NCBI GenBank assembly: GCA_963820825.1
Contig: CAWGBN010000002.1
Coordinates: 288,001 to 352,000 of the forward strand
Direction of reading: 5' to 3'
Length of the DNA: 64,000 nucleotides
From: Vulcanimicrobiota bacterium
Lineage (GTDB): Bacteria; Vulcanimicrobiota; Vulcanimicrobiia; Vulcanimicrobiales; Vulcanimicrobiaceae
Below, piece after piece: positions 1 through 64,000 of the stretch. The notes beneath the pieces were generated by a model that was given only the letters and a program-made list of their open reading frames with translations, was not told the origin of the DNA and searched no databases. Numbering within the stretch: the first letter of the stretch is position 1; every line of letters begins with the position of its first letter. The position numbers were made by a program, and so were the translations under genes.

Positions 1-59
1 CTCGCGATCGCCGGTATGCTGACGATCGCGAGCGCGGCGAGGATGGCGATGGTCCTCAT
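1..59 (-). CDS. Partial CDS (5' end), secreted protein with signal peptide
   Basis: ATG at 59 preceded by GAAAGG; reads MRTIAILAALAIVSIPAIA... and runs off the window edge. Confidence 0.55.
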   Translation of the reverse strand, partial: MRTIAILAALAIVSIPAIA

Positions 60-105
60 TATTGCAGCCTTTCAAGTAGTAATTCAAAGTGTGGCCGTCG
101 AGACA

Positions 106-429
106 TCACCAGTGGCGCGCCTCCTGCAGCTCCGATATGACGCCCTCCGAGAGCGAGTGCGTAATCGGATCTTCCCATTTAGCGAAGAGACGGATTGCCG
201 AGTCGGATGAAATGCGTTGGGGAATGAAGAGTTCGACCGCGTATTTGAGGCGCCGCGCCATCGCGTTCGCCCGTTCGTTGAGTCGCGGTGGAAGCGTCTG
301 GACGCCTTGCGCCCGACGCCGTGCGATTACTTGGAGCTCCCTCTCGACCCGATCGGCGAGCTCTGCCGCCTCGCCTTGAAAGCGCACGGTAGATTCTTCC
401 CAATCCCGGTCGTAATCGCACGGTCTCAT
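106..429 (-). CDS. Hypothetical protein
   Basis: ORF 106..498; ATG at 429 has a GGAGG RBS; no recognisable motif. Confidence 0.5.
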   Translation of the reverse strand: MRPCDYDRDWEESTVRFQGEAAELADRVERELQVIARRRAQGVQTLPPRLNERANAMARRLKYAVELFIPQRISSDSAIRLFAKWEDPITHSLSEGVISELQEARHW

Positions 430-511
430 TCGATGCCTCCTTGCCCATTTCGCGTCCAAAATGGCACATCTCGAGCCCCATAAGGGGGCCCGCTCCACCT
501 GGATTATTACA

Positions 512-550
512 CGTTAATGCGTCAACGGTGTGGCGACGTTGAGTTAGAAT
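512..550 (+). promoter_or_regulatory. Palindromic operator CGTTAATGCGTCAACG plus -10 TAGAAT (shared motif, copy 1)
   Basis: 16-bp near-palindrome 512-527, 8-nt spacer, ACGTTGAGTTAGA; TAGAAT at 545-550; same architecture at 39803 and 33424 (minus). Confidence 0.6.
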
Positions 551-648
551 CGTGGCCGGCTGGCGCCGGCCCATTGTGGGGGTTCCCCCACTATGCTTTT
601 CACGCCGGGGGGCTACGATGGCAATGACCCTTGAGGAGGGGTTTGCAG

Positions 649-1692
649 ATGATTTTGAAGCCGCAGCATCGCTTTCTGCCCGGCGCTCTCGCCGGATTCG
701 TCCTGGCCGGCGCCGTCGCCGCATGCAGCGGCGGATCGAACTCCACCGCGGCCTTACCCCCGGCGGCCTCGGCCCCTGCGGAGCGGCGCGCCCCCGCCCC
801 CGCGCCCACGAGCACCGAGTTCTTCACCGGCATCACGGCGAACAGCAACCCGCGCGGGATCACCGCGGGCCCCGGCGGGATGTGGTTCACGCAACCGGGT
901 TCCAACCAGATCGGGCGAATCACCTCGACCGGCGTCGTTACCGAGTTCGCCGCGCCGGCCACGACACTGAACAACATCGTCGAGGGACCCGACGGAAACA
1001 TGTGGTTCACGCAAGGCGGCGCGGATAGCATAGGACGCATAACCCGCAACGGACGTCTGCACACGTTTGCCGTCGGCAACGAGGCCTACGGGCCGTGGGA
1101 CATTACCACTGGTTCCGACGGCAATCTCTGGTTTACGTTCCGCTCGCCGAGCACCAACGCGATCGGCCGCATCACTACAGCGGGCGCCGTCACGCTCTTC
1201 ACCAACGGACTCTCGCCGGGTGACGTCGCCGTACACGACATAGCGACCGGATCCGACGGCAACGTCTGGTTCGCCGAAGAGTTCGGCAACCGAATCGGCC
1301 GCATCACGCCCGCCGGCACGATTACCGAGTTTACCAACGGCATCACCGCTAACGCCGGACTCGTCGACATCACGCCCGGTCCCGACGGCAATCTGTGGTT
1401 TACCGAGAACTCCTCGAATAAGATCGGACGCATCACGACCTCCGGCGTCGTCACCGAGTTTTCGCGGGGAATCACGGCGAACTCAGGCCCCGGATCGATC
1501 ATGGAATCCGGCAACTACGTCTGGTTCACCGAACTCAACAACACCCGAATCGGCCGCGCGAGCACGAGCGGCCACATCGTCGAGTACCCGATTCCGACGG
1601 CGGTGGCTGCCGATCTCGCGAGCGGCGCGCCGCACAACTCTCTCTGGATTACCGACTACACCGGGAACGGCATCGTTCAGTTCATGCCGTGA
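649..1692 (+). CDS. Lipoprotein, Vgb (virginiamycin B lyase)-like beta-propeller
   Basis: RBS GAGGAGG, lipobox VAAC, repeated GPDGNLWFT...IGRIT units. Confidence 0.85.
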   Translation: MILKPQHRFLPGALAGFVLAGAVAACSGGSNSTAALPPAASAPAERRAPAPAPTSTEFFTGITANSNPRGITAGPGGMWFTQPGSNQIGRITSTGVVTEFAAPATTLNNIVEGPDGNMWFTQGGADSIGRITRNGRLHTFAVGNEAYGPWDITTGSDGNLWFTFRSPSTNAIGRITTAGAVTLFTNGLSPGDVAVHDIATGSDGNVWFAEEFGNRIGRITPAGTITEFTNGITANAGLVDITPGPDGNLWFTENSSNKIGRITTSGVVTEFSRGITANSGPGSIMESGNYVWFTELNNTRIGRASTSGHIVEYPIPTAVAADLASGAPHNSLWITDYTGNGIVQFMP

Positions 1693-1710
1693 ACCGCGAG
1701 TCGATCGTGC

Positions 1711-4431
1711 TCAAGTCTCGGTTCGGCTCTGCGACGATGCGACGAGCGCCGCGAGTTGCGAGCGAGACTTGAGACCGAACTTTGCGTAGATCGACGTCAA
1801 ATACTTCTCGACGGCCTTCTCGGTGATCGAGAGCTCCGCTGCAGCCGCACGATTCGGTTTCCCCGCGGCGATCAGCAGCGCGAGCTCTCGTTCGCGCGCC
1901 GTCAACATCTGCAGGGCACCGTTGCCTCGGTCCCCCATCCCTTGCACCTCGAGACGTCGCGCGCTCCCCGTCGCACCGCAGCGCAGGTAGATCGCGAGCG
2001 CCGCTTCCCGGCAACCGGCATGTTCGAGCGCGAACGCTTCGAAGAGCGGCCACCCGAGCGCGCCGAATCGCTCGGCGGCGTCGAGTCCGTGCTTCACCGT
2101 CTCGTTCGACTCCGCTCGTTGCGACGCCGCGACGGTGTCGAGCAGCGCCAGGAGCGCCTTGTTTACGCGGTCGCCCGGACGAGCGGCTCCCGCGGCGACA
2201 ATCGACCGCAGCTCGCCGGCGCGCTCGGGTATAAACCTCGCGATTGCCGCGACCGGGAGCATCATCCCGAACGAGGTCGTCAACGAGTCGAGCACGCGTC
2301 CGAGCAAGAGGCGGACGTCGCGGGCGCGTCCTTTTGCGGCGAGCGCGAAAGCGTGGGCCGCGGCGACGCGCGCGAGCGTTGCGGTGAACGGCTGCAGCGC
2401 GGCCTCGCTTGCGAATTCCGGTTCGTAATATGCTTCGAGCATCGCGTCGTCGCCCGCAGCGAGCGCGAGCGGAATCGCCACCTGCGTCTGCATCGCGCGC
2501 ATCAGGAACTTGCGCGACGGCCTCGTGGCGTTGACGATGCTGCGCGCTTCGGCAAGGTTGCCCGCGTACAACTCGACCTGAGCGAGCAGCACCGTTTGAT
2601 CTTCGAAGCGCAGTGTCCGCGCCAACTCGCGCGCGATCCGGTGGTGCGTTCGAGCCAGGTCGGTCTCGCCGACGCAGAGTGCCTGAACCGCAAAATTCGC
2701 ATGGGCGACCTGAATCGGCCCGGGATGGCCGCGCAGTTCGTAGATCGCGATGCCCTCCGCGAAGCACGCCTTCCATTCGTCGATCTCGGCGCGCAGCGCG
2801 TGCAGTTCGCTCGCACCGAGAAAGTACTCGGCCGTCGCGTCGGCGCCGGGCTCCAAATCGGCGCGATCGACTCGGTCCAGCGCGTTGCGCGCGGCTTCCA
2901 AGTCTCCGTCGCGCGCAAGCATCATCGCCAGTCGCGTGAGCAGGCGCGCTCGAAGCGCCGCGTGTTCGCTGGTGACGAGCGGGAGCGTCTCGCGGACGAG
3001 CGCGATCGCCGCAGCCCTTCGGCCGCCGTCGTAGAGGTGCCCGGCCATCAGCGCTCGGCTTAGAACCGCTTGCGGCACGTCACCGAGTTCGATCGCAAGC
3101 TCGACCGAGCGTTCGTAACGCGCGAGCCCGTCATCGAGATCGCCGGAGAAGATGAAGGCTTGCGCGGTGCGCGACTCAACGCGCGCGCGGGCCGCACGAT
3201 CGCTCTCGAAGCCCATCGCCGCGCGCTCGAAGAACGAGGCCGCATCCTGATAGGCGAATATTGCCATTGCCGCATCGCCGGCCATCTCGTAGTATCCGGC
3301 GGCGCGGTCGCGCCGGTCGGCCTGCCAAAAATGGTGGGCGAGATCCTCGGGTGCTCCGGCCTCTTCGCGAGACCGCTCCAGATGCTCGGCAATCGCGAGA
3401 TGAAACGGACGTGCCGCCTCGGCTTCCATCTCACCGTAGACGACGTCGCGCGTCAGCGCGTGACGGAATTGATAGGCGCCGCCGGCACCGTCGACCGAAT
3501 CGATCAGTTGCAGGCCGCGCAGTCGCTCTAACATCGGTTCGAGCGCGATCGGATCGTCTCCGAAGACCGTCGTTAGGCCATCGATTGTGAAGGTTCGTCC
3601 GAAGACCGCAGCGCGCTGGAGCAGCGAGAGCTCGTCACTCGAGCAATCGCGCAGGCGCTCGCGGATGAGTGCGTGCAACGAGAGCGGCAACGCGAGTGGC
3701 GAGATTGCCGCACGCGAGCGCTGCGAATCGACGGCGCTGCGGAGCAGTTCTTCGGCGAAGAGCGGGTTGCCGTCCGAGCGTTCGCGGACCGCGCGCAGTA
3801 CCGGCGCGGGAAGCCTGACCGTATCGGCTAGTGCGCCCGACATCAGCTGATCGGTCTCCTCGTCCGCCAAGCGGGGGAGCGTGACGACGGAGACCTCCGG
3901 CTCGCGGACGAGCTCCCCGAACCACCGGAAGAGCGGGTGCGTGGGCAGCAGCTCGTTGTCGCGGTAGGTGGCGATAAAGAGTAGCCGTTTACTTGCCGCT
4001 CGCTGGGCGAGGACGAGCAACGTCTGAACGAGATCGACCGAGGCCCAGTGGAGGTCTTCGAGTGCAACGATCGTCACGCGCTTTGCGGCGACGAGCTCGA
4101 ACCGCCGGGCGATGGCATCGATCCGGTCCTCTTTAGAGGACGCAGCCAGATCGCCGGCATCGAAGTCGGCGATCTGCCCGAGAGAATCGAGCAGCGGCCC
4201 GAGCGGTTTCTGGGCGAAGGCGCGGCACGCGCTCCAGGCGACGGCCGAGGTGCGACGGTTCACGCGCCCGATGAACTCGTGGAGCAGGCGCGACTTCCCA
4301 ATGCCCGGCTCGCCTCCAACCAGGACTAGTCCGCCGTGTGACTCGCCGGCGGCGCGCCGGCGAGCGGCAAGGTGCTCCAGTTCGTCCGACCGGCCGACAA
4401 AAGGCCGGCAAAGGATCCGCGTGGATATCAA
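1711..4431 (-). CDS. AAA/STAND ATPase-TPR-LuxR HTH transcriptional regulator (MalT/LAL-like)
   Basis: FVGR, Walker A GEPGIGKS, Walker B LEDLHW, GNPLF, C-terminal LTARERE...IYAKFGLKSRSQL LuxR HTH. Confidence 0.9.
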   Translation of the reverse strand: MISTRILCRPFVGRSDELEHLAARRRAAGESHGGLVLVGGEPGIGKSRLLHEFIGRVNRRTSAVAWSACRAFAQKPLGPLLDSLGQIADFDAGDLAASSKEDRIDAIARRFELVAAKRVTIVALEDLHWASVDLVQTLLVLAQRAASKRLLFIATYRDNELLPTHPLFRWFGELVREPEVSVVTLPRLADEETDQLMSGALADTVRLPAPVLRAVRERSDGNPLFAEELLRSAVDSQRSRAAISPLALPLSLHALIRERLRDCSSDELSLLQRAAVFGRTFTIDGLTTVFGDDPIALEPMLERLRGLQLIDSVDGAGGAYQFRHALTRDVVYGEMEAEAARPFHLAIAEHLERSREEAGAPEDLAHHFWQADRRDRAAGYYEMAGDAAMAIFAYQDAASFFERAAMGFESDRAARARVESRTAQAFIFSGDLDDGLARYERSVELAIELGDVPQAVLSRALMAGHLYDGGRRAAAIALVRETLPLVTSEHAALRARLLTRLAMMLARDGDLEAARNALDRVDRADLEPGADATAEYFLGASELHALRAEIDEWKACFAEGIAIYELRGHPGPIQVAHANFAVQALCVGETDLARTHHRIARELARTLRFEDQTVLLAQVELYAGNLAEARSIVNATRPSRKFLMRAMQTQVAIPLALAAGDDAMLEAYYEPEFASEAALQPFTATLARVAAAHAFALAAKGRARDVRLLLGRVLDSLTTSFGMMLPVAAIARFIPERAGELRSIVAAGAARPGDRVNKALLALLDTVAASQRAESNETVKHGLDAAERFGALGWPLFEAFALEHAGCREAALAIYLRCGATGSARRLEVQGMGDRGNGALQMLTARERELALLIAAGKPNRAAAAELSITEKAVEKYLTSIYAKFGLKSRSQLAALVASSQSRTET

Positions 4432-4629
4432 ATATACCGCCCTAAGAAGGTTGTCGAGGCAGGATTCAAGCAGCGCTTAGCCGGACTGAGCAGTCAAGGC
4501 CGGGAGGGGCTCGTTTAGCGTTGGCTGCGGCCGGGCATCGTTTCCCTACCAGTCTTGCCTACAACTCTACACTACCTCCCCAACGTAGGCTCTTCCCTTA
4601 AGCTTAAGCTTTCAAGGAGCCTAACCCAA

Positions 4630-5757
4630 ATGCGTTACGTCAATACAATCTTCTGTGCGGCGGCCCTCATCGGCTTGGTGGGCTGCTCCGCTATGAATTC
4701 CGGCTCCTCGGGTTCGTCATTGCCGAATACCGGCGGCCAATCGGCCGCGCCGGATCGCGAAGTCAGCAATTGGACTCCGGTTAACTCAGCCGGATGGAAG
4801 CAGGATGCGGGCCCACGCACGGGTGGCAGCCACCCGCCACAAACCGGGCAACGCGGAGGCTACTACGCTTCGCAGTTCCGTTCGGCAGTTGGTGTCTATG
4901 GCTACTCCCCCAAGCCGAACAAAACGAATAGTGGGCCAGTCTGCTCACCGCCGGGTAACCGGTACAACGTCAACGGAATCGCCTCCGATGAAAAAGGGAA
5001 CTTGATCGTTCCTGGATCGTCGACCGCTTCCGGCAAGAGCACCAAGCATTGGCAGATCGAAGTCTTCCAAGGCAGCACGCAGCCCCTAATCTGCGGGCAA
5101 CTTCTCGGAACGATTCCGGACATGACCGGTCAGCCCGTAGACGCTGCGTCGTTCAACGCGACCCTCGCACCGATCGCCGTGAGTGAAATCAACTTCACCA
5201 CGAAGCTCGGTGAAGTCGTCCTTTGCACGCTCTCCTCGCTCTCGTGCGGCGCACCCATCACCAGTTCGGCCATCACGGGATACGGCGCGGGCGTTGCGAT
5301 GGATGCGAACGGAAACTGCTGGCTCTCGACCGCAAAGAGAATCAGCAACGGAATTCCGGTTGGATTCCGGTTGATCTACTGGGCCGGCTGTACCGGAAAC
5401 GGCCAAGTCGCCAGCGTTCCCGCTGGACAGTCGTCCTACGGCGGCCTGTTCGTCGACAACTCCGGCAACATCGGCTCGTTCGATTCGTTCAACAGCATGC
5501 TCTTCGTCTACAGCGGCTGCAACCCGACTTGCGGTCTAGTCGGAAAGTTCGCACTGCAAGGTCAGTCGTTCTACGGAAACCTCAACGGGTCGGGCTACAA
5601 GCTCGCCGTCGGCGATGAGTCGAACGGTTCCGTCGACGTCTACAACTACTCGTTACCGACCTTTACGCTGCGATACAGCTTCAACGCGGGTCTCAAGCAC
5701 CGAGATCTCGTTGAGTCGGGCATCTTCTCGCCGACGAACCAGCGGATGCATCACTAG
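4630..5757 (+). CDS. Lipoprotein, probable beta-propeller
   Basis: RBS AAGGAG, lipobox LVGC, Gly/Ser-rich linker, GVAMDANGN-type blades. Confidence 0.75.
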   Translation: MRYVNTIFCAAALIGLVGCSAMNSGSSGSSLPNTGGQSAAPDREVSNWTPVNSAGWKQDAGPRTGGSHPPQTGQRGGYYASQFRSAVGVYGYSPKPNKTNSGPVCSPPGNRYNVNGIASDEKGNLIVPGSSTASGKSTKHWQIEVFQGSTQPLICGQLLGTIPDMTGQPVDAASFNATLAPIAVSEINFTTKLGEVVLCTLSSLSCGAPITSSAITGYGAGVAMDANGNCWLSTAKRISNGIPVGFRLIYWAGCTGNGQVASVPAGQSSYGGLFVDNSGNIGSFDSFNSMLFVYSGCNPTCGLVGKFALQGQSFYGNLNGSGYKLAVGDESNGSVDVYNYSLPTFTLRYSFNAGLKHRDLVESGIFSPTNQRMHH

Positions 5758-5869
5758 CCTCCGCCGCGGTATGATCGACGCTTCAACGTAGAAGCGGATA
5801 ACCAACGGGGTGGCCGGTGCGGCCGCCCCGTTTTAATTTGCGCCTCCTCCTCCCCTTGCGCCGTTCTGA

Positions 5870-5907
5870 ACTTTGTGATACAAAGTTAATAACTTTGCAA
5901 CGCAAAG
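5870..5907. promoter_or_regulatory. Tandem inverted-repeat operator ACTTTG-N5-CAAAG x2
   Basis: actttg tgata caaagt taata actttg caacg caaag, 30 nt upstream of the CreD-like gene. Confidence 0.55.
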
Positions 5908-5937
5908 CCACTGATCCGACGGCTCGAGGAATTTCGC

Positions 5938-7101
5938 ATGCTCAAACGCCTGACCGCCATCACCTTCATCTTCGGCTGCACCGCGGCCGCATGGATGATT
6001 CTCGGCGGAACACTGGTAACGCGCACCGCCGACTCCGATTCGAAGCAGCGCGAACGGCTCGTCGCCCAGTGGGGGAGCGCGCAGACGCAAACGGCACCGC
6101 AGGTCACCGCAAGGCTGAGCGGCAGTTCCTACACGGTCGTTCCGATTCAGCGCAGCCGAGTCGACGTGGCGCTCCAACTCGAGCAGCGCCGGGACGGACT
6201 GCTTTGGTACAATCTCTATAATGTCCGGTTTGCCGGCCGCTACCGGATCCGAAACGTAACCAACGCCCGACGCCTGACCGTGCGCTTTCCGTTTCCATCG
6301 AACGATGGAACCTATGCGGATTTCAGCGCCGTCATCGGCGGTCGGCGCGTCGCCGACCCGACCGCACTCGACCGCGGCTGTTTGAGTTTTTCGCTGGCGC
6401 CCGGGGATGAAACCACGCTCGACATCGGTTACCGCTCGCGCGGCATGGGAACCTGGATCTATCGCTTCGGAGACGGCGTCCAATCGGCGAACGATTTCGA
6501 TCTGACGATGACGGCGAACTTCGACGCGCTCGACTTTCCGCCGCAGACGCTTCTTCCGGTTACCGAAGAACGCCGCAGCGGCGGCGCGCGACTCGAGTGG
6601 CGCTACTCGGCGCTCGTCACCGGCGACGGAATCGGAATGGCCTTCCCGACGCCGCTGCAACCCGGACCGCTCGCCCAGCGCATCACTTTTTGGGCGCCGG
6701 TCGCGCTCTTCTTCTACTTTTTCGTGATGCTCGTAGTCACGACGCTACGCCGGATCGAGCTCCATCCGATTAATTACTTCTTTCTCGCCGCATCGTTCTT
6801 TGCGTTCCATCTACTCTTCGCGTATCTCGTCGACCGCATCCCGATCGCCGCGGCTTTCGCGATCTGCTCGTGCGTCACGCTCTTCCTGACGATCTCCTAT
6901 CTGCGGCTCGTCGTTGGGTGGAAGTTCGCCGCAGTCGAAAGCGGCCTGGCCCAGCTCGTCTATCTCGTCCTCTTCTCCTACGCGCTATTCAACGAAGGGT
7001 GGAGCGGACTCACCATTACGATCGGCGCGATCATCACGCTCTTCGTGGCGATGCAGGCCACCGGCCGGATCGACTGGAACGAGCGGCTCGCTCCGTCATG
7101 A
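5938..7101 (+). CDS. CreD-like inner membrane protein
   Basis: N-terminal TM, periplasmic domain (QRRDGLLWY), six C-terminal TMs with LHPINY motif. Confidence 0.7.
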   Translation: MLKRLTAITFIFGCTAAAWMILGGTLVTRTADSDSKQRERLVAQWGSAQTQTAPQVTARLSGSSYTVVPIQRSRVDVALQLEQRRDGLLWYNLYNVRFAGRYRIRNVTNARRLTVRFPFPSNDGTYADFSAVIGGRRVADPTALDRGCLSFSLAPGDETTLDIGYRSRGMGTWIYRFGDGVQSANDFDLTMTANFDALDFPPQTLLPVTEERRSGGARLEWRYSALVTGDGIGMAFPTPLQPGPLAQRITFWAPVALFFYFFVMLVVTTLRRIELHPINYFFLAASFFAFHLLFAYLVDRIPIAAAFAICSCVTLFLTISYLRLVVGWKFAAVESGLAQLVYLVLFSYALFNEGWSGLTITIGAIITLFVAMQATGRIDWNERLAPS

Positions 7102-7174
7102 GCGCATCGGCGGCATTTACGAGAAGAGGCGGCGCGCATGCGCCGCCTCTCGCTACTGCCGGCTTCGGTTGGCG

Positions 7175-8377
7175 CTAGTACAGACCGATGCCGTCGGGCG
7201 TTCCCCATCCGGCCGGACCGGAGTAGGTCTTGTATTGGTGCGTCCCGGCGGTGCAGAGGTACTTGCCGCCGCACGAACCGTCGCTTCCGCTGGTGATGGT
7301 GTTGAGATTGGCCTTGCGCGTGGCCTGCGTCGCCTTCCAGAATCCCGACGGGTCGCTCTGGGTGGAGGCGTTGCCGGCGAGACCGAAGACCGCCGCGTTT
7401 AGCGGCGTCGCGACGCTCGTTCCGCCCACGGTGAACCAGCCGCTGTAACCGTAGGTGTCGTATTCGGCAACTTGCCAAGCGACGGCCGAGACGTCGGTAA
7501 TCGTGCGCTTCGTGCAGCTGGGATCTTTCTGCCATGAGGGTTTGGCGATGAGCGAGCATCCGGCGCCCGCACCGTTCCAAACCGTTTCGTGATAGGTCGA
7601 GCCGCTCTTCGAAAGCACGGTACCGCCGACGGCAACGACGCTCTGAAAGACCGCGGGCGCGCCGATCTGGTTGTAGCCCGAATCGCCCGAGGCGGCGAGA
7701 TAGACGACGCCGGCCTTATTGAAATCGGAGGTGCTCACGCAGCTATCCGAACCGAGGCACGACCAGCTGTTGCTGATGATGTGCGCGCCGAGGTTGACGG
7801 CCGTAACTTCGGCGGTCTGCAGATTGCTGCTCGTCGAGCTGTTCGCTTCGATGAGGTCGATAGTGCACTTGGGACAGGCCGCTGCGACCATCTCGACGTC
7901 GAGATCGATCTCGACGCCCCAGCCGACGCTTCCGCCCGGATAGCCGCTCTGTTGTCCGTTCTGATTGTACTTGTTGAACGGCGCCGTCCCGAGTCCGAAC
8001 TGCGAGCGATAGGCCGCGAGGTCGGAGGAGACGTTCGGATTGTCGTAGGCGTCGACGATGGCCACAACCTGGCCCGCGCCGTTGGTCGATGACGGCAGAT
8101 GATAGCGCGTCTGGAAGTCCGCGGGGGCCCACCCCGCGACGTCGGGATTGATGCCGCTCTTCGATTGAATCAGCGCCATGCACTCCGGAACGCCGGTGAC
8201 TTGCGGACAGGCGGGAGTTGCGAGGTTTTTGGCCTGCCACTCCGGCATGTTGGAGCGCACCGATTGCGCGCCCGATTGACCGGGACTTGCCGGTAAGTTG
8301 GAAGTGCCGCCGGCATTGCATGCCGCCGCCGCAAGCGCCGCCAGCAACGGCGCAACGAGTTTGAGTGATCTGTTCAC
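7175..8377 (-). CDS. Lipoprotein S53/S8-family serine peptidase
   Basis: Lipobox AAAC; VAIVDAYD, EIDLD, SGDSG, GGTSVATP, GWGTPDG motifs. Confidence 0.85.
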   Translation of the reverse strand: MNRSLKLVAPLLAALAAAACNAGGTSNLPASPGQSGAQSVRSNMPEWQAKNLATPACPQVTGVPECMALIQSKSGINPDVAGWAPADFQTRYHLPSSTNGAGQVVAIVDAYDNPNVSSDLAAYRSQFGLGTAPFNKYNQNGQQSGYPGGSVGWGVEIDLDVEMVAAACPKCTIDLIEANSSTSSNLQTAEVTAVNLGAHIISNSWSCLGSDSCVSTSDFNKAGVVYLAASGDSGYNQIGAPAVFQSVVAVGGTVLSKSGSTYHETVWNGAGAGCSLIAKPSWQKDPSCTKRTITDVSAVAWQVAEYDTYGYSGWFTVGGTSVATPLNAAVFGLAGNASTQSDPSGFWKATQATRKANLNTITSGSDGSCGGKYLCTAGTHQYKTYSGPAGWGTPDGIGLY

Positions 8378-8513
8378 GGCTGCTCCTTACTCTCAGATCG
8401 ATTGATCCGGAGGGCAGTGATTAGGCTTGCCTTACTCGGCTACCTTGGCCGAGCAGCAGGGCCGCGGGTGTGCGCCAGGGGATCCCTTGCTTGTCGGTCC
8501 AAAGAAATGGACC

Positions 8514-8900
8514 ATGCGGAAGTTTTGCTCGCTCCTCGCCATCGCATCGATCGCCGGCATCTGCGGTTGTTCGAATAGCGCCGCAAACGGCAGCACGATC
8601 TTTCTGAGCAACTGCGCGAGCTGCCACGGTGCGCACGGCGAAGGCGTACCCGGCACGTTCCCCGCGCTCGCCTCGAATCCAACGGTAGCCGGCGATCCCA
8701 AGACCGTCATCCACATCGTCAAGTACGGTCTCACCGGAAAGATCGAGGCCGGCGGAAAGGCGCTCAATGGGATGATGCCGGCATGGAGTCCGCAGCTTCA
8801 CGACGCAGACATCGCAGCGGTCCTCACCTACGTCCGTTCGTCGTGGGGAAATCATGGCGCTCCGGTGACCGCCGCGGACGTCGCCGCGGTCTCGAAGTAG
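8514..8900 (+). CDS. Lipid-anchored cytochrome c
   Basis: CASCH haem motif, GEGVPGTFPAL, MPAW, YVRSSWGN. Confidence 0.85.
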   Translation: MRKFCSLLAIASIAGICGCSNSAANGSTIFLSNCASCHGAHGEGVPGTFPALASNPTVAGDPKTVIHIVKYGLTGKIEAGGKALNGMMPAWSPQLHDADIAAVLTYVRSSWGNHGAPVTAADVAAVSK

Positions 8901-8927
8901 CATCGATTTCGCGAAGCGCAGCGCACG

Positions 8928-9539
8928 ATGAATAAGATTCGATTCGAAGCCTTCTCCGACGGCGTCTTCGCCTTCGCGATCACGCTCTTGGCGCTCGGCT
9001 TCGTTCTGCCCGAAATGCACTACGCAACGAACGGCGCGCTCGCCGCGGCTCTCCTGCGCCTCTGGCCGGATTTGCTCGCCTATGGGCTGAGCTTCTCGGT
9101 CATCGGTCTGATGTGGCAGAACCATCACGCACTCTTCCGGCTCGTCCACCACGTAGATCGCAAGACCGTCTTCTGGAATCTCTTGCTGCTGGCAGCGACC
9201 GTGCTGATCCCGTTCGCTACCAAGACGCTGGGATCGTATCCGACCTACTCGGCGTCGACGTTCCTCTACGGCCTCGTGCTCTCGATGAGCGCGGCGTTCT
9301 ACAACCTCATGCTCGGACATTTGGCGCGCGCCGGCGCTTTCGAACCCGAGGTCGATCCGTCGGCAATCGCCGCCACGATTCGGGGATACCGGATGGGACT
9401 GATCGTCTACGTCGCCGCGACGCTCGTCGCGCTCGTCGTTCCGCTGCTCAGCTTCGGGGCATACTTGGCGATCGTGATCTACTTTCTCGTGCCGCGCGGA
9501 GCCGATTCCGATGCGCCGCTCAGCGCGCGGCGCTGGTAG
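8928..9539 (+). CDS. TMEM175-family potassium channel
   Basis: RFEAFSDGVFAFAITLL signature, WQNHHALF. Confidence 0.9.
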   Translation: MNKIRFEAFSDGVFAFAITLLALGFVLPEMHYATNGALAAALLRLWPDLLAYGLSFSVIGLMWQNHHALFRLVHHVDRKTVFWNLLLLAATVLIPFATKTLGSYPTYSASTFLYGLVLSMSAAFYNLMLGHLARAGAFEPEVDPSAIAATIRGYRMGLIVYVAATLVALVVPLLSFGAYLAIVIYFLVPRGADSDAPLSARRW

Positions 9540-9650
9540 CGAGCGCGCGATCCAGATCGTCTATTAGATCGTCGACCTCTTCGAGGCCGACTGAGAGGCG
9601 GAGAAGATCGTCGGTAATATCGAGCTCCGCGCGCCGCGCGCGTAGCAACA
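9520..9650 (-). pseudogene. Orphan C-terminal fragment of a cystathionine gamma-synthase/lyase family gene
   Basis: RRAELDITDDLLRLSVGLEEVDDLIDDLDRAL matches the family C-terminus; no upstream body. Confidence 0.6.
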
Positions 9651-9683
9651 TGGCCCGTACGATCACACGCGTGCGCAGCGGCG

Positions 9684-10001
9684 TCAAGAACTCGCCGATT
9701 CTTTTTCGCGGGGCTCGTCGATGGTGTAGAGCCACCACGCCGCGACGCCTCGCCTCGCCTTGCGATCGTAATAGACTTCGATCGTGCCGCCGTCCGCAAT
9801 CTGCAACTCGAACCAGTGCCGGTTTAAGTAGGCGTCGCCGCGATCGGTCTTCGTCGAGCGCCAGGTTCGCAGTACCGCGTCTATCACCAACGCTCGCTGC
9901 TCCCATAGGAACGCTCGCGGAACGGGCGGCTCGCTCCCGCTCGCGGGGGTAATGAACCCTTCGCCGGCGGGCACGATCGGACGGCTAACGAATCGCTTCA
10001 C
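9684..10001 (-). CDS. Small conserved hypothetical protein (DUF6504-like)
   Basis: EPPVPRAFLW...VLRTW...RHWFELQ...VYYDR...WWLY pattern; GTG start inferred. Confidence 0.6.
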   Translation of the reverse strand: MKRFVSRPIVPAGEGFITPASGSEPPVPRAFLWEQRALVIDAVLRTWRSTKTDRGDAYLNRHWFELQIADGGTIEVYYDRKARRGVAAWWLYTIDEPREKESASS

Positions 10002-10156
10002 GATTAGGCATCGCCGTTTTCGGTCAGGCGTCACAGAGTTCCTCAACCGCAATGCACGCAAGAGCACTCGCCTGGCGCCGCCACGTTTGCAAATCGGTCG
10101 ATGAGGAACTATACTAGCGCTCAGCCGCTTCCGGCTTTCCGCAAGGGAGGTTTTTC

Positions 10157-11140
10157 ATGCGCCTGCACTCGGCCATCGGTCTGGCCGCTCTCCTGGCCGG
10201 TTGCTCCGGGACGACGTCACAGTTGCCCTTGAGGCCGTCGGAACTTGCGCCCACGCTACGTAACGTTCAGCACAACTCCTGGAGCAAGAAAAGGCCAATA
10301 CCCCATGCGGTGATCGGCGCGGGCGCCGCCGCCGTCGGAAATAAGATCTATGTCGTCGGGGGCCTCGATAATACTCTGTCGCCGTATGGCGTTACGCAAA
10401 TTTACGATCCGTCGAAGAACACGTGGTCGAAAGGCGCTCCGATGCCGACGCCGCGCTGGGACATCGGCGCCGTCGTCGTCAACGGCATCATCTATACGGT
10501 CGGCGGAAATGCAACCGAGGGCAATCCATCGGCGGCCGTTGAAGCCTACGACCCAAAGACCAATAAGTGGTCGGAGAAGGCGCAGCTACCGATCGCGAAC
10601 GCGCCCGTTGTCGCTACGCTCGGCGCCTTCATCTACGCAATCGGTGGATACACCAGCGGATCCGGGCGGATCGCCAACGTCTATCGGTATAACCCCAAGG
10701 CCGATGCGTGGTCGACTCGCCAATTGATGAGAGTCGCCAAATCGAATCCGGAAATCGGCGTCATCGGTAAGTCGATCGTTGCTGCCGCCGGTCTGGCAAA
10801 TTCGGGCTACACCGGCGATAACGAAGCCTACAGCGCCGGTACGAACAGGTGGAAGACAAAGGCACCCGACCCGACGCCGCGAGGGGCGCCGTGTTCTGCA
10901 GCGATTGGAACGATGCTTTACGCTGCCGGCGGCGAGATTACCAGCGGCATCACGAAGATCGTGGATGCATATACGTTGAAAACGAACTCTTGGAAAAACC
11001 TGAAGGCAATGCCGCAAGCCGTGACCGGACCGGCTTCGGCCACGACCGGCGGCCTTCTCTATTGCATCGGTGGAGCCAATCAGGGCTACCCGAACGGCAG
11101 CGCGACTTTCTACCAAGACGTGCAGGTTTATCAGCCGTAG
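10157..11140 (+). CDS. Kelch-repeat lipoprotein
   Basis: RBS GGAGG, lipobox LAGC, six IYxxGG...YDP..N.W repeats. Confidence 0.9.
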   Translation: MRLHSAIGLAALLAGCSGTTSQLPLRPSELAPTLRNVQHNSWSKKRPIPHAVIGAGAAAVGNKIYVVGGLDNTLSPYGVTQIYDPSKNTWSKGAPMPTPRWDIGAVVVNGIIYTVGGNATEGNPSAAVEAYDPKTNKWSEKAQLPIANAPVVATLGAFIYAIGGYTSGSGRIANVYRYNPKADAWSTRQLMRVAKSNPEIGVIGKSIVAAAGLANSGYTGDNEAYSAGTNRWKTKAPDPTPRGAPCSAAIGTMLYAAGGEITSGITKIVDAYTLKTNSWKNLKAMPQAVTGPASATTGGLLYCIGGANQGYPNGSATFYQDVQVYQP

Positions 11141-11146
11141 CGTTGC

Positions 11147-11737
11147 TTACTCGAACTGCAGCGGCGCTTTCAATGACGGCTTCGCAGTCCCGCACGTAAC
11201 CTTTCCGGTCAGCGTCGCCGGGCCGGAGTACTTCGGCCGGTTGCGATTCACGGCATATAAAGCGAAGCCCGAGCCCGTTACGTTGAACGAAGCGGAGAAG
11301 CTATCGAGGGTCTTCTTTCCCGTCGTGATGGCCCACGCGACCTTGCATTTGCCCTTGTAATGAAGGTCGCTGAACGAAATCGAGTATTGCCACTCGGCGC
11401 CGGTCGGAATGTAGCTCGACGGTCCCGTGAGACCGACGTCATCGCCGCTCGGAATGCCATAAACGCAGCTGATGCACGGCACGCCGTTTTGAGCCGGCCC
11501 ATCCGAAACGAAGTTGATGAGAATTCCCGGCGTGCCGGCATTCGGATGCATCGTAAGCGGTCGGAAGAGCTCGCGGCCGCCGCTCGCCTCGGGTGCGGAA
11601 TCGAGAACTTGATCCAGAGTTGACGTCTCAGAGGCCGCTCCGGTCGCGGGAGTCGCATAGTTGGGTGCTCCGTTCGAGCACGCCGTAAGGGCGACGACGA
11701 TCAATAACAAAAGGCCGCGCCTGGTAAACACGTGCAT
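11147..11737 (-). CDS. Hypothetical lipoprotein
   Basis: RBS GGAGG, lipobox LTAC. Confidence 0.7.
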   Translation of the reverse strand: MHVFTRRGLLLLIVVALTACSNGAPNYATPATGAASETSTLDQVLDSAPEASGGRELFRPLTMHPNAGTPGILINFVSDGPAQNGVPCISCVYGIPSGDDVGLTGPSSYIPTGAEWQYSISFSDLHYKGKCKVAWAITTGKKTLDSFSASFNVTGSGFALYAVNRNRPKYSGPATLTGKVTCGTAKPSLKAPLQFE

Positions 11738-11854
11738 TGCGCCTCCTAAATAAACGCGAAGAGTGATTCGTCGTATTGCGACGCCCGAGCCGGGCCTCCT
11801 CCAAACGTAAGAGATCCAGCGGTTTTTTCATCCGGCGGGCGAAACTCTGGTGCC

Positions 11855-13087
11855 ATGCGCTCAGCGGCAGCAAAACGACTTCTTGCGTACGGCACGTTGG
11901 CCGCCCTCGCAGCCTTAAGCGCTTGCAACGCGAGATTCGGCTCGGGATCGAGCGCATTCGTACCCACCGCCCATTTTGCGGCGGCGCCGCGAAATACCAA
12001 GATCGCGATCGAAGGGCCGGGAAGCAACGCGGCGCTCGACGACCTCGTCGTTCGTTTCATGGTCGCGCAGCAGGTTCCCAACGCGCAGTTAGCGGTTTCG
12101 GTAAAGGGAAAGACGACATTTTCCCACGCGTATACCTACCGGAGCCTCGCGAAGTCGACGACCCATCCCAATACGATCATGCGACTCGCGAGCAACACGA
12201 AAGCCTGGGTCGATGGTGCGCTCTACAATTTGATCGAGGCCAAGAAGGTCGACCCATCTGCAAAGGTCTTTGCATATTTGGGCATCACAAAGCCCCTCCC
12301 AAAAGGCACGAAGGTCGATAAGCGCATCTACGACATCACCATCGAGGACATGATCCTTCACGAATCGGGATGGGACGATAGCAAACCGCCTCATTACGAC
12401 CCGACCTTCAAGATGCGAGAGATCGCGCTCGCGCTGCATCTCAAGCGGGCCGTCGGCCAAGTCGATTACGTACGGTACCAGCTCGGGAAGCCGCTGCAAG
12501 AGCCTCCGGGCACCACCTACGCCTACTGCAACTTCTGCTACACGGTTCTCGGGATGGTGATCGCCAAAGCGTCGGGAATGAATTTCTCCGACTATATTGC
12601 AACCCACGTCGCCGGTCCGTTAGGCGTTTCGAACGTTTTGGTTTCGCCGACGCTCGGCACGCGGCTCAAAAACGAGGTTGCAAAGTATTACTCCGCCTAC
12701 GACGGCTTATCGGCCGTCTACGTACGATCGAAGAAACGGTACCCATACCCGTATAGCGGCGACGACATGGTCCTCGAGGTTGCCGGCGGCGCCGGTGCGC
12801 TGGCGACCAATGCGGATTCGATGCTCCGGTTCATGAACGAGTACCTGATTTGGGGCGTCGGAACCCCCGAACCGGGGGCCGATTGGGCGCGCGAAGGTTC
12901 GATGCCGGGAACGAACACGTGGGCCGAACAGTTGCCTAACCGCAGCAACTACGCGTTCCTAGTCAATACGCGCCAATACATTTACGGGCGTAACCCCACC
13001 GCATTCGAAGCGTTGCAATCGGAACTCGAGCACCGGATCGATCCACATCTCGATACGGCCCTCGAGCGCCAATTTCGCGACTTTTAG
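11855..13087 (+). CDS. Serine hydrolase (beta-lactamase class C/PBP-like) lipoprotein
   Basis: Lipobox LSAC; SxxK (ASNTK), LHESG, YxN (YCN), GSMPG. Confidence 0.8.
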   Translation: MRSAAAKRLLAYGTLAALAALSACNARFGSGSSAFVPTAHFAAAPRNTKIAIEGPGSNAALDDLVVRFMVAQQVPNAQLAVSVKGKTTFSHAYTYRSLAKSTTHPNTIMRLASNTKAWVDGALYNLIEAKKVDPSAKVFAYLGITKPLPKGTKVDKRIYDITIEDMILHESGWDDSKPPHYDPTFKMREIALALHLKRAVGQVDYVRYQLGKPLQEPPGTTYAYCNFCYTVLGMVIAKASGMNFSDYIATHVAGPLGVSNVLVSPTLGTRLKNEVAKYYSAYDGLSAVYVRSKKRYPYPYSGDDMVLEVAGGAGALATNADSMLRFMNEYLIWGVGTPEPGADWAREGSMPGTNTWAEQLPNRSNYAFLVNTRQYIYGRNPTAFEALQSELEHRIDPHLDTALERQFRDF

Positions 13088-14034
13088 GGCTGCGACGTAA
13101 CGGTCAGGCGAACGGCGGCGGTGCCCGACGTGACGTGTCCGACCGCGGCGTTCTGACTCACCGAATCGATTTGTAACGTCCCGACGTGCTCGTCGACGTG
13201 CAGCGTCGCATGCGTCGACGGATCGACGATCGACTTCGACTTAACGATATCGAACGTCTGCCCGACCTGCACGCCGTTGTTGCTGCCGATGTTGATGATG
13301 ACTTGGCGTCCATCGATCGCCGCGATGTGGCCGGTCAGCGCCGGCGCAGCCGGAGCGGAGAAACGGCTCGGGTCGAGTGCGAGGACGATTTTGTTCGCTT
13401 CGTCATCGATGAGATGGCCCATGTCGCTGTTGACGAACTGTTCGTTGCTATACGAGCCGCCGGCGTAACCCGCGAATCCGCTGGCGTTCCACGACGTACC
13501 CGAACGCGTCGCTTCGTCGGAGAAGCTCTGCACGATTTGGCCGGTCCGCGCGTCGATCACCCGCACCGCGACCTTGATCGTGACCCGATGCGTCGAGACG
13601 CTGCCGGCTGCGGCACCGACGTAACTGGGCAGAAAGCTGCCCGCGCTCGCGCCGCTGGCGCCGGTTTGATCGAATTGCAAGATGTTTCCGGTGATCAAAT
13701 ATCGCGCACCGACCATTCGTCCCGCAGTGACCGCCGTCTGCGGGTCGACCTCGCCGCTCGCCCCCAGTTGGTGTTCGCCGAGCGTCGAATTCAAATGCGT
13801 CCGGTCGACCACGCTAAAGCGGCCGTCGTTGACCATACGGTCGGTAACGAGATCGCTCAAAGCGACGCCGGGCTGGAACGATCCATACCAGTCCGACGTC
13901 AACCCCTGCGTGGAGAAGTTGAGAACGGCGACCGCCGGATGAGATGCGTTCTGCTGCGCCGAGCCTAGCATCGGCCAGAACGCGAGGCTCGCAACGATGC
14001 CGAGGCCGAGCAAACGAAGTGAACGTCGTGCCAC
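13084..14034 (-). CDS. CsgG/HfaB-family protein with FlgT-like C-terminal domain
   Basis: VAVLNF, FSVVDR..L, GARYLITGNI, VRVIDARTGQI; C-terminal INIGSNNGVQVG. Confidence 0.8.
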   Translation of the reverse strand: MARRSLRLLGLGIVASLAFWPMLGSAQQNASHPAVAVLNFSTQGLTSDWYGSFQPGVALSDLVTDRMVNDGRFSVVDRTHLNSTLGEHQLGASGEVDPQTAVTAGRMVGARYLITGNILQFDQTGASGASAGSFLPSYVGAAAGSVSTHRVTIKVAVRVIDARTGQIVQSFSDEATRSGTSWNASGFAGYAGGSYSNEQFVNSDMGHLIDDEANKIVLALDPSRFSAPAAPALTGHIAAIDGRQVIINIGSNNGVQVGQTFDIVKSKSIVDPSTHATLHVDEHVGTLQIDSVSQNAAVGHVTSGTAAVRLTVTSQP

Positions 14035-14095
14035 AAGGAATCCTCCTGAGCGCGGGTGGGAACTGCGCCATTATCTCACGTTTAAGCAGAATCTG

Positions 14096-15073
14096 CTAGT
14101 TCGCAAGCTGCTGCAGAAGTTGGGCTTCTCGTTCGGTTGAGAGCCCGGGCTTCGCCGCAGAAGTAGATTCGGGCTGCGAAAGCCAGTCGACCAGCGCGCG
14201 CACGGTCTCGAGCGGGGAATGATGTTTGAGTCCGGCGCCGACCGCCTTCGCATAGCTCGCCTCGAAGAGACCCGCATATTGCGGATCGTCGAGCCACATC
14301 GGGATATCGGTCCACGGCTCGATGCCGGCGGCAATCAACGCTTCGCTGCGAAGTGAAACCGCGTGCGACACGATCTCACGCTCCGCCGCCACGGCGACGC
14401 ACGTCCGGACCAGTTCCCCCAAGGAGAAGCGCCGGTTTGGGCCGACGATGTTGTAAGCGCCATCTCTTCGTTGCGATACCGCTAGTACGGCGAACGCCGC
14501 CAGGTCGCGAACGTCGGCGAACTGCACCGGACGAGACGGCGGCTCCGGTACGATGAACCGCCCGCCGCGCAAGGCTCGCTGCGGCCAGTACGAAAATCGC
14601 CCGGTGTAGTCCCATGGCCCAACGATAAGTCCGGGACGGAAAATCGTCGCGCGTTCGCCGAAGCGATCGCATACGATTCGTTCGCAGGCGGCCTTGTTTC
14701 CGCCATATGCCATCGCTTCGTCACTGGAGTCGAACTCAACGATCGTCGAAGATTCTTCGTGGACCACCGGCCGGGAGAGATCTGCATAGACGTTGAGCGT
14801 CGAGATGAACAGATACCATCCGGCGTCCAGGCCGGCCGAGCGTTCGAGTTGCTCCGGGCGTTGACCGCTTACATCGATTATTGCATCCCAACGCTCGTGG
14901 ATCGCGTTGGGCAGCCGCTCATTGCGATCTCCGAATATTTCACGAACGCCGGACGGCAAATCGCATAACGACTGACCGCGGTGAAAGCAGATCACCTCGT
15001 GTCCTTGCGCATGGAGACTCTCCACGATGTGACGGCCGACAAAGCGCGTGCCGCCGAAAACGAGCACCTTCAA
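14096..15073 (-). CDS. NAD-dependent epimerase/dehydratase (atypical SDR)
   Basis: GGTRFVG Rossmann motif, YGGNKAACE, RPGLIVGP, DVRDLA. Confidence 0.85.
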   Translation of the reverse strand: MKVLVFGGTRFVGRHIVESLHAQGHEVICFHRGQSLCDLPSGVREIFGDRNERLPNAIHERWDAIIDVSGQRPEQLERSAGLDAGWYLFISTLNVYADLSRPVVHEESSTIVEFDSSDEAMAYGGNKAACERIVCDRFGERATIFRPGLIVGPWDYTGRFSYWPQRALRGGRFIVPEPPSRPVQFADVRDLAAFAVLAVSQRRDGAYNIVGPNRRFSLGELVRTCVAVAAEREIVSHAVSLRSEALIAAGIEPWTDIPMWLDDPQYAGLFEASYAKAVGAGLKHHSPLETVRALVDWLSQPESTSAAKPGLSTEREAQLLQQLAN

Positions 15074-15098
15074 CCGAGGGGTCTTCGTTCTTACGCCG

Positions 15099-15893
15099 CT
15101 ACCACGAGATCACGATCTTGCCGTCACCCTTCAGGCCGCCGCCGCGCGTTTGCTGCATCTTGGTCGCGGACTTCTCGACGAACGACGAGCCGCCGCCGCC
15201 ACCATCACCGTAGTAGCCGCCCCCACCGCCACCACCGCCGGCGGCGCACTTCTTCGCACCCGTCCCACCGTCAAGGCGTCTTCCGCTTCTGCCGGCCGCG
15301 CCTCCGCAGCCCTTGCTGCCTCCGAGAGACGGTCCTTCGTCGGGTCCCGCCGAGCCGCCGGCACCGCCCGTTGTCTGTGACCCTCCCGCGCCGCCGCCGC
15401 CAGCGATGCATCCTCCACCGCCGCCGTCATCACCGGTCGTCGTGCCGCCCTTACCGCCCGCGCCACCGAGACAGAAATACGAGCTGCTATCGTAATAGAA
15501 GCCAAACCGGCCGCCGCCGCCGTACGCGCCGGAGTCGGAGGCATTTCCGCCGCCGTTGTAGCCCCCCGCCGCACCCTTGCCCTTTCCGCCAACGAAGATC
15601 GTCAATGACTCGCCTGGATTAACCGGGATGGTCGCCTTCACGGCCGCTCCCAACCCGCCCGGATATCCCTGGCTCGGCACCGATTCGCCGTCGCCTTGAG
15701 CACCGTACGCGGTAATCGTTATTTGCCGTACGCGAGAGGGCACGGTGAAGCTTTGAGGTGCGCCCGTAAATGCGAACGTCTGGGAGCCGCGAGGGCCCGC
15801 CGCCGGAGGCGTCGAGCTCACGGCGCTGCTGCTGCACGCGCTTAGCACCAGGATGCCAAGGCAGGTCGGAGTGAGCGCGCGTTCCTGTCGCAT
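15099..15893 (-). CDS. Glycine-rich lipoprotein
   Basis: Lipobox LSAC, FTGAPQSFTVP, poly-Gly tracts, GDGKIVISW end. Confidence 0.75.
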   Translation of the reverse strand: MRQERALTPTCLGILVLSACSSSAVSSTPPAAGPRGSQTFAFTGAPQSFTVPSRVRQITITAYGAQGDGESVPSQGYPGGLGAAVKATIPVNPGESLTIFVGGKGKGAAGGYNGGGNASDSGAYGGGGRFGFYYDSSSYFCLGGAGGKGGTTTGDDGGGGGCIAGGGGAGGSQTTGGAGGSAGPDEGPSLGGSKGCGGAAGRSGRRLDGGTGAKKCAAGGGGGGGGYYGDGGGGGSSFVEKSATKMQQTRGGGLKGDGKIVISW

Positions 15894-15989
15894 GGGCCGT
15901 CCTCCGCTAGAAAAACTATTCTAGCACCAACGCACGCGCGCGTCGATTCTTGGAGCAAAAGGGGCAACCGCGTCTCCGAAGGAATTCAC

Positions 15990-16794
15990 ATGCATTCGAT
16001 CTCTAGCCGAAATTCGACGCACGTGCAAAGCCGCCGTCGCGACCGCAATCGCCGTCGTATATCTCGCGGCGTGCTCTAGCGGTAACCGCACCGCCGCCAT
16101 TCCGAGTGACGCGGAACGCCTTGCCCAACGCACGAGCCTCACCCTAGCGGACTTCAAGCGCGTCGTCTCTTGGGGTTCGAAGGGAAAGGCCGCGGTGGCG
16201 CAGTGCCCGCAGGGCGATAAAGTGATTGCCGGCGGCTCGAGCAGCAGCGACGGCAGTTCCGTCGGGACCGGCTATACCGATAGCCATCGCAATTCGTGGA
16301 TCGTCAAACCCCATGCAAATGCCAGCGCCGAAGCTTTTGCCACGTGCATCACGCGAAAGGCACCGGGGAGTTCGTTCGAATGGCGCGTATCGCTGCCCGT
16401 TAGCGGACTCGCGGGCGCGCGGTGTCGTAGCGGCTACGGACTCATCACCGGCTACGCCGTCGGAGCCACGGCCTCGTCGTGGTTCGACGGCGGTACCAAC
16501 ACCTTTTGGGTGAGCGGCGGAGCAACGGCGTACGCTTCGTGCGCACGCGACGACGACGGCATCGTCATCGAGCACGCTTGGAACAAAAGTCAAACGCCGA
16601 AGACCGTTTACGCCGGATGCGGTCACGGCTACACGGTCATCGGCGGCTCGATGGGCGACAGCCAGTGGCCGGGACCGCCGATTCAGGAGCACCCGGGTGC
16701 CGCTTCAGGTCCGGGCGTGCACGGCTACAACGGCTGGTGGGCCTTCAGTAACGCGCAGAACGAGCTCACCTGGGCCGCCTGCGTTCGCAGCTAA
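15990..16794 (+). CDS. Cys-containing lipoprotein; 5' end frameshifted or with a non-canonical start
   Basis: The frame of ORF 16195..16794 extends upstream through a lipobox (VYLAAC), but the ATG at 15990 is in another frame. Confidence 0.55.
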
Positions 16795-16815
16795 GACATC
16801 CGCATCGCGGTAGTC

Positions 16816-17097
16816 CTAGAGGGCGAGTTCCTTATCCAACACGAAGACCTTTACCGTCTCCCGCAAGAGTCCGTCGCCTTCCATAGCGTCGGCGGTCTCC
16901 GGTAAAGAGATGGCCGACATGAACTTTGCCACGTCGCCGGTCTCAAAGCAGGTGCCGACGTAATTGTCTTCGCCCATCCCATAACTTACTGGATGCGAAA
17001 TCCCGTACGCGGTCCGGAAGAAATCGCCGTGCGTGCGAAAACCCGCTTCCCACTCTGCCTGATCTTTGCACTTGGCAATGACGAGGATCTTTGCCAT
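16816..17097 (-). CDS. Small hypothetical protein
   Basis: 93-aa ORF immediately downstream of the membrane sensor gene. Confidence 0.65.
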   Translation of the reverse strand: MAKILVIAKCKDQAEWEAGFRTHGDFFRTAYGISHPVSYGMGEDNYVGTCFETGDVAKFMSAISLPETADAMEGDGLLRETVKVFVLDKELAL

Positions 17098-17108
17098 CTT
17101 CTCAACTC

Positions 17109-18848
17109 CTACAGCGCTCCGTGCGGTGATTGTTGAGCGACGAGCTTCGTATACCGGGCACGAGCGCGCTCGGCCTCAACGTGATCGTACGCTCTTGCCG
17201 CCTCGCGCGCAAGTTCCTCTAACAGTTCGACTTCTTCGGGATCGAGTTGCGCACCATTTGCGTGCGCTCCGTAAAGCGTAAAGCTGACGAGCTCGTGGCG
17301 TACGGTGACGGGGACCGCGAGCGTATAGATCGAGGCGTTCTGCGGATCGAGATGCGAGCGCAGGTCGTCGAGCCACACGATCCGCTCCTCTGCAAGCAGC
17401 ATCCGCACCAACAGCTCGTTCGCATCGAACCCGGGCGGTGCAACGGTCGTCTCGCGGCTGGTTGCGACACCCTCGAAGCGCGAGCCATCGGGAGAACGGC
17501 GATAGAGCGCCGCACCGGCGAGCTCGAGCGTTTCGACGGGTATCTGCACGAGCCCGTCGACGATTGCCGCCTCGTCCGTGGCATACGGCAGCGCCGTTGC
17601 AGCGCGACGAAGATGTCGCTCGGCGATGCGGCGCGCTCGAAAGAAGACCGCTTCGACGAAACGCTCGACGGTGCGGTTGATCCGGTCGAGGAGAAAGCCG
17701 ATCGCGATCGTCGCCAGCAGCTCGAGCCCGAGCGCGAGCCGCCCGACTGCGACGACCCGTGAAAAAAACCAATCCAATATCGAGACGAAGGCGATCACGG
17801 CAAGCGAAAGCACGCCGAATACAAGCGCCCGGTTCAAGACGAAGTTGACGTCGAGCACGCGCAGGCGGAAGACGGCGTAGGCGATGCAGATCGGCATCAG
17901 CACTACCGCAAACCCGATCACCTGCCCGACGGCGAACGGCACCCCGGGAACGAAGTAAATCGCATATGCCACGAAGGATATGAGCGTGCCGAGCGCTACG
18001 AACGCAAAGCGTTGGCGGTCGCTGGGCGTCGCCGTCGCGAAGTTTTTGGCGAGAATCAGGCCCGCTAGAGCAAAAGCGAACAACGGAATGACGGTACTCG
18101 GAACGACATCCCAAGCCGGGATCGCCTCCACGCGGTAGTAGACGCGCCACTCGATCACATACAGTACGAAGGCCAGTGCGAGAAGGACCCAGACAAACGG
18201 ATCGATCCGGCGCCGCCATCCCAAGACGTCGCCGTTGGGGAACCTCAGGACGAAGGGCAACAACGGCAGCACGCTCCACGGCCCCAAAATCGTGCTGAGA
18301 ACGAAGGTAAGACCAAAATACGCCGGCGAGGGGAGCACGTGCGACCAGTACATGAACGCGGGGCTGGTGCCGAAGTATCCGACGGCAAAAACGTAAAACG
18401 ACCACGACATGATCGACGGCCGCAGGTAGACGAGCAGGAACGCGACGATCAGAAAGACCGTCGGCGGGATGTAGGCGAGTACGCCCCCGATCCGCTGCAA
18501 CGCGCCGAAGTTTGTCTCCGGCAAGGCCTGCAGCGTTACGGTATAGGCCGTTCCGCCGCGCTCGAACGTTAACGTTTCACGTTCGCCCGCATACGGCGAG
18601 CGCACCCGCGAGGGTATTTGATAATTCCCTTCGTCCTCAAGGCGATCGCCGGCGCGCACGCCGGCGCGATCGGCCGGCGAGCCGCGATCGATGGCGACGA
18701 CGCCGGCCACCCGGGGCGCCAACGTAATTCCGAACGTGCCTTCGCCCCAATTCTCCGCGAAATCGACGTGCCCGACCGGCACGTAGAATAGGACGACGAC
18801 AAGGAGCGTTATGAGGACCAGGACTCCGCGCGAGATAATTGGTCGCAT
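17109..18848 (-). CDS. Membrane protein: PDZ + multi-TM + C-terminal GAF-like domain
   Basis: GSPADRAGVRAGD (PDZ), about 9 TMs, LAVPV...YGAH..G..LDPEE..LL (GAF); no kinase or cyclase output domain. Confidence 0.75.
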   Translation of the reverse strand: MRPIISRGVLVLITLLVVVLFYVPVGHVDFAENWGEGTFGITLAPRVAGVVAIDRGSPADRAGVRAGDRLEDEGNYQIPSRVRSPYAGERETLTFERGGTAYTVTLQALPETNFGALQRIGGVLAYIPPTVFLIVAFLLVYLRPSIMSWSFYVFAVGYFGTSPAFMYWSHVLPSPAYFGLTFVLSTILGPWSVLPLLPFVLRFPNGDVLGWRRRIDPFVWVLLALAFVLYVIEWRVYYRVEAIPAWDVVPSTVIPLFAFALAGLILAKNFATATPSDRQRFAFVALGTLISFVAYAIYFVPGVPFAVGQVIGFAVVLMPICIAYAVFRLRVLDVNFVLNRALVFGVLSLAVIAFVSILDWFFSRVVAVGRLALGLELLATIAIGFLLDRINRTVERFVEAVFFRARRIAERHLRRAATALPYATDEAAIVDGLVQIPVETLELAGAALYRRSPDGSRFEGVATSRETTVAPPGFDANELLVRMLLAEERIVWLDDLRSHLDPQNASIYTLAVPVTVRHELVSFTLYGAHANGAQLDPEEVELLEELAREAARAYDHVEAERARARYTKLVAQQSPHGAL

Positions 18849-19220
18849 TACGGGTTCACTCTTGCGGCGGCCCGCGCCGCGAACCCCTTTGCCCGCTACG
18901 ATCTCCCGAGCCACCCCGTTACAAGCGGGCGCCGTTTTGCTATAATCGGGCTCCGGCCATTTATGACTCCTCCATGGCCGCGAGATCGAGCGTACTATGC
19001 AATATCATTGGCAGAAATCGGCGAGAGGCTCGACCCCGAGTCGCCGCCCCGTCGTCCAAGCCGCCTACCTCTTAGCTCTGATCGCGTTCGCGACGGCGTC
19101 CGATCTGCCGCAGCCTTCGAATCCTCTCTTCGTGCGCACGGCCATCGCGCACCAAACGACTCCGACGCCGACACCGTGCCCCTCTCCGCCCGGACCGCTT
19201 TCCACTCCCGTGCCTTGCTG

Positions 19221-19871
19221 ATGAGCATGCAAGTCAAGGGAGTTCACATCTTCAACACCGTTACGGCGGTCGTAGCCTTTGCGCTTAGCGGGTATACGTT
19301 CGTCCACGACCGCATCGACGAAAGCCGTTCGGCGAACGAGGCGACGGAGCGGATGTTGTTCGGCAGCTACACCCTCGGAATGAAGTACGAACAGCTATTG
19401 CTGTGCTCGAAGAACGATCTCTACGCTCATTGCAGCCATCGCACGCAGAATATCGATTTTGCTAAGCTCTCACCGCTGGCCGAGGTCGTACTCGGCGTTC
19501 AAGTCAACTGGCCGGCCTTGCGCGGATCCGGCCCGTTGGAAGATCCGGCCAACGCAAGCGATCCGACGAGTGCAAGCAACATCGTAAACTCAGCGCTCGA
19601 CACTCACTACGTCAATCGGAGAGTCTCCGCCGCATTCGTCCTCGGACGCTCTATGGAACTGCTCTTCGACCTCGCAGACAATCCTTCGACGAAGCGAACC
19701 AGCAGCAGTCTCGACTTGTACTCCAGCGTTGCCAAGAACAACGTCGACGACACGCTGGTTCAACAACTCGACGGTCTCTGTAAGGAACGGCAGATTGACA
19801 ACGTTCCACAAGAGCGGGAAATCTCGAAATTGGACTCGTGCATCTCGGGAAACTTTCTCCCGGAACTATAA
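19221..19871 (+). CDS. Hypothetical membrane-anchored protein
   Basis: Part of ORF 18963..19871 with one TM after the ATG at 19221; start uncertain. Confidence 0.5.
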   Translation: MSMQVKGVHIFNTVTAVVAFALSGYTFVHDRIDESRSANEATERMLFGSYTLGMKYEQLLLCSKNDLYAHCSHRTQNIDFAKLSPLAEVVLGVQVNWPALRGSGPLEDPANASDPTSASNIVNSALDTHYVNRRVSAAFVLGRSMELLFDLADNPSTKRTSSSLDLYSSVAKNNVDDTLVQQLDGLCKERQIDNVPQEREISKLDSCISGNFLPEL

Positions 19872-19900
19872 ACCTCGTATCGCCAAAGTGCTCGGGTTCA

Positions 19901-20593
19901 CTATGGCCGAATCGGATACTCCTGCTCGGTGTCGTACTCGCCGAAGAGATCGTTCGAGTGCAGATCGTACGCACCGAGTCGATTCTTCACAATCTGAACG
20001 GCGATCTTCGGCTCGATCGGAGCCTTTCCGACGTAATCCTTGCGCTTGATGAGTATCACGGGATAGGCCTTGACCGGAACTGCAACGAGAAAGGTCTCCT
20101 CAGCGGAACTGCGCGGCGGCACGTAAAAATTCGTCGGCTGTCCGCCCACCGCACCGCTTCGCAGCTTGGCAAATGAGAAGAGCAGCGCGACGGGTCGCCG
20201 GGGAACGTCGGCCTTGACCCGGTCGTTGGCGGGCGTTTCAATTCGATCGTAGCGGCTCGAGCTTCGCCCGATTACTTCGCCGTATACGCTGAGCGCCTCA
20301 GCCGCGATGTCTACCGGCACGTTTCCGGTGTTCTGAAGCCGCTTGTGAATGGTGAGAAAGACGACACCGTTCACCGTCGAGCTTTGATCGACGATCGTGG
20401 GTAGGGAGAACGATGGTGCTTCCGAGAGCGGTTTGATGCGCTGCTCGTAGACGAAAGTGTACAGCGCCCAGAGACCCGCGGCGACGATGGCAACGATTTC
20501 GACGGCGATACGAACGTGTTCGGCGAACGTCGGAACGGAGTGCACCCGCACCGCACGACCGCGGCGATCCTCCTTTTCGTGCTGGTTCACCAA
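19901..20593 (-). CDS. Hypothetical membrane-anchored protein
   Basis: N-terminal TM (IVAIVAAGLWALYTF) followed by a beta-rich domain. Confidence 0.65.
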   Translation of the reverse strand: MVNQHEKEDRRGRAVRVHSVPTFAEHVRIAVEIVAIVAAGLWALYTFVYEQRIKPLSEAPSFSLPTIVDQSSTVNGVVFLTIHKRLQNTGNVPVDIAAEALSVYGEVIGRSSSRYDRIETPANDRVKADVPRRPVALLFSFAKLRSGAVGGQPTNFYVPPRSSAEETFLVAVPVKAYPVILIKRKDYVGKAPIEPKIAVQIVKNRLGAYDLHSNDLFGEYDTEQEYPIRP

Positions 20594-20611
20594 ACGTGAT
20601 TTCGCCGGTGC

Positions 20612-21613
20612 CTAGTTGTGACGGCGGCTAAGTGCCACGCTGTACACCGGTGCGCTGGCGTCCACGATCTCCTCCGTCTCGCCGCCCCCTGCCGGGTAGT
20701 TAAAAACCAGTACGTCCCATCTCACGATGTACCGATCGAAATAGTACTCGTTGGTAACGATGGCTTTGCTGCCGGCAATGATGAACTGGGTCGCCTCGTA
20801 GGCGTCGGTCAGCGGCGTCGAACCCGCGTACGTTCCATTTCGTCCGCTGATCGCATAGCGCACGATGTACGGCCTAATCGGCTGCCCGACGGCGAGGTAT
20901 CCTCGGTTCCACTGCAGACCTGCGCTCCAGCTGAGTCCGTACTCAAGGGTTACGGCCTTTAGCGATTTCGCTCGGCGCGGCAGTTTGGCGAGTTCGTAGT
21001 CGTAGCCGTAGCCGTGCGCGGGGATGCCATCGACAAAAAGATCCCCGGCGTTGTCGTAGGTACAGTATGCATAACCGGAGATCTCGCGATCCGTATAGGT
21101 CTTCGGCGTACCGCTTGCTTTACGGTAGACCGCGACATTGGCGCCGCCTCCGCTCACGTCGCCGGCGGTCGTCACGGCGAGATTACCGCTGGCCGGGTCG
21201 ACGGCACACGCGTAAGGACCACTTCCCGGCACCGGCAATGTGCGGATCGGCTGCGTGACGCCGTGCGCGTATTCGACAACAGTGTTCTCTTTGTAGTCGG
21301 TCACGTAAACGTCGCCCTTTTTGTCGGTGCAATCGCCGTACGGCAACGAAAGGCCGGTCAGTTGACCCTCAAGCTGACCCTGCGGGTAGGAGTACACGTC
21401 GATCGTCCCGGCGGTGACATAGAGCAGATCTTTTGTCTTCGCATCGGCGGCCATCCACGACTTGGCGCCATCGTTGCGCGAGGCTCCCGCCGCGGCCGGG
21501 ACGGCGGGACGGCCATCGGGCGCAGCCGGCAGACCGCTGCAGCCCGCGAGGAACGCGACCGCGAGGCACGGGCCGAGCGCCTGACGCGCAGATCGCCGAA
21601 CCACACTCTCCAT
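20612..21613 (-). CDS. Lipoprotein, beta-propeller (SWMxxDA...LLYV family)
   Basis: Lipobox LAGC; G.C.D..G.VYV and CAVDP.SGNLAV blades; similar to 38578..39690. Confidence 0.8.
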   Translation of the reverse strand: MESVVRRSARQALGPCLAVAFLAGCSGLPAAPDGRPAVPAAAGASRNDGAKSWMAADAKTKDLLYVTAGTIDVYSYPQGQLEGQLTGLSLPYGDCTDKKGDVYVTDYKENTVVEYAHGVTQPIRTLPVPGSGPYACAVDPASGNLAVTTAGDVSGGGANVAVYRKASGTPKTYTDREISGYAYCTYDNAGDLFVDGIPAHGYGYDYELAKLPRRAKSLKAVTLEYGLSWSAGLQWNRGYLAVGQPIRPYIVRYAISGRNGTYAGSTPLTDAYEATQFIIAGSKAIVTNEYYFDRYIVRWDVLVFNYPAGGGETEEIVDASAPVYSVALSRRHN

Positions 21614-21653
21614 ACGGCATGAGAATTCGACGAGCAACCGGCACTTCCGGCCG

Positions 21654-22898
21654 CTACAATGCTCCCGTGCCTTTCGGACTGCCGAGTCCGGTGGGGCCAT
21701 CCCACCCGCGACCGGAGATGCAGAGCGGCGCGCCGCAAGCACCGTCGCTGCCGGACGTAACGTCGTTGAGGCTCGCGGTGTGCGCGTACAGGTTTTCCAA
21801 AGGCTTCGTGGCGCTCTCTCCTGCGAGCGCGAAGGCTGCCGCGACGATCGGCGTAGCCACCGACGTGCCGCCGAAGACGAGCCATCCGCTCTGGTGGAAG
21901 GTGTCGTAAGCCGCCACCCCCGTGTGCGGATCCGCGTCGGCCGCGGCATCGGCCTCCGCGCGCATCGAGCACGCAGTCTTCAGGTCGCCTTGGAAGCTGG
22001 GCTTGCCGTAGATCTTGCTGCAGCCGCTCCCCGCACGTAACCATGCGGTCTCCGCGCGCGGGCTAATCGACGTTAAACTCGTTCCGCCGACGCCGACGAC
22101 GCCCGGAAGTGTGGCCGGCCACTGCGCCGTTGCGTTGTGTCCGCCGTCGCCGGTCGCGGCCGTAATCACGGCGCAGCTCGCGTCGAAGTCGTCGTCGTAC
22201 GTTTTCGTTCCCTCGTTCCCGCTCCAACTGTTGCTGACGTAGCCGGCATGGGCGGTTGCGTATCTTTCGGCGGCACCGAGATCGCCGATATTGGCCGACG
22301 CCGCCTCTACCAAGAGAATCTTACAGTTCGGGCAAATTGCCGAGACCATATCGAGGTCGACCGACTCTTCCGCGGCCCATCCGGTATTCGTCTTCGCGGT
22401 ATATGCCTGCTTGGCAAAGCATCCACTGGCGACCGTGCACGCCGGCAGCCCGTACTGGGAGCGGTAGGCGTTGAGATCCGATGCCGCGTTCGGATCGTCG
22501 TAGGCGTCGACGATCGCGACCGTCCGATCGCCGCCGTCGTTCTTGCTGTCGTCCGTTAGCTCGTACGCCGCCTGCAGATCGCCGGGAGCGTAACCGCCCG
22601 GCGTGTTCTCTGCAACGGCTCCGCGAATATCCGTGCGCAGCCAAGCCTGGCAGCGGGCAAAGCCCGCGCCGACGTCGCCGCAGACGCGGACCGACGGACC
22701 TTGGCGTGGCCAGAGTCCTCGCTGCGCGGCCGTCGCACTCAAGGGCAGCGCCGGCTCGCTCTGCTGTATGCTCGAAGAGCGCTGCCCAGCGTGCGAGCGG
22801 CATGATGCACTCGACGTTGCGAGCGGCAGCGAGTTCGATTCGGTGCAGGCCGTCAACGCAGCAATCGCGGCCGTCGCGGCAATGATCGTGAAGCGCAA
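21654..22898 (-). CDS. Lipoprotein S53/S8-family serine peptidase (paralog of 7175..8377)
   Basis: Lipobox LTAC; VAIVDAYD, EESVDLD, GGTSVATP, GPTGLGSP; TTG start inferred. Confidence 0.85.
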   Translation of the reverse strand: MRFTIIAATAAIAALTACTESNSLPLATSSASCRSHAGQRSSSIQQSEPALPLSATAAQRGLWPRQGPSVRVCGDVGAGFARCQAWLRTDIRGAVAENTPGGYAPGDLQAAYELTDDSKNDGGDRTVAIVDAYDDPNAASDLNAYRSQYGLPACTVASGCFAKQAYTAKTNTGWAAEESVDLDMVSAICPNCKILLVEAASANIGDLGAAERYATAHAGYVSNSWSGNEGTKTYDDDFDASCAVITAATGDGGHNATAQWPATLPGVVGVGGTSLTSISPRAETAWLRAGSGCSKIYGKPSFQGDLKTACSMRAEADAAADADPHTGVAAYDTFHQSGWLVFGGTSVATPIVAAAFALAGESATKPLENLYAHTASLNDVTSGSDGACGAPLCISGRGWDGPTGLGSPKGTGAL

Positions 22899-23055
22899 TG
22901 ACTTCGGTTCCTTTCGCAATAGGGTAACGCAACCAGCATGGCACGCGTTCCCTTGCAAAGGCTGAGAAGCCTCAAATCCTATTTATCGCGCCGACGCGAA
23001 ATCGACTCCGCTCAACATTTTGCCGACCTCCGCCCAGGAAGCTGCCCGATTCGCG

Positions 23056-24042
23056 TTAGCGATGCTCCGGCGGGTAATCGCAGTCGGATTTCGCTGCGCA
23101 TTTTGAATCCGACACGCCGGCTCCCGATGGCCGCACGACGACTGCCGTATAGTACGCAAATTGGACTCCGCTCGGCGGCGTTCTCTGATTCGTCCCGAGA
23201 TATGTGTTCGATTGGTTGAAATACGCTCGGTAAAACTTAGCGCAGCAGTTTGCGCAGCAAGGATCGCAGACTTCCGGATTCACTTCATCTCCGCGCGGGT
23301 CGACGATCATTTCGGCAATCTCGTGACTCACCGCCATGGCGTACACGTCGTGTCTATCTGCGAGCGTCAGGTTCGAGCCGTGGGCTCCAAAGACAATATA
23401 TGGCACCTTCGCGGCTGCAGAAAATCCGTGATAGCCGGCGTCCGCACCGATTCCTCCGCCGAAGATGTGCTGCGGGCACGGCACGATCACGCAGGAATCC
23501 TTCGAGAGCCGGTTCGCTTTGACGATCCGGCGTATCCAGCTTTGTAATTCGAGGTCGGAGAAACGCCGCGACGACATTTGCGCCGCGTAGCCGAGCAGCT
23601 TTGACGATATGGAGACCGAGTTCGGGCCGTACTGGCGAATCATTTCGCCGAGCGGGACGATCGCGTGCTTTGCATAGCGCACCATCGTTCGCATATCGGC
23701 GGTCGAAAATGCAAATTCTCCCGTTGGGGTTTGGAAGGTAACGTGCGCAAAATAAATCGTTCCGCTGAACAGCGGCGTCGCCGTCACTCTCGGTCCGCCA
23801 TGAGGCATCGAATTTCGCTTTAGGAATCTTTGAACCGCAGGATGGCGAGCGACCGCCGGTGAGTCGTGACCAAGGCGGTGCAGCCGCTGCAATAGCGCGA
23901 TCGGCACGCCCGTTCCGAAGCCGACGGCATCTCGCTCTTGGCGGAACGCCGCGGGCCCGCTGCGCTGAAGATAGCGCGCGTTTTTGAGCGCTCGAGTGTA
24001 GCAGCGGACGGCTCGCGTCTTCGAGGAACGGCCTAACGGCAA
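23056..24042 (-). CDS. Hypothetical protein with SHEIAE...DP...EVCDPC zincin-like motif
   Basis: GYH, SHEIAEMIVDP, EVCDPC motifs; start codon uncertain. Confidence 0.6.
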   Translation of the reverse strand: MPLGRSSKTRAVRCYTRALKNARYLQRSGPAAFRQERDAVGFGTGVPIALLQRLHRLGHDSPAVARHPAVQRFLKRNSMPHGGPRVTATPLFSGTIYFAHVTFQTPTGEFAFSTADMRTMVRYAKHAIVPLGEMIRQYGPNSVSISSKLLGYAAQMSSRRFSDLELQSWIRRIVKANRLSKDSCVIVPCPQHIFGGGIGADAGYHGFSAAAKVPYIVFGAHGSNLTLADRHDVYAMAVSHEIAEMIVDPRGDEVNPEVCDPCCANCCAKFYRAYFNQSNTYLGTNQRTPPSGVQFAYYTAVVVRPSGAGVSDSKCAAKSDCDYPPEHR

Positions 24043-24464
24043 TACTTGTTCGAGACCTTCAAGAAGAAGTACCCCACTTGCTTGCCGTGCGCGTTGGTTG
24101 CGTCGAATTCGACGTCGGCGCGACCGCAGGACGGGCCCGAGGTTATCAGCCACTCCGTTTGGCTGCTGCCGACGCGCTCTGCGTTATAGCAGATCTTCCC
24201 GTTAAAACAGCTCGCGATATGGCCCAAGTAGGAGCCTACCACGTGCGGGCCGCTGACCGTTACCACGATCCCCGCTTTGGTATGGCGCGTTAGGTGAACG
24301 GGGCACGGCTTGACGTTAATGTGCACGCCGCCGCAGTCTTTGTCGGGCGAAACGGCCGGCACGGCCGCGGCGCCACCTTGGAACGCCGGCACTCCGGATG
24401 CCGTACACGCGCCGAGCATCGAAGCGGACGCGACGATCGCCAAAATGTGAAGACGTCGAAACAT
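24033..24464 (-). CDS. Small Cys-rich lipoprotein
   Basis: RBS GGGGAG, lipobox LGAC. Confidence 0.7.
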   Translation of the reverse strand: MFRRLHILAIVASASMLGACTASGVPAFQGGAAAVPAVSPDKDCGGVHINVKPCPVHLTRHTKAGIVVTVSGPHVVGSYLGHIASCFNGKICYNAERVGSSQTEWLITSGPSCGRADVEFDATNAHGKQVGYFFLKVSNKYCR

Positions 24465-24552
24465 TGGGAACTCCCCTCGAAACAGCAGCTCTTGCCTTAT
24501 CTACTCCCTCAATAGTCAAGAAACCCTGAAAAAACGGCTCAGGGCCGCTCTT

Positions 24553-25197
24553 TCAGCACTTCGTTTTGACGAGCTTGCCTCGATAGATCATGATGACCGC
24601 GTCGTTGTAGCTGGCAAAGTCGCCGCCCTTGAGCGGAAAACCGAGGCCTCCCAGCATCGGGCCGTACTTACCGGGCATCGTGGTGACATAGCAGTACGGC
24701 AGCACCTGCCAGAGGCTGCCGACGTCCTTGGCGGCTTCAATCGTGTACGTCGTCTTCGGCTTGAGCCCGGGGCCGCCCAGCGTTAATCCGGCCGCCAACT
24801 TTGTGCCGAACTTAATAAAGCCGCTGAATTTCAGCTGGAGGTAGAATAACGCATCGGTGCTGGGCGGAAACCCGCCCGGGTCGTAGGCAGTCGTGCTGCT
24901 GATGACGGTCATGGACACCCCAGGTCCGGTGAAGCTTGGGTATATTACCTTCCCGCCCCAGTTCTTGAACTTTGGAACGCAGACACTTCCGCCTTTGACG
25001 CTGAGCTTCTGCGGTTTCGACTGCGCGTAATCTTTGGTGTTCTTCTGCCCCTTGCAAGAGGGTATCGCGGCCGCATCACTGATGCGGTCGACGGCGGGTC
25101 CGATGCTTTGACCCGGGAGCATTTCCGAGCGGCCACTGCAACCCCCGAGCAGCGCGGCGGCAGCGGCAATGGCGACAGCATAACGTAGAGGAGTCAT
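24553..25197 (-). CDS. Hypothetical lipoprotein
   Basis: RBS AGGAGG, lipobox LGGC. Confidence 0.75.
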   Translation of the reverse strand: MTPLRYAVAIAAAAALLGGCSGRSEMLPGQSIGPAVDRISDAAAIPSCKGQKNTKDYAQSKPQKLSVKGGSVCVPKFKNWGGKVIYPSFTGPGVSMTVISSTTAYDPGGFPPSTDALFYLQLKFSGFIKFGTKLAAGLTLGGPGLKPKTTYTIEAAKDVGSLWQVLPYCYVTTMPGKYGPMLGGLGFPLKGGDFASYNDAVIMIYRGKLVKTKC

Positions 25198-25347
25198 GAC
25201 AACCTCCTAACGGCGCAATGATACCACACGTCCGTTGAGCCAACAAATCTTTCATCAAATTCGAAAACGGTTCCGCAGCCGGCGGGCCCGCCTCGGGATA
25301 TGAACCGTCGCGAGGAAGATTCATCCATGATGGCGCCGCAGCGCGTA

Positions 25348-25388
25348 CGGCGGAACGGACACTTGGACGACCGACTTGGACAAGTGGA
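25348..25388 (-). promoter_or_regulatory. 41-bp upstream element, copy 1 (ACTTGGAC direct repeat and ACTTG-GA-CAAGT palindrome)
   Basis: 39/41 identical to 29166..29206; both lie upstream of minus-strand lipoprotein genes. Confidence 0.6.
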
Positions 25389-25403
25389 TCACGGTTTATG
25401 CTT

Positions 25404-27701
25404 TCACAACGACACCGTATAGACGGTTCCACCGCCGTACGTGCCCCCTTGCGTCGTGGTGCCGTATAGGAGGCCGTTGATGTTGACAAGTCCGGCTCTC
25501 GGTCGTGCGCCGTCATAGCCGTTTCCGAAGTCCCAGAGGACGGTCAACGTGCCGTCGTGCGTGATCGAATAGAGCGTCCCTTGCCCGAAGGTGCCGCCGC
25601 TGGAGGTCGTCCCGTAGAGCGTGCCGTTTACATTGACGAGTCCGCCGTACGGATCGGTGCCGTCGCCCGAGCCGCCGCCGAAGCTGTGGAGGACGGTTTC
25701 CATTCCGTAGGGCGTGATCGAGTAGATCGTTCCGCGACCGTACGCACCGCCGTTAAGGGTCGTTCCATACATCGTGCCGTTGAGGTTGACGAGTTGCCCA
25801 TACTGCGGGTTGGTGCCATCCCCCGAGCCGCCGCCGAAGCTGTGGAGCACAGTCTCTTTGCCCGTTTTCGAAGCGATCGCGAAGACGGTTCCGTTGCCGT
25901 ACGCTCCGCCTGAAGTGGTCGTACCGTAAACCGTGCCGCCGACGTCGAGCAGCGGAGCGTGCGGAGCCGTACCGTCCGCGGAGCTGCCGCCGAAATTGTG
26001 GAGCACCGTCTCCCCTCCCGACGTCTTGACCGAGAAGGCCGTCCCAGCGTTATATACGCCACCTGACGTGGTCGTGCCGTAGAGCTTGCGCCCGACTCTA
26101 ACGAGGCCGCTAATCGGGTTCTGGCCGTCCGAGCCGGTGTAGAAACTCTTCAGCACGCTTTCCGTTCCGAAGCCGGTGATCGAGTAGATCGATCCGGCGT
26201 TGTAGGCGCCACCGGATGGAGTCGTGCCGTAGAGCGTGCCGTTACGATTGACTAGGCCGGCATATGGGTTTGCGCCATCCGGACTACCGGTGAAGCTGTG
26301 TAGTACGGTCTCCGCGCCGTAAGAAGGTGCGATCGAGTAGATCGTTCCCGCGTTGGACGCGCCCCCATTGACCGTCGTGCCGTACAGCGTACCGCTGACG
26401 TTGAGTAACGGAGCCATAGGATCTGTGCCATCACCCGAGCCGCCGCCAAAGTTGTGGATCACGCTCTCCGAAATGGGAATCGGGAGCGCAAAAACGGTGC
26501 CTACATTATTCGCGCCGCCCTCGGACGTCGTTCCATAGAGTGTACCGCTGAATGCATGGAGCTGCGCTGTGGGTTCGTAGGCGTCGGAGCCAAAACTATA
26601 AAGCACAGTTTCCGCGCCGCTCGGCGTGACGCTGAAAACGGTTCCATCGTAACCGCCGCCGTAGATCGTCGTGCCATAGAGCGTTCCCCCGAACGCAAGC
26701 AGTGCTGCCACGGGATTTGCGCCGTCCCCTGAGCCGCCGATGAAGCTGTGCAGCACGGTTTCCGCGCCGCTCGTAGTAATGCTGAAAACGGTTCCGCAAC
26801 CGGTGCTGTCGTTGCAGTCAGATCCACTGCCTCCATATTCGGTCGTGCCGTACAGCACGCCGTCGAGATCAGCGAGGCCCGCCATAGGGTTTTCGCCGTC
26901 GCCCGGGCCGAAGTCGTGCAGGACCCTTTCTGTGCCGCTGGTTGTAATACTGAAAACCGTTCCGCAGCCAGAGCCGAACAAGCATGCAGAGCTCCCGCCG
27001 CCGGCAGTCGTGCCGTAAAGCACGCCGTTCAAGGCAACCAAGCCCGCGCGAGGATCGGAACCGTCGCCAGAGGCACCAAAGCTATGCAGCACCGTTTCAC
27101 TCCCGCTCGGAGTGATGCTGAAAACGGTTCCTTTATTGTGTGTTCCCCCTCCAGCGGTCGTGCCGTAGAGCACGCCGTTCAGCTCAACAAACCCCGCTTG
27201 GGGCGTGTTTCCGTCGCCGGAACCACCAAAGGTGTGCAGCACCGTTTCGATGCCGCCGGACGTTACACTGAAGACGGTTCCAGCGTAATTCGACCCGCCG
27301 TCTTCGGTCGTGCCGTAGAGCGCTCCATTGAGGGGAGTCACTTTGGCCTTGGGGTGAGCACCGTCACTGCCATTCTCGAAGCTGTGCAACACCGCTTCGC
27401 TACCGCCCGTGGTGATGCTAAAGACGGTGCCGGCGCCGCCGGCGCCGCCGTAATAGGTGGTGCCATAGAGCAGGCCGTCGAGAACAACCAGTCCTGCCAA
27501 GGGACCCGCGCCATCCGCGCCGCTGAAGCTATGCAGGATCCGAAAGCCTCCGCTGCTTGTGCCGTGCCGAACGTTCGCGCTATGACGAACGTTCGCACCG
27601 TGCATTGCCGCTGAGGGAAGGACGCCATTGCTGCCGCTGCACGCGGCTAGAAATGCCGCGCTGACGCACGCGCTGACCAACTTTTCTAAGCGCTTACTCA
27701 C
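25404..27701 (-). CDS. Tandem-repeat (GloVer-type, uncharacterised) lipoprotein, 765 aa
   Basis: Lipobox LAAC; about 14 repeats of LHSF..DG..P...L...G.LYGTT..GG...GTVFSI. Confidence 0.9.
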   Translation of the reverse strand: MSKRLEKLVSACVSAAFLAACSGSNGVLPSAAMHGANVRHSANVRHGTSSGGFRILHSFSGADGAGPLAGLVVLDGLLYGTTYYGGAGGAGTVFSITTGGSEAVLHSFENGSDGAHPKAKVTPLNGALYGTTEDGGSNYAGTVFSVTSGGIETVLHTFGGSGDGNTPQAGFVELNGVLYGTTAGGGTHNKGTVFSITPSGSETVLHSFGASGDGSDPRAGLVALNGVLYGTTAGGGSSACLFGSGCGTVFSITTSGTERVLHDFGPGDGENPMAGLADLDGVLYGTTEYGGSGSDCNDSTGCGTVFSITTSGAETVLHSFIGGSGDGANPVAALLAFGGTLYGTTIYGGGYDGTVFSVTPSGAETVLYSFGSDAYEPTAQLHAFSGTLYGTTSEGGANNVGTVFALPIPISESVIHNFGGGSGDGTDPMAPLLNVSGTLYGTTVNGGASNAGTIYSIAPSYGAETVLHSFTGSPDGANPYAGLVNRNGTLYGTTPSGGAYNAGSIYSITGFGTESVLKSFYTGSDGQNPISGLVRVGRKLYGTTTSGGVYNAGTAFSVKTSGGETVLHNFGGSSADGTAPHAPLLDVGGTVYGTTTSGGAYGNGTVFAIASKTGKETVLHSFGGGSGDGTNPQYGQLVNLNGTMYGTTLNGGAYGRGTIYSITPYGMETVLHSFGGGSGDGTDPYGGLVNVNGTLYGTTSSGGTFGQGTLYSITHDGTLTVLWDFGNGYDGARPRAGLVNINGLLYGTTTQGGTYGGGTVYTVSL

Positions 27702-27791
27702 CGATCTAACCCGCTTTCTAAAAAGCGACGCGAGAGCGCGCGATGCCGATCGGAGCGGCGCATGCCATGATCATCCTGTTCGTCGCGCGGC

Positions 27792-29088
27792 TCACAACGA
27801 GTACAACTTGAAGAGCGTTCCATAATAATAGCCGTTACCGACCTGCGGGCCGCCTCCATTGGTACTGCCGTAGAGCGTGCCCCCGAGCATGGTGAGGGGC
27901 GCCTGCGAATCTCCGCCGCCCGGTGTGCCGCCGAAGGCCCAAAGAGGGGTTACCGCGCCTGAGGGCGTCATCGAGAACACCGTTCCGTCGTCGTACACGC
28001 CGCCGCCGCCAGTCGTGCCGTAGAACAAGCCCTTGCCGGAAACGAAGATGAGACCTGCGCCACGGATTGAAGCCGCTATAGCTACCATCGGAAAAGGTGT
28101 CGAAGTGGTAGACGACGGCCTCCGCGCCGGAGGGCATGACCGAGTAGACCGTACCGCAGCCGCCACGACATTGATTGTTATAAGCGTTGCCACCGCCCTG
28201 AACAGTCGTGCCGTAGAACGTGCCATTGACGTTCACGAGCCTTCCTCCATTCGGCGTGCCGCCGTCGTAAGGATAGCCGGCGAAGCTGTGGAGCACCGTC
28301 TCCGTACCGGTCGCCCTAGAGACCGCGAAGACCGTTCCCTCGTTGTTCGCGCCCCCGTACTCGGTCGTCCCGTAGAGCGTGGGGCCGACGTGGAGCAGCG
28401 GAGATATCGGGTGTGTGCCGTCCCCGAGACGCCGAAGCTGTAGAGGACGACCTCCGCGCCGGAAGGCGTCATCGAGAAGACCGTTCCCCCGTCGTACACG
28501 CCCCCATTCTCGGTCGTGCCATAGAGCTTGCCCCCGACATAGGTGAGGCCGGCATATGGGTTTTGGCCGTCCGAGCCGGGGTAGAAACTGTGAAGCACGC
28601 TTTCGGTTCCGGAGGTTGTGATCGAGTAGACTGTCCCGGCGTTGTACGCGCCTCCATCGTTGGTCGTGCCGTAGAGCGTGCCGTTGGCGTTGACGAGGCC
28701 GTCAGACGGATTGTAACCGTCATAAGGGCCGCCGAAGCTGTAAAGCAGGCTATAGCGCCGGAAGGCGCCATGGAGTAGACCGTTCCGATGCGGTTGGCAC
28801 CGCCGTGGTTGGTGATGCCGTACAGCGTGCCGCCGACGTTGACGAGCGGCCCTGGGGATAGGCGCCGTCTCCAGGAGCGCCGCCGAAGTCGTGGAGATAG
28901 GTCAAGGTCTCGCTGGCCTTTTTGACTCGGTGCCCCGCGTGGTCGCCAAAGGCGGCCCGCGTGCGGACTGATTGCGTCCCGACCTGCGATCCGACCGAGG
29001 TAGGCGTTGACGTAGAAAAACCGTTGCCGCACGCGGCTAAGAGCGCTGTGCTAAGGCACGCGCCGACGAACCCGTATGATCGTTTCAT
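27792..29088 (-). pseudogene. GloVer-type repeat lipoprotein split by several frameshifts
   Basis: Lipobox LAAC at 29088; the same repeat continues across overlapping ORF fragments 28750, 28469, 28233, 27835, 27792. Confidence 0.75.
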
Positions 29089-29165
29089 TTACCCTCCCCG
29101 CAACGGACGGTGGATGATGCCACCACAATTGGAACATTCCATCCATAATGACGCTGCGTCGCCAT

Positions 29166-29206
29166 CGGCGGAACGGACACTTGGACAACTGACTTGGACA
29201 AGTGGA
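29166..29206 (-). promoter_or_regulatory. 41-bp upstream element, copy 2
   Basis: cggcggaacggacacttggacaactgacttggacaagtgga; see 25348..25388. Confidence 0.6.
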
Positions 29207-29238
29207 AGCCTTGCCGCCGCGGAGAGCCGCCGGCCGGC

Positions 29239-31747
29239 CTATTCGATCAGCAGCGCCTCAGAGGAAGCGTGAGCCTCGGACCAGGTGCTTCCTTCGGAGA
29301 TCAAAGCATCCGTCTCCGCACCGAGCGCGTCGCGGGCGGCCGCTACGATCTGCTCGTGTTCGCTTCGCTCGGTGAAATCGCGATGCAGCCCGAACTCCGC
29401 GACGCGAGCGTCGACGAAGCCGAGCAAACGGGCAGCGCGTCGCCGCTGTTCGCCCGCGAGCGCGGTGTCGGAAATGGGCCGTAGCGCCGCGACCGCGGCG
29501 AGATGTTGGATCGCCCACACGACCGCGCTGGTCATGCCGCGTTCGCGCGCGAGAGCGAGCGCTTCGCGCGCGTTCAACACGCTCGCGTCCCAGCGGCAGA
29601 GCGCGACTTCGTACGCGGCAAGGTTGCACAGATCGTAGGCTACGGCGTCGGGGTCGTTCAACGCGCCGTCGGCCTCGAGCGCTTCGTTCGCCAGGCGTAA
29701 CGCCTCGACCGCGTTTCCACTCTTGAACTCGAGTTCGGCCAGGTTCAGCGCCACGTGCGCGGCGGGCCGCGAGGCGCCGAGCGCTTTGAAGAGCGTCAGG
29801 GCTTCGGCGAAGAGGCGCCGCGCCGAGTCGGCATCTCCGCTTCCAAGTTCCAACGCGGCGAGGTAGAGTAGGGCGGCTCCGACCGCGCGACGCGCGCCTA
29901 ATGCACGGCATTCGTCCAGCGCCGCACGTAAGTCCGATTCCGCTGCCTTCGTCTCTCCCAACATCCCTCGAGCGGCGCCGGCGAACAAACGCGCCAGCGC
30001 GCTCCCCCGCGGTTCGCCCAGCTCGGAGAAGTCGGCCAAAGCTCGCTGTGCCGACGCTGCGGCATTCCCATACTGCTGCGCGAGCATCGCAAGGTGTGCC
30101 GCCGATAAGTCGAGCCACGCTCTAATGCGATCCGGTCGCGATCCGTCGCACACGTCGAGCCCGGCGCGTACCCAAGTGAGGCCCTCTGACGGCGCCAACG
30201 TGAACCAAACGGCGCGCAGCGCGACGACCAGTCGCAGGCCGATGCTGAGGTCGCCCTCGGGGGCGAAGGCCCATCTCAAGGCGGTGCGCCAATTTTCCAA
30301 CTCCGGCTCGGCGGCCGCCTTCCATGGAAGGTCCGGCGTCGCGTCCCACTGCGCTTCCAGTCGCTCGGCCAACGCGAGGTATGCCTGCGCGTGCGCCAAT
30401 GCTGCTGCGCCGAGCTCGCCGTGCGCGATGAGCTGCTCGTGCGCGTATGCGCGCATCGATTCGAGCAAGCGAAACCGCGTTGCGCCGCCGATACTCTCCG
30501 TATGCACGAGCGATTTCTCGACGAGCGATGCCAGGAGATCGAAGGACGCTTCACTCGCATTCTCGCCGGTTACGGCTGCTACGGAGTCGAGCGAGAAGTC
30601 GCCTGAGAAAACGCCCAACGTCCGAAGGAGTTTGCATTCACTCTCCGACAGCAGGTCGTAACTCCAATCGATCAATGCACGCAACGTCTGTTGGCGAGGA
30701 ATCGATCTGCGCCGGCCGCTGGTCAGTACGCTGAAGCGTTGGTCGAGTCTCTCGGCGATCTCTGTTGTCGAAAGCACGCTCGTACGAGCGGCGGCGAGCT
30801 CGATCGCCAACGGTATACCGTCGAGCCGCGTGCAGATCTCGCCCACGACCGGAGCAATCTCGTCTGTTAAGCTGAAGGCGGCGTGCGCAGCCTCTGCGCG
30901 CTCGGCGAAGAGTTCGACGGCACCGTAACGCCGCGCTTCCGCTGCGCTCAGCGTCTTCGTGGGCGGCACCGCCAGTGCCGGCACACGATAGACATGCTCT
31001 GCGGTAATGTCCAAGGGCTCGCGACTGGTCGCGAGAATTCGAATATTTGGAGCGCGATGTAGAATCGCATCGACGACGCGTGCCGCTTCCTCGATCAGGT
31101 GCTCGCAGTTGTCGACGATGAGCACCAGACGGCGGGGTTGCAGATACTCCAAGACGACGTCGAGCAGCGGACGTCCCTCATGCTCTGCGAGGCCGAAGGT
31201 TGACGCGATCGCCTGGACGGGTGAAGCGGCTTCGTTAAACGTCGCCAGCTCGACGAGCCAGACGCCGTCGCCGGAGTCTTCGAGTAAGGCCTCACCGACG
31301 TCTAGCGCGAGTCGCGTCTTTCCGATGCCGCCGGCGCCGACCAGCGTCGTCAGGGGGTGTGCATATACCAGCGGCGTGATCTGGGCAAGTTCGATCTCGC
31401 GGCCGATCAAGGGAGTCACTTGCCGAGGCAGATTGTTTAGAATGAGCTCGCGCCGACGCGCCGGTCCACGGCCCAACCGTTACCGCTTCCACGCGCGCGG
31501 GCGCCGAGCGCGCCGCGGCCTCGAACTGCGCGCGTTGGTCGGCGTCGAGCGCCAGCGCGTCAGCCAAGAGCGCGATCGTCTTAGATTGGGGCTTGCGCCG
31601 GTGCCCGCGTTCTAGGGCGCTGATCGCGAATGCGCTCATTCGGGCGCGTTCAGCCAAGGCTTCTTGCGATAGTCCGGCGGCAAGCCGATAGTGCCGCAAA
31701 AGCTTCCCGAAGTCCGGGGAAAGGGGCAAGCGTTCGGCGTCCTGCAT
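29239..31747 (-). CDS. XRE-HTH + NB-ARC/STAND ATPase + TPR regulator (one frameshift near 31450)
   Basis: FGKLLRHYRLAAGLSQEALAERA HTH; NNLPRQVT, GAGGIGKT, VDNCEH, ATSRE, LDGIPLAIELAA. Confidence 0.85.
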
Positions 31748-31800
31748 TCCCGCAGCAACCTTCGCCGCGACTCGATTAGCTCCCGTAGGCCCTTCGGCGG

Positions 31801-33151
31801 TTACTGCCGCAGTTTGATTCCCGTTCCGTACCCTTTCTTGCCGCCGTATGTCGTCGTTCCGTAAAATGCGCGGTGCGAGTAGAGGAGTGCGTCGCGCGGA
31901 CTACCGCCGTTGGCGCCCCCCTTAAATCGGTAGACCATCTTGTACGCCGGATTTGATGACGACGGCGCAAAGCTGAAGATGGTCCCGCAGCCGATCTCCG
32001 CTTAAACAGGAAGTCCCTCCACCGATATTGGTGGTTCCGTAGAGCACGCCTTGTACGTTCGTCACAGCGGCTACCGGTTCAGAGCCATCGTCACCGTTGC
32101 CAAAATTGTGCAACACTTGCTCCTCCCCGGTCGAGAGGTCGACGCTAAAGAGCGTTCCCTCACAATGGCTACAATAGTATCCTCCACCGCAACAGGTCGT
32201 GCCGTAGAGCGTGCCTTTGACGTTGATCAGGCTTGCGAACGGGTTGCAGCCATCGCGCGGGTTGTTGAGAAAACTGTGGACGACCCGTTCGCCGCTACCG
32301 TCCGCGCCGATGCTGAAGACGGTGCCGCAGAATTGATTCGTTCCACCGAGGTCGGTCGTGCCGTAGAGCGTGCCGCCGACGTTGAGCAGGGCGGTGAACG
32401 GACTTGCCCCGTCGCCGAACTTTCCGAAACTGTGCAGCACCTGCTCCGTACCGGTAGCCGGGTTCACGCTGTACACCGTGCCGCACGTTCCGTTGGGCGA
32501 ACCTCCAGAATCCTTACACAACCGCTGATTGGTGTAGGTGCCCCCGGCGTTTGTCGTGCCATATAGAGTTCCGTTGACTTCGATCACACCCGATATTGGG
32601 TAGGCGCCATCCTGGCCGTAGCCAAAGCTGTGGACGATCGTCTCGGTATAACCCGACCGTTCGGATGGAGTTTGAAGAGTGTCCCGGCGTCGTATTCGCC
32701 GCCGTAGAACGTCACGCCATAGAGGTCGCCGCTCTTCTCCGCGAGCAGCGGCCCGAACGCCGCCGCTCCGTCGCCGGGGGCTCCTTCAAAGGTGTGAAGA
32801 ACGTCGATCTTATACGTCGGCTTGCCCTTATTTGGCACAAGACGATAAACGATGCCGCACCCGGTGTTCGAACTCGTGCTAAACGGCGTCGAGCAATTTG
32901 TATCTCCACCCGCCGTGGTAGCACCATAGAGCGCCGACGAGCTGCCGGTAAAGCCGCCGCTACCACGCCCTCCGATCTCGTAGCCCGACTTTCCGTAGTT
33001 ATAGAACGGAATGACGTGGACGGTCTGCGGGATGGAATCGAGCTTTGCGAGTGCGATCGGTGACCCACTCGCCGGCGTGACGGCAGGATGGTTGCACGAC
33101 GCCGCGGCGGCTAGACCAATCAATCGCAACGAGACGCATAAATTGCTTCAT
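31801..33151 (-). pseudogene. GloVer-type repeat lipoprotein with frameshifts
   Basis: GGAGG RBS and ATG at 33151; LYGTT repeats across ORFs 32584..33129 and 31922..32587; stop TAA at 31801. Confidence 0.7.
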
Positions 33152-33387
33152 TGGGGGGACCTCCTTTGCACCCGCCGCTTCGGAATTCGAGTCTTGCGGC
33201 GACCGCACTCGCTCCAAGTCCTCAACGAAACCCGCTCAGACGAGCAGGGCCTCGTTTGGTACTCGTGCTCTTATCGCCGTGAGATGGCGACATTCCTCCG
33301 AGGAACCCCTAGCTTGCCCACAAAGATGCCGACCGTTCCAGGAGCGTCAGATCAGTCCTGATCCGAGAGCTGGTTCGCACCGCGAAT

Positions 33388-33424
33388 TCTAACCAGCCGT
33401 CTCGGTATCGTTGACGCGTTAACG
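33388..33424 (-). promoter_or_regulatory. Palindromic operator plus -10 (shared motif, copy 3)
   Basis: Minus strand reads CGTTAACGCGTCAACG-N8-ACGGCTGGTTAGA(ATT). Confidence 0.55.
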
Positions 33425-33450
33425 GATTACTCCCGTGTGATACTCGGACG

Positions 33451-34800
33451 ATGAAACCGCTTTCTCGCATCCTCGTGCCGACCGGATGCGCCGCGCTTCT
33501 TGCTTCTTGCAACGGCGCGTCCGTACAGAACACTCCGGCAGTTGATACGGCGACATCATCGCGCGCTAGAGCCGTCCACGGCGACGTCGCCGAAAAGATC
33601 CAGCACGTCGTGATCATCATTCAAGAGAATCGCACCGTCGATAACCTTTTTTCGTTCGTTCGCGGCGCAAATACACAGCGATGGGGCTACAACTCGCAAG
33701 GTCAAGTCATCCAGTTCAAGCCTCGCCACCTTTGGGCGCCGTTCGACTTGGGTCACGTACACGCCGACTGGGTAGCCGATTACGACGGCGGCTTGATGGA
33801 CGGATTCGACCGCGAGCGCTGCAAGGGCCGCTGCGCACGCAAGACCGAGCACGCATATAGCTTCGTGCCCAGAGACGAAGTCAAGCCCTACTACCAAATG
33901 GCTGAAACATACACGTTCGGCGACAACTTCTTCCAGTCGAACCAGGGCCCGAGTTTTCCGGCACACCAGTACCTGATTAGCGGCACATCGACGATAAGTG
34001 AAGGTTCCACCGTCAAGGCCGACAACAACGCCGAACAACCCCATGGCAAGGGTACTACCGGCGGTTGTGATTCTCCCGAAGGCTCCACGGTACGATTGAT
34101 CACGCTGCAAAACCAGCAGGATTCATTTGCGTTTCCCTGCTTTAAGCGCCACGCGCTCATGAACGAGCTCGAGGCCTCGCACGTGAGTTGGCGCTACTAT
34201 CAGGCGACGGCAGGCCCAGGTCTGTGGAACGCCCCAGATGCGATCTACTCGCTTTGGTCGTCACCGGGGTACGACGAGCACGTCGGAATACCGTCGGCGC
34301 AAGTACTTACCGACGTCGCCGATAGTCAGCTTGCAAGCGTCGTTTGGGTTACGCCGACGAAGCTCGCCTCCGATCATCCTGCCGTAACCGACGGCTCCGG
34401 GCCATCGTGGGTTGCGTCGGTCGTAAACGCGATCGGCGAATCCCCCTATTGGAATAACACGGCAATTATCGTCGTCTGGGACGATTGGGGCGGTTGGTAC
34501 GATCACGTCGCTCCGCAGATTTACAACACCTACGAGCTGGGCTTTCGAGTTCCGCTGATCGTCATCTCACCGTACGCCCGGAGGCATTACGTCTCTCACG
34601 TCCCCCACGAGTTCGGCAGCATTTTGAAGTTCACCGAAGAGGTCTTTGGTTTGGGCTCGCTCGGTACGACCGACGGCCGCTCCGACGATCTCTCCGATTG
34701 CTTCAACTTTAAGAAGAAGCCGACGCCGTTTAAACCGATCCAGACGCAATATCCCCCGAATTACTTCCTACACCAGCCCGCAGCGGAGGCCGACGACTAA
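33451..34800 (+). CDS. Phosphoesterase (phospholipase C/acid phosphatase family) lipoprotein
   Basis: Lipobox LASC; IQHVVIIIQENRTVDNLF, GPSFPAH, WDDWGGWYDHV, GFRVP. Confidence 0.9.
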   Translation: MKPLSRILVPTGCAALLASCNGASVQNTPAVDTATSSRARAVHGDVAEKIQHVVIIIQENRTVDNLFSFVRGANTQRWGYNSQGQVIQFKPRHLWAPFDLGHVHADWVADYDGGLMDGFDRERCKGRCARKTEHAYSFVPRDEVKPYYQMAETYTFGDNFFQSNQGPSFPAHQYLISGTSTISEGSTVKADNNAEQPHGKGTTGGCDSPEGSTVRLITLQNQQDSFAFPCFKRHALMNELEASHVSWRYYQATAGPGLWNAPDAIYSLWSSPGYDEHVGIPSAQVLTDVADSQLASVVWVTPTKLASDHPAVTDGSGPSWVASVVNAIGESPYWNNTAIIVVWDDWGGWYDHVAPQIYNTYELGFRVPLIVISPYARRHYVSHVPHEFGSILKFTEEVFGLGSLGTTDGRSDDLSDCFNFKKKPTPFKPIQTQYPPNYFLHQPAAEADD

Positions 34801-34848
34801 GAACCCGTCCCAGACCCTGCACGTCCAAAGAGCCTCATCGGGCCGTGC

Positions 34849-35979
34849 TTAATCGGGTCCACAATACGTTTTAAAATATCGAGCCTGGATCGGTTCCTTG
34901 AGGAGATCGTGGTTAAAGTGCCGGATGAGCCTCGTCCATCCGCCGCCGCTGATCTGAGTCGTGCCCGCAAGGGGACGGTCAAAGACAAGCCCCACGGCGG
35001 TCATCATTCCCACCATCCCGAAGAGCGCGCAGGTTCTGACGAGCTGGCCCCTCGCCCGCTGCCCCGAGACGAAATAGCTCATTCCGCTCAAAATAAGGGC
35101 GCCGAACAAGAAGGCCAGCCAAAGTATTGGTTGTACCGTGCGCTCATTATAACGAGCTCTGCGCTCCTGTCGGTTCTCTGAGATGCCCTCCAAGACCGTT
35201 AGGTCCTGTTGATAGCGGACCCGATACCCCCAGAGCCCTTGCTCGTTGCCGTCGTAGCCTCGAGCGCGTGTTGATGAAGGTAACGCCACCGTAAGATCCC
35301 CGATACAATGGGCAAGCAGATTTGCTCGATTCGAAACGGAACCCAACGAGTCAATGCAGGTAATGTCGGACTCCGAAATATCGCGGCACAAGGGCGCTTC
35401 CCTTGCCATTTGAGCCCACTCCGCCAGCGTGTAGACGGCGTAGTCACGCAATAGGTAACGAATGACCGTGGCGTTTTCGCTGGGGTATTTCTCGTTGAGG
35501 TGAAAGAGGTAGTCGACGTTATGCTGCTCCTCTATAGTCAAATTCTCGGCGTCAGAACGGGCCTGCCAAGCCGTCACGACGACAAATGCAACCAAGACGG
35601 CGTAAATGACGCCGACGACGCCAAAGAACTGACTTGCGAATTCGTGAGATTCTTGCGCCGGTGCATTCGCAGCTTCGTGTGGCGGCGATTTTTGCCAGCC
35701 GATCCACCCCACTAACGTGCTGTACACAAGATGGACCGCAGCGCCGGTAACGGTCCCAATCGCCGTCCATAGGAGCAGCAGCGCGGTCGGTCCCCAGCCA
35801 ATGGTCATCTTGTCCAGCCAGGTTTCAAAGGAAAAGATCAAAGCACCACACGCGGCAAGGCAGATGACGGCGAGGAGCAAAATGCGATAAGTCGGCCGGA
35901 CGCTCCACAATCTTTCTATCTCTTGAACTGAACCGTGCAAGCTACCGCTGACTCTTTGCCACATTACTGATTGTCGCAC
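34849..35979 (-). CDS. Membrane protein, DUF4239/bestrophin-like
   Basis: FGVVGVIYAVLVAFVVVTAW, ..Y...V..EW, RR.R, D.P.AG motifs. Confidence 0.7.
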   Translation of the reverse strand: MRQSVMWQRVSGSLHGSVQEIERLWSVRPTYRILLLAVICLAACGALIFSFETWLDKMTIGWGPTALLLLWTAIGTVTGAAVHLVYSTLVGWIGWQKSPPHEAANAPAQESHEFASQFFGVVGVIYAVLVAFVVVTAWQARSDAENLTIEEQHNVDYLFHLNEKYPSENATVIRYLLRDYAVYTLAEWAQMAREAPLCRDISESDITCIDSLGSVSNRANLLAHCIGDLTVALPSSTRARGYDGNEQGLWGYRVRYQQDLTVLEGISENRQERRARYNERTVQPILWLAFLFGALILSGMSYFVSGQRARGQLVRTCALFGMVGMMTAVGLVFDRPLAGTTQISGGGWTRLIRHFNHDLLKEPIQARYFKTYCGPD

Positions 35980-37052
35980 CCCGGGTATGCGACGTGTTCT
36001 TGCTGGGTGTCGAACGACTCCACGACACGCGCGGGCGTTCCCATTCCGCTGTCATCGACTGCAACTGGGACCTCGATACTCGCCGGTGTCACGGGCAGCG
36101 AGAACCTGCTACGCGACGTCAGCGTTCGATGGATCTGTTGTATCGCTACCGCACCAAGACATGCTGGGTCTTGTGCAATTTCTGCGCGAATGTTGCCGGC
36201 GCGCAACTCGCCCCGGGCCGCCGGTGTGTCGTCGTATCCCACGATCGGAACGTCCTTGGGTTGCCGCCCTTCCCTGAAAAGCGCGTGCACGGCGCCGAGC
36301 GCCAGCGTGTCGTTGATAGCGAAAACGCCTCGCAGGTGGGGACGTTCGTTCAAGATGGTCGTTAGAGCATCCGCGGCCGTGTCGGGCTCGCGTCCGACGT
36401 CAACGTCGATCAAGTGTCTATTCGCACCGTGGCTCAGCGTTTTTTTAACGTCGACTGCCGGTTCGCGTCCGGCATAAACGCCGAGCGGGGTAGAATTCGG
36501 CGAGGAATCGCGACACTCTTTAATCGCCGTTGTGAATCCATTAACGCGGTCCTGAACGCTCGTGATATCATGCTCGTCCAAGACGGCGATATCGGCGCCA
36601 GGTGGAGTTGCTGCACAAAGCTCGCTGCCCGCGTCGAAGCCGCCCGATCGATTATCGCTTGTGATACTCGCTACTACGCTACCCTCGCCCGGACGGCTTC
36701 CGATATCTACCGTGAAGACCGGGATATGCGCTACGTTTGCCTCGAGGATCGCGGGGTCGATCTCCTGTGAGTCGACGGGCACCACCACGATCGCATCGAC
36801 CCGCTCGGTGATGAAGTCCTCGATCTGTTGCTGTTGTTTGGCTGGATCTTCATCCGCGTGTTGGATGACCACCCGATAGGAGTACGTTCGCGCGTTCCGC
36901 TGCAAAGCGTGCTGCAGTTGTTTATAAAAATCGTTCGAGCGGTTGCCCTGGATCGAGACGCCGATCAACGGGGCGTTGGGACGTAGACCCGGCAAAGCTA
37001 CTGCCAGCACGACCAGAACCGCAACTAGTCTCAAGCGCTCAGTGCGCATCAA
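35964..37052 (-). CDS. Periplasmic sugar-binding protein (RbsB-like)
   Basis: QIEDFITERVDAIVV, IPVFTVD, SDN..GG, RVNGF, AIND, VGYD. Confidence 0.85.
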   Translation of the reverse strand: MMRTERLRLVAVLVVLAVALPGLRPNAPLIGVSIQGNRSNDFYKQLQHALQRNARTYSYRVVIQHADEDPAKQQQQIEDFITERVDAIVVVPVDSQEIDPAILEANVAHIPVFTVDIGSRPGEGSVVASITSDNRSGGFDAGSELCAATPPGADIAVLDEHDITSVQDRVNGFTTAIKECRDSSPNSTPLGVYAGREPAVDVKKTLSHGANRHLIDVDVGREPDTAADALTTILNERPHLRGVFAINDTLALGAVHALFREGRQPKDVPIVGYDDTPAARGELRAGNIRAEIAQDPACLGAVAIQQIHRTLTSRSRFSLPVTPASIEVPVAVDDSGMGTPARVVESFDTQQEHVAYPGCDNQ

Positions 37053-37168
37053 TAATGCTGCAAAACCTCACATCCTAGTTGAGGCCAGATTTTGGATAGC
37101 CGACTAGCTAGTTGTTAGGGGGTGGCTTCCCCGGGTCCTCCGCAACCCGGGCCGACGCCTCTGATGGG

Positions 37169-38227
37169 TTATTGAATGGCGAGCTGCTGTGGAAATCGTA
37201 CCCGCGTGGAGTGTCCGCTGATCTTACGGATTGGCCGAACATCGCCGTTCGAACCGGGAGCATAGACCGTAATTCCGTCGCCTTCATTCGCTACGTAAAC
37301 GTCCCCATTAGCGTCAACCGCAACGCCATCGGGTAGAAAGAGCTTTGTCTTAGTGCCGTAGAGTGACCAGCTCGGCGCTACGTTGCCGTTGGCTCCGATT
37401 GGGTAAGCCGTTACGCCGGTCGCGGGACCGGTCTCTGGATTATTTGCTACGATGATAGTTCGCCCCGCCACGACGAGTTGCTCGGGGTGTTCGAGACCAG
37501 TGTTGGCTCCGTTTATCGTTCGTATCGGCCGCCTGTCGCCGTTCGCGCCCGCCGCGTAGACGGTGATACTATCGTTGTGAGCATTGGAGACGTAGATGTG
37601 GCCCTTTGAATCCAAACCGAGACCCACAGGCTCGTCCAGTCCGGTATTCGCGCCCGCAATGAGCCGGATCGGCGCGACGTTACCATTGGCACCGGCGGCG
37701 AAGACCGCTACGTTGTTATCGGAGTAACCTGCGTCCGCAACATAGATGTTTCCCGAGGCGTCAATGGCGACGCCGGTAACCCCGCTTATCTGAGTGTTGC
37801 TTCCCGCGATCGTGCGGATAGGCGCGACGTTGCCGGTCGCGCCGGCCGCGTAAACCACGATGGAGTCGCAGTCTGCCGCGTAGATGTTCCCGGCAGCGTC
37901 GAGTGCCACGCCGGCGCCGCATTGCAGCTGCGTGTTGTCCCCTGCGATATCGTACACCGGAGGCGTGTCCCCGTCGGCGGTCACCGGGTAGGCCGTCAGT
38001 TCAGGACGGTAGCATCCCCCGCGGCAACCGTTTTCGAGATTGGTGACGAATAGACACGGGCAGGGCGACGTGGTTCGCTTTGCCGCCACCGGCTTCGCCC
38101 TCGACTCGAGCGGCCAAGCGGGCGAAAAGGCCGATACCGCGCCGCAGCCCGCGAGCGAGAGGGATAGTATGGTTACTGAAATGACGGTCCGAGCGCGGCA
38201 CGCTTGTGACATCTGGGACGAGATCAC
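37169..38227 (-). CDS. NHL-repeat lipoprotein (CPCLxV family)
   Basis: Lipobox LAGC; TSPCPCLFV; repeats of GVALD..GNIYV...ITVYAAGA.GNVAP. Confidence 0.85.
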   Translation of the reverse strand: MISSQMSQACRARTVISVTILSLSLAGCGAVSAFSPAWPLESRAKPVAAKRTTSPCPCLFVTNLENGCRGGCYRPELTAYPVTADGDTPPVYDIAGDNTQLQCGAGVALDAAGNIYAADCDSIVVYAAGATGNVAPIRTIAGSNTQISGVTGVAIDASGNIYVADAGYSDNNVAVFAAGANGNVAPIRLIAGANTGLDEPVGLGLDSKGHIYVSNAHNDSITVYAAGANGDRRPIRTINGANTGLEHPEQLVVAGRTIIVANNPETGPATGVTAYPIGANGNVAPSWSLYGTKTKLFLPDGVAVDANGDVYVANEGDGITVYAPGSNGDVRPIRKISGHSTRVRFPQQLAIQ

Positions 38228-38232
38228 CCGCG

Positions 38233-38421
38233 TTAGTGATCTACAAATCTCGAGACTTCGCTTAGCGTCGGCTCGAGCTGGAGATCTTCGTGCGCGTATC
38301 TGCGATCTTCGTGCCCTCCGGCAACCTTCACTCGCACGAGAACCTCATGCGGATGAACCTCTCTTACGGTGCCCTCTTCTGCGCTCCCATCGATGCGAAC
38401 GCGATCGCCAACCTTCAGCAT
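38233..38421 (-). CDS. Small hypothetical protein (SH3/KOW-like)
   Basis: MLKVGDRVRIDG...GTVREV; RBS-like GAGGGA. Confidence 0.55.
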   Translation of the reverse strand: MLKVGDRVRIDGSAEEGTVREVHPHEVLVRVKVAGGHEDRRYAHEDLQLEPTLSEVSRFVDH

Positions 38422-38577
38422 TCTCCGTCCCTCTTTCGTCAAGACTATCTCATCTTAAGGGTGGTCGCCGAGCTCGCTTTCTCCTCCTCTCCTCCGTCCC
38501 CACCCTTTTCCAGGGGGCGCGCGAGCATTTCCAGAATCCTGCCACTTGGAAAAGGACGTCTTTGAAAGGACCGCCTT

Positions 38578-39690
38578 ATGAAACTATTGAGCTTCGCTGG
38601 GCGCGCGGCCGTTACGTGCGTCTCGGTCGCGGTCATCACCGCATGCAGCGGAATGCAAGGAGCGGGTAATCCCGGACCTGCCGGTTCGGGGTTTGAAGCC
38701 TCCGTTCAACCTAATCATTCTCGTACCAAACTCTTGATGCTCGCAAAGTCGACCAGAATCGGTTTGGTCCCCCAAATCCATCACAAGCGAGGCAAGTCCT
38801 GGATCGGGCCGGACGCGGGGAGACAGTACCTCCTCTACGCCTCGGACTTGTCCAACGGTACGGTCGACATCTATAACTATCGCGTTAAGGCGGGCAAGCT
38901 CTACGGCCAAATAACGGGCTTTGACGAGCCCTACGGCCAGTGTATCGACAAGTCGAAGAATATCTACATCGCGGATGAAGGCACTTCCATTATCTACGAG
39001 TTCGCGCATGGCGGCATCACCCCGATCAACTCCGCCTCGGATCAATACGGGTACCCGATCGGATGCTCCGTGGATCCGACGACGGGTAATGTGGCCGTTG
39101 CGAACCTCTATGGATTCGCTTCGGGGTCCGGTGGTATCGACATCTTCTCGGGCGGCCTCAGCGGAACGCAGACGTATTATACCGATGCGAGCGCCGCCTT
39201 CATGTGGCCCCCCGGTTACGATCAGTACGGTAACCTCTTCGTTGAGGGCCAGGACATATCCGATGCGAACACACTGTTAGAGCTCCCGAGCGGCAGCTCG
39301 GCTTTCACCACGATTACCGGCCTGACAATCGGCTATCCGGCGAGCGTCCAGCGGTGGAAGGGTTACATGGCCGTGACCGACCAGGGTTATCAAGGAACGA
39401 CCGACGCGATTTACACGGTCAGCATCACCGGGTCGGCGGCCACGATTATCAACACGACCCAACTTACCGATGACTGCTACCCGAGCGAAAACTACTTCGA
39501 CGCCGTCCAACCGTTCCTCAACGGCACGACGATCAAGAAGAACGGCATCGTGGCCGGAAATATCTCGTGCTCGTACCGCATGGATTTCTTCCACTTCGAT
39601 ACGGGGCTCAATCCCAAACGGGTCTTGCCTCCCGATATCGCTCCCTACGATGCGTGGGGCCAGTCGGTCAGCCCGTCCGTTACGAAATAG
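38578..39690 (+). CDS. Lipoprotein, beta-propeller (SWIxPDA...LLY family)
   Basis: RBS AAGGA, lipobox ITAC, PYGQC.D, GCSVDPTTGNVAV. Confidence 0.8.
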   Translation: MKLLSFAGRAAVTCVSVAVITACSGMQGAGNPGPAGSGFEASVQPNHSRTKLLMLAKSTRIGLVPQIHHKRGKSWIGPDAGRQYLLYASDLSNGTVDIYNYRVKAGKLYGQITGFDEPYGQCIDKSKNIYIADEGTSIIYEFAHGGITPINSASDQYGYPIGCSVDPTTGNVAVANLYGFASGSGGIDIFSGGLSGTQTYYTDASAAFMWPPGYDQYGNLFVEGQDISDANTLLELPSGSSAFTTITGLTIGYPASVQRWKGYMAVTDQGYQGTTDAIYTVSITGSAATIINTTQLTDDCYPSENYFDAVQPFLNGTTIKKNGIVAGNISCSYRMDFFHFDTGLNPKRVLPPDIAPYDAWGQSVSPSVTK

Positions 39691-39691
39691 C

Positions 39692-39730
39692 CAAAGGCCC
39701 GTCTCTCGGACGGGCCTTTGTTATTGGCTC
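39692..39730 (-). repeat. Most decayed att remnant: hairpin plus last 6 nt of tRNA-Asn
   Basis: caaaggcccg...cgggcctttg ttattggctc resembles 63681-63720. Confidence 0.6.
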
Positions 39731-39802
39731 GCGGCGTCAGTCGAGCAGAATGCGGAAGCGCATCGACGAGTTGCCGCAACGGAAGACGCCACCGCCTCTG
39801 AG

Positions 39803-39841
39803 CGTTAATGCGTTAACGCGACAAATACGTTGAGTTAGATT
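39803..39841 (+). promoter_or_regulatory. Palindromic operator plus -10 (shared motif, copy 2)
   Basis: CGTTAATGCGTTAACG-N8-ACGTTGAGTTAGA; matches 512..548 except one base and the spacer. Confidence 0.6.
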
Positions 39842-39926
39842 TTCTGATTCGGCGCAATCTTCTCGTGACGAGCGCGGCCCTCCCGATGTAGAATCCATTT
39901 TGGATTCAGTCTCCGGGAGGTTTCTT

Positions 39927-41489
39927 ATGACGAAGGCCCATTTTACGCTGGGCTCGGTGGCGATTTTTTCCGCAACAATCCTTTATGCGTGCGGCGGGTC
40001 GCATTCGGTGTTGCCCACGAACGCGCAACAGGGCGATGCGCTCTCTGCGAAATACGCCAACCTTTCTCAAGACTCGGACGAAAACGATGGACGTTCGCCA
40101 TCAGAGCCGGCGACGGTGGTCGTCGATCCGTCGCAGGTCGGGCCGCCCGTGACGCGGCTCGTAGCCGGCGCGACGCTTCCGGCATGGTACAATCTAACGC
40201 TCTCGGGGATCGCGCAATCCATATCGGCGGCGAATCTGGCGATCACGCGTTTCCCGGCCGGAGCGCAAGTCGACATTTATAATTGGCAGAGCGGCACAGA
40301 TGGTCCCGCAGGAACGCCCTGCGCCGGTAACGCGAAGCCCCAGTCCAACATCGACACCTTTATGCGCGACATCGCTCTGCCATCGGGCACGCAGGTATCG
40401 CTCGGCGTCAACTACGGCAGCAACCCCCAATGCAACCGCGGGAATACGCCGACAAACGCCGCCGCCTTCGTGTCGCACGTCGTCAACACTTACGGTCCGA
40501 GCGTCGTCGCTTTTTGGGAACTCGGCAACGAGCAATACGCGCCAGGGAGTATCGACTGCCGTCAGCCTGGGTGTAAATCGTCGCGCGACCCCGATCAATT
40601 CGCCGCCAACGAACCCGCATTTTACGATGCAATGCGTGCTGCAGGAGCACGAAATATTTGCATACCCGCCGACGCGGCCAACTCAAAGAGCCCGTGGAAT
40701 CCGGTTGTCTTCTCCAAGGCAAAATTCGATTGCGCGAATATCATCTACTATCCGCAACGGGTCCACACCAGCGATTCCTTCCTACTCCATGACGCTATTC
40801 CGGAGCTCGGTGCAGAGATCGCTTTAGTGAAGGCGCAGTTGGCTGCTGCAAATCGTGCCAACACGCCGATCCTACTCTCGGCGGTCTCGTCGGCACTGGG
40901 ACCGTACGGCAAACAGAGCCAAAGCATTGTCGGTGCGCTCTTTGCCGATATGGCGATGGGAGAGGCACTCAACGATGGCGTGGCCGCGATGATCTGGCAC
41001 GCCGGTTTTGGCAGCTGCGACGCGCGCTCTCGCGGGGGCGACTTTGCGTCCAAGGTATACGGCTGGCAGAAGTATGGCGGAGCCATGATTTTCAGCGACG
41101 GCCCTGCCAACAACTGCCCGGTCACCACGCCGCGCGGCACGCTGCTCGCGACGGCGAACGCGTTTCTTACTGCTGCGAAGTTTATAAATACGGGCGGAAA
41201 CATGGTGAGCGTCACAGTAAGCGGGAATCCCGACGTGCGCGCCTATGCGTCGAATAAAATGATCATGCTTTTCAATCTGAGCGAGACTGCACGGGCATCG
41301 GTTAGCGTCACGATCAACGGCGTCAGCAGTGGCGCCGGCGGCCTGAGCGTTCACTATAGCAAACGGCTCTACGACAAGTCGAAAAAGGGCGTTTGGGCCT
41401 CGCCAAGTCTCACGACGTTGCCTCCCTGGAAGGGCTCAATACACCTTTGGTTACGGCGCTGGAGCGTGACTGTTGCGCCGTTAGAATGA
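39927..41489 (+). CDS. Glycoside hydrolase (clan GH-A-like) lipoprotein
   Basis: Lipobox LYAC; RFPAG..VD.YNW, VNYG, WELGNE acid/base motif, C-terminal beta-sandwich. Confidence 0.7.
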   Translation: MTKAHFTLGSVAIFSATILYACGGSHSVLPTNAQQGDALSAKYANLSQDSDENDGRSPSEPATVVVDPSQVGPPVTRLVAGATLPAWYNLTLSGIAQSISAANLAITRFPAGAQVDIYNWQSGTDGPAGTPCAGNAKPQSNIDTFMRDIALPSGTQVSLGVNYGSNPQCNRGNTPTNAAAFVSHVVNTYGPSVVAFWELGNEQYAPGSIDCRQPGCKSSRDPDQFAANEPAFYDAMRAAGARNICIPADAANSKSPWNPVVFSKAKFDCANIIYYPQRVHTSDSFLLHDAIPELGAEIALVKAQLAAANRANTPILLSAVSSALGPYGKQSQSIVGALFADMAMGEALNDGVAAMIWHAGFGSCDARSRGGDFASKVYGWQKYGGAMIFSDGPANNCPVTTPRGTLLATANAFLTAAKFINTGGNMVSVTVSGNPDVRAYASNKMIMLFNLSETARASVSVTINGVSSGAGGLSVHYSKRLYDKSKKGVWASPSLTTLPPWKGSIHLWLRRWSVTVAPLE

Positions 41490-41534
41490 GAAGGGTGACA
41501 ACGTATCGACGACCCCGCACGGAATGGCCCTAAA

Positions 41535-41598
41535 AACGAAAAGACCGCCCCATCGTGGGCGGTCTTCGTTTCCTCTCCCGGATGCTGGACTCGAACCA
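41535..41598 (-). repeat. att remnant: hairpin plus 21 nt of tRNA-Asn 3' end
   Basis: aagaccgccc/gggcggtctt hairpin, then ccggatgctggactcgaacca identical to 63720-63740. Confidence 0.75.
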
Positions 41599-41781
41599 CG
41601 CAACCGCCTAGGCCGTAAAGTTAGTAAAGCACATCACGGTGAGATACTAGAGACGCTCTCGCAGCGTGAGGGTTTGCGGCTTCCAGCGCCTTGCGAAGCG
41701 CAAGCGCACGAGCCCCTCACCTTCAATTTCAAGATGCCTTAACTAAACCGAAGCGTCCCTGGACTGTAGTCGCGTAGGCGA

Positions 41782-42795
41782 TTATTGAACCGCGATGCCG
41801 TACGGGTCGGAGAGTTTCGTTCGGTCGCCTTTGATCTTGTTGATCGGCGCAACCCTGCCGGTTGCTCCCATCGCGTACTCGGTAATCCAGCCGGAGCCCG
41901 CATTAGAAGCATAGATCTTTCCGTTTGCGTCGACCGCAATGCCGAAGGGCAAATTGAGCTTCGTCCGAACGCCTTTGATATATTGGGCGGGCCGCACATC
42001 GCCGTTGGACCCAGCGGGGTAAACGGAGACCGCGCCGGGCTGCGGATCGTAGTTTTCCACATAGATATTCGCGTTGGCATCGAGCGCGAGCCCTTCTGCG
42101 ACGGTGAGCTTCGTCCGCGAGCCGATGATCGTTCGCGCCGGAGCAACATCGCCGGTGCTTCCGGCTGCGAACATTAGCACGCGGCTATTTGCGTTTGCAC
42201 AGTAGATATTTCCGCTGGAATCCAAAGCGATGCCTAACGTGGTCTCGAGCATCGTATAGCGGCCGGCGATATCGACAGTTGGAGCGACGTTTCCGTTAGC
42301 GTTTGAGGGGTAGGCGGTAATGGTGTCATAGCCTACGACGTAAATGTCGCCATTGACTGGATTGAGCGTGATGCCCGTGGGGTGATCGAGCTGCGTATAG
42401 GAGCCAGCAATCGTCTGCACAGGCGAGACGTTGCCGGTTGCGCTGGCCGCGTAGACGGTAACGGAGTTGCTGCTCGCATTTGAGACGTACATGTTCCCGA
42501 AGGCGTCGACGGCTATTCCTGTCGGATCACTAAGATGGGTGTTGCCGCCCAAGACGAATTGAATCGGCGCCCTGTCTCCCTTAGCGCCCGAACCATAGAC
42601 GGTGATGGAGTTGCCGCCTGCGTTCGCAACGTAGAGGCAAGGACATGACCTGGTAGAGTGCTTGCCGTGCGAACTGCTTTGGGACGCGACCGGCGTGGCC
42701 GACGTGGCCGGCGTGGCCGAACCGCCGCTGCACGCGGCTAGGAGCGAGACCACCGACGCGGCGGCGATCGTGGATCGAGCATAAGAGAGTCGCAT
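41782..42795 (-). CDS. NHL-repeat lipoprotein (CPCLxV family)
   Basis: RBS AGGAGG, lipobox LAAC, SCPCLYVAN, NHL repeats. Confidence 0.85.
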   Translation of the reverse strand: MRLSYARSTIAAASVVSLLAACSGGSATPATSATPVASQSSSHGKHSTRSCPCLYVANAGGNSITVYGSGAKGDRAPIQFVLGGNTHLSDPTGIAVDAFGNMYVSNASSNSVTVYAASATGNVSPVQTIAGSYTQLDHPTGITLNPVNGDIYVVGYDTITAYPSNANGNVAPTVDIAGRYTMLETTLGIALDSSGNIYCANANSRVLMFAAGSTGDVAPARTIIGSRTKLTVAEGLALDANANIYVENYDPQPGAVSVYPAGSNGDVRPAQYIKGVRTKLNLPFGIAVDANGKIYASNAGSGWITEYAMGATGRVAPINKIKGDRTKLSDPYGIAVQ

Positions 42796-43046
42796 CGCTG
42801 ATCCTCCTTCTGGGGCAAGTCCCATATGGAAATGATCCTGCTAGAAGTTCGGAAGCGTAGGTCCTGGGTCCCATGAACCTTTGGTCATCGAGGTGAAATA
42901 ACACCTCGAACCTCACCAATGGACTAAGATGGAGCGTGCAAGAGAGGTGTCCCGCAAGCTCATGGCCCGCAGCAACGGCATGAAGGCAGGGCTCCAGCCC
43001 CATAGAACATGCCGCCCACCTGTTATCGGCTCGGAGGAAGGCAATA

Positions 43047-43460
43047 GTGGGCAGTTTTCGGCTAGCAACAGCCTTGGGATTCGGTATTACGTTTTTAGCG
43101 GGGTGTGGAACAAATCAACAGATCGATCCATCGCAGGCGACACACACGCAGAACGTTACGCGGGTAGGCTCGACAAAACCCGATAGTACAATTTATTGGG
43201 AACCGTCCAAGATAGTTTTAAAAGGCTCCGAGCATGATAACCCCGTGCTCTATCTTCCCACCGGTCATAAATGGGGCTTGGGCAATGACACCTGCGGCAC
43301 AAGGGTATTCGCAGCGACGATCAAGCAAGGAACCTCCGGGAGCCTTACATGGTACGAGTGGGATTTTCACGCCACAGCGTCGGGTCCGTTCCGGTGCGTC
43401 TACGTCGCCCATGATCGGGTCACAAAGGAGAATGGTAGGCTAATCGTCATCGCTCGATAA
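43047..43460 (+). CDS. Small lipoprotein
   Basis: RBS GGAGG, GTG start, lipobox LAGC. Confidence 0.65.
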   Translation: MGSFRLATALGFGITFLAGCGTNQQIDPSQATHTQNVTRVGSTKPDSTIYWEPSKIVLKGSEHDNPVLYLPTGHKWGLGNDTCGTRVFAATIKQGTSGSLTWYEWDFHATASGPFRCVYVAHDRVTKENGRLIVIAR

Positions 43461-43555
43461 GCAAAAGCGGCGTTAAGATTCCAAAAAGAATTCGCAAAAT
43501 TGCGGGCCCTTTTCTCATCGGGACATCGCTAACAAAGCATAAATTGAGATTTTTG

Positions 43556-43603
43556 AACGGGCCTTTGTTTATTGGCTCCCACTGCTGGACTCGAACCAGC
43601 GAC
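43556..43603 (-). repeat. att remnant: half hairpin plus variant tRNA 3' end
   Basis: aacgggcctttgtttattggctcccactgctggactcgaaccagcgac. Confidence 0.75.
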
Positions 43604-43892
43604 GCGCAGGCAGGTGGCCGCTCGGTCGCTCAGAAAAGACTGGGCATAGGGACTGCGTGATTCGGTCCTGAGCTGACGCACTACACCTCAACCAGAACGT
43701 TCTCCAGAGCGGGTTTTCGCGTCCTAAAGAACGCGATGGAGGGTATTCTTATGTCAAAGCAACATTGTGCGCTCGCGCCGATCCTGTTTGCTCTATTGCT
43801 ACAAGCATGCGCGGGTCCAACCGGCGGCCTCGAGTCTACTTCGTCATCCCGAAACGCTTGGGGCGCTAATCAGATTCCGTCAACTTCTCAAA

Positions 43893-44005
43893 AATAAAGG
43901 CCCATTACGCAACGGGCCTTTATTCATTGGCCCCGGATGCTGGACTCGTTCTTCGACTCGCGCCTCCTGCGCTCTGCTCAGAATGACGGACCCGCTGATT
44001 AACAG
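43893..44005 (-). repeat. att remnant: hairpin plus tRNA-Asn 3' half interrupted by a 40-nt insert
   Basis: tggccccggatgctggactcg [43949-43988] gacccgctgattaacag. Confidence 0.8.
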
Positions 44006-44025
44006 AAACTCAGCCATGGCGAGGT

Positions 44026-45048
44026 TTATTGAATCGCGATGCCTCCCGGGGAATCGAGCTTCGTCCTCGCGCCCTTAATCGTACGAATCGGCTCGACGTT
44101 GCCTCCGGTGCCGGGAGCATACACTGCTATGATGGGACCGCCGTTGACGACGTAGACGTTCTCGCTTGCATCGACTGCAACGCCGGCAGGATTGCTAAGC
44201 TTCGTTCTTCTGCCGTGGATTATCCAACTCGGCGCGACGTTCCCGTGCGCGCCGACTGGGAACGATGTAACGCAGTTGCAGAGCGCGCCTGCTGTGTAGA
44301 TGCTTCCGCCGCCCACGGCGACTTGCTCGTTATCGTAGAGACGCGTTCGGTGGCCGCCGATTGTTTGTATAGGAGCGACGTTGCCGGTCGCGCCGGCGGA
44401 GTAGACGGTGATGGTTTGGCTGTTGAAGTTGGGAACGTAGATATTGTTGCTCGTATCCAACGCGAGAGCGTACGGGACGTCGAGCCCGGTATTGGAGCCG
44501 GTGATCGTGTTGACCGGGGCGACGTTGCCGGTCGCGCCGGCGGAGTAGACGGTGATGGCCCCCTGCCCGCTTGGGCCACCAGCTCCGTTAGTGACGTAGA
44601 GGTTCTCTGATGAGTCCAGCGCAACGCCAATGATGTAGTTCATGGTGGTATTGGAGCCGGCGATTGTGCGGATCGGGCTGACGTTCCCGTTCGAGCCCGC
44701 GGCATAGACCGTGACGGAATCGTTGAACTCGCCGTTCACGTTGGCGACGTAGATGTTGCCGCTCGCATCGAGGCCGACATCGGTTGGATCGATCAGTCCC
44801 GTCCTACTGCCGCTGATCGTCTGTATCGGCTTGACGTTGCCGGTTGCGCCGATCGGATAGACGGTTACGGCGTTGCTTCCGGTATTCGCGACATACAGAC
44901 ACGGACACGGTGAGGTGCTCCTCTTTCCCATGAAGTGGTGCTGTTGAGGAACGGGGTCCGATGGGGATAGCGTATCGCTCATCCCGCCGCACGCGGCCAA
45001 GAGCGCTGCCGTAATGCACGCTCCCATCACGCTGCACAGATATCTCAT
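44026..45048 (-). CDS. NHL-repeat lipoprotein (CPCLxV family)
   Basis: RBS AGGAGG, lipobox LAAC, TSPCPCLYVAN, NHL repeats. Confidence 0.85.
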   Translation of the reverse strand: MRYLCSVMGACITAALLAACGGMSDTLSPSDPVPQQHHFMGKRSTSPCPCLYVANTGSNAVTVYPIGATGNVKPIQTISGSRTGLIDPTDVGLDASGNIYVANVNGEFNDSVTVYAAGSNGNVSPIRTIAGSNTTMNYIIGVALDSSENLYVTNGAGGPSGQGAITVYSAGATGNVAPVNTITGSNTGLDVPYALALDTSNNIYVPNFNSQTITVYSAGATGNVAPIQTIGGHRTRLYDNEQVAVGGGSIYTAGALCNCVTSFPVGAHGNVAPSWIIHGRRTKLSNPAGVAVDASENVYVVNGGPIIAVYAPGTGGNVEPIRTIKGARTKLDSPGGIAIQ

Positions 45049-45396
45049 TCCCGACCTCCTTTCAGAAGTAACGAGCTACGCCTCAAACCTTGGCTTGGCG
45101 CCGCCCTCGAGACGTGCCCGATCAGGTTCGATCCGACGCTCAGAGAACACCCAATAGCCCCGGTTGTTAGCGGAGGCAACTAGTATACAGCTAAAGGCTG
45201 CCCGCCCCTGCCGGCAGCGCGTCCCCAAACTTTGCCGTCGCCGCGGTGGACACCGTGTCCACCGGGAAACAGCGAGGTCCAGTTCACCAAGCCCATTCGC
45301 TGGGTCACACCGTAGTCGGTGACGATTCGGTCGCGTTCCGCGAGAAGGTCGGCGATGACATCGTCGCCGGTACGATCCCGGCTGCGGAAATACGCC

Positions 45397-45461
45397 CTTA
45401 GGCTGCACATTGCCGCACCAAGACAAAGGCCCGCTTCACGAACGGGCCTTCTGATTAACAG
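45397..45461 (-). repeat. att remnant: arm repeat, hairpin and anticodon-side core, with an internal deletion
   Basis: cttaggctgcacattgccgcaccaagacaaaggcccgcttc...cgggcctt ctgattaacag aligns to 63652-63759. Confidence 0.8.
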
Positions 45462-45660
45462 CATCGCAAACTACGCACGCATCCGCTGCTGGGAGCGGCG
45501 AAGGCATGTGGCGACATTTGCCCACAGGAAGCCGTCGAGTAAACGTTGTGGATGGGCACCCGCGCCCGGGCAAAGGCGCTCGCCGGATAATCGCGAATCG
45601 CGCAAATGGCAGGAATCTCCGTCACGAAACACGAGACGCGGAGATTCAAGGGAGGCTTTT

Positions 45661-46860
45661 ATGCGATTGGAGCTTCGTCGTACGGCACTCCTATGCTGCT
45701 TGGTGGTCTCAGGGTGCTCGCACCCTTCGGGCTCGACGCCGGCGTTGCCGCCGAGCCTCGACCAGCGCGCGTTGGCGCGCACGACGGCGTTACCGGATAG
45801 CGCTTTTGATTCACTCTATTCGTTCGGCAAAAATCCCTACGATGGCAGCCAGCCCACGTTCCTCGTACCGTACAACGGGAAGCTCTACGGTACGACCTGC
45901 TGCGGCAGCCCTGGAGGTGAGGGCACCGTCTTCAGCCTCACGCCCGACGGCAAGGAGACGATTCTTCACACCTTTATGGGAAGCGACGGCGGCGTACCAA
46001 ATGGACCGCTGCTCAACGCCGGCGGGGTCTTTTATGGAACCGTCAGTTCGGGGGGAGGGCCGAGCAGTCTCGGCGCCGTGTTCAGCATCGACACCGACGG
46101 AAACTTCAACGTCGTCCGCGCGTTCCAAGGCGGCTCGAACGACGGCCTTCAGCCGTACGGCGGACTCGTCGAGTTAGACGGCACGCTCTACGGCACCACG
46201 CTCGGGGGCGGCGCTAATGGAGACGGCACCGTGTACGGCATCACCCCTCAAGGAGTCGAGCATCTGGTCCATTCGTTTAACGGTTCCGACGGCCAAGAGC
46301 CGCTTTCAACGCTGATCGTCGTCAACGGCGACCTGTACGGTACAACCCTTACCGGAGGCAAGTTCGGCGGCGGAACAATTTTTCGCGTTACCACCGCCGG
46401 CAAAGTGAAGGTGCTGCATAACTTTGGAAGAGGCAACGACGGCAACGCGCCATATTTCGGCGCGTTGGTCGACGTTGACGGCACGCTGGTCGGGACGACG
46501 ATTATGGGCGGCAGAAAAGGCGTCGGTACGATCTTCGAGAGCACTCTCGACGGCACGGAGAGCGTGCTCTATAGTTTTCCCGGTACGCCCGCAAAGGGCT
46601 GCGAGCCATACGCCGGACTCATCGAGTTCAACGGCACGCTGTATGGCACCACCGTCGGCGGATCGGGTCCGGGCTGCAGCGGCCACGGTACGGTGTATCA
46701 ATACGTGCCGAGCGGCGGTGTGATGACACTTCGCAAATTTCCCGGCGGGAACGGCGGCGCTGCCCCTGTCGGCTTGACGTCAATGGGTGGAAGTATTTAT
46801 GGAGTGACGCTTGGAGGCGGCCGTTACGGGCAAGGACTGTTTTATTCCGTGACTCCGTAG
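45661..46860 (+). CDS. GloVer-type repeat lipoprotein
   Basis: RBS GGAGG, ATG 45661, lipobox VSGC, seven G.LYGTT repeats. Confidence 0.85.
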   Translation: MRLELRRTALLCCLVVSGCSHPSGSTPALPPSLDQRALARTTALPDSAFDSLYSFGKNPYDGSQPTFLVPYNGKLYGTTCCGSPGGEGTVFSLTPDGKETILHTFMGSDGGVPNGPLLNAGGVFYGTVSSGGGPSSLGAVFSIDTDGNFNVVRAFQGGSNDGLQPYGGLVELDGTLYGTTLGGGANGDGTVYGITPQGVEHLVHSFNGSDGQEPLSTLIVVNGDLYGTTLTGGKFGGGTIFRVTTAGKVKVLHNFGRGNDGNAPYFGALVDVDGTLVGTTIMGGRKGVGTIFESTLDGTESVLYSFPGTPAKGCEPYAGLIEFNGTLYGTTVGGSGPGCSGHGTVYQYVPSGGVMTLRKFPGGNGGAAPVGLTSMGGSIYGVTLGGGRYGQGLFYSVTP

Positions 46861-46902
46861 CGCTTTGAGCGGCCAGTACGAGTTCCGGCGCCCGGAAAGT
46901 GC

Positions 46903-49711
46903 TTAGAAGGCGAGGGCTGCCGCTACGGCTTGATCTTCGTTCCAGGCAGCGCCTTCAGCCATGAGCTTTGCAAGCTGGTCGTCGCCGAGCGCGTCGCGCA
47001 GTGCAGGGAGCATCTTATCGCGCTCTTGCCGTTCGGTGTGCTGCCGCAACGCTTCGATTCCATCCAAACGCGCATCGACGTAGCCTAGAAGCCGCGCAGC
47101 GCCGAGCCGATCGCCGCGCACGCGCTCCTCATCGTCGGCCCGGCGTAGCGCGGCGGTCGCTGCGAGATGCTGCAGACCCCATAATACGCCGGCCTCCCAT
47201 TGCGTGTCGCGTGCGGCTGCGAGCCCATCTCGGGCGGAAACGCGAGCGTCGTCGTAGCGTTCGAGCGCAGATCAGGTATGCCGCAAGTGTTGCACAGCGA
47301 AATCGCTGCGCCGAGTTTATGATTGAAGGTGCGATAGGTTGCGAGTGCCTCGTTCTCCAGTCGAAGGGCCTCGACGGCATTGCCCTCGTGAAACTCGGCT
47401 TCGGCTAGATTTCCCGCAATGTGCGAGCATACGCGCTCTGCGCCAACGGAGCGGAACATCGCCAATGCCTCGGCAAAGAGCGGCCGCGCTCCAGCCAGGT
47501 CGCCGGCGTGGTTGCGTGCGACCGCAATGCTTTGCAAGATATCTGCGATAACGCTGCGCACTCCAACTGCTCGCGCCTCCTTCAGCGCCGAGGCCAGCAT
47601 GTTCTCGCCTTCTTCGATGTCGCCGAGATCGACGAGCGCGCGGCCGAGGAGGTGTCGGGCCTGCGCAACGCGCAGGGGATCGTCAAGCTCGCTGTAGAGC
47701 GCCAGGGCGCGTTCTGCTCGCTCGCGAGCCGTCTTCCGTTGAGCGAGTGCGTAGCGATCGCCGCTTCGGCACAGATCGAGTGCGGCCTCGACCGAGGCCG
47801 GCATCGCGGTCGGCGGAGAGATCACGCGCGGCCCGAATCCACCGCTGTCCTTCCGCCGCAGCGAAGCGCGTCCACACCGGCCGGAGCGCCGCCGCCAGCC
47901 GTCGGCCGAGCAGCACGTCGCCCTGCGCTCCGAAGCGCCCAGGTGAGCGCCGCTCGGAAGTTCTCCAGCTCCGGCTCGGCGCGAGCAAGCCACGCGCGCT
48001 CGGGCGTCGTTTCAAAAATGCTATAGAGTTCTTCGCCGAGCGCGAGAATTGCAGCCGCGTGCAGCCGCGCGACGGCGGCATCCTCTCCCGCCTCGGCGAG
48101 GCGTTCGCGCCCATACTGCCGCATCGACTCGAGGAGCCGATAGCGCATTCCGCCTTCCGTTTCTTCCGCATGCACCAACGACTTGTCGACGAGCGACGAG
48201 AGCAGGTCGAGGATCTTCCCACGACTCGATTGCGTCTTCTGCGGCTTGGCTCGTCGGCGCTAACGGCGCCGGCCGTTTCGAGCGTCCACCCTCCGACGAA
48301 GATCGCCAGCCGCCGGAACAGCCTCTGCTCGTTCGGTGAGAGCAGATCGTAGCTCCAGTCTATCAGCGCGCGCATCGTCTGCTGACGCGGCACCGCCGTG
48401 CGGCTGCCCGCCGGTCAGCACGCGAAAACGCTCGTCGAGTTTCCGAGCCAGTTGTCGCGGCGCCAACACCTTTATTCGAGCCGCCGCCAGTTCGATCGCC
48501 AGCGCGATGCCGTCGAGGCGCCGGCAGATCTCCGCAACGGTTGGTGCGCTTTCATCGCTTCAACTCGAACTTCGCGTCGGATGCAGCGGCGCGCTGCGCA
48601 AAGAGCGCGACGGCCCCATAGCGCAGAGCGTCTTCCGCCGTGAGCCCATCGCTTTGCGCCGGAAAAGCCAGCGACGGCATGTGATAAACGTGCTCGCCGC
48701 CGATGCGCAGCGGCTCACGGCTGGTCGCCATTAACCGCACGCCGGGAGCGCCGCGCAAGATCGTATTCGCGATCTTTGCGACCTCGTCGATCACGTGCTC
48801 GCAGTTGTCGAGAAGTAGCAGCAGATTCTTGCTCTCCAGATAGCGCAGGAGGGTCTCGAGCACGGGACGTCCCGGCTGCTCGTGCAAACCCAGCGCCGTC
48901 GCGATCGTGCTCGGCGACCAGACTCGCATCGTTCGTCGATGCCAGCTCGACGAACCACACGCCATCGCCCGAACGATCGAGCAAATCCGCACCGACTTGG
49001 AGTGCGACGCGCGTCTTACCCACGCCGCCGGTGCCGACGAGCGTCACCAAGGCGTGCTCACGTATCAGCCGCTCGACCTCGGCCAGCACCTCGTCACGCC
49101 CAATGAGCGACGTAAGCTGACGCGGCAGGTTGTTCGGCATCGATTGGAGCGACCGCAGCGGTGGAAACGTTTGGGCTAGGCCCGGAGCGACGAGTTGCCA
49201 AACGCGCTCCGGTTGGGCGAGATCCGCAAGCCTGTGCTCGCCCAAATCGCACAACTCCGACGCGTTCGGGCATTAGACCGCGCAACAGCAACGCGGTTGC
49301 GCCGGAGAAGAGGACTTGGCCGCCGTGCGCCGTCGCTAACAGCCGTGCCACACGGTTCACGACCGGCCCAAAGTAGTCGCCGTCGCGCTCGTCGGTCGCG
49401 CCGCTGTGCAGGGCCATGCGAACCTGTAGGCCACCGATTGCGCTCCAATCCTCGTCTGAGAGTTCACGCTGCGCATCGATTGCCGCGGCAACTGCATCCG
49501 TCGCACGCCAGAACGCCGCGCAACACGCATCACCGACCGTCTTGAACACGTGACCGCCGTGCCTTTCGATCGCGGCGCGCAGCAGTTCGTCGTGGCGGCG
49601 CAACGCTGGCGCCATCGCGTCGCGTCGCTCTTCCCAACGCCGCGTGCTTCCCTCGATGTCGGTAAAGAGCAGCGTTACCGTCCCCGTCGGAATTGGAGCC
49701 GCCCGTGCCAT
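46903..49711 (-). pseudogene. Adenylate/guanylate cyclase + NB-ARC/STAND + TPR protein, multiply frameshifted
   Basis: [60 protein letters not shown] across several ORF fragments. Confidence 0.8.
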
Positions 49712-49936
49712 CCCTGATAGTTCAAAATCTACGCGGGGCGCGCCTTGCCCCGCGCTGGGGGGAACCGAGGAAGCAAATCCCGACCGTGTGGGGCCGGGCC
49801 GGGAGTCGAATCAGCGCTCGGGGAATCCGGCAGATACCGTCCGCTACTGAAAAGTGTTATTCTGTCTGCGATGGATCGGCAGTGGCTAGCTGCGCTCGAG
49901 TGACGATCCGAACGTCCAGCTCGTAATAGCCATTAA

Positions 49937-50218
49937 ATGGTTGCAAGAGCCGACTCACGATTGCTACGTCGATCGCCGAGAAAGCCTGCGGCTTTGCGCG
50001 CACGACCAGGCCGGGATTTGGCCGGCCTCTACGACCTGCGTCACACGGCCATCGAGAATCTCGTCGCCTCGGGAGTGCCGATGGATGTGATGCACGTTCT
50101 TGCCGGTCACGCGAACGCAGACGACGCTCCGGCACACAGCAAGCCCAGCGAGGAGCGCCGTCGCGCAGCCGTCGATTCGGTCGGCAAATGGCTCTCCGAG
50201 CGCACGGTCGCAAAATGA
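49937..50218 (+). pseudogene. Tyrosine integrase C-terminal remnant
   Basis: LYDLRHTAI..L...G.....V...LAGH (HxxR-like and LGH boxes); TTLRH in an adjacent frame; ends 100 nt before an att core. Confidence 0.75.
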
Positions 50219-50226
50219 GGACGGTT

Positions 50227-50463
50227 GCTCTACGGTCGCTCTACGGCGCGCACTCGGCAGGAGAGCACAAAAGAGCAACCCCCGCAAAGGAGCCTTATTT
50301 TGCGGGGGCTTTTACAATCTCCGGATGCTGGACTCGAACCAGCGACCCGCTGATTAACAGAACTTTCGCAACGTCTTGGTTCCATGCGGTTTCTCGATAA
50401 CTCGCCTTCTCTGGCTCTTATGTTTCCGTGATTTCTCACCTATTGGCTGCACAATGGCTGCAC
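50227..50463. repeat. Hybrid att junction: GCTCTACGG x2, hairpin, 42-bp tRNA-Asn core (50319-50360), TGGCTGCAC x2
   Basis: Core identical to 63718-63759; 50265-50463 is a near-identical direct repeat of 52337-52535. Confidence 0.9.
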
Positions 50464-50642
50464 CTGAGCACGACGTAGCGGGGCATCGTTATGGTCCTTC
50501 TCTAAATCCAGTAGACGCCCCCACAGTGTCTGGATATGGCAGACGTCACGGCGGATCAGGAGGCAGATAGGGTCAGTTGGTTAAGCGAATCATCTAGGCG
50601 CAGGGCTAATTCTCACTTACCTTACTTACGGCATCCTTTATT

Positions 50643-50918
50643 TTGATTCCAGCCGCACGGCTGCTTTATCTCGCCGTCGCGCCGCCACAGGGTGCGCTCC
50701 TGGGCATGGTGTTGGTGACCGCGCCCCGGCCGCTCTATCCGCACTACGCGGTCGCGGCCGGTTCACTGAAAGCCGCGCTCGCTGATCAAGGAAACGCCGC
50801 CGCGCTGATGTGGATCCTCGGCGGCGCCGTCGTCTTCGGCGCGTTGCTCGTTACGCTCGGGCGCTGGGCTCGGCGCGAACGGGAACCGTCGCTTCTGCGT
50901 CGAACCGGGGCGGCCTAG
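50643..50918 (+). pseudogene. 3' fragment of a CtaG-like cytochrome c oxidase assembly gene
   Basis: RLLYL...LG..L..A..PLYPHY...ALADQ..A..LMW..G resembles the Caa3_CtaG C-terminus; no 5' part. Confidence 0.6.
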
Positions 50919-50956
50919 CTTGCGGTGCTTTGCAACTGCAGAAAGGGATCGCGATC

Positions 50957-52000
50957 GTGCGCTTTTTACACATGACGTACGCGGCTGTCTCGACGCTCGC
51001 GCTGTTTTTGATTACGGGCTGCGCGCAGGATGGTACGCAGCCGGCCATCGTCGGTCAGCAAAACCAGGTCCGAGCGAAACACACGACGTCTTCATGTCCG
51101 TGCCTGTACGTCACCAACTGGGCGGGGCAATCGATTACCGTCTACCCAGTCGGCGTTACCGGTAACGTAGCACCCATAGCAGTCATCGCCGGTCCTCAGA
51201 CCGGAATCGACCTCCCATACGGCGTCGCGTTGGATGCAAGCGGCAACATCTACGTGACAAATTTTGACTACAACTCCGTCACGATCTATGCCGCCGGTGC
51301 TAACGGCAACGTCATGCCAACCGCGACCATCATGGGCTCGAATACTAAGCTGCTCGACCCCGAGGGCATCGGCATCGATCCTAGCAACGGGAACATTTAC
51401 GTTCAGAGCTTAAACGGTCCGAGTGGCAACCCCAGCATCCTGGTCTTTGCCGCCGGTTCAAACGGCAACGTCAGCCCGGCTGAAGTAATCGAAGGTTCAA
51501 AAACGGGGCTGACCGACCCCGTCGATCTTACGTTGGACGGCGGCGCAAACATCTACGATGTCGACGTCGCCAATTTCATCAACGTCTATGCCGCAGGCAC
51601 TACCGGCAACAAAAGGCCAGCGCGCAAGATCAAAGGCGGTCTCACCAAACTGAACCTTCCCTTCGGCGTGACGGTTGACTCCAGTTTCAACGTCTACGCA
51701 GCTAACAACGGCGGCGGCGAGAGCAGTATCACCGTTTATGCCTCCGGCGCAACCGGAAATGTCGCCCCCATCCAACGCATCAAGGGTCGCAAGATTGAAC
51801 TAACAGATCTCCACGGCGTCGCCGTCGACAGTTCACGCAACATCTACGCTTCCAACGGTGCCGGCGAAGTGCGCTCCTGTTCGGGCTGCAACTTCATAGC
51901 CGTCTATGCCTCCGGCGCGACCGGCAACGTAGCGCCCATCAGGGTAATCGCGGGAACGAATACAGGTCTCGACGGTCCGAGCGGGCTCACGATTCACTAA
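50957..52000 (+). CDS. NHL-repeat lipoprotein (CPCLxV family)
   Basis: GTG start, lipobox ITGC, SSCPCLYVTN, NHL repeats. Confidence 0.85.
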   Translation: MRFLHMTYAAVSTLALFLITGCAQDGTQPAIVGQQNQVRAKHTTSSCPCLYVTNWAGQSITVYPVGVTGNVAPIAVIAGPQTGIDLPYGVALDASGNIYVTNFDYNSVTIYAAGANGNVMPTATIMGSNTKLLDPEGIGIDPSNGNIYVQSLNGPSGNPSILVFAAGSNGNVSPAEVIEGSKTGLTDPVDLTLDGGANIYDVDVANFINVYAAGTTGNKRPARKIKGGLTKLNLPFGVTVDSSFNVYAANNGGGESSITVYASGATGNVAPIQRIKGRKIELTDLHGVAVDSSRNIYASNGAGEVRSCSGCNFIAVYASGATGNVAPIRVIAGTNTGLDGPSGLTIH

Positions 52001-52299
52001 AGAATTGCGGGGCATGAAGAATAGAACTTTAGATCCGCATTTGCTGCCATTGAGTCGCTGGCCTCGCGTTCGATGCAGTTCTCGCGCGCGTGCGCGCGCG
52101 AAGCTTCTAAATCACGTAAGCTTCCTGTACGGGCTCGACGGATGGCGCCCGGTGGGAACCATGTAGAACCCCGGATTCCCGGTAAGTCGACGCCTGTGGA
52201 ACCGCAGCAAGTGAGGCAAGGATTCTCATCTCCCCTGGCGTTCTCCGAAATCGCGACGATGCGCTTAAAGGCAAAGCGCCGACTCGGCGGGGCAGTGCG

Positions 52300-52535
52300 G
52301 ACTTAGGCTGCACATGGCTGCACCCAAATCGCGACGGCACAAAAGACAAACCCCTGCAAAGGAGCCTTATTTTGCAGGGGTTTTCAAACACTCCGGATGC
52401 TGGACTCGAACCAGCGACCCGCTGATTAACAGGACTTTACAACGTCACGGTTCCATGCGGTTTCTCGACAGACTCGCCTTCTCTGGCTCTCATGTTTCCA
52501 CGATTTCTCACCTATTGGCTGCACAATGGCTGCAC
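52300..52535. repeat. attP-like junction: GGCTGCAC x2, hairpin, 42-bp tRNA-Asn core (52391-52432), TGGCTGCAC x2
   Basis: 52300-52327 identical to 63650-63677; core identical to 63718-63759. Confidence 0.9.
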
Positions 52536-52613
52536 AACAGTTCAACGAATCGAAAACCCCGCGCCCCTGGTTAACAACCAACGTAACACCGTTTTCTACG
52601 TCGCAGCTCCCAA

Positions 52614-53189
52614 TCAGGGCACAAGCCCAGGTGAAGCTGCCGCACCAGCTGGGTCAGTGATGCCGTAGCTGCTTCCTAGAGTCGAGACTAGATCGCCAGA
52701 AGGATAATCGAGGACGTCGACGGTGCTTAAATCGGCCACAAACAACAATTTGCCGTCTTTGGAAAGCGAAGGGCGATAGCAATCTTCGAAGCCCTTGTAG
52801 CGCCTATTAACGCGGTTAAATGGAGGCTTGATAAGGTCAAGCGTGCTCTTGCCCCCTGGCCTGCCTTGATCGCAAACCAGAAGCATTACCACTCCCGTCA
52901 AAGATAAGGCCCCCGGCAAAATGAAACGCCGCCCCCAGGAATATCGGCGTTGTCGAACCCGCTGGAAATTCTTTAATGCGCCGGCGCCTGTCACGTGGCT
53001 ATTGTACGAAACGTACAGGTCACCGTTTGTGTCGACGGCGACGCCCTGGGGTGCGCCGCCCACTATGTACTGACTCTTGATGCTCTGGCTGCACTGGGAA
53101 TAGCTATACACGTATCCGTACCCACCGTAATTATAGTCGGCGGCATAGACATTCCCCGAGCGATCGACCGTCACAGCGATGGGATCCAC
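52614..53189 (-). pseudogene. Beta-propeller lipoprotein-family fragment lacking its N-terminus
   Basis: VTVDRSGNVY, GVAVDTNGDLYV, VLDYPSG..V.TLG; apparent internal indels. Confidence 0.6.
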
Positions 53190-53393
53190 GACGCCCGCGT
53201 AGTAGCTGCACGACGGCGCTGAAGCACCTGGCGGAGACGTCGGCCCGAGACGTCGTCGCCGTGTAGATGCGACAGACTCGCGTTTGCGCTCTCAGGTGTT
53301 CAATAGGCGCAAGTGAGCGTCTCGTCGGGCCTGACGCGTAGCGCAAAGTCCCGACCGTCAAGCGCGACGGGTTTCGAGGTCAGCGGCCCGATT

Positions 53394-54598
53394 TTAGAAG
53401 CTATGGAGCCAGTTCTCGGTCCCGGCGGTCGTCATGCTAAATACCGTGCCGTGACCGTTGGCGCCCCCATTTACCGTAGTACCGTAGAGTACGCCGCCGA
53501 CATTTAGCAGCGTCCCCGTGGGGTTGGCGCCGTCTGGGCCGCCGAAATTATAGAGCACGTGATACGTGCCGGTCGGCGTGATAGAGAAGAATACTCCGTC
53601 ATCGTGCGTGCCACCCCTTACAGTTGTGCCGTAGAACGTATTTCCGACATCAGCTAGGCCCCCACCAGGATAATTACCATCCCATCCGCCGGCGAAAGGA
53701 TGCAGTAGCTGAAACGTTCCGGTCGTGCTGATCCTGAAAATACTGCCGTAGAGGCTGCAGTTGTCCCCAAATGCCGTCCCGTAGAGCCACTGACCATGCT
53801 TAATCATTGTTCCGGTGGGGTTATCGCCATAGCCTCCGCCGGGGAAACTGTAGAGAACCGTCTCTATCCCGGACGGGGTCAGAGAGAATATCGTTCCGCA
53901 GTCAGAGGTACCGCCGTTTTCCGTCGTTCCGTACAGCGTACCATTGTCTTTGGTCAAGCCACTCGCCGGCCCGTAGGCATCGGGAAAGTCTTGAAAACTC
54001 CAGAGCAAGCTCTCGGGACCGCCGGCGGGCATCTGAAAAACCGCCCCATAGTTCATCGATCCTCCGAACGAGGTGACACCGTAGAACGTCCCGTTTTGCA
54101 CGACCAGACTGCCGTTGTTTGGCCACTGGCCGTCGGACGGGGCACCCTGAAAACTGTGCTTCACCGTTTCGACACCGGAGGTCGTAACCCGAAAAACGGT
54201 TCCAAGATTCTGAGTGCCGCCTCCTGAGGTAGTGCCCCACAGCGCGTTGCCGCGTTGCACGAGACCTGCAGGGGGTCCCGCGCCGTCCGGTGTTCCTTGG
54301 AAGCTGTAGACTATGTTCTCTACGCCCGTCGTCGTAATGGAGAACACGCTGCCCAGGTTGTGGCTGCCTCCAGAAGACGTCGTTCCGTAGAGAACCCCTC
54401 CGACATCGATTAACCCTGCTCTCGGACTGGCTCCATCGGTCGATGGCGTCACGCGATGGTGTCCCGCAAGGGACTTCTGATCCCCACGTTCGGCCGTCCC
54501 ACATTCATACTTGTCGTCGGCGGGCCCGCATTCGAACCGCAATCGGTCAAACCAAGCCCAATCAAAACCAGCAGCACGCCTACAAGACTCTTAGCCAT
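53394..54598 (-). pseudogene. GloVer-type repeat lipoprotein, frameshifted after the signal peptide
   Basis: ATG 54598 gives MAKSLVGVLLVLIGLGLTDC; repeats lie in ORF 53394..54542 in another frame. Confidence 0.7.
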
Positions 54599-55077
54599 GC
54601 CTTTAATCCTTCCGCCGACCCCGTAGTCGGCTTAAGCTCCTAGTAGTAGCGCAGTATCTGTTCGCGTCCGGTGCTTGTAACCTTGCAAACCTCGCCGCGG
54701 CGTTCGATTGGATTCGCTCCTACTCGTCACCGGCGAAAGTCAGAGCACTCTGTATGGTTGTTGGCTCAGTGGCGCCCGCCCAATCAAGCATGAGCGGCCG
54801 TTTGAACGAGAAGTCCGATGCTACCGCAACACCATGTTGCCGATAGAAAGCGGCGCGCCGTTGATTGTCTTCCTTCAGTGGCAAAACCGCGACCTTGATC
54901 ATGAACGCTGCGTAGCGCTCCGCGCTAAGAGATGACATGTATCGAGCCTCGGCTTCTGCGTTCTCAAAACTCTGCACGTCCCTCGGTGAAATTACAAATG
55001 CGAGGACTGACGTGAGGTGAGAAAACGGCTCAAGTTGAAACTGTGAGTTCCGGGCCTCTGGCCCTAAGGAGACTCAC

Positions 55078-55374
55078 GTGAAAAAGACTCGCTTCACCGA
55101 AGCGCAGATCGTCGCGATCCTCAAAGAGCTCGACGCCGGCACGACCGCGACGGAGCTTGGTCGCCGGCACGGAATTCATGCCAATACGATCCGCCTGTGG
55201 CGCGATAAGTACGCCGGGATGCAAACCAGCGATCTGGTGCGCATGAAACAGCTCGAGGCCGAGAACACGCAGATGCGGCGAATCATCACCCGCCAAGCCC
55301 TCGAGATCGACGCCGTCAGGGAGCTGATCTCAAAAAACGGCTGGGGCCCGAGCAGCGCAAAGAAGCGGTCGTAG
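55078..55374 (+). CDS. IS3 OrfA
   Basis: KKTRFTEAQIVAILKE HTH; slippery AAAAAAC at 55332-55338. Confidence 0.85.
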   Translation: MKKTRFTEAQIVAILKELDAGTTATELGRRHGIHANTIRLWRDKYAGMQTSDLVRMKQLEAENTQMRRIITRQALEIDAVRELISKNGWGPSSAKKRS

Positions 55375-55376
55375 CG

Positions 55377-55890
55377 TTGCACACCAAGGGCCTGTCCACG
55401 TTCCGGGCTTGCGCTATCGTTGCGCAGCCCTACCGATCGCTGTTCAACAAGAAAAAGGCTGAAAAGCGCGCAGACACGCGGCTGAAGGAATGCATCGGCA
55501 AACATGCGCAGCAGCGGCCGCGGTTCGGCTGGCGCCGGCTGTTGATCCTTGCGCGCCGTGAAATACCTGGCACCGGGGAGTACCGATTTCGAAGGCTTTA
55601 TAAGGCTCTTGGGCTTCAAGTACGGCCTCGAAAGAAGCGCAAGGTCAACTACGTCCGCGGAAACGCGATTTCGACCGTTAGTCGCCCCAACGAACGGTGG
55701 TCGATCGACTTCATGCACGACAGTCTTGGGAACGGCCGGGCCTACCGTACGATGAACATCGTTGACGACTTCACGAGCGAATGCCTCGCTTTGGAGCCGG
55801 CGTTCTCGTTTGGTTCTCATGATGTGACGCGTTGCTTCGAGGAGATCGCGTTCGAACGCGGCTTGCCGGCCGCCGTGCGTTTTGACAACG
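55377..55890 (+). pseudogene. IS3 OrfB (rve) N-terminal part; continues at 57447-57523, 58899-59074 and 60348-60363
   Basis: WSIDF, IVDDFTSECL, VRFDN|GPEFTS...FIEPG|KPTQNAKIES...TPLE|YANKF*. Confidence 0.85.
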
Positions 55891-57446
55891 AGCTAAGTAC
55901 GAAAGTCAACCCCACTAGTAGGCATAACGATGCCCGTCGACAGCAAAGCCGAGCTTGCACACCCTTGCCGAGATGCCCCTCGACGACGCAATAGCTCCAA
56001 CCATGATGACACAAGGTCTCGGAAACGAGCCTTCACCGAGCTCAAAACGGAGTTTGCTGCCGATCGGGAGATCCGAGCATTATCTACGAGGTCGTAGTCG
56101 CCTCAACGGCCCAGCGAAGGGATTCTCCCGTCGTGCACCGCCGCTTCGAAATAGTGGCGGTACTCTTTTCCAGATTTGATCAAGCCGTAAGCGACGCGCG
56201 CAATCTTCGCTGCTACGGCGACATACGCTCTTCTTTTGAGATCGGCATCCAGTGGATCGCGACGAACGTAGTCGTCGTACTTTTTCCGAAACGAGTTTCG
56301 GCGCTGATTGATGGCAGCATTGGCTGCCATCCAGAAGGCCCATCGCAGTCGAGCATTGCCGCGTTTGGAGAGCTGCGGTCGGCCGCGTGACGTTCCGGAT
56401 TGCATCGTCGACAAAGAAAGGCCACAGTAGTTAAGAAATTTGCGATGGTGGCTGAAGCGGCGTAAATCTCCGCCTTCAGCGAGAACCGTTAGAGCAACAA
56501 TAGGGCCGATTCCAGGGATAGAGCGCAGGCGCTGATAATCGATGTTGTTCTCGAGTTGTGCGTCAATGAGCTCCTGAAGCTGCCGTCGAAGCTTCATGAG
56601 GCCGATGTACTGCTCAATCGCGAGTTGGAACATCTGGGCGGCCTGCGAATCCGCCGCCACTGGAATTCCCACGCTTTCCTTGGCAATTTCGTAGTAGCTG
56701 GCGACGAGACTTTGCCGAGATGTAAAATGCCCTCCCGCTGCAGTAAACCTTTTGACGAATGTCCTTTTGGTATATTGAAGGACCGTGGAAGGGCATGGCG
56801 CTATGCGCATGACCTCCAAGAACCACTCGCCGCGCGGATTGCTCAGGAAGGGCTCTGCTTCCGGGAAGTACAGCGGCAAATAGTGCGTCATCAGCGAATG
56901 GTAGGCTCGCGTCTTTCGGTCGGTGATCTGCCGATAGGTACCGAGCAGTTCCTGAAGATCTTGGTTGCCACGTTGCAGTGGATCGGCGAACACCTGCGTT
57001 GTACCGCTCTTGAGCAAATGCAGAATCACCTGCGCATCCTTCGGATCGTTTTTATCCCACGAGTTGAACAGCGCTTCTCTCGTCCGATTTGTAGCGATCG
57101 ACGATACGAAATGAACGCGGTGGCCTCGCCGGAGCAAGAAGTTCGCCAGGGGTCGGTGATAGTCTCCGGTTGGTTCCAGCGCGACCTCGCAGGGAAGATG
57201 CGGCGCCAGAATCCCTGCCAACTCGTCGAAACCTTCTTGCGTGTTTGGAACTGTCAAACGCCGGCGAATGCCGGCCTCGTCCTCCAGCAGCGCCACGTGT
57301 CGGTTTTTGGCGACGTCGATTGCGAGCCAGGCGGGCGTCGTTGGAGCAGCACGGAACTTTGCCATAGGGTCGTTGCCTCCAGCGGAGATGAGTCAGATAC
57401 ACCTCCGTTCGCCATGGGGGCAGCGCCCCGTCTTGTATGTATCACG
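55891..57446 (-). mobile_element. IS110-family element
   Basis: Removing it restores GAC AAC GGC CCA GAG of the IS3 gene; ACG core at both ends; no terminal IRs. Confidence 0.9.
56103..57365 (-). CDS. IS110-family DEDD recombinase/transposase
   Basis: AIDVAK, LEPTG, KNDPKDA, IPGIG, CGL...QSG, SKRGNARLR. Confidence 0.92.
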   Translation of the reverse strand: MAKFRAAPTTPAWLAIDVAKNRHVALLEDEAGIRRRLTVPNTQEGFDELAGILAPHLPCEVALEPTGDYHRPLANFLLRRGHRVHFVSSIATNRTREALFNSWDKNDPKDAQVILHLLKSGTTQVFADPLQRGNQDLQELLGTYRQITDRKTRAYHSLMTHYLPLYFPEAEPFLSNPRGEWFLEVMRIAPCPSTVLQYTKRTFVKRFTAAGGHFTSRQSLVASYYEIAKESVGIPVAADSQAAQMFQLAIEQYIGLMKLRRQLQELIDAQLENNIDYQRLRSIPGIGPIVALTVLAEGGDLRRFSHHRKFLNYCGLSLSTMQSGTSRGRPQLSKRGNARLRWAFWMAANAAINQRRNSFRKKYDDYVRRDPLDADLKRRAYVAVAAKIARVAYGLIKSGKEYRHYFEAAVHDGRIPSLGR

Positions 57447-57523
57447 GCCCAGAGTTTACGAGTCGCGCGATGCTGCAATGGGGTGCAGAGCAGAAAGTCC
57501 ATCTACACTTCATCGAACCCGGC

Positions 57524-58890
57524 GATTACGTCCCGGCGCGTGGTGTATGAACTGCGACCCCGACGAAGTGGGCGATCAGCTGATAACGGCCGAAAGCCTG
57601 GCGATCTGATTGTCGCTTACGGCGTTCATTCCTTCGAGCTGCATGTACCGCCGCTGCAACTGCCATTCATCGTTCTGTTCCAGCAGCAGCGCACCGACGA
57701 GTCGTACGATCGCGGCCTCGTTGGGAAAGATGCCGACGACGTCAGTCCGGCGTTTGATCTCGGCGTTGATGCGCTCGAGCGGGTTGGTTGAAGCGAGTTG
57801 TTTGCGGTGGGCTTTGGGAAAGGCCATGAAGGCGAGAACGTCTTCTTCGGAATCGTCCAACATCGCTGAGAGCTTGGGAAACTTCTCGCGGAGTTGATCG
57901 GCGACGGTGCGCCATTGTTGGTGCGCCGCCTCGGCCGTTTCTTGAGCGAACACCGTATTGATCAGCGCACGAACCATTTCTCGCTGCCCTTTGCCGGCGT
58001 GGGCTAGCGCGTTGCGCATGAAGTGCACGCGGCAGCGCTGCCACGTCGCCTTGAAGACTTTGGCGATCGCGGCTTTGAGACCGATGTGGCGAATCGGAGA
58101 TCACGAACTTGACGCCACGCAGTCCGCGCCGTCTCAGGCTTCTGAGAAACTCGCGTCCAGAACGGCTCGGCTTCGCTGGGACCCGTCGCCAAGCCTAAAA
58201 GCTCGCGCGTACCGTCGGTATTGACGCCAACGGCCAGTATTACGGCGACCGAAACGATGCGGCCCGACGCGCGCACTTTCACGTACGTCGCGTCGATCCA
58301 CAGATACGGCCAGTCGCCCTCGATCGGCCGATTGAGAAACGCTTGCACGCGCTCGTCGATCTCGCTGCACAAGCGCGAGACTGGCTCTTGGAGATCCCCG
58401 TCATCCCCAGTGCCTTCACCAGTTCGTCAACCGAGCGGGTTGAGATGCCCTGAATATACGCTTCCTGGATCACCGCCGTCAGCGCTTTCTCGGCCGTGCG
58501 ACGAGGCTCCAGGAAGCCAGGGAAATAGCTGCCCTTGCGCAGCTTAGGGATGCGCAGATCGACTGCGCCGGTGCGCGTTTCCCAGAGCCGGTCGCGATAC
58601 CCGTTGCGGCAGTTCTCGCGAGGAGCGGCTCGCTCGCCATAGGCGGCGCCGCAGAGGGCCTCCACGTCCATCTCCATGAGTTTCTGGGCGGCGAGATGAA
58701 GCATGTCGCGCACGAGATCGACGTCGGGGCCCTTTTCAGCGAGCTCCGTAAGTGCGATACTGGTCTTGGCCATTGTGGGTTCCTTTCGTCGGTAGTTTCT
58801 TTGCAAAAACAACCTTCGCCGAAAGCCACGATGGCCGCTCTCTATCCTATGAGGGCGGCCCCTTCATACACCACGCCCTGGGACACGATC
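57524..58890 (-). mobile_element. IS256-family element
   Basis: 27-bp imperfect IRs; 8-bp target duplication AACCCGGC (57516-57523 and 58891-58898). Confidence 0.9.
57576..58773 (-). pseudogene. IS256 transposase, frameshifted
   Basis: [53 protein letters not shown] across three frames. Confidence 0.85.
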
Positions 58891-59162
58891 AACCCGGCAA
58901 ACCAACGCAAAACGCCAAGATCGAATCGCTAAACGGCCCGATCCGAGACGAGCTGCTCAATGCCCACGTTTCACGACGATCTAAACGAGGCGCGGGCGCT
59001 TGCCGCAGTTGGAGAAAGGACTATAACGAGGTCCGGCCGCACTCGTCTCTCGGCGGCTTGACGCCGCTGGAGTAAGAGGTGGCCTCGGTTAGTCGGACAG
59101 CCTGATATGTGATGATTTCGCTCCCTCTGGGTCGAAAAGATCCGTGAAAAGGAGCAGTCATC

Positions 59163-59462
59163 TTGAAACGTTCTCGCCGCAACCACACGCCGGCCTTCAA
59201 GGCTAAGGTGGCGATCGCCGCGATCAAGGGCGATCAGACCGTCGCCGAGCTCGCCAAGCGCTTCGACGTCCATCCGAATTCGATCGTGCAGTGGAAAACC
59301 CAACTGCTCGAGCGAGCCGATGAAGCCTTCGATGGCGACGGACCAAAGCAGAACGGCCCCGATATCAAAGAGCTTCACGCCAAGATCGGCCAGTTAGCGC
59401 TGGAGAACGATTTTTTAGAACACGCGCTCGGACGTATCGACGGGTCGAGCGCAAAGCGATGA
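59163..59462 (+). CDS. IS3 OrfA (inner element)
   Basis: RRNHTPAFKAKVA..., KIGQLALENDFL; slippery TTTTTTA near 59411. Confidence 0.85.
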   Translation: MKRSRRNHTPAFKAKVAIAAIKGDQTVAELAKRFDVHPNSIVQWKTQLLERADEAFDGDGPKQNGPDIKELHAKIGQLALENDFLEHALGRIDGSSAKR

Positions 59463-60284
59463 TCGATCGCGACCACGCTTTGCCGCTCTCGCATCAAGCG
59501 GAGCTGCTGGACCTCTCTCGCAGCGGTCTTTACTACGGAGCCGTACCGGTCTCGGGCAGCGGATCTCGAACTCATGCGTGAGATCGATCGGCTGCACACC
59601 GACTACCCGTTCGCCGGCGCAAGAATGCTGCGCGACTTCCTGCGGCTCAGGGGCTATCGTGTCGGCCGCCGGCATATCGCGCGGCTGATGCGCCTGATGG
59701 GCATTGAAGCGCTCTATCGCAAGAAGAAAGGCACCAAGACCAATCCGGAGCACCCCGTCTTCCCCTACCTTCTTAGAAACCTCGTCATCGAACGCCCGAA
59801 TCACGTCTGGGCAGCGGATATCTCGTACATTCCGATGCGCCGCGGTTTCTTGTATTTGTTCGCGGTACTCGACTGGGCAACGCGACGGGTTCTGGCTTGG
59901 CGGCTCTCCAACAGCTTGACGACGGATTTCTGCATCGATGCCGTCGAGGAGGCGATCGCAAAGTACGGCTGTCCTGAAATCTTCAACACCGATCAAGGAT
60001 GCCAATTCACCGACAAGGATTTCGTCGGCATGCTCAAGACTACGAGATCGCGATCAGCATGGACGGCCGGGGCGCCTGGCGCGACAACGTCTTCGTCGAA
60101 CGCTTCTGGCGCTCGATTAAGTACGAAGAGGTCTATTTGCGTGCTTACGACTCTGCGAGCGAGGGTAAGCACTTCATCGGCCGCTACGATCGATTCTATA
60201 ACGCAAACCGACCGCATTCGTCGCTCGGCGGCCAAACGCCGGACGCGGTATACTTCAGTCAGGCCGACCAAAAAGGCGGCGTAA
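59459..60284 (+). CDS. IS3 OrfB (inner element) with apparent indels
   Basis: WAADISYI, FNTDQGCQF, DNVFVERFWRSIKYE. Confidence 0.8.
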
Positions 60285-60413
60285 CTGGCGGAGTCATCAC
60301 ATAACGGGTGCCGATTTCGTGTCCAAAAAACCGGCGCCACCTCTGTATGCGAACAAGTTCTAAAATGACACCTGCTCACAGTTCCTCCTTATGCTAAAGA
60401 CCACCTCACGTCA

Positions 60414-60620
60414 GAGCCGCCATCTTGTTTCCAACCAGAGCCTGGATAGGGGTAGATTGGCATAAGTGCCATGCCGCTTTGCAAAATCGCGAGTGCCTCA
60501 GTAACCGTAAGGTCGCCATCGGTCCAGCCATGATACGGTACGTAGCGTAAGCGACATTTGTACTTGCTGGCAAGCGAACTGATCCTTCCCGTGCTGAGGT
60601 TATACAGAACGCGTGTCGTT
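60414..60620 (-). pseudogene. Possible DUF1906-like gene fragment truncated by the IS3 end
   Basis: Minus frame reads LRYVP...DLTVTEA..ILQSGMALMPI...GW up to the IS boundary. Confidence 0.4.
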
Positions 60621-60739
60621 CCAGCTCAGATCTTTACGATTCCTTGAAGGTTTCACTGTAGAGTTAGCCTAACGGCTAGGCGCGTGGACGCTTTTGAGCC
60701 CCACGACTGCGTAGCGACCGATTCAGAAGGAGATTAGCT

Positions 60740-61720
60740 GTGCGATTTCATCTGCTAGCCAGCCTGGTTATCGCCGCAGCATTTGCCGGATGCTCGAGCG
60801 CGCAACTACAACGCGGAAACCCGGCGCTGCCGAGTTCGCCGTCAAAAAGCGTGCCGGCCGCCATCGGGCCGACGCCCGCGCCCATAGCGACGGCAAGTTG
60901 GGAGGACAGCATCTTTGTGGTCGACACCGGTGTCCCCGCCGTCAAGCTCTTTGCGCGCGGAACGTGGGCAGCCAATGGATCGTTCACCAATGGTGTGGCC
61001 AGTCCGTACGGCATCTGGAGTGATCAGAAATATCTCTACGTACCGAACAGTATCAACAATGGCGCGAACGTAGAGGAGTATCGCCCCGACGATACGACTC
61101 CAATTTTTACCTATACGAACGGCCTCTCGGGCAACGCGATTAATGTTTCGACTCAGGACCTTGGCGGGGTTCACTACGTGTTCGTCGTCGTTGGCAGTAC
61201 CGGCTTCGGTAACGGCTACGTTCGGCAGTTTCGTCGTGACACGAATACGGTCATAGCGACGTGCACGCCTAACGGCCAGGGGCAGTTTGGAGTTGCTGGC
61301 GTTGCGGTCGACCCCAACGGCAACGTATTTGTTTCGTACTACGGCTCCGACAGCTCTACGCACATTGTCGAGTACGTTGGGGGCCTGGGCGGATGCGCTC
61401 AAACTCCGCTGATCACGCTACCGACAGAGGGAGCAGATATGGTTCTAGATCATGCCGGTAGGCTGGTCCTTTGCGACGGTGTAAGCACCTGCGACATCAT
61501 CAATCCGCCGTATACGAGCATATCAGGGACGCTCGGCTCCGGCTTCGATGCTCCATTTTATGTTACGATAAATGCAACTAACCAACTCGCCTACGTGACC
61601 GACGGCTTAGGCGTTCACGTCCTCAGCTATCCCAGCGGCGCGCCGCTACATACAATCGGTGCTTCTGCTGGCCTACATAATCCCGTCGGCGTCGTAGATT
61701 GGTTCAACTACGGTTTTTGA
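60740..61720 (+). CDS. Beta-propeller lipoprotein
   Basis: RBS AAGGAG, lipobox FAGC, GVAVDPNGNVFV; paralog of 62446..63471. Confidence 0.8.
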   Translation: MRFHLLASLVIAAAFAGCSSAQLQRGNPALPSSPSKSVPAAIGPTPAPIATASWEDSIFVVDTGVPAVKLFARGTWAANGSFTNGVASPYGIWSDQKYLYVPNSINNGANVEEYRPDDTTPIFTYTNGLSGNAINVSTQDLGGVHYVFVVVGSTGFGNGYVRQFRRDTNTVIATCTPNGQGQFGVAGVAVDPNGNVFVSYYGSDSSTHIVEYVGGLGGCAQTPLITLPTEGADMVLDHAGRLVLCDGVSTCDIINPPYTSISGTLGSGFDAPFYVTINATNQLAYVTDGLGVHVLSYPSGAPLHTIGASAGLHNPVGVVDWFNYGF

Positions 61721-62082
61721 TCCGCCGCGGCCGTTTGCGTTGGCCAATCGAACTCGGGGCAGGCAACAATGCTGCTCCAAATGCTCTGCCGCGGCAACAC
61801 CGGCGCGCGCGAACCAAACCCGGAAGTGAGCGACGTGGAAGCGCCGCGCGACCAGAAGTGTTTCAACGTGCGCGCCCGTAGCCTCAAACTGTATAGAGCA
61901 GGGACTCCTAAAGCCTTAGAGCGTAGCCGTGCGTAGTCGCCGACGGTGCAAAAGCCCGTAAAGTACCCGCTTTTTCGGACGCCACCGGCAGCGCTGACGC
62001 CTTAGGGGCCTTAGGGCAACCAACCAGTCGCGTCGAACATCTTAGGGCGCTGATCCGTTCCGGGAGCTAGGAGGCACGGCCC

Positions 62083-62367
62083 ATGAGAAGGTTCGCACTC
62101 AATCGCTTCGCTCTAACCATGATCGTCGCGGGTGCATTCCTCGCGAGCTGCGACGGATCGCAACCGCAGATCGGCGCACCTGGCGCGACGAACCTGCCCA
62201 TTGTCAATCGTGAGCGAAAGCGTTCCCGAACGTTGAGCTATTCGGGAAGCCCACAAAGCTTCAACGTGCCGTTCGCGCGCTGGTACCCGTATCTCCACCT
62301 ATTTCCGGCGGCGTCAGTGCTGCCGGCGCTCGCCGCTGCCAGAGGCGAAGTCTTTATTATTTCTTGA
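62083..62367 (+). pseudogene. Truncated lipoprotein (N-terminus of the Gly-rich family)
   Basis: RBS AGGAGG, lipobox LASC, YSGSPQSFNVP like 15099..15893, then similarity stops. Confidence 0.55.
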
Positions 62368-62445
62368 CTATTGTGAGGTAGCTTTAGCTGTTAAGCAAAC
62401 AGGCGCCATTTAGGCCCCGACGCTAGCTTCTATCGGGAGTGGCTC

Positions 62446-63471
62446 ATGCGATTTCATCGGACACTTCTGACCGCGACGATCGGGGCCATGCTGATCGCTG
62501 CGTGCACGAACGCGCAGTCTGAGATAGGTAGCTCGACGTTGCCTCGCTCGCCCGTACGTGTCGGGCCGGACGCGCCCGGGCCAACGCCGGCACCGCTGGC
62601 AACAGCGAGCTGGGAGCAGAGCCTCTTCATTAACGACGTCGTGACCGTGAACAACGGTGTGTGCAGCACCTCTTGTCCGACCAAGCTCTTCAAGAACGGT
62701 ACCTGGACTGCTAACGGATCTTTCAACACCAGCGGATACCCCATGGGCCTCTGGAGCGATCAGAAATATTTGTACGTCCCCAACTTCGTTAACGCGACCA
62801 CCGCAAGTGTAAACGAGTATCGCCCCAACGATCCTTCACCGATCTTCTCCTATTCGAACGGTTTGACATTCGTCACATCTGTGTCGACCCAGCTGCTGGG
62901 GAACGTACATTACGTGTTCGTTACGGGAGGATACAACACGAACTACGAGGCGAACTTCGTTCAGCAGTACCAGCGGGACACAAACACGATTATTGCCACG
63001 TGCTACCCCCATGGCAACGTAAATCTCATGGGCGTCGCCGTCGCTCCTAACGGAAACGTATTCGTCGACTACAACGACAGTCTCGACGTCGGGCACCTCG
63101 TCGAGTACGTCGGGGGCCTGGCCGGATGTAACGCAACGCCGTTGCCGATGACCTTCCTGGGACATGTGACCGGGATAGCGCTCGACAACGCCGGAAGGCT
63201 CTTGATTTGCAACACTCACGGTGCGGCGGCCATCGACGTCATCGACCCGCCGTATACCAGCATATCCGGAACGCTTGGCTCGGGCTTCATGTTCCCGGAT
63301 TCCATCTCGATCAATGCAAACAATAACCTTGCCTTCGTTGCCGATGGGCTCCTTGAGCAAGTCAGAGTGCTCCAATACCCAAGCGGCGCACTCGTTCAGA
63401 CGATTGGTACCGCCAATGGGTTGAACGGGCCGCGCGGTGGCGCCGTGGAGTGGGTCAACTACGGCTTTTAG
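62446..63471 (+). CDS. Beta-propeller lipoprotein
   Basis: Lipobox IAAC; shares GPTPAP.ATASWE, WSDQKYLYVPN and W.NYGF* with 60740..61720. Confidence 0.8.
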   Translation: MRFHRTLLTATIGAMLIAACTNAQSEIGSSTLPRSPVRVGPDAPGPTPAPLATASWEQSLFINDVVTVNNGVCSTSCPTKLFKNGTWTANGSFNTSGYPMGLWSDQKYLYVPNFVNATTASVNEYRPNDPSPIFSYSNGLTFVTSVSTQLLGNVHYVFVTGGYNTNYEANFVQQYQRDTNTIIATCYPHGNVNLMGVAVAPNGNVFVDYNDSLDVGHLVEYVGGLAGCNATPLPMTFLGHVTGIALDNAGRLLICNTHGAAAIDVIDPPYTSISGTLGSGFMFPDSISINANNNLAFVADGLLEQVRVLQYPSGALVQTIGTANGLNGPRGGAVEWVNYGF

Positions 63472-63680
63472 TCGGTCTACGGCTTAACCAGCTCGAACGA
63501 AATCGTCGTGCCTGTAGAGAGCGCCGGCAACAGCGGCAGCGGCGTATACGGCGACGTGCCGGCGCCGATGCCGATCGGCGAATGCTTCTGTTCCATCGGA
63601 TTCGATCTAATAGCGCTCTGGCTGGACCGGCCGAGTTCCAATCTTGGCTGACTTAGGCTGCACATGGCTGCACCCAAGAC

Positions 63681-63710
63681 AAAAGGCCCGCTTCGTAAAC
63701 GGGCCTTTGT
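63681..63710 (-). terminator. Intrinsic terminator downstream of tRNA-Asn
   Basis: aaaggcccg/cgggccttt stem with flanking U-runs. Confidence 0.75.
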
Positions 63711-63714
63711 TTAA

Positions 63715-63790
63715 TGGCTCCGGATGCTGGACTCGAACCAGCGACCCGCTGATTAACAGTCAGCTGCTCTACCAACTGAGCTAATCCGGA
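63715..63790 (-). tRNA. tRNA-Asn(GTT)
   Basis: TCCGGATTAGCTCAGTTGGTAGAGCAGCTGACTGTTAATCAGCGGGTCGCTGGTTCGAGTCCAGCATCCGGAGCCA; cloverleaf, GTT anticodon, encoded CCA. Confidence 0.97.
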
Positions 63791-63850
63791 ACGTGCCGGG
63801 TGGTCGAAATGACCGGCGGACCGGGTTCCACAGGTCCGGCGGAGCCCCTT

Positions 63851-64000
63851 CTAGCGGCCGAAGTGGCGCCCTGCCAACGAGTTATCGACCATCATGGCCA
63901 CGGGGACGCCGAAAAAGAGCGTATGCGCCACGAGGATGTTAATCAGGTGCGGCGTCGACAACGGGACGCGGACGGCGTGGCCGAGCGGTACGACGCCATA
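63851..64000 (-). CDS. Partial CDS (3' end), membrane protein
   Basis: Open frame YGVVPLGH...ILVAHTLFFGVPVA...FGR* entering from the window edge. Confidence 0.6.
   Translation of the reverse strand, partial: YGVVPLGHAVRVPLSTPHLINILVAHTLFFGVPVAMMVDNSLAGRHFGR

Follow-up and report, generated by a model that had tools for sequence, protein, structure and literature searches.

In the genome of this uncultured soil bacterium, the tRNA-Asn locus is probably an integration hotspot that carries a tandem accretion array, built from islands that were once moved by tyrosine integrases and have since lost these genes. In the window, that is, the whole stretch of 64,000 nucleotides that was analysed, one intact tRNA-Asn is accompanied by seven remnants of its 3' part in the same orientation, of which two match the tRNA at 42 of 42 positions and five are decayed. 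This bears out the original prediction of at least seven copies. The exact copies begin at the discriminator base, without the CCA, and reach as far as the anticodon loop; dinucleotide shuffles gave an expectation of 0.00 for such 42/42 matches by chance. No additional core copies were found in the whole 2.98-Mb assembly. The features are listed below from the tRNA outward, with strands in brackets.

63715-63790 (-): intact tRNA-Asn(GTT), 3' end at 63715 (ARAGORN and sequence)
63718-63759 (-): att core, the 3' 42 nt of tRNA-Asn(GTT)
52433-63714 (+): unit A, 11.3 kb, or about 6 kb once IS elements are subtracted, without integrase
63650-63714 (+): unit A, right arm, GGCTGCAC-AT-GGCTGCAC pair at 63656-63673, bidirectional terminator hairpin at about 63682-63708, then the encoded CCA
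60740-61720, 62083-62367, 62446-63471 (+): unit A, three lipoproteins (lipobox pattern)
55078-60284: unit A, pieces of IS3, IS110 and IS256
53394-54542 (-): unit A, GloVer protein (Pfam, NCBIfam)
52614-53189 (-): unit A, NHL fragment (Pfam)
52517-52535: unit A, left arm pair
52391-52432 (-): displaced tRNA 3' core between units A and B, 42/42
50361-52390 (+): unit B, 2,072 bp measured between core starts, without integrase
52306-52323: unit B, right arm pair, hairpin at about 52340-52385
50810-52000: unit B, ORF of its sole gene, an NHL lipoprotein (lipobox ITGC, likely start about 50972)
50445-50463: unit B, left arm pair
50319-50360 (-): displaced tRNA 3' core between units B and C, 42/42
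45462-50318 (+): unit C, 4.9 kb
50221-50247: unit C, arm pair unlike that of A and B, GGTTGCTCTACGG/TCGCTCTACGG, then a hairpin
50021-50218 (+): unit C, tyrosine-integrase C-terminal remnant, last 65 codons
47085-49810 (-): unit C, cyclase-AAA-TPR (STAND-type) gene, read in at least four frames
ending at 46860 (+): unit C, GloVer ORF
45397-45461 (-): decayed junction, degenerate GGCTGCAC pair at 45401-45418 and hairpin abutting CTGATTAACAG, internal deletion of about 38 nt
44006-45396 (+): unit D, NHL lipoprotein at 44026-45048 (-)
43895-44005 (-): decayed junction, hairpin, TGGCCCCGGATGCTGGACTCG and GACCCGCTGATTAACAG; core parts at 43911-43948 and 43989-44005, separated by about 40 nt of inserted sequence
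up to 43894: 0.3-kb gap between this junction and the next
43556-43607 (-): decayed junction, half hairpin and truncated core, 48 nt at 92%
41608-43555 (+): unit F, NHL lipoprotein at 41782-42825 (-) and 137-aa lipoprotein at 43047-43460 (+)
41540-41607 (-): decayed junction, hairpin at 41540-41567, core piece at 41578-41598 identical to the tRNA at 21 of 21 positions and diverged beyond
39731-41539 (+): unit G, 529-aa protein at 39900-41489 (+)
39692-39730 (-): oldest recognisable junction, hairpin and TGGCTC

Remnants and cargo

As had been predicted, decay of the remnants rises with distance from the tRNA, the least decayed junctions being closest to it, and four remnants stop exactly at the core boundary in the anticodon loop (...TTAACAG, repeat family D15). 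A hairpin had been expected beside every copy; it is whole at seven of the eight sites, tRNA included, and only half is left at 43556. The 13-nt blast match at the 39692-39730 junction has an E-value of 5.2 and is not significant on its own; 39687-39730 aligns to the hairpin and tRNA end of the relative G118 with 88.9% identity over 45 nt.

Among the 37 ORFs scanned, IS transposases and the one integrase tail were the only mobile-element genes, and no phage genes, conjugation genes or intact integrase were found, again as claimed beforehand. The assignment of the cargo as NHL, GloVer and lipoprotein genes held (Pfam, NCBIfam, lipoboxes); for the proposed glycoside hydrolase at 39900-41489, the likeness is an Atlas lead only, and no Pfam or PDB match was obtained. 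Its "YACGG" near residue 30 resembles a lipoprotein signal, although the lipobox pattern did not match. The cargo genes lie on both strands, each with its own upstream region. The GC content is mostly 0.53-0.62 in the array and 0.64-0.67 over 47-50 kb, with 0.633 for contig C2 overall. The cargo block of unit C is single-copy in the window genome and is situated at another locus in relatives. The frame breaks in its STAND-type gene could be assembly indels; a related contig shows single-base gaps at 48561, 48911 and 49259.

Islands at the same tRNA in related genomes

For comparison, 90 other genomes of the same genus, probably Ca. Cybelea (Eremiobacterota), were used. The suggested check of the core against relatives was positive: with up to three mismatches allowed, it is present in 64 of the 90 genomes and in at least two copies in 17. 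The locus also proved variable, as had been proposed, with 1-3 cores per genome; the four genomes with the same tRNA variant as the window have no tandem array. Eight genomes with copies on one contig and strand yielded 10 bounded units, to which the two of the window were added.

A tyrosine integrase is encoded in 7 of these 12 units (7.3, 12.1, 13.1, 13.5, 14.3, 16.0 and 17.1 kb). The integrase ends within about 100 nt of the tRNA core in four units (G005, G017, G116 and G118 E1), 0.9-1.6 kb from it in G035 and G059, and 3.3 kb from it in G118 E2. One relative's island carries a terminase. The five units without integrase measure 1.35, 1.9, 2.07, 2.9 and 11.3 kb; the four of 1.35-2.9 kb contain one main gene each, and such single-gene units occur in four species.

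Arm repeats and integrases

Arm-type integrase-binding sites of lambda-type attP are short direct repeats on both arms. A comparable layout was observed here: six integrase units could be read clearly, and in five of them an 8-mer pair specific to the unit recurs on both arms at 74-106 nt from the core, with GGCTGTAA, GGGCGTCA, TGCCCTAC (two units) and GGGACAAC as motifs. In G017, one arm has the pair and the other a single copy. G118 E2 was left out of this count, as the scan saw its left-arm pair only and its right arm is degenerate. Integrase and arm motif co-vary: the integrases of the two TGCCCTAC units are 79% identical, whereas those of units with different motifs share 28-42%. The repeats resemble those of lambda-type attP in flanking the core on either arm at a distance of tens of nucleotides and in differing between elements whose integrases differ; in contrast, there is one pair per arm with a period of 10-12 nt, and binding is putative. 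No excisionase or accessory-protein sites were identified.

Units A and B follow the same two-arm rule with GGCTGCAC (pairs at 50445, 52306, 52517 and 63656, a degenerate one at 45401), and the pair was found nowhere in the genome beyond these junctions. In intact relatives, the corresponding positions are taken by pairs specific to each element, and we therefore infer that the GGCTGCAC pairs are putative arm-type integrase-binding sites. The right arm of unit A is identical to 52300-52327 at 28 of 28 positions, and hairpin and pair modules have been shuffled among units, unit B combining the pair of A with the hairpin of C. In at least six other species, the "AT" pair and its hairpin immediately adjoin the tRNA or a displaced core. 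Instead of being an arm of unit A, this segment may be an ancient flank that these species have in common.

The integrase tail of unit C is 72% identical to residues 335-399 of the 401-aa G017 integrase beside tRNA-Asn and matches Pfam PF00589 with E=0.0067. In an alignment by hand, Pro occupies the position of the catalytic Tyr, and the motif pair 3' of the tail is related to that of G017. An intact homologue of this integrase, placed at 49937-50218 in the original prediction, was to be sought elsewhere, and the assembly contains none resembling either the unit C relic or the G118 E2 integrase. As a metagenome bin of 9 contigs with 85% completeness, the assembly could lack such a gene. No integrase relics were found in units A, B, D, F and G, whose integrases would have been deleted.

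GGCTGCAC arms occur in six species, and no integrase is found at the usual site directly upstream of the right-arm pair. The sole candidate for a cognate integrase is that of G118 E2, a unit with GGCTGCAC-type arms and eight lipoprotein-like/GloVer genes homologous to the window cargo; a DUF4238 gene and an IS256 lie between its integrase and the arm. Homologues of it (E<=1e-40) are absent from the window genome (G000), G013, G002 and G053, all of which have GGCTGCAC arms, and G005, which also has them, gave only a 38% match, namely its own unit-Y integrase. The cognate integrase is thus not established.

Cargo exchange with another species

The cargo is 90-94% identical to that of another species, against a background of 73-84%. 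The values for the species of G111 are 94.5% for unit B and 92.8% for unit D (44005-45219), compared to 73-84% for syntenic chromosomal DNA. The unit B stretch runs from 50658 to 52067, leaving about 300 nt to the core on either side; its G111 counterpart has no cores and a single GGCTGCAC copy upstream. Parts of the cargo have been exchanged between species. All complete cores of the window genome have the tRNA variant of its own clade, so an att-bounded unit from the G111 lineage was not the vehicle of the shared cargo. The 1.35-kb unit of G111, which G114 shares at 86%, has a distal core that is worn; this would fit old vertical inheritance.

Alternative explanations

The original prediction saw the units as minimal by nature, that is, as non-autonomous cassettes inserted singly by a trans-acting integrase, the counterpart at a tRNA of an integron stack. 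We consider this unlikely. It would account for the five integrase-less units and for the four small ones with one main gene; that single-gene units occur in four species is not predicted by random decay and counts against deletion relics. The matching arm pairs of unit B are complete and its cores exact, and the empty integrase site beside the GGCTGCAC arms of six species also points to small units. The raised identity of the unit B and D cargo could be read likewise, but the recently shared stretch of unit B excludes its arms and the G111 copy is coreless, while the G111/G114 unit may be inherited. Moreover, the same att architecture flanks the 7-17 kb integrase islands of relatives, some of which resemble the window units in cargo and arms, unit C, with its integrase tail, is a relic, the assembly holds no integrase like this relic or that of G118 E2, and cargo on both strands with separate upstream regions does not resemble a cassette stack. 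Descent from large elements by deletion, named beforehand as a finding that would speak against minimal units, is seen for unit C and is plausible, though unproven, for A and B.

It is still less probable that the "AT" pair and hairpin are the native flank of the tRNA, and that several cores arose without any movement of elements, by local duplication, gene conversion or homologous recombination among the repeats, with serial integration playing only a part. This flank is conserved beside the tRNA in G111, G114, G057 and G013 and beside displaced cores in G005 and G118, where two cores share an identical preceding flank of about 68 nt; the shuffled modules and the host's own tRNA variant in every core of the window genome agree with it. 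However, serial integration puts a native flank at the far end of an array, whereas here it abuts the tRNA, which fits its having been brought in by unit A. In four species, a left arm of about 150 nt that includes an AAT pair invariably lies to the element side of a displaced core, four remnants end precisely at the core boundary, and integrases adjoin the same core in relatives. Misjoined contigs, conceivable in an incomplete metagenome bin of 9 contigs, are a very improbable source of the repeats, which are too short for this (42 nt plus flanks of up to about 290 nt at 86-90% similarity). Comparable arrays also lie inside 0.5-3.2 Mb contigs of G118, G116, G035 and G059, and the decayed copies differ among themselves.

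Proposed course of events and relation to known systems

Repeated site-specific integration at tRNA-Asn is thus supported as the origin of the tandem array. Each incoming island would have carried an attP with a copy of the last 42 nt of the tRNA, from discriminator base to anticodon loop; recombination would have rebuilt the tRNA and displaced the old 3' half outward, and repeated rounds would have left at least seven remnants. The integrase genes would later have been lost, with the 65-codon tail as the only survivor. The present state would be one of integrase-less remnants comparable to cis-mobilizable elements (CIMEs), and units A and B could be moved or excised only with an integrase in trans or a new island in cis.

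An integron-type system is not supported, as the integron features tested were not found. Small units, some single-gene, are stacked at one recombination site and the repertoire varies between genomes, as in integrons; however, the window has no resident integron integrase or attI, its repeats are tRNA halves rather than attC hairpins, and its genes are on both strands with their own upstream regions. NCBIfam integron-integrase models gave only weak sub-threshold matches to a relative's integrase.

In the available part of the Islander paper, 3,919 islands include 125 tandems of two or more and four of three or more, with anticodon-centred att sites in tRNA islands (PMC4383910). The regenerated tRNA, the same-orientation displaced 3' fragment, the identity block ending in the anticodon loop and the tyrosine-family integrase are shared with the islands described there. 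The array is deeper than any in that paper's table, and every window unit would fail its filters, which demand that each island encode an integrase and be 2 kb or longer (PMC4383910).

The closest parallel is provided by the ICESt1/ICESt3-related islands of Streptococcus thermophilus, for which tandem accretion of integrative elements and CIMEs is described in excerpts of PMC5704250: an island enters a gene 3' end and decays to attL and attR without integration genes, and a further element enters the regenerated site, so that elements, most of them decayed, come to stand in tandem. The CIME definition written there fits units A and B, with cis-mobilization putative here. Compared to the excerpted account, the differences are the target (tRNA-Asn in Eremiobacterota, with at least seven junctions), the lack of conjugation genes in the window and the annotated islands of relatives, the cargo of lipoprotein beta-propellers, and descent from a larger element seen for unit C only. 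The array thus represents a known route by which genomes accumulate foreign genes, and not a new cassette system.

Displaced copies of the tRNA-Asn 3' end

The window corresponds to C2:288001-352000 of the source assembly G000 (2.98 Mb in 9 contigs, 85% complete). ARAGORN detected one tRNA gene in it, a minus-strand tRNA-Asn(GTT) at 63715-63790, so that positions below 63715 are downstream of this gene. The att core (63718-63759) comprises 42 nucleotides, starting with the discriminator base and ending in the anticodon loop. This core is repeated exactly at 52391-52432 and 50319-50360, with a shuffle expectation of 0.00. Other same-strand pieces of the core, searched for in the whole genome using blastn-short, were confined to the array region.

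Decayed core pieces detected with blastn-short
45397-45450, minus strand: core piece with an internal deletion at the junction
43911-43948 + 43989-44005, minus strand: core piece with an insertion of about 40 nt
43556-43603, minus strand: truncated core piece
41578-41598, minus strand: truncated core piece
39710-39722, minus strand: 13-nt match; the 39.7-kb site consists of a hairpin and TGGCTC only

The array is thus composed of the intact gene plus two exact and five decayed 3'-side fragments in the same orientation, which are the seven displaced copies of the original prediction. The 39.7-kb site is weak by its own match (E=5.2), and in a relative, the hairpin plus the tRNA end align with 39687-39730 at 88.9% identity over 45 nt. 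The announced stop of four copies at the anticodon loop was recovered, as four remnants end in ...TTAACAG, and so was the outward gradient of decay, which runs from two complete cores (42/42) via an internal deletion, an insertion and truncations to the TGGCTC remnant. A terminator-like hairpin had been expected beside each copy; it is present at seven of the eight sites, and at the eighth (43556) half of a hairpin is left. The core-bounded intervals, counted outward from the tRNA, are designated units A (52433-63714), B (50361-52390), C (45462-50318), D (44006-45396), F (41608-43555) and G (39731-41539).

Genes carried by the array

Genes were annotated using Pfam for 37 ORFs, NCBIfam, and a lipobox pattern scan.

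Genes of the array
39900-41489: putative lipoprotein, 529 aa; lipobox pattern unmatched, 'YACGG' near residue 30
41782-42825, minus strand: NHL-repeat protein (Pfam), full-length, lipobox
43047-43460: putative lipoprotein
44026-45048, minus strand: NHL-repeat protein (Pfam), full-length, lipobox
45319-46860: GloVer-repeat protein (profile search)
47085-49810, minus strand: cyclase-AAA-TPR (STAND-type) gene in several reading frames
50810-52000, plus strand: NHL-repeat protein (Pfam), full-length, lipobox
52614-53189, minus strand: NHL fragment (Pfam) without lipobox
53394-54542: GloVer-repeat protein (profile search)
55078-60284: IS3, IS110 and IS256 pieces
60740-61720: putative lipoprotein; 'FAGC' missed by the lipobox pattern
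62083-62367: putative lipoprotein
62446-63471, plus strand: weak NHL match (Pfam, E=0.0063), lipobox present

The NHL, GloVer and lipoprotein families named in the original prediction were found with Pfam, NCBIfam and the lipobox scan, but its glycoside hydrolase is a lead only: the 529-aa protein lies near clan-A glycoside hydrolases in a protein atlas, and it has no match in Pfam or among PDB sequences. For the 341-aa protein (62446-63471), the PDB sequence search yielded a weak match to a designed beta-propeller. The frame breaks in the cyclase-AAA-TPR gene may be assembly indels. As predicted, none of the 37 ORFs contained phage structural, packaging or conjugation domains, and integrase domains were likewise missing from them, apart from a C-terminal tail in unit C.

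Left of the array (20594-39690), further lipoprotein, GloVer and NHL family genes are present, and an S8 peptidase (21654-22958) is 72% identical to a gene that is located two genes beyond the array of the relative G118. The variable region may therefore reach to about 23 kb. Genes for large AAA/NB-ARC-TPR (STAND-type) regulators, found at 29239-31476 on the minus strand and in two extracted loci (L017:14609-17203 and L018:13374-15881), recur in variable DNA downstream of tRNA-Asn in several species. In addition, a repeat of about 75-95 nt occurs at 25314-25388 and 29131-29227, and three copies with 81-90% identity are found in a locus of the G111 species (L092: 2154-2250, 4619-4699, 13993-14080).

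A relic of an integrase in unit C

The C-terminal end of ORF 49937-50218 reads '...LYDLRHTAIENLVASGVPMDVMHVLAGHANADDAPAH...'. The related genome G017 encodes a 401-aa integrase adjoining tRNA-Asn, and the last 65 codons of the ORF (50021-50218) match its residues 335-399 with 72% identity. In a hand alignment to the usual C-terminal motif of integrases, proline occupies the presumed position of the catalytic tyrosine. The ORF is a relic, and unit C, which has kept it, was derived by decay from an integrase-bearing element. Beside the att sites of the window units, a complete tyrosine integrase was absent and only this 65-codon tail was found. When five integrases of G000 itself, ten integrases of relatives and all ORFs of G118 were compared with the window using tblastn, only 50021-50218 was retrieved; with the same queries, no integrase relic was detected in units A and B. 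The five PF00589 matches in G000 are all located outside of the array ends, and neither end of the array carries an integrase.

Units in related genomes

Ninety other genomes of the genus, which is probably Ca. Cybelea, were searched for the core, allowing up to 3 mismatches. It was found in 64 of the 90 genomes, 17 of which had at least two copies. The original prediction had proposed to compare unit numbers between relatives, and these vary, with 0-3 cores per genome. In eight genomes the copies were on one contig and strand, and they delimit 10 bounded units, 7 of which contain a tyrosine integrase.

Bounded units of relatives
G017, 7.3 kb: integrase-bearing
G035, 12.1 kb: integrase-bearing
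G118 E1, 13.1 kb: integrase-bearing; terminase
G059, 13.5 kb: integrase-bearing
G005 Y, 14.3 kb: integrase-bearing
G116, 16.0 kb: integrase-bearing
G118 E2, 17.1 kb: integrase-bearing
G111, 1.35 kb: one 388-aa gene; no integrase or relic
G054, 1.9 kb: SIMPL/DUF541 gene; no integrase or relic
G005, 2.9 kb: 341-aa homologue of window 62446-63471, worn internal core; no integrase or relic

The distance from integrase to core is about 100 nt or less in four of the seven units, and 0.9, 1.6 and 3.3 kb in the others. Among larger units, G118 E2 alone is comparable to units A and B; it has arms of the GGCTGCAC/GGCAGCAC type, an integrase outside of the usual position, DUF4238, IS256, and eight genes of lipoprotein-like or GloVer type with homologues in the window cargo. 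A search of 91 genus genomes with the E2 integrase yielded no match at E<=1e-40 in G000 and no close homologue in the other genomes with these arms; its nearest relatives (46-57% identity) are encoded in genomes lacking GGCTGCAC arms.

At the G113 locus (L061 + L062 reversed, 36908-36970), the tRNA 3' end is represented by a direct fragment of 19 nt and an inverted one of 16 nt just downstream of tRNA-Asn, in place of the usual hairpin.

Repeats in the core-adjacent arms

In units A and B, the cores at 52391 and 63718 have a direct-repeat pair of GGCTGCAC on their left, at a distance of 63-86 nt, and the cores at 50319 and 52391 have one on their right, at 81 nt; each of the two units therefore has the motif at both ends. 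A degenerate GGCTGCAC copy lies at 45401-45418. In the whole-genome search for the pair motif that had been suggested, the GGCTGCAC pair was found nowhere in G000 besides the array junctions. The left arms of the two units can be aligned over 81 nt with 86% identity. The right arm of unit B has 28/28 nt in common with that of unit A, and its hairpin is that of unit C, the right arm of which contains a distinct pair, GGTTGCTCTACGG/TCGCTCTACGG.

The arms were scanned systematically in six integrase-bearing units with a clear layout. Five of them have an identical, unit-specific 8-mer pair on both arms, 74-106 nt from the core, and in the sixth, G017, one arm has the pair and the other one copy of the motif. 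G118 E2 was kept apart from this count because only a left-arm pair was found. The TGCCCTAC motif is common to G035 and G059, the integrases of which are 79% identical, while integrases with unlike arm motifs are 28-42% identical. Judged from these sequences, the arm pairs would be arm-type binding sites of integrases, and several diverged integrase lineages appear to share one tRNA-Asn core. The 'AT' pair (GGCTGCAC-AT-GGCTGCAC) together with the hairpin may be an old shared flank.

A GGCTGCAC pair in G034 was rejected as a member of the system; it lies within coding DNA of very high GC content and has no core in its vicinity. A scan of 185,579 species genomes for the left-arm motif yielded 25 loci, of which three were genus contigs already known and two belonged to one other genome; the remaining 20, from unrelated taxa, were treated as probable chance matches. 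The two loci in the other genome (L090:10001-10022 and L073:10001-10022) are separated by 19.2 kb on a single 3.2-Mb contig with a GC content of 0.67, and each contains an exact copy of the 22-mer GTTGGCTGCACAATGGCTGCAC. Each copy is about 110-130 nt away from the 3' fragment of a different tRNA, and the two fragments are oppositely directed, with a weak integrase-like match between them. This arm motif may be used together with a different core outside of the genus lineage.

Variation and exchange between species

Four genomes that share the tRNA variant of G000 have single cores followed by unrelated DNA, so the array is specific to the G000 lineage. All complete G000 cores have its own tRNA variant. 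The 1.35-kb unit of G111 is 86% identical in G114, 15 nt of the distal core being left, and units of this type can be long-lived.

Near matches to window cargo are present in two metagenome loci with 99.98% identity to G111. Identity is 92.8% for the unit D gene (window 44005-45219) and 94.5% for the unit B gene (window 50821-52067), and another 100 nt (50658-50757) match at 93%, against a background of 73-84% in syntenic chromosomal DNA of the two species. In G111, the D-like stretch begins at the same core boundary and adjoins an integrase relic; the B-like stretch is devoid of cores and arms, except for one GGCTGCAC copy about 100 nt upstream. The cargo has therefore moved recently between species, though not as unit B from arm to arm.

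One contig with a '52433->63682' joint (31-letter side) was rejected as an excision product; the joint lies in the repeated core and was treated as a repeat artefact. The contigs of one public run had 0.12 of words in common, and at 90% likeness they yielded pieces of related organisms.

The unit C cargo and a tRNA-Leu hotspot

The GloVer and cyclase-AAA-TPR block of unit C (window 45485-49782) is single-copy in G000. In at least 10 other species the same block, with 81-90% identity, lies on the opposite side of tRNA-Asn at a distance of 37-60 kb, and in G111 it lies directly downstream of tRNA-Leu(TAA). The tRNA-Leu locus of G000 is occupied by another integrase-bearing element. The block was thus relocated or re-acquired into the tRNA-Asn array.

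The sole tRNA-Leu(TAA) of the assembly is located outside of the window, on contig C9 (8556-8901, locus L003). Reading of its sequence revealed a 260-nt interruption in the anticodon loop, just after the first anticodon base, and the intron mode of ARAGORN reported an intron-bearing tRNA; Rfam detected neither a group I intron nor any other family in the insertion, which is missing from the G111 gene. Just downstream, an integrase (C9:7286-8461), which is accompanied by a separate pair, GTTAGACAAATGTTAGAAAC, marks a second hotspot. A displaced 25-nt fragment of the tRNA-Leu 3' end is present at C2:403401-403425, near the end of the contig that contains the window. Together with the integrase element at C9:1-8547, it therefore probably belongs to one element of at least 17 kb, which would make the contigs neighbours.

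Nature of the array

The best-supported explanation is that islands integrated serially at a tRNA hotspot and that their integrases were lost afterwards; the seven-junction array is deep and mostly fossil. This history matches the accretion scheme for cis-mobilizable elements (CIMEs), which retain attL and attR without integration and transfer genes and can be moved in cis by a functional neighbour, as outlined in PMC5704250; units A and B retain exact cores and both arms, and hence attL and attR. The signature of the array also matches that of Islander-type tRNA islands, but an integrase in each unit is lacking, while the table of PMC4383910 contains 4 tandems of at least 3 among 3,919 islands, all with integrases. 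Prophages and ICEs are characterized by structural, packaging and conjugation genes, none of which was found in the 37 window ORFs; a terminase is encoded by G118 E1.

The original prediction had compared the array to an integron cassette stack, and each defining integron feature tested turned out to be absent. Integrons have a resident integrase, attI and a promoter at one end, and their mostly promoterless, one-way cassettes are bounded by attC, whereas here both ends lack an integrase, the boundaries are tRNA 3' halves and the cargo is on both strands. Of the proposed serial insertion of minimal units, the tandem insertion is supported, but their inherently minimal nature is not; unit C retains an integrase relic. 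That the units are nevertheless small, non-autonomous and mobilized in trans is rather unlikely, and keeps some probability because small single-gene units recur and because units A and B contain no relic. Such small units have a tRNA-Asn core at each end and one main surface-protein gene, and unit B has matched arm repeats. It also seems improbable that the integrase-less units of 1.35-2.9 kb in four Ca. Cybelea species are trans-mobilized cassettes shuffled by diverse core-sharing integrases: the system would then be a tRNA-anchored functional counterpart of the integron that diversifies a repertoire of lipoprotein beta-propellers.

Island finders that need an integrase or a minimum length should be used with caution, because every unit described here would be missed. 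The locus represents a natural att series, with at least five arm motifs on one shared 42-nt core and co-varying integrases, which could help to investigate how the arm specificity of heterobivalent integrases changes while the core stays fixed. A literature search for Eremiobacterota and integrase retrieved nothing on mobile elements by title or abstract, and the mobile-element biology of this uncultured soil phylum is essentially undescribed. Our results show that lipoprotein genes of the NHL and GloVer types move from species to species at the tRNA-Asn site, and the finding would be far weightier if the small units were mobile by themselves.

Follow-up and report, generated by a model that had tools for sequence, protein, structure and literature searches.

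The 2072-bp unit at positions 50361–52432 of the window is best explained as what remains of a tyrosine-recombinase island after decay and loss of the integrase, a CIME-like element in a tandem accretion array. We put the probability of this reading at about 0.6. The window is the whole stretch of 64,000 nucleotides that was analyzed (G000:C2:288001–352000). It belongs to the genome under study, G000, an assembly of 2.98 Mb that is 85% complete; other G codes denote genomes of relatives. According to passages of PMC5704250, a CIME is a cis-mobilizable element that has kept its att ends and lost its integration genes, and the same passages outline an accretion model in three steps: integration, decay, and further integration.

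A tandem array behind tRNA-Asn

The array lies behind the true tRNA-Asn gene and consists of at least five units (window ~43.5–63.8 kb). The unit boundaries are copies of the last 42 nt of tRNA-Asn, reaching from the acceptor stem back to the anticodon loop; two of these cores are perfect, and three are eroded. All five partial copies are located downstream of the true gene and share its orientation, the arrangement that defines a tRNA-linked island array. The target gene, the partial copies, and a gene of the fourth unit are as follows.

63715–63790, minus strand: intact tRNA-Asn(GTT) (ARAGORN; Rfam tRNA, 71.8 bits), the integration target and attB/attL side
52391–52432, minus strand: tRNA-Asn 3′ core copy at junction J2, 42/42 nt
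50319–50360, minus strand: tRNA-Asn 3′ core copy at junction J1, 42/42 nt
45396–45462: eroded junction with a degenerate motif A (45401; see below) and a hairpin, its tRNA core reduced to CTGATTAACAG at 45452–45462
43930–44005, minus strand: eroded copy of the tRNA core, interrupted by an insertion of ~34 bp
43575–43607, minus strand: outermost partial tRNA copy, degenerate
44026–45048, minus strand: second NHL lipoprotein gene with a CPCLYV motif, in unit 4 (Pfam; 92.8% nucleotide identity to the sister species G164)

Deletion scars are found throughout the array and comprise an integrase stub, the eroded tRNA copies, a fragmented cyclase/ATPase gene, and remnants of IS elements. The variable region at tRNA-Asn spans ~56 kb in G000, compared with ~10 kb in one relative, and four of the six CPCLYV NHL genes of G000 are located inside the window.

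Arms at the junctions

The repeat at the two ends of the unit is wider than the tRNA piece. Positions 50265–50480 and 52337–52552 are 86–91% alike with a period of 2072 bp (90% for 50265–50366 versus 52337–52438 and 86% for 50400–50480 versus 52472–52552), and the genome-wide search returned the junction repeat with 91% identity over 199 bp. On the tRNA-3′ side of each core, a terminator-like hairpin is followed by a paired 8-mer, GGCTGCAC-AT-GGCTGCAC (motif A), at 63656 and 52306 and in degenerate form at 45401. The other side of the core carries, at a distance of ~85 bp, the pair GGCTGCAC-AAT-GGCTGCAC (motif B) at 52517 and 50445. In the 2.98-Mb genome, exact copies of the paired GGCTGCAC motif are limited to four, each within ~125 bp of a tRNA core. 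The resulting arms are listed here.

63654–63714: tRNA-proximal arm of island 1 (hairpin and motif A)
52433–52552: distal arm of island 1 (motif B at 52517–52535)
52303–52390: tRNA-proximal arm of the 2072-bp unit (motif A at 52306–52323; hairpin at ~52350–52381)
50361–50480: distal arm of the 2072-bp unit (motif B at 50445–50463)
50227–50318: tRNA-proximal arm of island 3 (hairpin at ~50279–50308; the 9-mer GCTCTACGG twice at 50227–50246)

Junction J1 thus carries GCTCTACGG twice where J2 has the GGCTGCAC pair, and the GCTCTACGG pair stands directly before the integrase stub. Because the paired repeat differs in step with the integrase type, both at island 3 and in the relative G017, where an integrase lies beside its own paired 10-mers, the paired repeats are putative integrase arm sites that would vary with the type of integrase.

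The likeness of the two 216-bp junctions on both sides of the core could also have arisen inside the array, by duplication or by unequal homologous recombination, which would make the unit a by-product of rearrangement. A hairpin of the same type stands behind the single tRNA-Asn of G022 and of G154, so the repeat may in part be native flank. However, the similarity ends exactly at the arm repeats, with GGCTGCAC pairs at J2 and GCTCTACGG pairs at J1. Identical cores next to arms that differ by 9–14% are what one would expect of separate elements that are related, and the same arm types surround different cargo in other genomes. An origin by such rearrangement is extremely improbable.

A ctaG remnant beside an intact lipoprotein gene

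The unit extends from just past one perfect core to the end of the next. It contains both element-derived arms, the last third of a Caa3-type ctaG (ctaG′), and an intact NHL lipoprotein gene, with a spacer on either side.

50481–50652: spacer between the distal arm and ctaG′ (~170 bp, lower in GC by eye; no homolog found)
50653–50918, plus strand: ctaG′, a pseudogene fragment (91-aa frame at 50643–50918; Pfam Caa3_CtaG, PF09678)
50957–52000, plus strand: NHL-repeat lipoprotein gene (347 aa; Pfam NHL, E 9.5e-7; lipobox LITGC and SCPCLYV motif)
52001–52302: spacer 3′ of the NHL gene (~300 bp; first 67 bp common to G164)

The 91-aa frame matches Caa3_CtaG with an E value of 3.8e-11 and 43.3 bits (cutoff 27.7) over profile positions 162–236 of 237, indicating a 5′ truncation; ctaG′ does not encode the full-length PF09678 domain of ~237 positions. 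It aligns with the full 231-aa CtaG of G158 at 80% amino acid and 82% nucleotide identity, with homology from ~50653 to ~50888. The initial annotation, made from the sequence alone, had proposed a minimal unit with a truncated CtaG-like frame and a lipoprotein gene between intact att ends. The Pfam match (E 3.8e-11) confirms the fragment as CtaG, and the repeats and the cores likewise agree with that description.

The NHL gene starts 38 bp after the stop of ctaG′. Its product combines NHL repeats with a lipobox cysteine, as befits an NHL-repeat lipoprotein; the lipobox LITGC and the SCPCLYV motif were read directly off the translation. Further ORFs of the unit gave no Pfam match, and the unit holds neither an integrase nor transfer genes, as is characteristic of a CIME. 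Apart from the 67 bp common to G164, the two spacers yielded no match in blastn and tblastx searches of the genome and the fetched loci or in Pfam. A promoter scan, which is of low information value, found no sigma-70-like site in the unit.

The source of ctaG′ and the truncated genes at the arms

G000 contains no second ctaG and also lacks the qcr operon found in front of ctaG in G158. The gene occurs in 35 of the 90 other genus genomes and in 52 of the 100 family genomes sampled. The ctaG loci inspected number 44, of which the genus contributes 33 and other genera of the family 11 (one of the 11, L028, from the unpublished genome G140). In every one of them ctaG directly follows a qcrB-like gene, and none has an NHL homolog near ctaG (within ~1.5–3.3 kb). 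The six genomes with ctaG and tRNA-Asn on one contig (G173, G192, G191, G169, G195, and G022) have the two 0.29–1.28 Mb apart. In G003, a ctaG pseudogene decays in place in backbone DNA, and ctaG is apparently undergoing loss across the genus. Because all 44 loci show the qcrB–ctaG order and none an NHL neighbor, ctaG′ represents displaced DNA of a chromosomal operon.

The initial annotation went further and regarded the cargo as a captured chromosomal fragment, taken up between the att ends as an imprecise segment in an unknown capture step. In this proposal, the 3′ end of ctaG and the NHL gene would have been copied together from a chromosomal ctaG–NHL locus. The displacement of ctaG′ from a context conserved in 44 of 44 loci and the short gap of 38 bp between the two genes are in line with it, as is a second 5′-truncated gene that abuts another arm. 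The three scraps that bear on this question, including the integrase stub, are listed below.

63477–63560, minus strand: 3′ fragment of a small-lipoprotein gene (~27 codons), its truncated side toward the arm; 82% nucleotide identity to G000:C2:106230–106311
45180–45390: stretch with no Pfam match and no match in the 90 other genus genomes, save for its first 70 bp, which match G164
49937–50218, plus strand: integrase stub, the C-terminal 93 aa alone (PF00589, E 0.0067, below cutoff)

The fragment at 63477–63560 has a paralog at G000:C2:105611–106309, the C-terminal alignment being made by eye. The annotation had described coding-like scraps at the ends of other units. This holds for 63477–63560, a truncated lipoprotein gene, but not for 45180–45390, whose coding nature lacks support and for which no source is detectable. 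The annotation had suggested a search for an NHL gene with a CPCLYV motif behind a complete ctaG, and none of the 44 loci shows this arrangement; the displacement of ctaG′ is supported, the proposed common source is not. In addition, pseudogenes of ctaG arise in place within the genus.

Truncated genes face the arms (ctaG′ and the stub at 63477–63560), we propose, because deletions removed the backbone modules beside the arm. Deletion within a larger island explains these truncations without a new reaction, and hence no special capture step is needed. The array is full of deletion scars, ctaG′ is decaying in the sister species, and intact islands are present at tRNA-Asn in relatives, none of which requires the unknown step that the annotation had implied. 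We consider capture of arbitrary chromosomal segments very unlikely.

None of the relatives has an island in which a longer element includes all of ctaG. The precursor postulated by the island-decay reading is thus unseen in relatives, and we infer the deletion from its products.

The ctaG′–NHL block in the sister species

The same locus of the sister species G164 contains the ctaG′–NHL block and the block of the second NHL gene (unit 4), arranged and oriented toward its tRNA-Asn as in G000. The matches comprise window positions 44005–45219 at 92.8%, 50658–50757 at 93%, and 50821–52067 at 94.5% identity. The ctaG′–NHL block is ~94% identical between the two genomes, as compared with 81.5% over 13.9 kb of adjoining syntenic backbone. 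Because block identity is far above that of the backbone, the two species must have diverged long before they came to share these two blocks through horizontal exchange, in which the blocks presumably travelled as cargo of islands.

In G164, ctaG′ starts within 5 bp of the cut point of G000 and has a frameshifting deletion of 67–68 bp inside. Over the 96 comparable nucleotides, ctaG′ shows 2 synonymous and 5 non-synonymous changes, a pattern that we read as neutral. The NHL gene of the unit differs by 39 synonymous and 14 non-synonymous changes (dN/dS 0.11), indicating purifying selection; for the other NHL gene, dN/dS is 0.36. The NHL gene is accordingly a working gene, and ctaG′ is a relic. 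Compared with a working CtaG (PF09678), ctaG′ has lost two thirds of the protein and its qcrB neighbor, and the copy of G164 is frameshifted.

Besides the true gene, G164 has one partial tRNA, and none flanks the block. A word-7 BLAST detected no att remnants around it, and local alignments to the arm edges score 24 and 22, values inside the range of 200 shuffles (maxima 27 and 29). The block of G164 is therefore without recognizable att ends, and its joint movement with arms is conjecture. A metagenome scan with a 23-nt block-specific word found two contigs, both with the arrangement of G164. A younger age of the perfect cores, compared with the block, was considered and dropped, as only ~3 changes would be expected.

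Intact islands and short units in relatives

tRNA-Asn is a hotspot in the genus. Intact integrases of 353–433 aa are located at the tRNA-proximal end in G017, G005, and G183, where the window has the 93-aa stub. In G017, the tRNA is followed by a hairpin, paired 10-mers, a 401-aa integrase, HTH and AAA_25 genes, lipoprotein cargo, a partial tRNA, and the next integrase; the island measures 7.3 kb and has one further copy of the 10-mer near its far end. G005 exhibits an integrase, Prim-Pol, resolvase, and restriction-modification genes over 14 kb, followed by integrase-less units of 0.75 and 2.1 kb. The 2.1-kb unit has both arm types, as in the 2072-bp unit, and carries another lipoprotein gene (a 67% homolog of window 62446–63471). 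G183 has a 13-kb island with integrase, terminase, and AAA_25, then a 17-kb island, and then an NHL unit. The 17-kb island is bounded by both arm types and comprises IS256, AbiJ, eight lipoprotein genes, and a 402-aa integrase, which lies 3.3 kb from the arm and is a candidate for the cognate enzyme.

The stub of the window is 72% identical to the end of the 401-aa integrase of G017. The five tRNA-Asn-linked integrases of relatives are 28–42% identical among themselves, and, the stub excepted, G000 contains no homolog of them above 33% identity. Scraps at positions where an integrase gene would sit gave no match in blastn and tblastx searches of the genome and all fetched loci or in Pfam. The cognate integrase may lie in the ~15% of the genome missing from the G000 assembly. 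With its gene content, the unit is incapable of autonomous movement in G000.

These findings bear on the main rival to the decay of an island, namely that the units are naturally integrase-less mini-elements, that is, gene cassettes with att arms that a helper integrase encoded elsewhere inserts and excises, so that an array of exported-protein genes builds up at tRNA-Asn. Such elements would account for the intact state of all four attachment parts of the unit (two arms and two 42-nt cores) and for the 2.1-kb unit of G005, which combines both arm types with different lipoprotein cargo. They would also fit the high similarity of the block between G000 and G164 and the recurrence of short units, since consecutive tRNA-Asn cores spaced 0.75–2.1 kb apart are present in 7 of the 91 genus genomes. 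The short units inspected hold one ORF (or two small ones), often for a lipoprotein. Furthermore, nine motif-A arms are known from six genomes (three in G000, two in G183, and one each in G192, G013, G002, and G005), and no integrase lies directly beside any of the nine, including the three arms that adjoin a true tRNA, the place expected for the youngest element. This last observation fits a non-autonomous family at least as well as it fits island decay, although survivorship of immobile remnants could also explain it. On the other hand, a helper integrase was not found, and G000 has no relative of the tRNA-Asn integrases. The common block in G164 lacks arms, a dead gene stub and unassigned spacers are untidy cargo for a dedicated cassette, and the cores of neighboring units show random erosion. 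On balance, we regard mini-elements as unlikely. It is quite improbable, moreover, that integrase-less units with conserved, paired GGCTGCAC arms and mostly one gene each, for an exported protein, constitute together with a helper integrase an integron-like system on tRNA att sites that inserts and shuffles surface lipoproteins and exchanges them between species.

A proposed model for the decay of an island

In the island-decay reading, tyrosine-recombinase islands would insert into the 3′ part of tRNA-Asn, and successive insertions would push older elements outward, giving rise to the tandem array of at least five units. Internal deletions would then have stripped the unit to one selected lipoprotein gene and a neutral ctaG stub. 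The truncated ctaG would be a deletion scar in cargo that came from the chromosomal qcrB–ctaG operon of some member of the genus. Any past movement of the unit would have taken place as a passenger of a neighboring autonomous island or by means of a helper integrase. We infer in which order these events took place, that deletion truncated the genes, and that the paired 8-mers serve as integrase arm sites.

Relation to known tRNA-linked islands

With its tandem islands behind a tRNA gene and its CIME-like remnants, the locus belongs to a known kind of array and follows the ordinary pattern for such hotspots. As far as passages on them describe, the CIMEs and the ICESt1- and ICESt3-related tandem elements of Streptococcus thermophilus resemble the unit in that related elements stand one after another at the 3′ end of the gene they target. 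Like a CIME, the unit has attL and attR sites, in the form of direct repeats of the target 3′ end with 42/42-nt cores. In contrast to ICE- or IME-type elements, no conjugation genes were seen here, and the autonomous relatives consist of an integrase and HTH with AAA_25 or Prim-Pol. The target differs from that of the S. thermophilus elements in being tRNA-Asn, the host belongs to an uncultured soil phylum, and mobilization is putative.

Excerpts on the tRNA-linked islands of Prochlorococcus describe stacked elements, degenerate or fragmented integrases, and scattered partial tRNAs (10.1101/2020.12.28.424599). Tycheposons, so far as the excerpts characterize them, are tyrosine-recombinase elements with replication modules and cargo that are stacked at specific tRNAs with partial tRNAs in between, similar to the islands of this genus. 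The cargo here is mostly exported β-propeller lipoproteins, as opposed to the nutrient-uptake operons of tycheposons, and we liken the two by architecture and not by integrase clade.

Integron arrays share with the locus one-directional short units, many with a single promoterless-looking gene, and a fixed insertion point. Unlike in integrons, the boundaries are tRNA 3′ cores with arms of ~50–120 bp, and pseudogene debris lies inside the units. An integron was rejected as a candidate: no IntI-type integrase was found in the window, and its only PF00589 signal is the stub at 49937–50218.

The locus provides a worked example of the way in which a large variable region grows at a tRNA hotspot from stacked, decaying islands in a poorly known soil phylum, in a genus without a cultured model. 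As the locus shows, a truncated housekeeping gene beside an att arm does not point to a novel way of capture. Only one feature might reward experiments, namely the integrase-less units that recur with their arms intact. For the genus itself, the tRNA-Asn locus appears to be a place where surface lipoprotein genes are kept and exchanged.

Probable extent of the variable DNA at tRNA-Asn

Across the whole source genome, six genes carry the motif CPC[LIVM][YF]V, and four of these are located in the window, beside the hotspot formed by the true tRNA-Asn (63715-63790, minus strand) and the tandem array of units behind it.

Sites of the CPC[LIVM][YF]V motif
38062, window
42645, window
44907, window
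51095, window
3917, contig C7
23430, contig C7

In G022, a relative within the genus, the backbone starts again ∼10 kb past tRNA-Asn, at the homolog of the window gene 5938-7101. From the position of this restart, the sequence comparison suggests that ∼56 kb of the window (∼7100-63715) is variable island DNA. This region abounds in β-propeller lipoproteins and STAND-type ATPases. It also holds long genes made of ∼150-bp repeats (families D1–D9), which code for "LYGTT"-type repeats and have no match in Pfam, and two copies of a shorter repeat of ∼67–89 bp, which occurs twice as well in the sister species G164 (85–90% identity).

Repeats
25400-28850, gene of ∼150-bp repeats
32170-32735, gene of ∼150-bp repeats
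53430-54310, gene of ∼150-bp repeats
25322-25388, ∼67–89-bp repeat
29140-29206, ∼67–89-bp repeat
G164 contig C5 73231-73311, ∼67–89-bp repeat
G164 contig C5 82605-82692, ∼67–89-bp repeat

Contents of islands 3 and 1

Island 3, beyond the core copy at 50319-50360, contains a gene for an adenylate/guanylate cyclase with AAA ATPase and TPR regions (47085-49711) that is broken across at least three frames and is probably a pseudogene. The island lies between two blocks shared with G164 (44005-45219 and the ctaG′–NHL block, ∼50658-52067); its place in G164 is taken by a DUF1801 gene (contig C5 75707-76270; 5708-6271 of the fetched locus L045) of lower GC content, as judged by eye.

Island 1, which adjoins the true tRNA-Asn and extends to the core copy at 52391-52432, carries a cluster of insertion-sequence genes at ∼55000-60400.

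Transposase genes of island 1
56103-57365, IS110 family
57576-58028, Mutator/IS256 family, first of two pieces
58279-58812, Mutator/IS256 family, second piece
59574-60284, rve type

The same island contains a partial tRNA-Arg(CCT) at 61866-61911, comprising its 5′ half, with a lipoprotein gene on either side and 94% identity to both genomic copies (contigs C5 and C7). Because the copy on C5 lies ∼0.2 kb from a Phage_integrase match (PF00589), this half may be the att remnant of an element with a different tRNA specificity. At tRNA-Asn itself, the genus harbors at least five integrase lineages (loci L065, L047, and L069/L070) that share 28–42% identity with one another and differ in their companion modules, which are AAA_25, Prim-Pol, or a terminase large subunit.

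Follow-up and report, generated by a model that had tools for sequence, protein, structure and literature searches.

In the attP site of phage lambda, the arm-type sites P1, P2 and P'1-3 are bound by the N-terminal domain of the tyrosine integrase, and lambda-type integrases in general bind tandem direct arm repeats flanking the core. The tandem accretion of integrative elements followed by the loss of their integrases is already well known biology. Such tandem accretion has been described for the ICESt1-related elements of streptococci (ICEs and IMEs), and the parts of that account concerned with CIMEs present them as elements that have lost their integration genes, have kept both attL and attR, and stand in tandem at the 3' end of a tRNA gene (PMC5704250). 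Tandem arrays of tDNA islands, with a crossover centred on the anticodon, are also recorded in the Islander database, which, in the portion of its description dealing with arrays, accepts members only if each has an integrase of its own (PMC4383910). In integron cassette arrays, short units, often single-gene and recombinase-free, follow one another serially at one site.

The locus described here lies in a stretch of 64,000 nucleotides (hereafter the window) from an assembly of 2,978,335 bases (2.98 Mb; G000), which is 85% complete and belongs to the phylum Eremiobacterota. Its focus is a segment of 236 bases, 52300-52535, which consists of a P arm, a core, a hairpin and a P' arm, and in which the attR of an 11-kb unit (unit 1) meets the attL of a 2-kb unit (unit 2). 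A first-pass annotation had described this segment as an attP-like junction with arm sites on both sides of a tRNA core; the order of P arm, core and P' arm is indeed present, and the core is real, being 40 bases that repeat the 3' half of tRNA-Asn(GTT) up to the anticodon loop and occur exactly at 50321, 52393 and 63720. The segment has the order of attP because two units with the same arms stand in tandem, and it resembles attP because the attR of unit 1 joins the attL of unit 2. Like lambda attP, it is a region of ~240 bp in which repeated sites unlike the core flank the core, with tandem direct sites one helical turn apart on the integrase-proximal arm. Unlike lambda attP, it is a chromosomal hybrid of the attR of one unit and the attL of the next, it carries a pair on both arms in the same orientation, its arm sites are putative, and it adjoins no integrase, such a neighbour being found only in relatives with variant arms.

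The units of this array share with CIMEs, in the features set out in PMC5704250, the retention of attL and attR without integration genes and the tandem position at the 3' end of a tRNA gene; it is because the integrase is absent from them that they resemble CIMEs. The route sketched in the same part of that account, from integration through decay to further integration, fits the array as well. They differ from CIMEs in their phylum and in that neither conjugation genes nor a live partner element are seen in G000, an integrase-bearing neighbour being present only in the relative G005, where it has different arms. With the Islander arrays, as these are characterised in PMC4383910, the locus has in common a regenerated tRNA and displaced 3' fragments that mark the ends, as well as a crossover at the anticodon loop, whereas by the acceptance rule given there its integrase-less units would be filtered out; island finders that require an integrase per unit would miss most copies. 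An integron cassette array was considered as a candidate and rejected, since no IntI, attI or attC hairpins are present, and the sites are tRNA-derived cores with arms in an array without an integrase.

The intact tRNA-Asn(GTT) gene is located at 63715-63790 on the minus strand (ARAGORN) and is adjoined by an array, 22 kb long, in which its 3' half is repeated. Its own 3' half (63720-63759) is the attL core of unit 1, and two further core copies on the minus strand are common to the attR of unit 1 and the attL of unit 2 (52393-52433) and to the attR of unit 2 and the attL of unit 3 (50321-50361). Units 1 (52434-63714) and 2 (50362-52392) have a core and an arm at each end; identical cores bound the units, and the target tRNA-Asn stands regenerated and intact. 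Read in the direction of the tRNA, the well-kept junctions show the order core, hairpin, period-10 P' pair cTTAGGCTGCACATGGCTGCAC, cargo, a 102-bp P arm that terminates in the period-11 pair TATTGGCTGCACAATGGCTGCAC, and the next core. The hairpins are of two types. That of unit 1 is of type 1, an inverted repeat on the minus strand between the tRNA end and the P' pair (63682-63707), which is 88% alike to 45425-45450 and was not flagged by the terminator scan. It is followed by the period-10 P' pair TAGGCTGCACATGGCTGCAC (63654-63673, plus strand), in which the likeness to other units begins at ACTTAGG, by ~11.1 kb of cargo (52536-63653; characterized by Pfam scan, six-frame integrase HMM and paralogy), and by the 102-bp P arm (52434-52535, plus strand) with its outermost pair GGCTGCACAATGGCTGCAC, of period 11, at 52517-52535. 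Unit 2 has a hairpin of type 2 (52345-52380, minus strand), which is terminator-like according to the terminator scan (stem 52367-52348) and is also present in the relatives G013 and G002; then come a P' pair (52304-52323, plus strand) identical to 63654-63673, ~1.8 kb of cargo (50464-52303) comprising one NHL-repeat lipoprotein gene, and a P arm (50362-50463, plus strand) with its pair at 50445-50463. We infer that the hairpin carried by each element probably terminates the regenerated tRNA.

The 3'-half copies at 45451, 43989, 43933, 43578 and 41578 are decayed. The first of them belongs to a decayed junction at 45399-45462 (plus strand), with a P' pair TAGGCTGCACATTGCCGCAC, a hairpin of type 1 and, of the core, only the 11-base anticodon-loop end; the others are older fragments on the minus strand (41578-41607, 43578-43607, 43933-43962 and 43989-44005), among which lie two NHL genes (41782-42825 and 44026-45048). 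Three ORFs (43047-43460, 43767-44078 and 38578-41489), situated among the old tRNA fragments and left of the array, have no Pfam match. A flank of the tRNA-Asn locus in G013 matches 29239-33147 of the window, but in inverted order, and for this reason synteny does not fix the left boundary of the array.

The pairs are built of the 8-mer GGCTGCAC, always on the plus strand, with starts at 50445/50456, 52306/52316, 52517/52528 and 63656/63666; the intact pairs span 50445-50463, 52306-52323, 52517-52535 and 63656-63673, and a decayed pair at 45401-45418 retains a single GGCTGCAC at 45401, followed by TGCCGCAC. All of these coordinates agree with the first-pass annotation, as does the direct orientation of the pairs, and the period of 10-11 bp and the distance of about 70-85 bp from the core that it gave can be specified further: the tRNA-proximal P' pairs have a period of 10 and the distal P pairs one of 11, and the P' pair ends 70 bp from the core while the P pair starts 84 bp from it. 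The exact identity of 52300-52327 with 63650-63677 is likewise confirmed, within a repeat family (52297-52327 and 63647-63677) that is 97% alike and has its sole mismatch before 52300. The 8-mer occurs 14 times in the window, against a mean of 2.72 in 100 shuffles (sd 1.56, largest 7), none of which reached 14 copies. As a lone word it is common, with 160 copies genome-wide, and therefore the signal is the pairing and the position rather than the word. The pair pattern GGCTGCACN{2,3}GGCTGCAC has four forward and no reverse matches in the assembly, all at att positions and at the places already named, with none scattered elsewhere; its reversed control has no match.

These arm pairs are distinct from the core and stand on both sides of it, marking the outer limits of the site. 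Our alignment of P arms comprised four sequences, two of G000 and one of each of G005 and G060, and that of P' arms comprised seven, of which three were of G000 and the others of G005, G013, G002 and the metagenome contig L060. In either alignment the similarity breaks off within 1-2 bases of where the pairs end on their outer side, giving way to unrelated DNA, which is what should be seen if the pairs are the outermost protein-binding sites of an att region. The P arms of units 1 and 2 are identical at 56/59 positions in the outer block, and the inner P arm at tRNA-Asn is identical at 18-26/44 positions across species. A joint 52433>63682 in the sequencing reads of run X1 (share 0.12) was examined as a possible sign of excision and set aside; it is uninformative on excision because it comprises only 31 letters, within a repeat. 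The contigs of X1 derive from a relative 90-95% alike.

Among the 30 ORFs scanned between 37 and 64 kb, none matches PF00589 and none of the Pfam matches belongs to a transfer-gene family. Units 1 and 2 contain no tyrosine recombinase according to Pfam or to an HMM that was built from 28 integrases of the genus and run on all six frames, nor did the HMM reveal an integrase remnant in these G000 units. Over the window, the HMM and tblastn with P0001 together yielded only 49937-50215, plus a doubtful stretch at 39869-40279 (E 0.53). The former is part of a decayed integrase C-terminus in unit 3 (49937-50218, plus strand) with the motif LYDLRHT...LAGHAN, which was found by tblastn with the integrase P0001 (E 0.17), PF00589 (E 0.0067, below the cut-off) and the genus HMM (E 0.0015). 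The P' pair of unit 3, two copies of GCTCTACGG with a period of 11 (50227-50246, plus strand), begins 9 nt past the stop of this remnant and is followed by a hairpin and then the core at 50321. As the remnant is followed by a GCTCTACGG pair of its own, unit 3 (45463-50320) belongs to a different arm class; its pair resembles the GCTACACGG pair beside an integrase of G017, and the tail of the remnant resembles the same G017 locus. The proposal that at least three units share one integrase specificity holds only in part: two units are both-armed, the third is represented only by the decayed P' arm at 45399-45418, and the unit that intervenes, with its GCTCTACGG arms and decayed integrase, departs from it.

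Outside the array, G000 has five PF00589 genes, three of which are followed by pairs, all of other motifs. The idea that the pair might sit beside an intact integrase was not borne out: no exact GGCTGCAC arm adjoins one in the 91 genomes of the genus, the species-representative genomes, the JGI metagenomes or IMG/VR. The P' 20-mer has 3 loci in the genome collection, none beyond those otherwise found here, and 10 in the metagenomes, of which 9 are low-GC chance matches and the relevant one (L060) is without an integrase. In viral contigs, the pair pattern has 55 loci, none with the tRNA-Asn loop, and P0001 has one distant locus. Finally, tblastn with P0001 and the HMM over six frames detected no integrase remnants in the units on L014, L015, L016, L020 and L060.

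Exact pairs occur in 6 of the 91 genomes of the genus, and those of five are either homologous P arms or located at a tRNA-Asn core or fragment. When up to 3 mismatches are allowed, 11 of 21 matches adjoin tRNA-Asn cores or fragments, including those in G067, G093 and G065 and two in G084; as the total is no higher than that of the reversed control, only these 11 were used, and among them only the unit of G084 contains an integrase. The 5' flank of the tRNA is syntenic in G005, G013, G002 and L060, and in other species the same arms flank unrelated cargo. In G013, G067 and G093, the P' pair adjoins the sole copy of the core 17-mer, no second element end was found, and the pair represents either a scar or flanking sequence.

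In integrases of the genus that target tRNA genes, the stop codon is commonly a TAG with which a tandem pair begins. At a match of at least 7/8, tandem pairs follow the integrase stop at 14 of 28 loci, compared with 108 of 560 shuffles, and exact 8-mer pairs start within 20 nt of the stop at 7 of the 28. Furthermore, integrase-bearing elements at tRNA-Asn carry a word of their own on both arms at about the same distances, namely GGCTGTAA in G005, GGCTACAC in G017, GGGACAAC in G074, TGCCCTAC in G075 and G094, and GGGCGTCA in G084. The GGCTGCAC pairs thus appear to behave as arm-type integrase sites, as had been suggested, their edges ending the similarity and integrase-bearing relatives having like pairs in the same positions.

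The unit of G084 is 17 kb long, stands at tRNA-Asn, has decayed forms of both arms, and contains an intact integrase of 425 aa, P0002, which is located 3.2 kb from its P' pair and has PF00589 and SAM-like domains with ~115 residues ahead of them. The closest relatives of P0002 are the integrases of G023, G066 and G008 (56-57% identical; 50-55% in the N-terminal region and 46% in the core-binding region). These three target the proline dehydrogenase gene (PF01619), not tRNA-Asn, and their stop codon, TAG, begins TAGGCAGTACATGGCGGTAC-like pairs with a period of 10, which are identical to the GGCTGCAC P' pair at 13-16/20 positions; even the nearest integrase-linked pairs differ from the pair in G000 at 4/20 positions or more. 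The elements of this clade in G023, G008 and G066 (L156, L157, L030 and L163) are inserted beside the 5' end of the proline dehydrogenase gene.

The element of G066 (attL on L030, attR on L163) allows the comparison of whole arms. It resembles the units at tRNA-Asn in having a homologous outer P arm, identical to theirs at 42-48/59 columns (44/59 with 52434-52535), a P' pair formed by the TAG stop and GGCNGNAC with a period of 10, and a P pair with a period of 11 and an AAT spacer, its distal arm reading GGCAGTACAATGGCGGTAC. It differs in its core, ACTTCTATTTTCTC at both ends, on the 5' side of the proline dehydrogenase gene, and in its arm words, GGCAGTAC and GGCGGTAC; its core-proximal P arm agrees with the P arms at tRNA-Asn at 11-15/44 positions, which is the chance level. 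One arm module is thus common to elements with different target cores. In G093, a near-identical P' pair, TAGGCTGCACATGGCGGTAC, adjoins tRNA-Asn directly after a frame ending in AEAFDRLL, and a C-terminal motif ADAFDR[LV] is found in only three proteins, all of the P0002 clade, among the 30 integrases listed; the match of this apparent integrase tail covers 8 residues only and has an E of 1.1 by itself.

It is our considered view, held with good confidence, that 52300-52535 is a seam between tandem integrative elements, in which the GGCTGCAC pairs are the predicted outermost arm sites of a lambda-type integrase of the P0002 clade, and that the units are integrase-less and CIME-like. Most likely, the GGCTGCAC words would serve for the docking of an integrase apparently lost from this genome, and it is the relatives that make the arm-site reading of the pairs well supported. 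According to this seam model, site-specific recombination in the anticodon loop of tRNA-Asn would have added one element at a time, successive insertions hitting either the tRNA or a resident attL or attR and thereby building the array. Since each element would have arrived with a copy of the tRNA 3' half, a seam would run from the P arm of the tRNA-proximal unit through core and hairpin to the P' arm of the unit that follows. The responsible integrase would have had an extra N-terminal arm-binding region and have belonged with P0002 of G084 and the integrases of G066, G008 and G023, in a scheme where the arm module may mark the integrase clade and the core set the target. The integrase gene would later have been lost from 50362-52392 and 52434-63714 with both att ends kept, and both units would now be non-autonomous, excising or moving only if a matching integrase were supplied, none being seen in the assembly. 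The seam maps att sites with precision, arm-site words and site limits included, in mobile elements of a soil phylum that is uncultured and from which hardly any such elements have been described; in a literature search on integrases and tRNA islands of Eremiobacterota, none of the matches listed contained the name of the phylum.

The units might instead be live non-autonomous cassettes that are moved now by a matching integrase provided in trans, its source being incoming elements or the 15% of the genome missing from the assembly. Copies without an integrase are far more numerous than those with one (G084 only, among the 11 tRNA-Asn matches of 21), and the pairs are invariant across species while the cargo is 49% identical and the inner P arm agrees at 18-26/44 positions; together, the dominance of integrase-less copies and the invariance of the pairs hint at use, and the decayed junctions at 41578-45462 illustrate the state of neglected sites. 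However, an integrase of the P0002 clade (E <= 1e-30) was not found in G000, G002 or G060, the matches in G005 and G013 are distant ones only, at 32-38% identity, and the PF00589 genes elsewhere in G000 that are followed by pairs have other motifs. Neither an empty site nor an excised form was seen, in data too sparse for this to carry weight. The supply of the integrase in trans that had been proposed is thus not borne out in G000 or in the four other genomes with exact pairs, and we regard present-day mobilization as rather unlikely. A broader conjecture, which we offer as speculative and doubtful, is that the tRNA-Asn of Ca. Cybelea may be a dock for integrase-less, mostly one-gene lipoprotein units, that the arms of attL and attR may be under selection, that rare integrases of the P0002 clade may shuffle these units in trans, and that the arm module may be swappable between cores such as tRNA-Asn and the proline dehydrogenase gene. 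Such shuffling would be like that of integron cassettes, yet would proceed via lambda-type arm sites.

The pairs are conserved, and another kind of protein might bind them, for example a transcription factor for tRNA-Asn or the lipoprotein genes. This is very improbable, however, as in three of four cases the flanking ORFs are upstream of the pairs, which occur nowhere else in the genome, their counterparts in relatives overlap integrase stop codons, and no promoter-like site was found in 50150-52650 or 63400-64000.

Returning to the seam between integrative elements, the cargo of its units was said to be unrelated, and in this respect the first-pass annotation needs correction, as several units carry paralogous NHL-like lipoprotein genes. 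Unit 2 has an ORF at 50810-52000 (plus strand; likely start 50972) that matches Pfam NHL (E 1.4e-06) and has a lipobox-like N-terminus, LITGC. Unit 1 contains two NHL-like lipoprotein paralogues (60740-61720 and 62446-63471), an NHL fragment (52614-53189), a repeat protein (53394-54542), and an IS110-type transposase (56103-57365) together with pieces of a Mutator-family transposase and rve fragments. Between the gene adjacent to P' in unit 1 and the sole long ORF of a 2.7-kb unit in G005 the identity is 49%, and the remaining NHL genes of the array are 41-46% identical to one another. With NHL proteins at 41-49% and att parts at 86-100%, the cargo is therefore related but old. Although the paralogous NHL genes in several units could suggest that the array arose by segmental duplication or unequal crossing-over of the DNA downstream of tRNA-Asn, with the pairs as duplicated flank, this is largely refuted and barely credible, as the paralogues are 41-53% identical whereas the att parts are 86-100% alike, the copies always begin at the anticodon loop and lose similarity at the pairs on both sides, a decayed integrase lies inside the array, and the same arms surround unrelated cargo in other species.

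The IS remnants of unit 1 are clustered at 55377-60284, where the IS110-type transposase looks intact, the Mutator-family transposase is split (57576-58028 and 58279-58812), and rve/HTH_21 fragments occupy 55377-55994 and 59574-60284. In unit 3, pieces of a guanylate-cyclase/AAA/TPR (STAND-like) gene form several ORFs at 47085-49711 (minus strand); a 745-aa paralogue at 29239-31479 (minus strand) is 81% identical to a gene of G013 that is located 3.7 kb from its tRNA-Asn, in inverted order. The T stem of tRNA-Asn is GCTGG/CCAGC in G000 and in all its good core copies, and GTTGG/CCAAC, a compensated pair, in the sister species (L014, L015, L016 and L060); the units of G000 were therefore not recently imported from those species.

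Across the genus, tRNA-Asn is an insertion hot spot with at least five classes of arm word, and integrases that target it fall in at least four places of a quick tree of 40 integrases. Two or more core copies are present on one contig in 10 of the 91 genomes. On contig C16 of G005 (L019:2067-3466 and L014:3108-3260), a 14-kb element at tRNA-Asn encodes P0001, an intact integrase of 411 aa, and has GGCTGTAA-type pairs of period 12 on both arms, its TAG stop lying within the first P' site; this element stands in tandem with the 2.7-kb integrase-less GGCTGCAC unit. In G022, G065 and G085 (L121, L122 and L127), pairs of tRNA-Asn cores enclose further units of 1.3-1.9 kb that lack an integrase and carry other small genes, one of them with a lipobox-like N-terminus, and the P arm of the G085 unit contains GGCTACAC twice.

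What the first reader, a model, noticed from the sequence alone, without database searches (positions are those of the whole stretch)
55891..56130. IS110 carries an 11-nt copy of its own target: candidate bridge/seek RNA aimed at the IS3 DNGPEF codons
Seen: the reconstructed empty site is TTTGA-CAACGGCCCAG-AG, and CAACGGCCCAG recurs at 56104-56114, at the transposase stop just ahead of the 212-nt 3' non-coding end. The end-joined circle would place TTGACT 18 nt from TG-a-TACATA. Established: IS110/IS1111 recombinases use an element-encoded RNA with target-matching guides and form junction promoters. Inference: this element is programmed against the conserved catalytic D-N-G-P motif of IS3 transposases, making it a parasite of another IS.
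Basis: partly seen in the sequence, partly recalled or inferred. Interest (0 to 1): 0.72.

Follow-up and report, generated by a model that had tools for sequence, protein, structure and literature searches.

The report
RNA-guided IS110 element targeting transposase codons
A small RNA-guided jumping gene carries a guide RNA that matches the DNA coding for the conserved Asp-Asn-Gly catalytic motif of other jumping genes, so it and its many relatives insert into and break those other elements.

Summary
Observation confirmed, interpretation supported and widened. An IS110-type element (window 55891-57446, minus strand; 420-aa DEDD recombinase) splits an IS3 transposase gene inside its F-D-N-G-P-E-F codons. 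CAACGGCCCAG at 56104-56114 is the only copy in the window besides the split target (0.02 expected). Nine of its 11 bases are the left target guide of a two-loop bridge RNA (56133-55995, minus strand) that starts inside the last recombinase codons. The genome holds four copies, all in D-N-G-P-E codons of three different rve transposases, and intact paralogues show the empty sites. Of 80 relatives from many phyla (45-78% identity), 75 keep the RNA motif. In 63 aligned RNAs, 25 of 31 pairs show compensatory changes. The donor guides covary with the element ends (46 of 49 and 47 of 58). The 3' flank reads CGTTRTC (the reverse complement of GAY-AAC-G) in 55 of 56. Flanks are rve-type transposases of the IS3, IS481, IS30 and Mu-like families, always broken at the same domain position. 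G or U sits in the guides opposite the synonymous codon positions. RNA expression could not be tested. The mechanism is known; the target class was not found in the papers searched.

The parts
55891..57446 (-). IS110-type insertion sequence, 1556 bp counted with one copy of the shared ACG. Boundaries are ambiguous by 3 nt, because ACG also stands at 55888-55890.
   Evidence: Four copies in the genome share this span at 98-100% identity, and homology ends at these junctions. Empty sites of two host element types are present in the genome.
56103..57365 (-). Recombinase gene, 420 aa, with a DEDD RuvC-like domain and a Tnp domain
   Evidence: PF01548 at 7.6e-21 and PF02371 at 8.8e-28. Matches IS621 transposase 8wt6 at E 4e-19, with query QSGTS aligned to ESGSS of IS621.
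55995..56133 (-). Bridge RNA core: target-binding loop module (56133-56062), linker, donor-binding loop module (56052-55995)
   Evidence: RNAalifold on 63 sequences gives 31 pairs, 25 with compensatory changes. 95.2% of cells are paired against 34-47% when partners are slid, and 0 of 500 shuffles reach the observed value. Coordinates.
56106..56114 (-). Left target guide CUGGGCCGU. It has the sequence of the target top strand (LT + core CG + U), so it pairs with the coding strand of the host transposase, ACGGCCCAG.
   Evidence: GCCGU stands in 60 of 63 family rows and GCCAU in 3.
56088..56104 (-). Distal hairpin of the target loop (GAGGCG-ACUA-CG-A-CCUC, bulged A)
   Evidence: 5 of 7 pairs have compensatory changes (helix 3).
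56078..56084 (-). Right target guide GAUAAUG. It pairs with top-strand C-R-T-T-R-T-C, the complement of G-AAY-GAY, with U opposite both synonymous positions.
   Evidence: GAUAAUG in 60 of 63 rows and GACAAUG in 3.
56036..56043 (-). Left donor guide GAGCUCGG, same sense as the right end TAGCT + core CG
   Evidence: The three bases before the core agree between guide and right end in 46 of 49 loci, across five types; 0 of 5000 permutations do as well.
56013..56033 (-). Distal hairpin of the donor loop (AAGGCUCG-UUUC-CGAG-A-CCUU, bulged A)
   Evidence: 6 of 7 pairs have compensatory changes (helix 5).
56001..56007 (-). Right donor guide AUCAUGG. It pairs with top-strand T-CG-TGAT at the circle junction (core plus the first bases of the left end).
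   Evidence: The first three left-end bases predicted from the guide are the ones observed in 47 of 58 loci, across four types; 0 of 5000 permutations do as well.
55904..55909 (-). -35-like TTGACT in the right end
   Evidence: Read from the sequence. A TTGAC-type hexamer 18-19 nt from the core, paired with a -10-like hexamer in the left end, was found in 25 of 50 relatives.
57436..57441 (-). -10-like TACATA in the left end, preceded by TG-A. It would face the -35 only in the excised circle.
   Evidence: Read from the sequence. This is a weak match that failed the rule used.
55078..55890 (+). Host IS3-family element, left part: orfA (55078-55374) and orfB up to ..R-F-D-N-(G)
   Evidence: HTH_Tnp_1 at 2.1e-18; the rve match ends at profile position 74 of 102 at the last residue.
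57447..57530 (+). Host IS3 orfB, continuation (G)-P-E-F-T-S-R-A-M-L-Q-W.., cut again further on by an IS256-type element
   Evidence: Translation and ORFs. The rve_3 tail at 58857-59075 scores 1.4e-21.

Best explanation
This is an active-looking IS110-type insertion sequence with a two-loop bridge RNA encoded at the 3' end of the recombinase gene and overlapping it.

The target loop carries two guides. The left target guide CUGGGCCGU pairs with the coding strand of the prey gene over A-AC-GGC-CCA-G. The right target guide GAUAAUG pairs with the opposite strand over GAY-AAY-G. Together they read the codons Asp-Asn-Gly-(Pro/Ser/Thr) of rve-type (retroviral-integrase-fold) DDE transposases.

The donor loop has a left donor guide (GAGCUCGG) and a right donor guide (AUCAUGG). 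These read the element's own right and left ends across the circle junction ..TTAGCT-CG-TGATAC... Recombination at the shared CG core inserts the element without duplication, always antisense to the prey gene. It cuts the catalytic domain just after the motif's Asp.

G or U stands in the guides opposite the third codon positions, so synonymous C/T and A/G variants still pair through G.T or U.G wobble. That would let one fixed guide find IS3, IS481, IS30 and Mu-like elements in any genome.

Shown here: element anatomy, target identity, RNA structure covariation, and covariation of donor guides with the ends. Inferred: that the RNA is expressed and bound by the recombinase, that guide-target pairing rather than protein contacts sets the specificity, and that wobble tolerance is functional.
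For: (1) The 11-mer is unique in the window, with 0.02 expected.
(2) All 4 genomic copies lie in D-N-G-P-E codons of three different rve transposases, and matching empty sites exist in the genome.
(3) 75 of 80 relatives carry the conserved ..GCCGU-hairpin-GUAGAUAAUG.. motif.
(4) In 63 aligned RNAs, 25 of 31 pairs have compensatory changes. 95.2% of cells are paired against at most 47% when partners are slid, and 0 of 500 shuffles reach that.
(5) The architecture and strand rules match those of IS621: left guides have the sense of the top strand, right guides are complementary to it, and each includes the core (PMC11208160, passages read).
(6) The left donor guide matches the right end in 46 of 49 loci and the right donor guide matches the left end in 47 of 58. 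In each case 0 of 5000 permutations do as well.
(7) The 3' flank is CGTTRTC in 55 of 56 loci, and the 5' flank encodes G-x-E in 48 of 56.
(8) 38 of 52 downstream flank translations hit rve, all ending at profile position 74 of 102. 47 of 60 upstream flank translations hit rve_3, starting at residue 15-18. Further hosts are IS30 (break at 197/198 of 267) and IS481 (196/197 of 284).
(9) Recognition is at DNA level. ISYps2 sits in an out-of-frame GATAACGG, and L038 sits in an oxidoreductase gene at ..L-D-N|G-R-E.
(10) The three synonymous differences among this genome's targets (GAC/GAT, GGC/GGT, CCA/CCG) all stay paired by wobble (worked out).
(11) The recombinase keeps the motifs aligned with IS621.
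Against: No RNA data: no listed sequencing run on record as RNA holds the stretch. No promoter upstream of the RNA was found (1 site, inside the loop itself, against 0.7 expected).

The single-sequence fold is no better than shuffles (z -0.35). Support for the structure therefore comes only from comparison.

The target and the target guides are nearly invariant, so covariation between them cannot be tested. At the five variable left-target-guide positions the agreement is only slightly above permuted pairs (124 of 280 against 113, with 109 of 5000 permutations as high).

Three sites in this genome match the 12-nt consensus outside transposases and are empty. This could be purifying selection or an extra specificity layer.

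The left-junction core is CG in 30 loci, CA in 23 and CC in 3. The right junction was found only where a C-R-TTRT site stood, and there it read CG in all 56, never CA. This asymmetry is unexplained.

The junction promoter was found in only 25 of 50 relatives and fails a strict -10 rule in this copy.

Junctions were located with patterns that presuppose part of the motif. The Pfam and NCBIfam flank hits are the independent check.
Confidence: 0.85

Rival explanations
1. The conserved 3' segment works as DNA, not as RNA. Examples would be folded hairpins in a single-stranded circle intermediate, or recombinase-binding subterminal sites, with the recombinase reading the D-N-G site partly through those.
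For: Stem covariation cannot tell RNA from single-stranded DNA. A 2026 preprint reports single-stranded circles for IS621 (abstract only read). No RNA evidence was obtained.
Against: The layout matches the experimentally established bridge RNA feature by feature: two internal loops, left and right guides, and the core included in each (PMC11208160). G.U-type tolerance at synonymous positions is a property of RNA pairing. The recombinase is homologous to IS621.
Confidence: 0.06
2. Site choice is made by the protein, and the 11-nt match is a by-product, for example of coding constraint on the C-terminus of the recombinase.
For: The match overlaps the codons L-G-R-stop. Target and guides do not covary measurably.
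Against: The stop codon moves among relatives: it lies before, inside or after the motif, often at the UAG of GUAGAUAAUG. The nucleotide motif nevertheless stays fixed. Conservation is therefore at nucleotide level. A second element complementary to the other half of the target sits on the opposite loop strand.
Confidence: 0.04
3. The shared flanks reflect copying of already nested IS3::IS110 units rather than independent targeted insertions.
For: L003 and L004 share one host element type. In one Granulicella genome all 5 of 5 copies of one host element are occupied.
Against: There are three different host genes in this genome alone and empty paralogues of two of them. Across loci the hosts come from four transposase families. 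There are also non-transposase sites with the same DNA motif.
Confidence: 0.02

Closest known systems
IS621 / ISCro4 (IS110 group) bridge RNA recombinases
   Same: DEDD + Tnp recombinase (E 4e-19 to 8wt6). Two-loop RNA with a left target guide and left donor guide of top-strand sense, and a right target guide and right donor guide complementary to the top strand, each including the core. No inverted repeats and no duplication beyond the core.
   Different: The RNA lies downstream of the recombinase gene and overlaps its end, instead of lying in the left end. The recombinase is 420 aa, against 328 for the solved IS621 chain. The core is CG, with the right guides carrying UG. The natural target is a protein-coding motif of other transposons. 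Only about 140 residues of the C-terminal half align well. No Rfam family matched.
IS1111-group elements with a downstream seekRNA (ISEc11, ISKpn4, ISPa11; PMC11187229)
   Same: The long non-coding region and guide RNA lie 3' of the transposase gene. Short matches to both target strands overlap at the insertion point (sections 6, 9 and 13 read).
   Different: No subterminal inverted repeats. 420 aa against 330-350 aa. The guide that pairs with the bottom strand comes first, which is the order that paper gives for the IS110 type; its strand convention was not checked against mine. That paper notes IS110-type elements with a downstream non-coding region but does not describe their targets in the text I read.
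IS110/IS1111 elements that home on other mobile DNA (IS4321/IS5075 on Tn21-family inverted repeats, the IS1111-attC group on integron attC sites, ISPa11/ISPpu9/ISPpu10 on REP)
   Same: Site-specific insertion into repeated, conserved sequences of other genetic elements. The IS4321 and ISPa11 logos, attC and REP appear in passages of PMC11187229. The Tn21 detail is recalled.
   Different: Those targets are non-coding structural sites of one element type. Here the target is the codons of a catalytic motif shared by several transposase families, so the same guide works across families and phyla and inactivates the prey.
ISRel25, ISMex12, ISYps2 (ISfinder names, as given in RefSeq annotation)
   Same: Same clade (44-48% identity). 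ISRel25 sits in ..I-V-S-D-N|G-T-E-L-T-S.. and ISMex12 next to G-P-E-F-I-A... ISYps2 has the variant right target guide GAUAACG and a CGTTATC flank.
   Different: In the two key papers I found them only in sequence lists, an identity matrix and a copy-number table (ISRel25: 129 copies, 5 unique sites). No target description was seen. The ISfinder entries themselves could not be read.

Membership tests
IS110 family (DEDD recombinase insertion sequences) | N-terminal DEDD RuvC-like domain | tested here: met
   PF01548 at 7.6e-21. IDVAK, LEPTGDYH and DKNDPKDA align with the corresponding IS621 segments. Naming these as the catalytic D, E, D, D is recalled, not tested.
IS110 family (DEDD recombinase insertion sequences) | C-terminal Tnp domain with the conserved S-G serine motif | tested here: met
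   PF02371 at 8.8e-28. CGLSLSTMQSGTS aligns with ..ESGSS of IS621. The motif G--P----SG is described in PMC11187229 section 6; here L stands in place of P.
IS110 family (DEDD recombinase insertion sequences) | No terminal inverted repeats; insertion without target duplication other than the shared core | tested here: met
   No end-to-end inverted repeat among the 25 longest of 72 pairs. Comparing occupied with empty sites shows that only ACG is present twice.
Bridge RNA / seekRNA system | Structured non-coding RNA with two internal loops flanked by conserved stems | tested here: met
   five helices, 25 of 31 pairs with compensatory changes, 0 of 500 shuffles as good.
Bridge RNA / seekRNA system | The donor loop guides match the element ends and covary with them | tested here: met
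   46 of 49 for the left donor guide and 47 of 58 for the right donor guide; 0 of 5000 permutations as good for either.
Bridge RNA / seekRNA system | The target loop guides match both strands of the target, overlapping at the core | tested here: met
   The left target guide pairs 9 of 9 and the right target guide 7 of 7 (2 wobble) with the window's target. The family flank is CGTTRTC in 55 of 56. Covariation is not testable because both sides are nearly invariant.
Bridge RNA / seekRNA system | The RNA is expressed and bound by the recombinase | not testable with these tools
   No run on record as RNA holds the stretch.
Bridge RNA / seekRNA system | Circular intermediate with a promoter rebuilt at the junction | tested here: inconclusive
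   A -35 in the right end paired with a -10 in the left end in 25 of 50 relatives. The window copy has TTGACT-18 nt-TACATA, a weak -10.
IS110 group in the narrow sense | Long non-coding region and guide RNA upstream of the recombinase gene | tested here: not met
   80 nt upstream against 212 nt downstream. The RNA lies at 56133-55995, downstream of the gene and overlapping its end.
IS1111 group | Subterminal inverted repeats of 7-17 bp | tested here: not met
   None linking the two ends.
IS1111 group | Transposase of 330-350 aa related over its full length to that of IS1111 | tested here: not met
   420 aa; the size range comes from PMC11187229 section 6. Relatedness to IS1111 itself was not tested.
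Rfam RNA families | A match to a curated covariance model | tested here: not met
   Only one chance-level hit (E 3.1) to an unrelated lncRNA model in 55000-58000.

The most novel reading that the evidence does not exclude
A whole, widespread clade of IS110-type elements is an obligate hyperparasite of retroviral-integrase-fold DDE transposons. Its fixed bridge-RNA guides act as a degenerate codon reader, with G or U opposite every synonymous position of Asp-Asn-Gly. One guide therefore finds IS3, IS481, IS30 and Mu-like elements in any host after horizontal transfer, and it can saturate and silence them: 4 of 7 matching transposase sites are occupied in this genome, and 5 of 5 copies of one host element in a Granulicella genome. 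That would make it both a safe-harbour strategy and a natural brake on other insertion sequences.
Probability: 0.45. Interest if true: 0.8.

Novelty: new variant of a known kind. Interest (0 to 1): 0.7.

Why it matters
Bridge and seek RNAs are known, and so are IS110/IS1111 elements that home on repeats or on the ends of other transposons. Here the natural target is a protein-coding catalytic motif kept constant by selection on the prey.

First, this gives a natural example of a guide that tolerates synonymous variation through wobble pairs. That bears on the mismatch rules used to design bridge recombinases.

Second, it shows an interaction between transposon families in which one family inactivates another across phyla.

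Third, it adds a bridge RNA type that lies 3' of an IS110-type recombinase gene, overlaps its coding end, uses a CG core and has bulged-A hairpins.

Tried and rejected
Rfam scan of 55000-58000 at E up to 10 gave one chance-level hit only.

Folding the single sequence was no better than shuffles, and its minimum-energy structure did not show the two loops. The structure came only from the alignment.

My first candidate for the left donor guide, GGCUCGU at 56031-56025, was dropped. The alignment shows it is the 5' arm of the donor-loop hairpin; the real guide is GAGCUCGG at 56043-56036.

CGUUUUGA (56049-56042) pairs with TCAAAACG in the flank of this copy only. It was rejected as chance because the other three copies have other bases there.

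A search for an intact copy of the window's own IS3 found none.

I tested whether the CA or CG at the left junction comes from AAT or AAC codons in the target. A search for empty paralogues in four other genomes found none: 5 of 5 copies were occupied in one, and the host element was single-copy in three. As indirect tests, loci with CA have flanks of lower G+C (52.5% against 59.0%, p 0.02). The link with GAT against GAC codons is not significant (p 0.20). There is no link between the core of the left donor guide and the left-junction core. The question is left open.

Expression: no RNA holder was listed among 19 runs, and no read-laying was done.

No promoter for the RNA was found.

A search for a clade member with a different target, to serve as a programmability control, found none down to 42-44% identity. 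The next plasmid hit is at 28%.

The other IS110-family gene in the genome (L101) belongs to a different, IS621-like type and is truncated.

No covariance model was built, and structure and complex prediction were not used.

Literature: searches, and in-paper term searches, found no description of IS110-type elements aimed at D-N-G codons. ISfinder could not be consulted, and bioRxiv supplements are closed.
Full report
**The observation.** The window holds an IS3-family element. Its orfA lies at 55078-55374 and scores HTH_Tnp_1 at 2.1e-18. Its orfB runs from 55377, and the rve match ends exactly at the last residue before 55891, at profile position 74 of 102. At 55890/55891 the reading frame ..A-A-V-R-F-D-N-(G) breaks off. 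It resumes at 57447 with (G)-P-E-F-T-S-R-A-M-L-Q-W.

Between the two parts, on the minus strand, lies a 1556-bp element. It has one ORF of 420 aa (57365->56103) carrying DEDD_Tnp_IS110 (7.6e-21) and Transposase_20 (8.8e-28). There are 80 nt upstream of the ORF and 212 nt downstream. ACG stands at both junctions.

It is the only copy in the window, against 0.02 expected from shuffles. It overlaps the codons L-G-R-stop. The circle-junction arithmetic (TTGACT, 18 nt, TACATA preceded by TG-A) is also correct, although TACATA is a weak -10.

**Other copies.** The genome (2.98 Mb, 9 contigs, 64% G+C) holds four copies, at 100, 100, 100 and 98% identity. Their flanks are TTTGACAACG|..|GCCCAGAGTTT, TGCGATAACG|..|GCCCAGAGTTC, and twice GTTGATAACG|..|GTCCGGAAAAC. 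So three different transposase genes are hit, each at D-N-G-P-E.

Uninterrupted paralogues with exactly the joined flanks exist for the second type (C8) and the third type (C2 and C9). They show that insertion adds the element plus one extra ACG and nothing else.

**The RNA.** The best 80 (45-78% identity) come from Eremiobacterota, Acidobacteriota, Nitrospirota, Alpha- and Gammaproteobacteria, Planctomycetota and other groups.

In 75 of the 80, the region at the end of the recombinase gene carries a nearly invariant ..GCCGU-N-GAGGC..loop..G-A-CCUC-GUAGAUAAUG... I aligned 63 distinct sequences. Before alignment I dropped four truncated loci (L012, L059, L068, L082), two loci cut by contig ends (L013, L027) and the identical duplicates.

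RNAalifold gives two modules of the same design. Each has a basal stem, a large internal loop, and a distal hairpin with a bulged A. Of 31 pairs, 25 show compensatory changes. Of all cells, 95.2% are paired, against 34-47% when the partners are slid by one to three columns. No shuffle out of 500 reaches the observed values.

In the window the structure maps to 56133-55995 on the minus strand. The single sequence on its own does not fold better than shuffles. The Rfam scan found nothing.

**The guides.** Durrant et al. (PMC11208160, passages read) give the rule for IS621. The left target and left donor guides pair with the bottom strand. The right target and right donor guides pair with the top strand. 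Each includes the core.

In element orientation the target is ..CTCTGGGC-CG-TTGTCAAA.. and the circle junction is ..CTTAGCT-CG-TGATACAT... The four loop strands then read as follows:

- Left target guide: CUGGGCCGU (56114-56106), top-strand sense, 9 of 9.
- Right target guide: GAUAAUG (56084-56078), complementary to CGTTGTC with two U.G pairs, or to CGTTATC with one.
- Left donor guide: GAGCUCGG (56043-56036), top-strand sense of TAGCT-CG.
- Right donor guide: AUCAUGG (56007-56001), complementary to T-CG-TGAT with one U.G pair.

**Covariation with DNA.** The element ends differ among relatives, and the donor guides follow them. The three bases before the core agree between the left donor guide and the right end in 46 of 49 loci, across five types (GTA, GGA, GCT, GCC, ATA). 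The first three left-end bases predicted from the right donor guide are the ones observed in 47 of 58 loci, across four types. In both cases 0 of 5000 permutations do as well.

The target side cannot be tested in this way, because both target and guides are almost constant. GCCGU stands in 60 of 63 rows and GAUAAUG in 60 of 63. At the five variable positions of the left target guide the agreement is only slightly above permuted pairs (124 of 280 against 113, with 109 of 5000 permutations as high).

**The target class.** The 3' flank reads CGTTRTC, the complement of GAY-AAC-G, in 55 of 56 loci with a located right junction. The 5' flank encodes G-x-E in 48 of 56, with x mostly P (19), S (16) or T (8). 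These junctions were located with patterns that presuppose part of the motif, so I checked the flanks independently.

- 38 of 52 downstream flank translations hit rve, always ending at profile position 74 of 102 at their last residue.
- 47 of 60 upstream flank translations hit rve_3, starting at residue 15-18; 44 of them score E below 0.001.
- At least one flank is rve-type in 53 of the 80 loci (my tally).
- NCBIfam adds IS30-family hosts (break at 197/198 of 267) and IS481-family hosts (196/197 of 284).
- One host carries a Mu transposase C-terminal domain.

Five plasmid copies give the same picture. In Sphingomonas, Acidisarcina and Rhizobium (ISRel25), both flanks are transposase codons broken at D-N|G. 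ISMex12 in Methylorubrum shows only the G-P-E-F side, because an IS3-like element cuts its RNA region. ISYps2 in Yersinia has the same flank motif in a non-transposase site.

Exceptions show that DNA, not protein, is read. ISYps2 lies in an out-of-frame GATAACGG. L038 lies in a pyridine-nucleotide oxidoreductase gene at ..L-D-N|G-R-E. From my own knowledge, not from a call, this Asp is the second catalytic residue of the DDE triad of the retroviral-integrase fold.

**Wobble reading.** The right target guide has U opposite the third base of both the Asp and the Asn codon. The left target guide has G opposite the third base of the Asn and Gly codons and U opposite the third base of the Pro codon. 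The three synonymous differences among this genome's targets (C/T, C/T, A/G) therefore remain paired as G.T or U.G (worked out). This is an inference from the sequences. Its function is untested.

**What remains open.**

- Expression is open: no run on record as RNA holds the stretch and no promoter was seen.
- The junction promoter is seen in 25 of 50 relatives and only weakly in this copy.
- The left-junction core reads CG in 30 loci, CA in 23 and CC in 3, while the right junction reads CG in all 56 located loci. Flanks of CA loci have lower G+C (p 0.02). That fits target AAT codons, but empty sites to prove it were not found.
- In this genome three non-transposase sites match the 12-nt consensus and are empty.

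**Placement.** The recombinase is homologous to IS621 (8wt6, E 4e-19), with the S-G serine motif aligned. There are no subterminal inverted repeats and the protein has 420 aa. By the criteria of Siddiquee et al. (PMC11187229, section 6) the element is therefore IS110-type, but with the downstream non-coding region typical of IS1111.

Named clade members are ISRel25, ISMex12 and ISYps2. In the two founding papers I found them only in trees and tables. My literature searches and in-paper term searches found no description of this target. ISfinder could not be read. Earlier notes of this scan mention IS110-type elements aimed at IS3 ends. These are unchecked leads and concern a different target.

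**Verdict.** This is a real, well-supported bridge-RNA element. The mechanism is of a known kind. The target class, codons of a catalytic motif shared by several transposon families, appears to be new.

Noticed in passing
window 57531-58856: The same IS3 orfB is broken a second time, after ..H-F-I-E-P-G, by an IS256-type element on the minus strand. Its Mutator-family transposase is split into three overlapping ORF pieces (57576-58028, 58004-58372, 58279-58812). The rve_3 tail of the IS3 follows at 58857-59075.
   Followed up: partly
window 59163-60300: The next IS3-family element (HTH_Tnp_1, HTH_21, rve) has T-D-Q-G-C-Q-F instead of D-N-G at the same motif and is not occupied. This fits the guide's specificity.
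   Followed up: partly
alignment A1 columns about 216-238 (most relatives, e.g. L017, L035; absent in the window's own subclade): Downstream of the donor loop most relatives carry ..GUGGAAGCCACUUGG... It repeats the sequence of both strands of the target-loop basal stem and changes together with it (GCGG..CCGC in L035). This is a possible alternative pairing or closing helix.
   Followed up: no
window 56103-56133 and loci L012-L083: The recombinase reading frame ends inside the target-binding loop. In many relatives the stop codon is the UAG of the conserved GUAGAUAAUG strand, so the C-terminal residues and the RNA guides are encoded by the same bases.
   Followed up: partly
loci L005-L084, left junctions: The left-junction core is CG (30), CA (23) or CC (3), while the right junction is CG in all 56 located loci. 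It is not linked to the core of the left donor guide. Flanks of CA loci have lower G+C.
   Followed up: partly
G001 (genome of L031): L089-L093: All five copies of one IS3-type host element in this Granulicella genome carry the IS110-type element at the same site, and no empty copy was found.
   Followed up: partly
G000 C6:628000-629569 (L004 / L102): In the 98% copy the open frame around the Tnp domain is only 270 aa, against 429 in the other three copies. This copy is probably broken.
   Followed up: no
L033 right junction (about 2700-2715): The right end is followed by CGTTGTACCTTC.., which resembles the element's own left end (CGTAGTACCTTC). This suggests a tandem or head-to-tail arrangement.
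   Followed up: no
G000 C8:408301-408552 (L101 1480-2334, minus): A second, unrelated IS110-family gene of the short IS621-like type. It is a 284-aa open frame with H-E-S-W-S where the S-G motif is expected, probably a remnant.
   Followed up: partly
window 53394-54542 (minus) and 50810-52000 (plus): Long ORFs made of repeats rich in G-x-x-Y-G-T-T / N-I-Y-V, probably secreted repeat proteins. The first has no Pfam match at E up to 0.01.
   Followed up: no
G000 C6:-246343, C1:-11519, C8:-447191: Three sites outside transposase genes match the 12-nt consensus of the occupied targets (GAYAACGGYCCR) and are unoccupied. One encodes ..M-Y-S-T-D-N-G-P-E-N-D-T-W-P-D...
   Followed up: no
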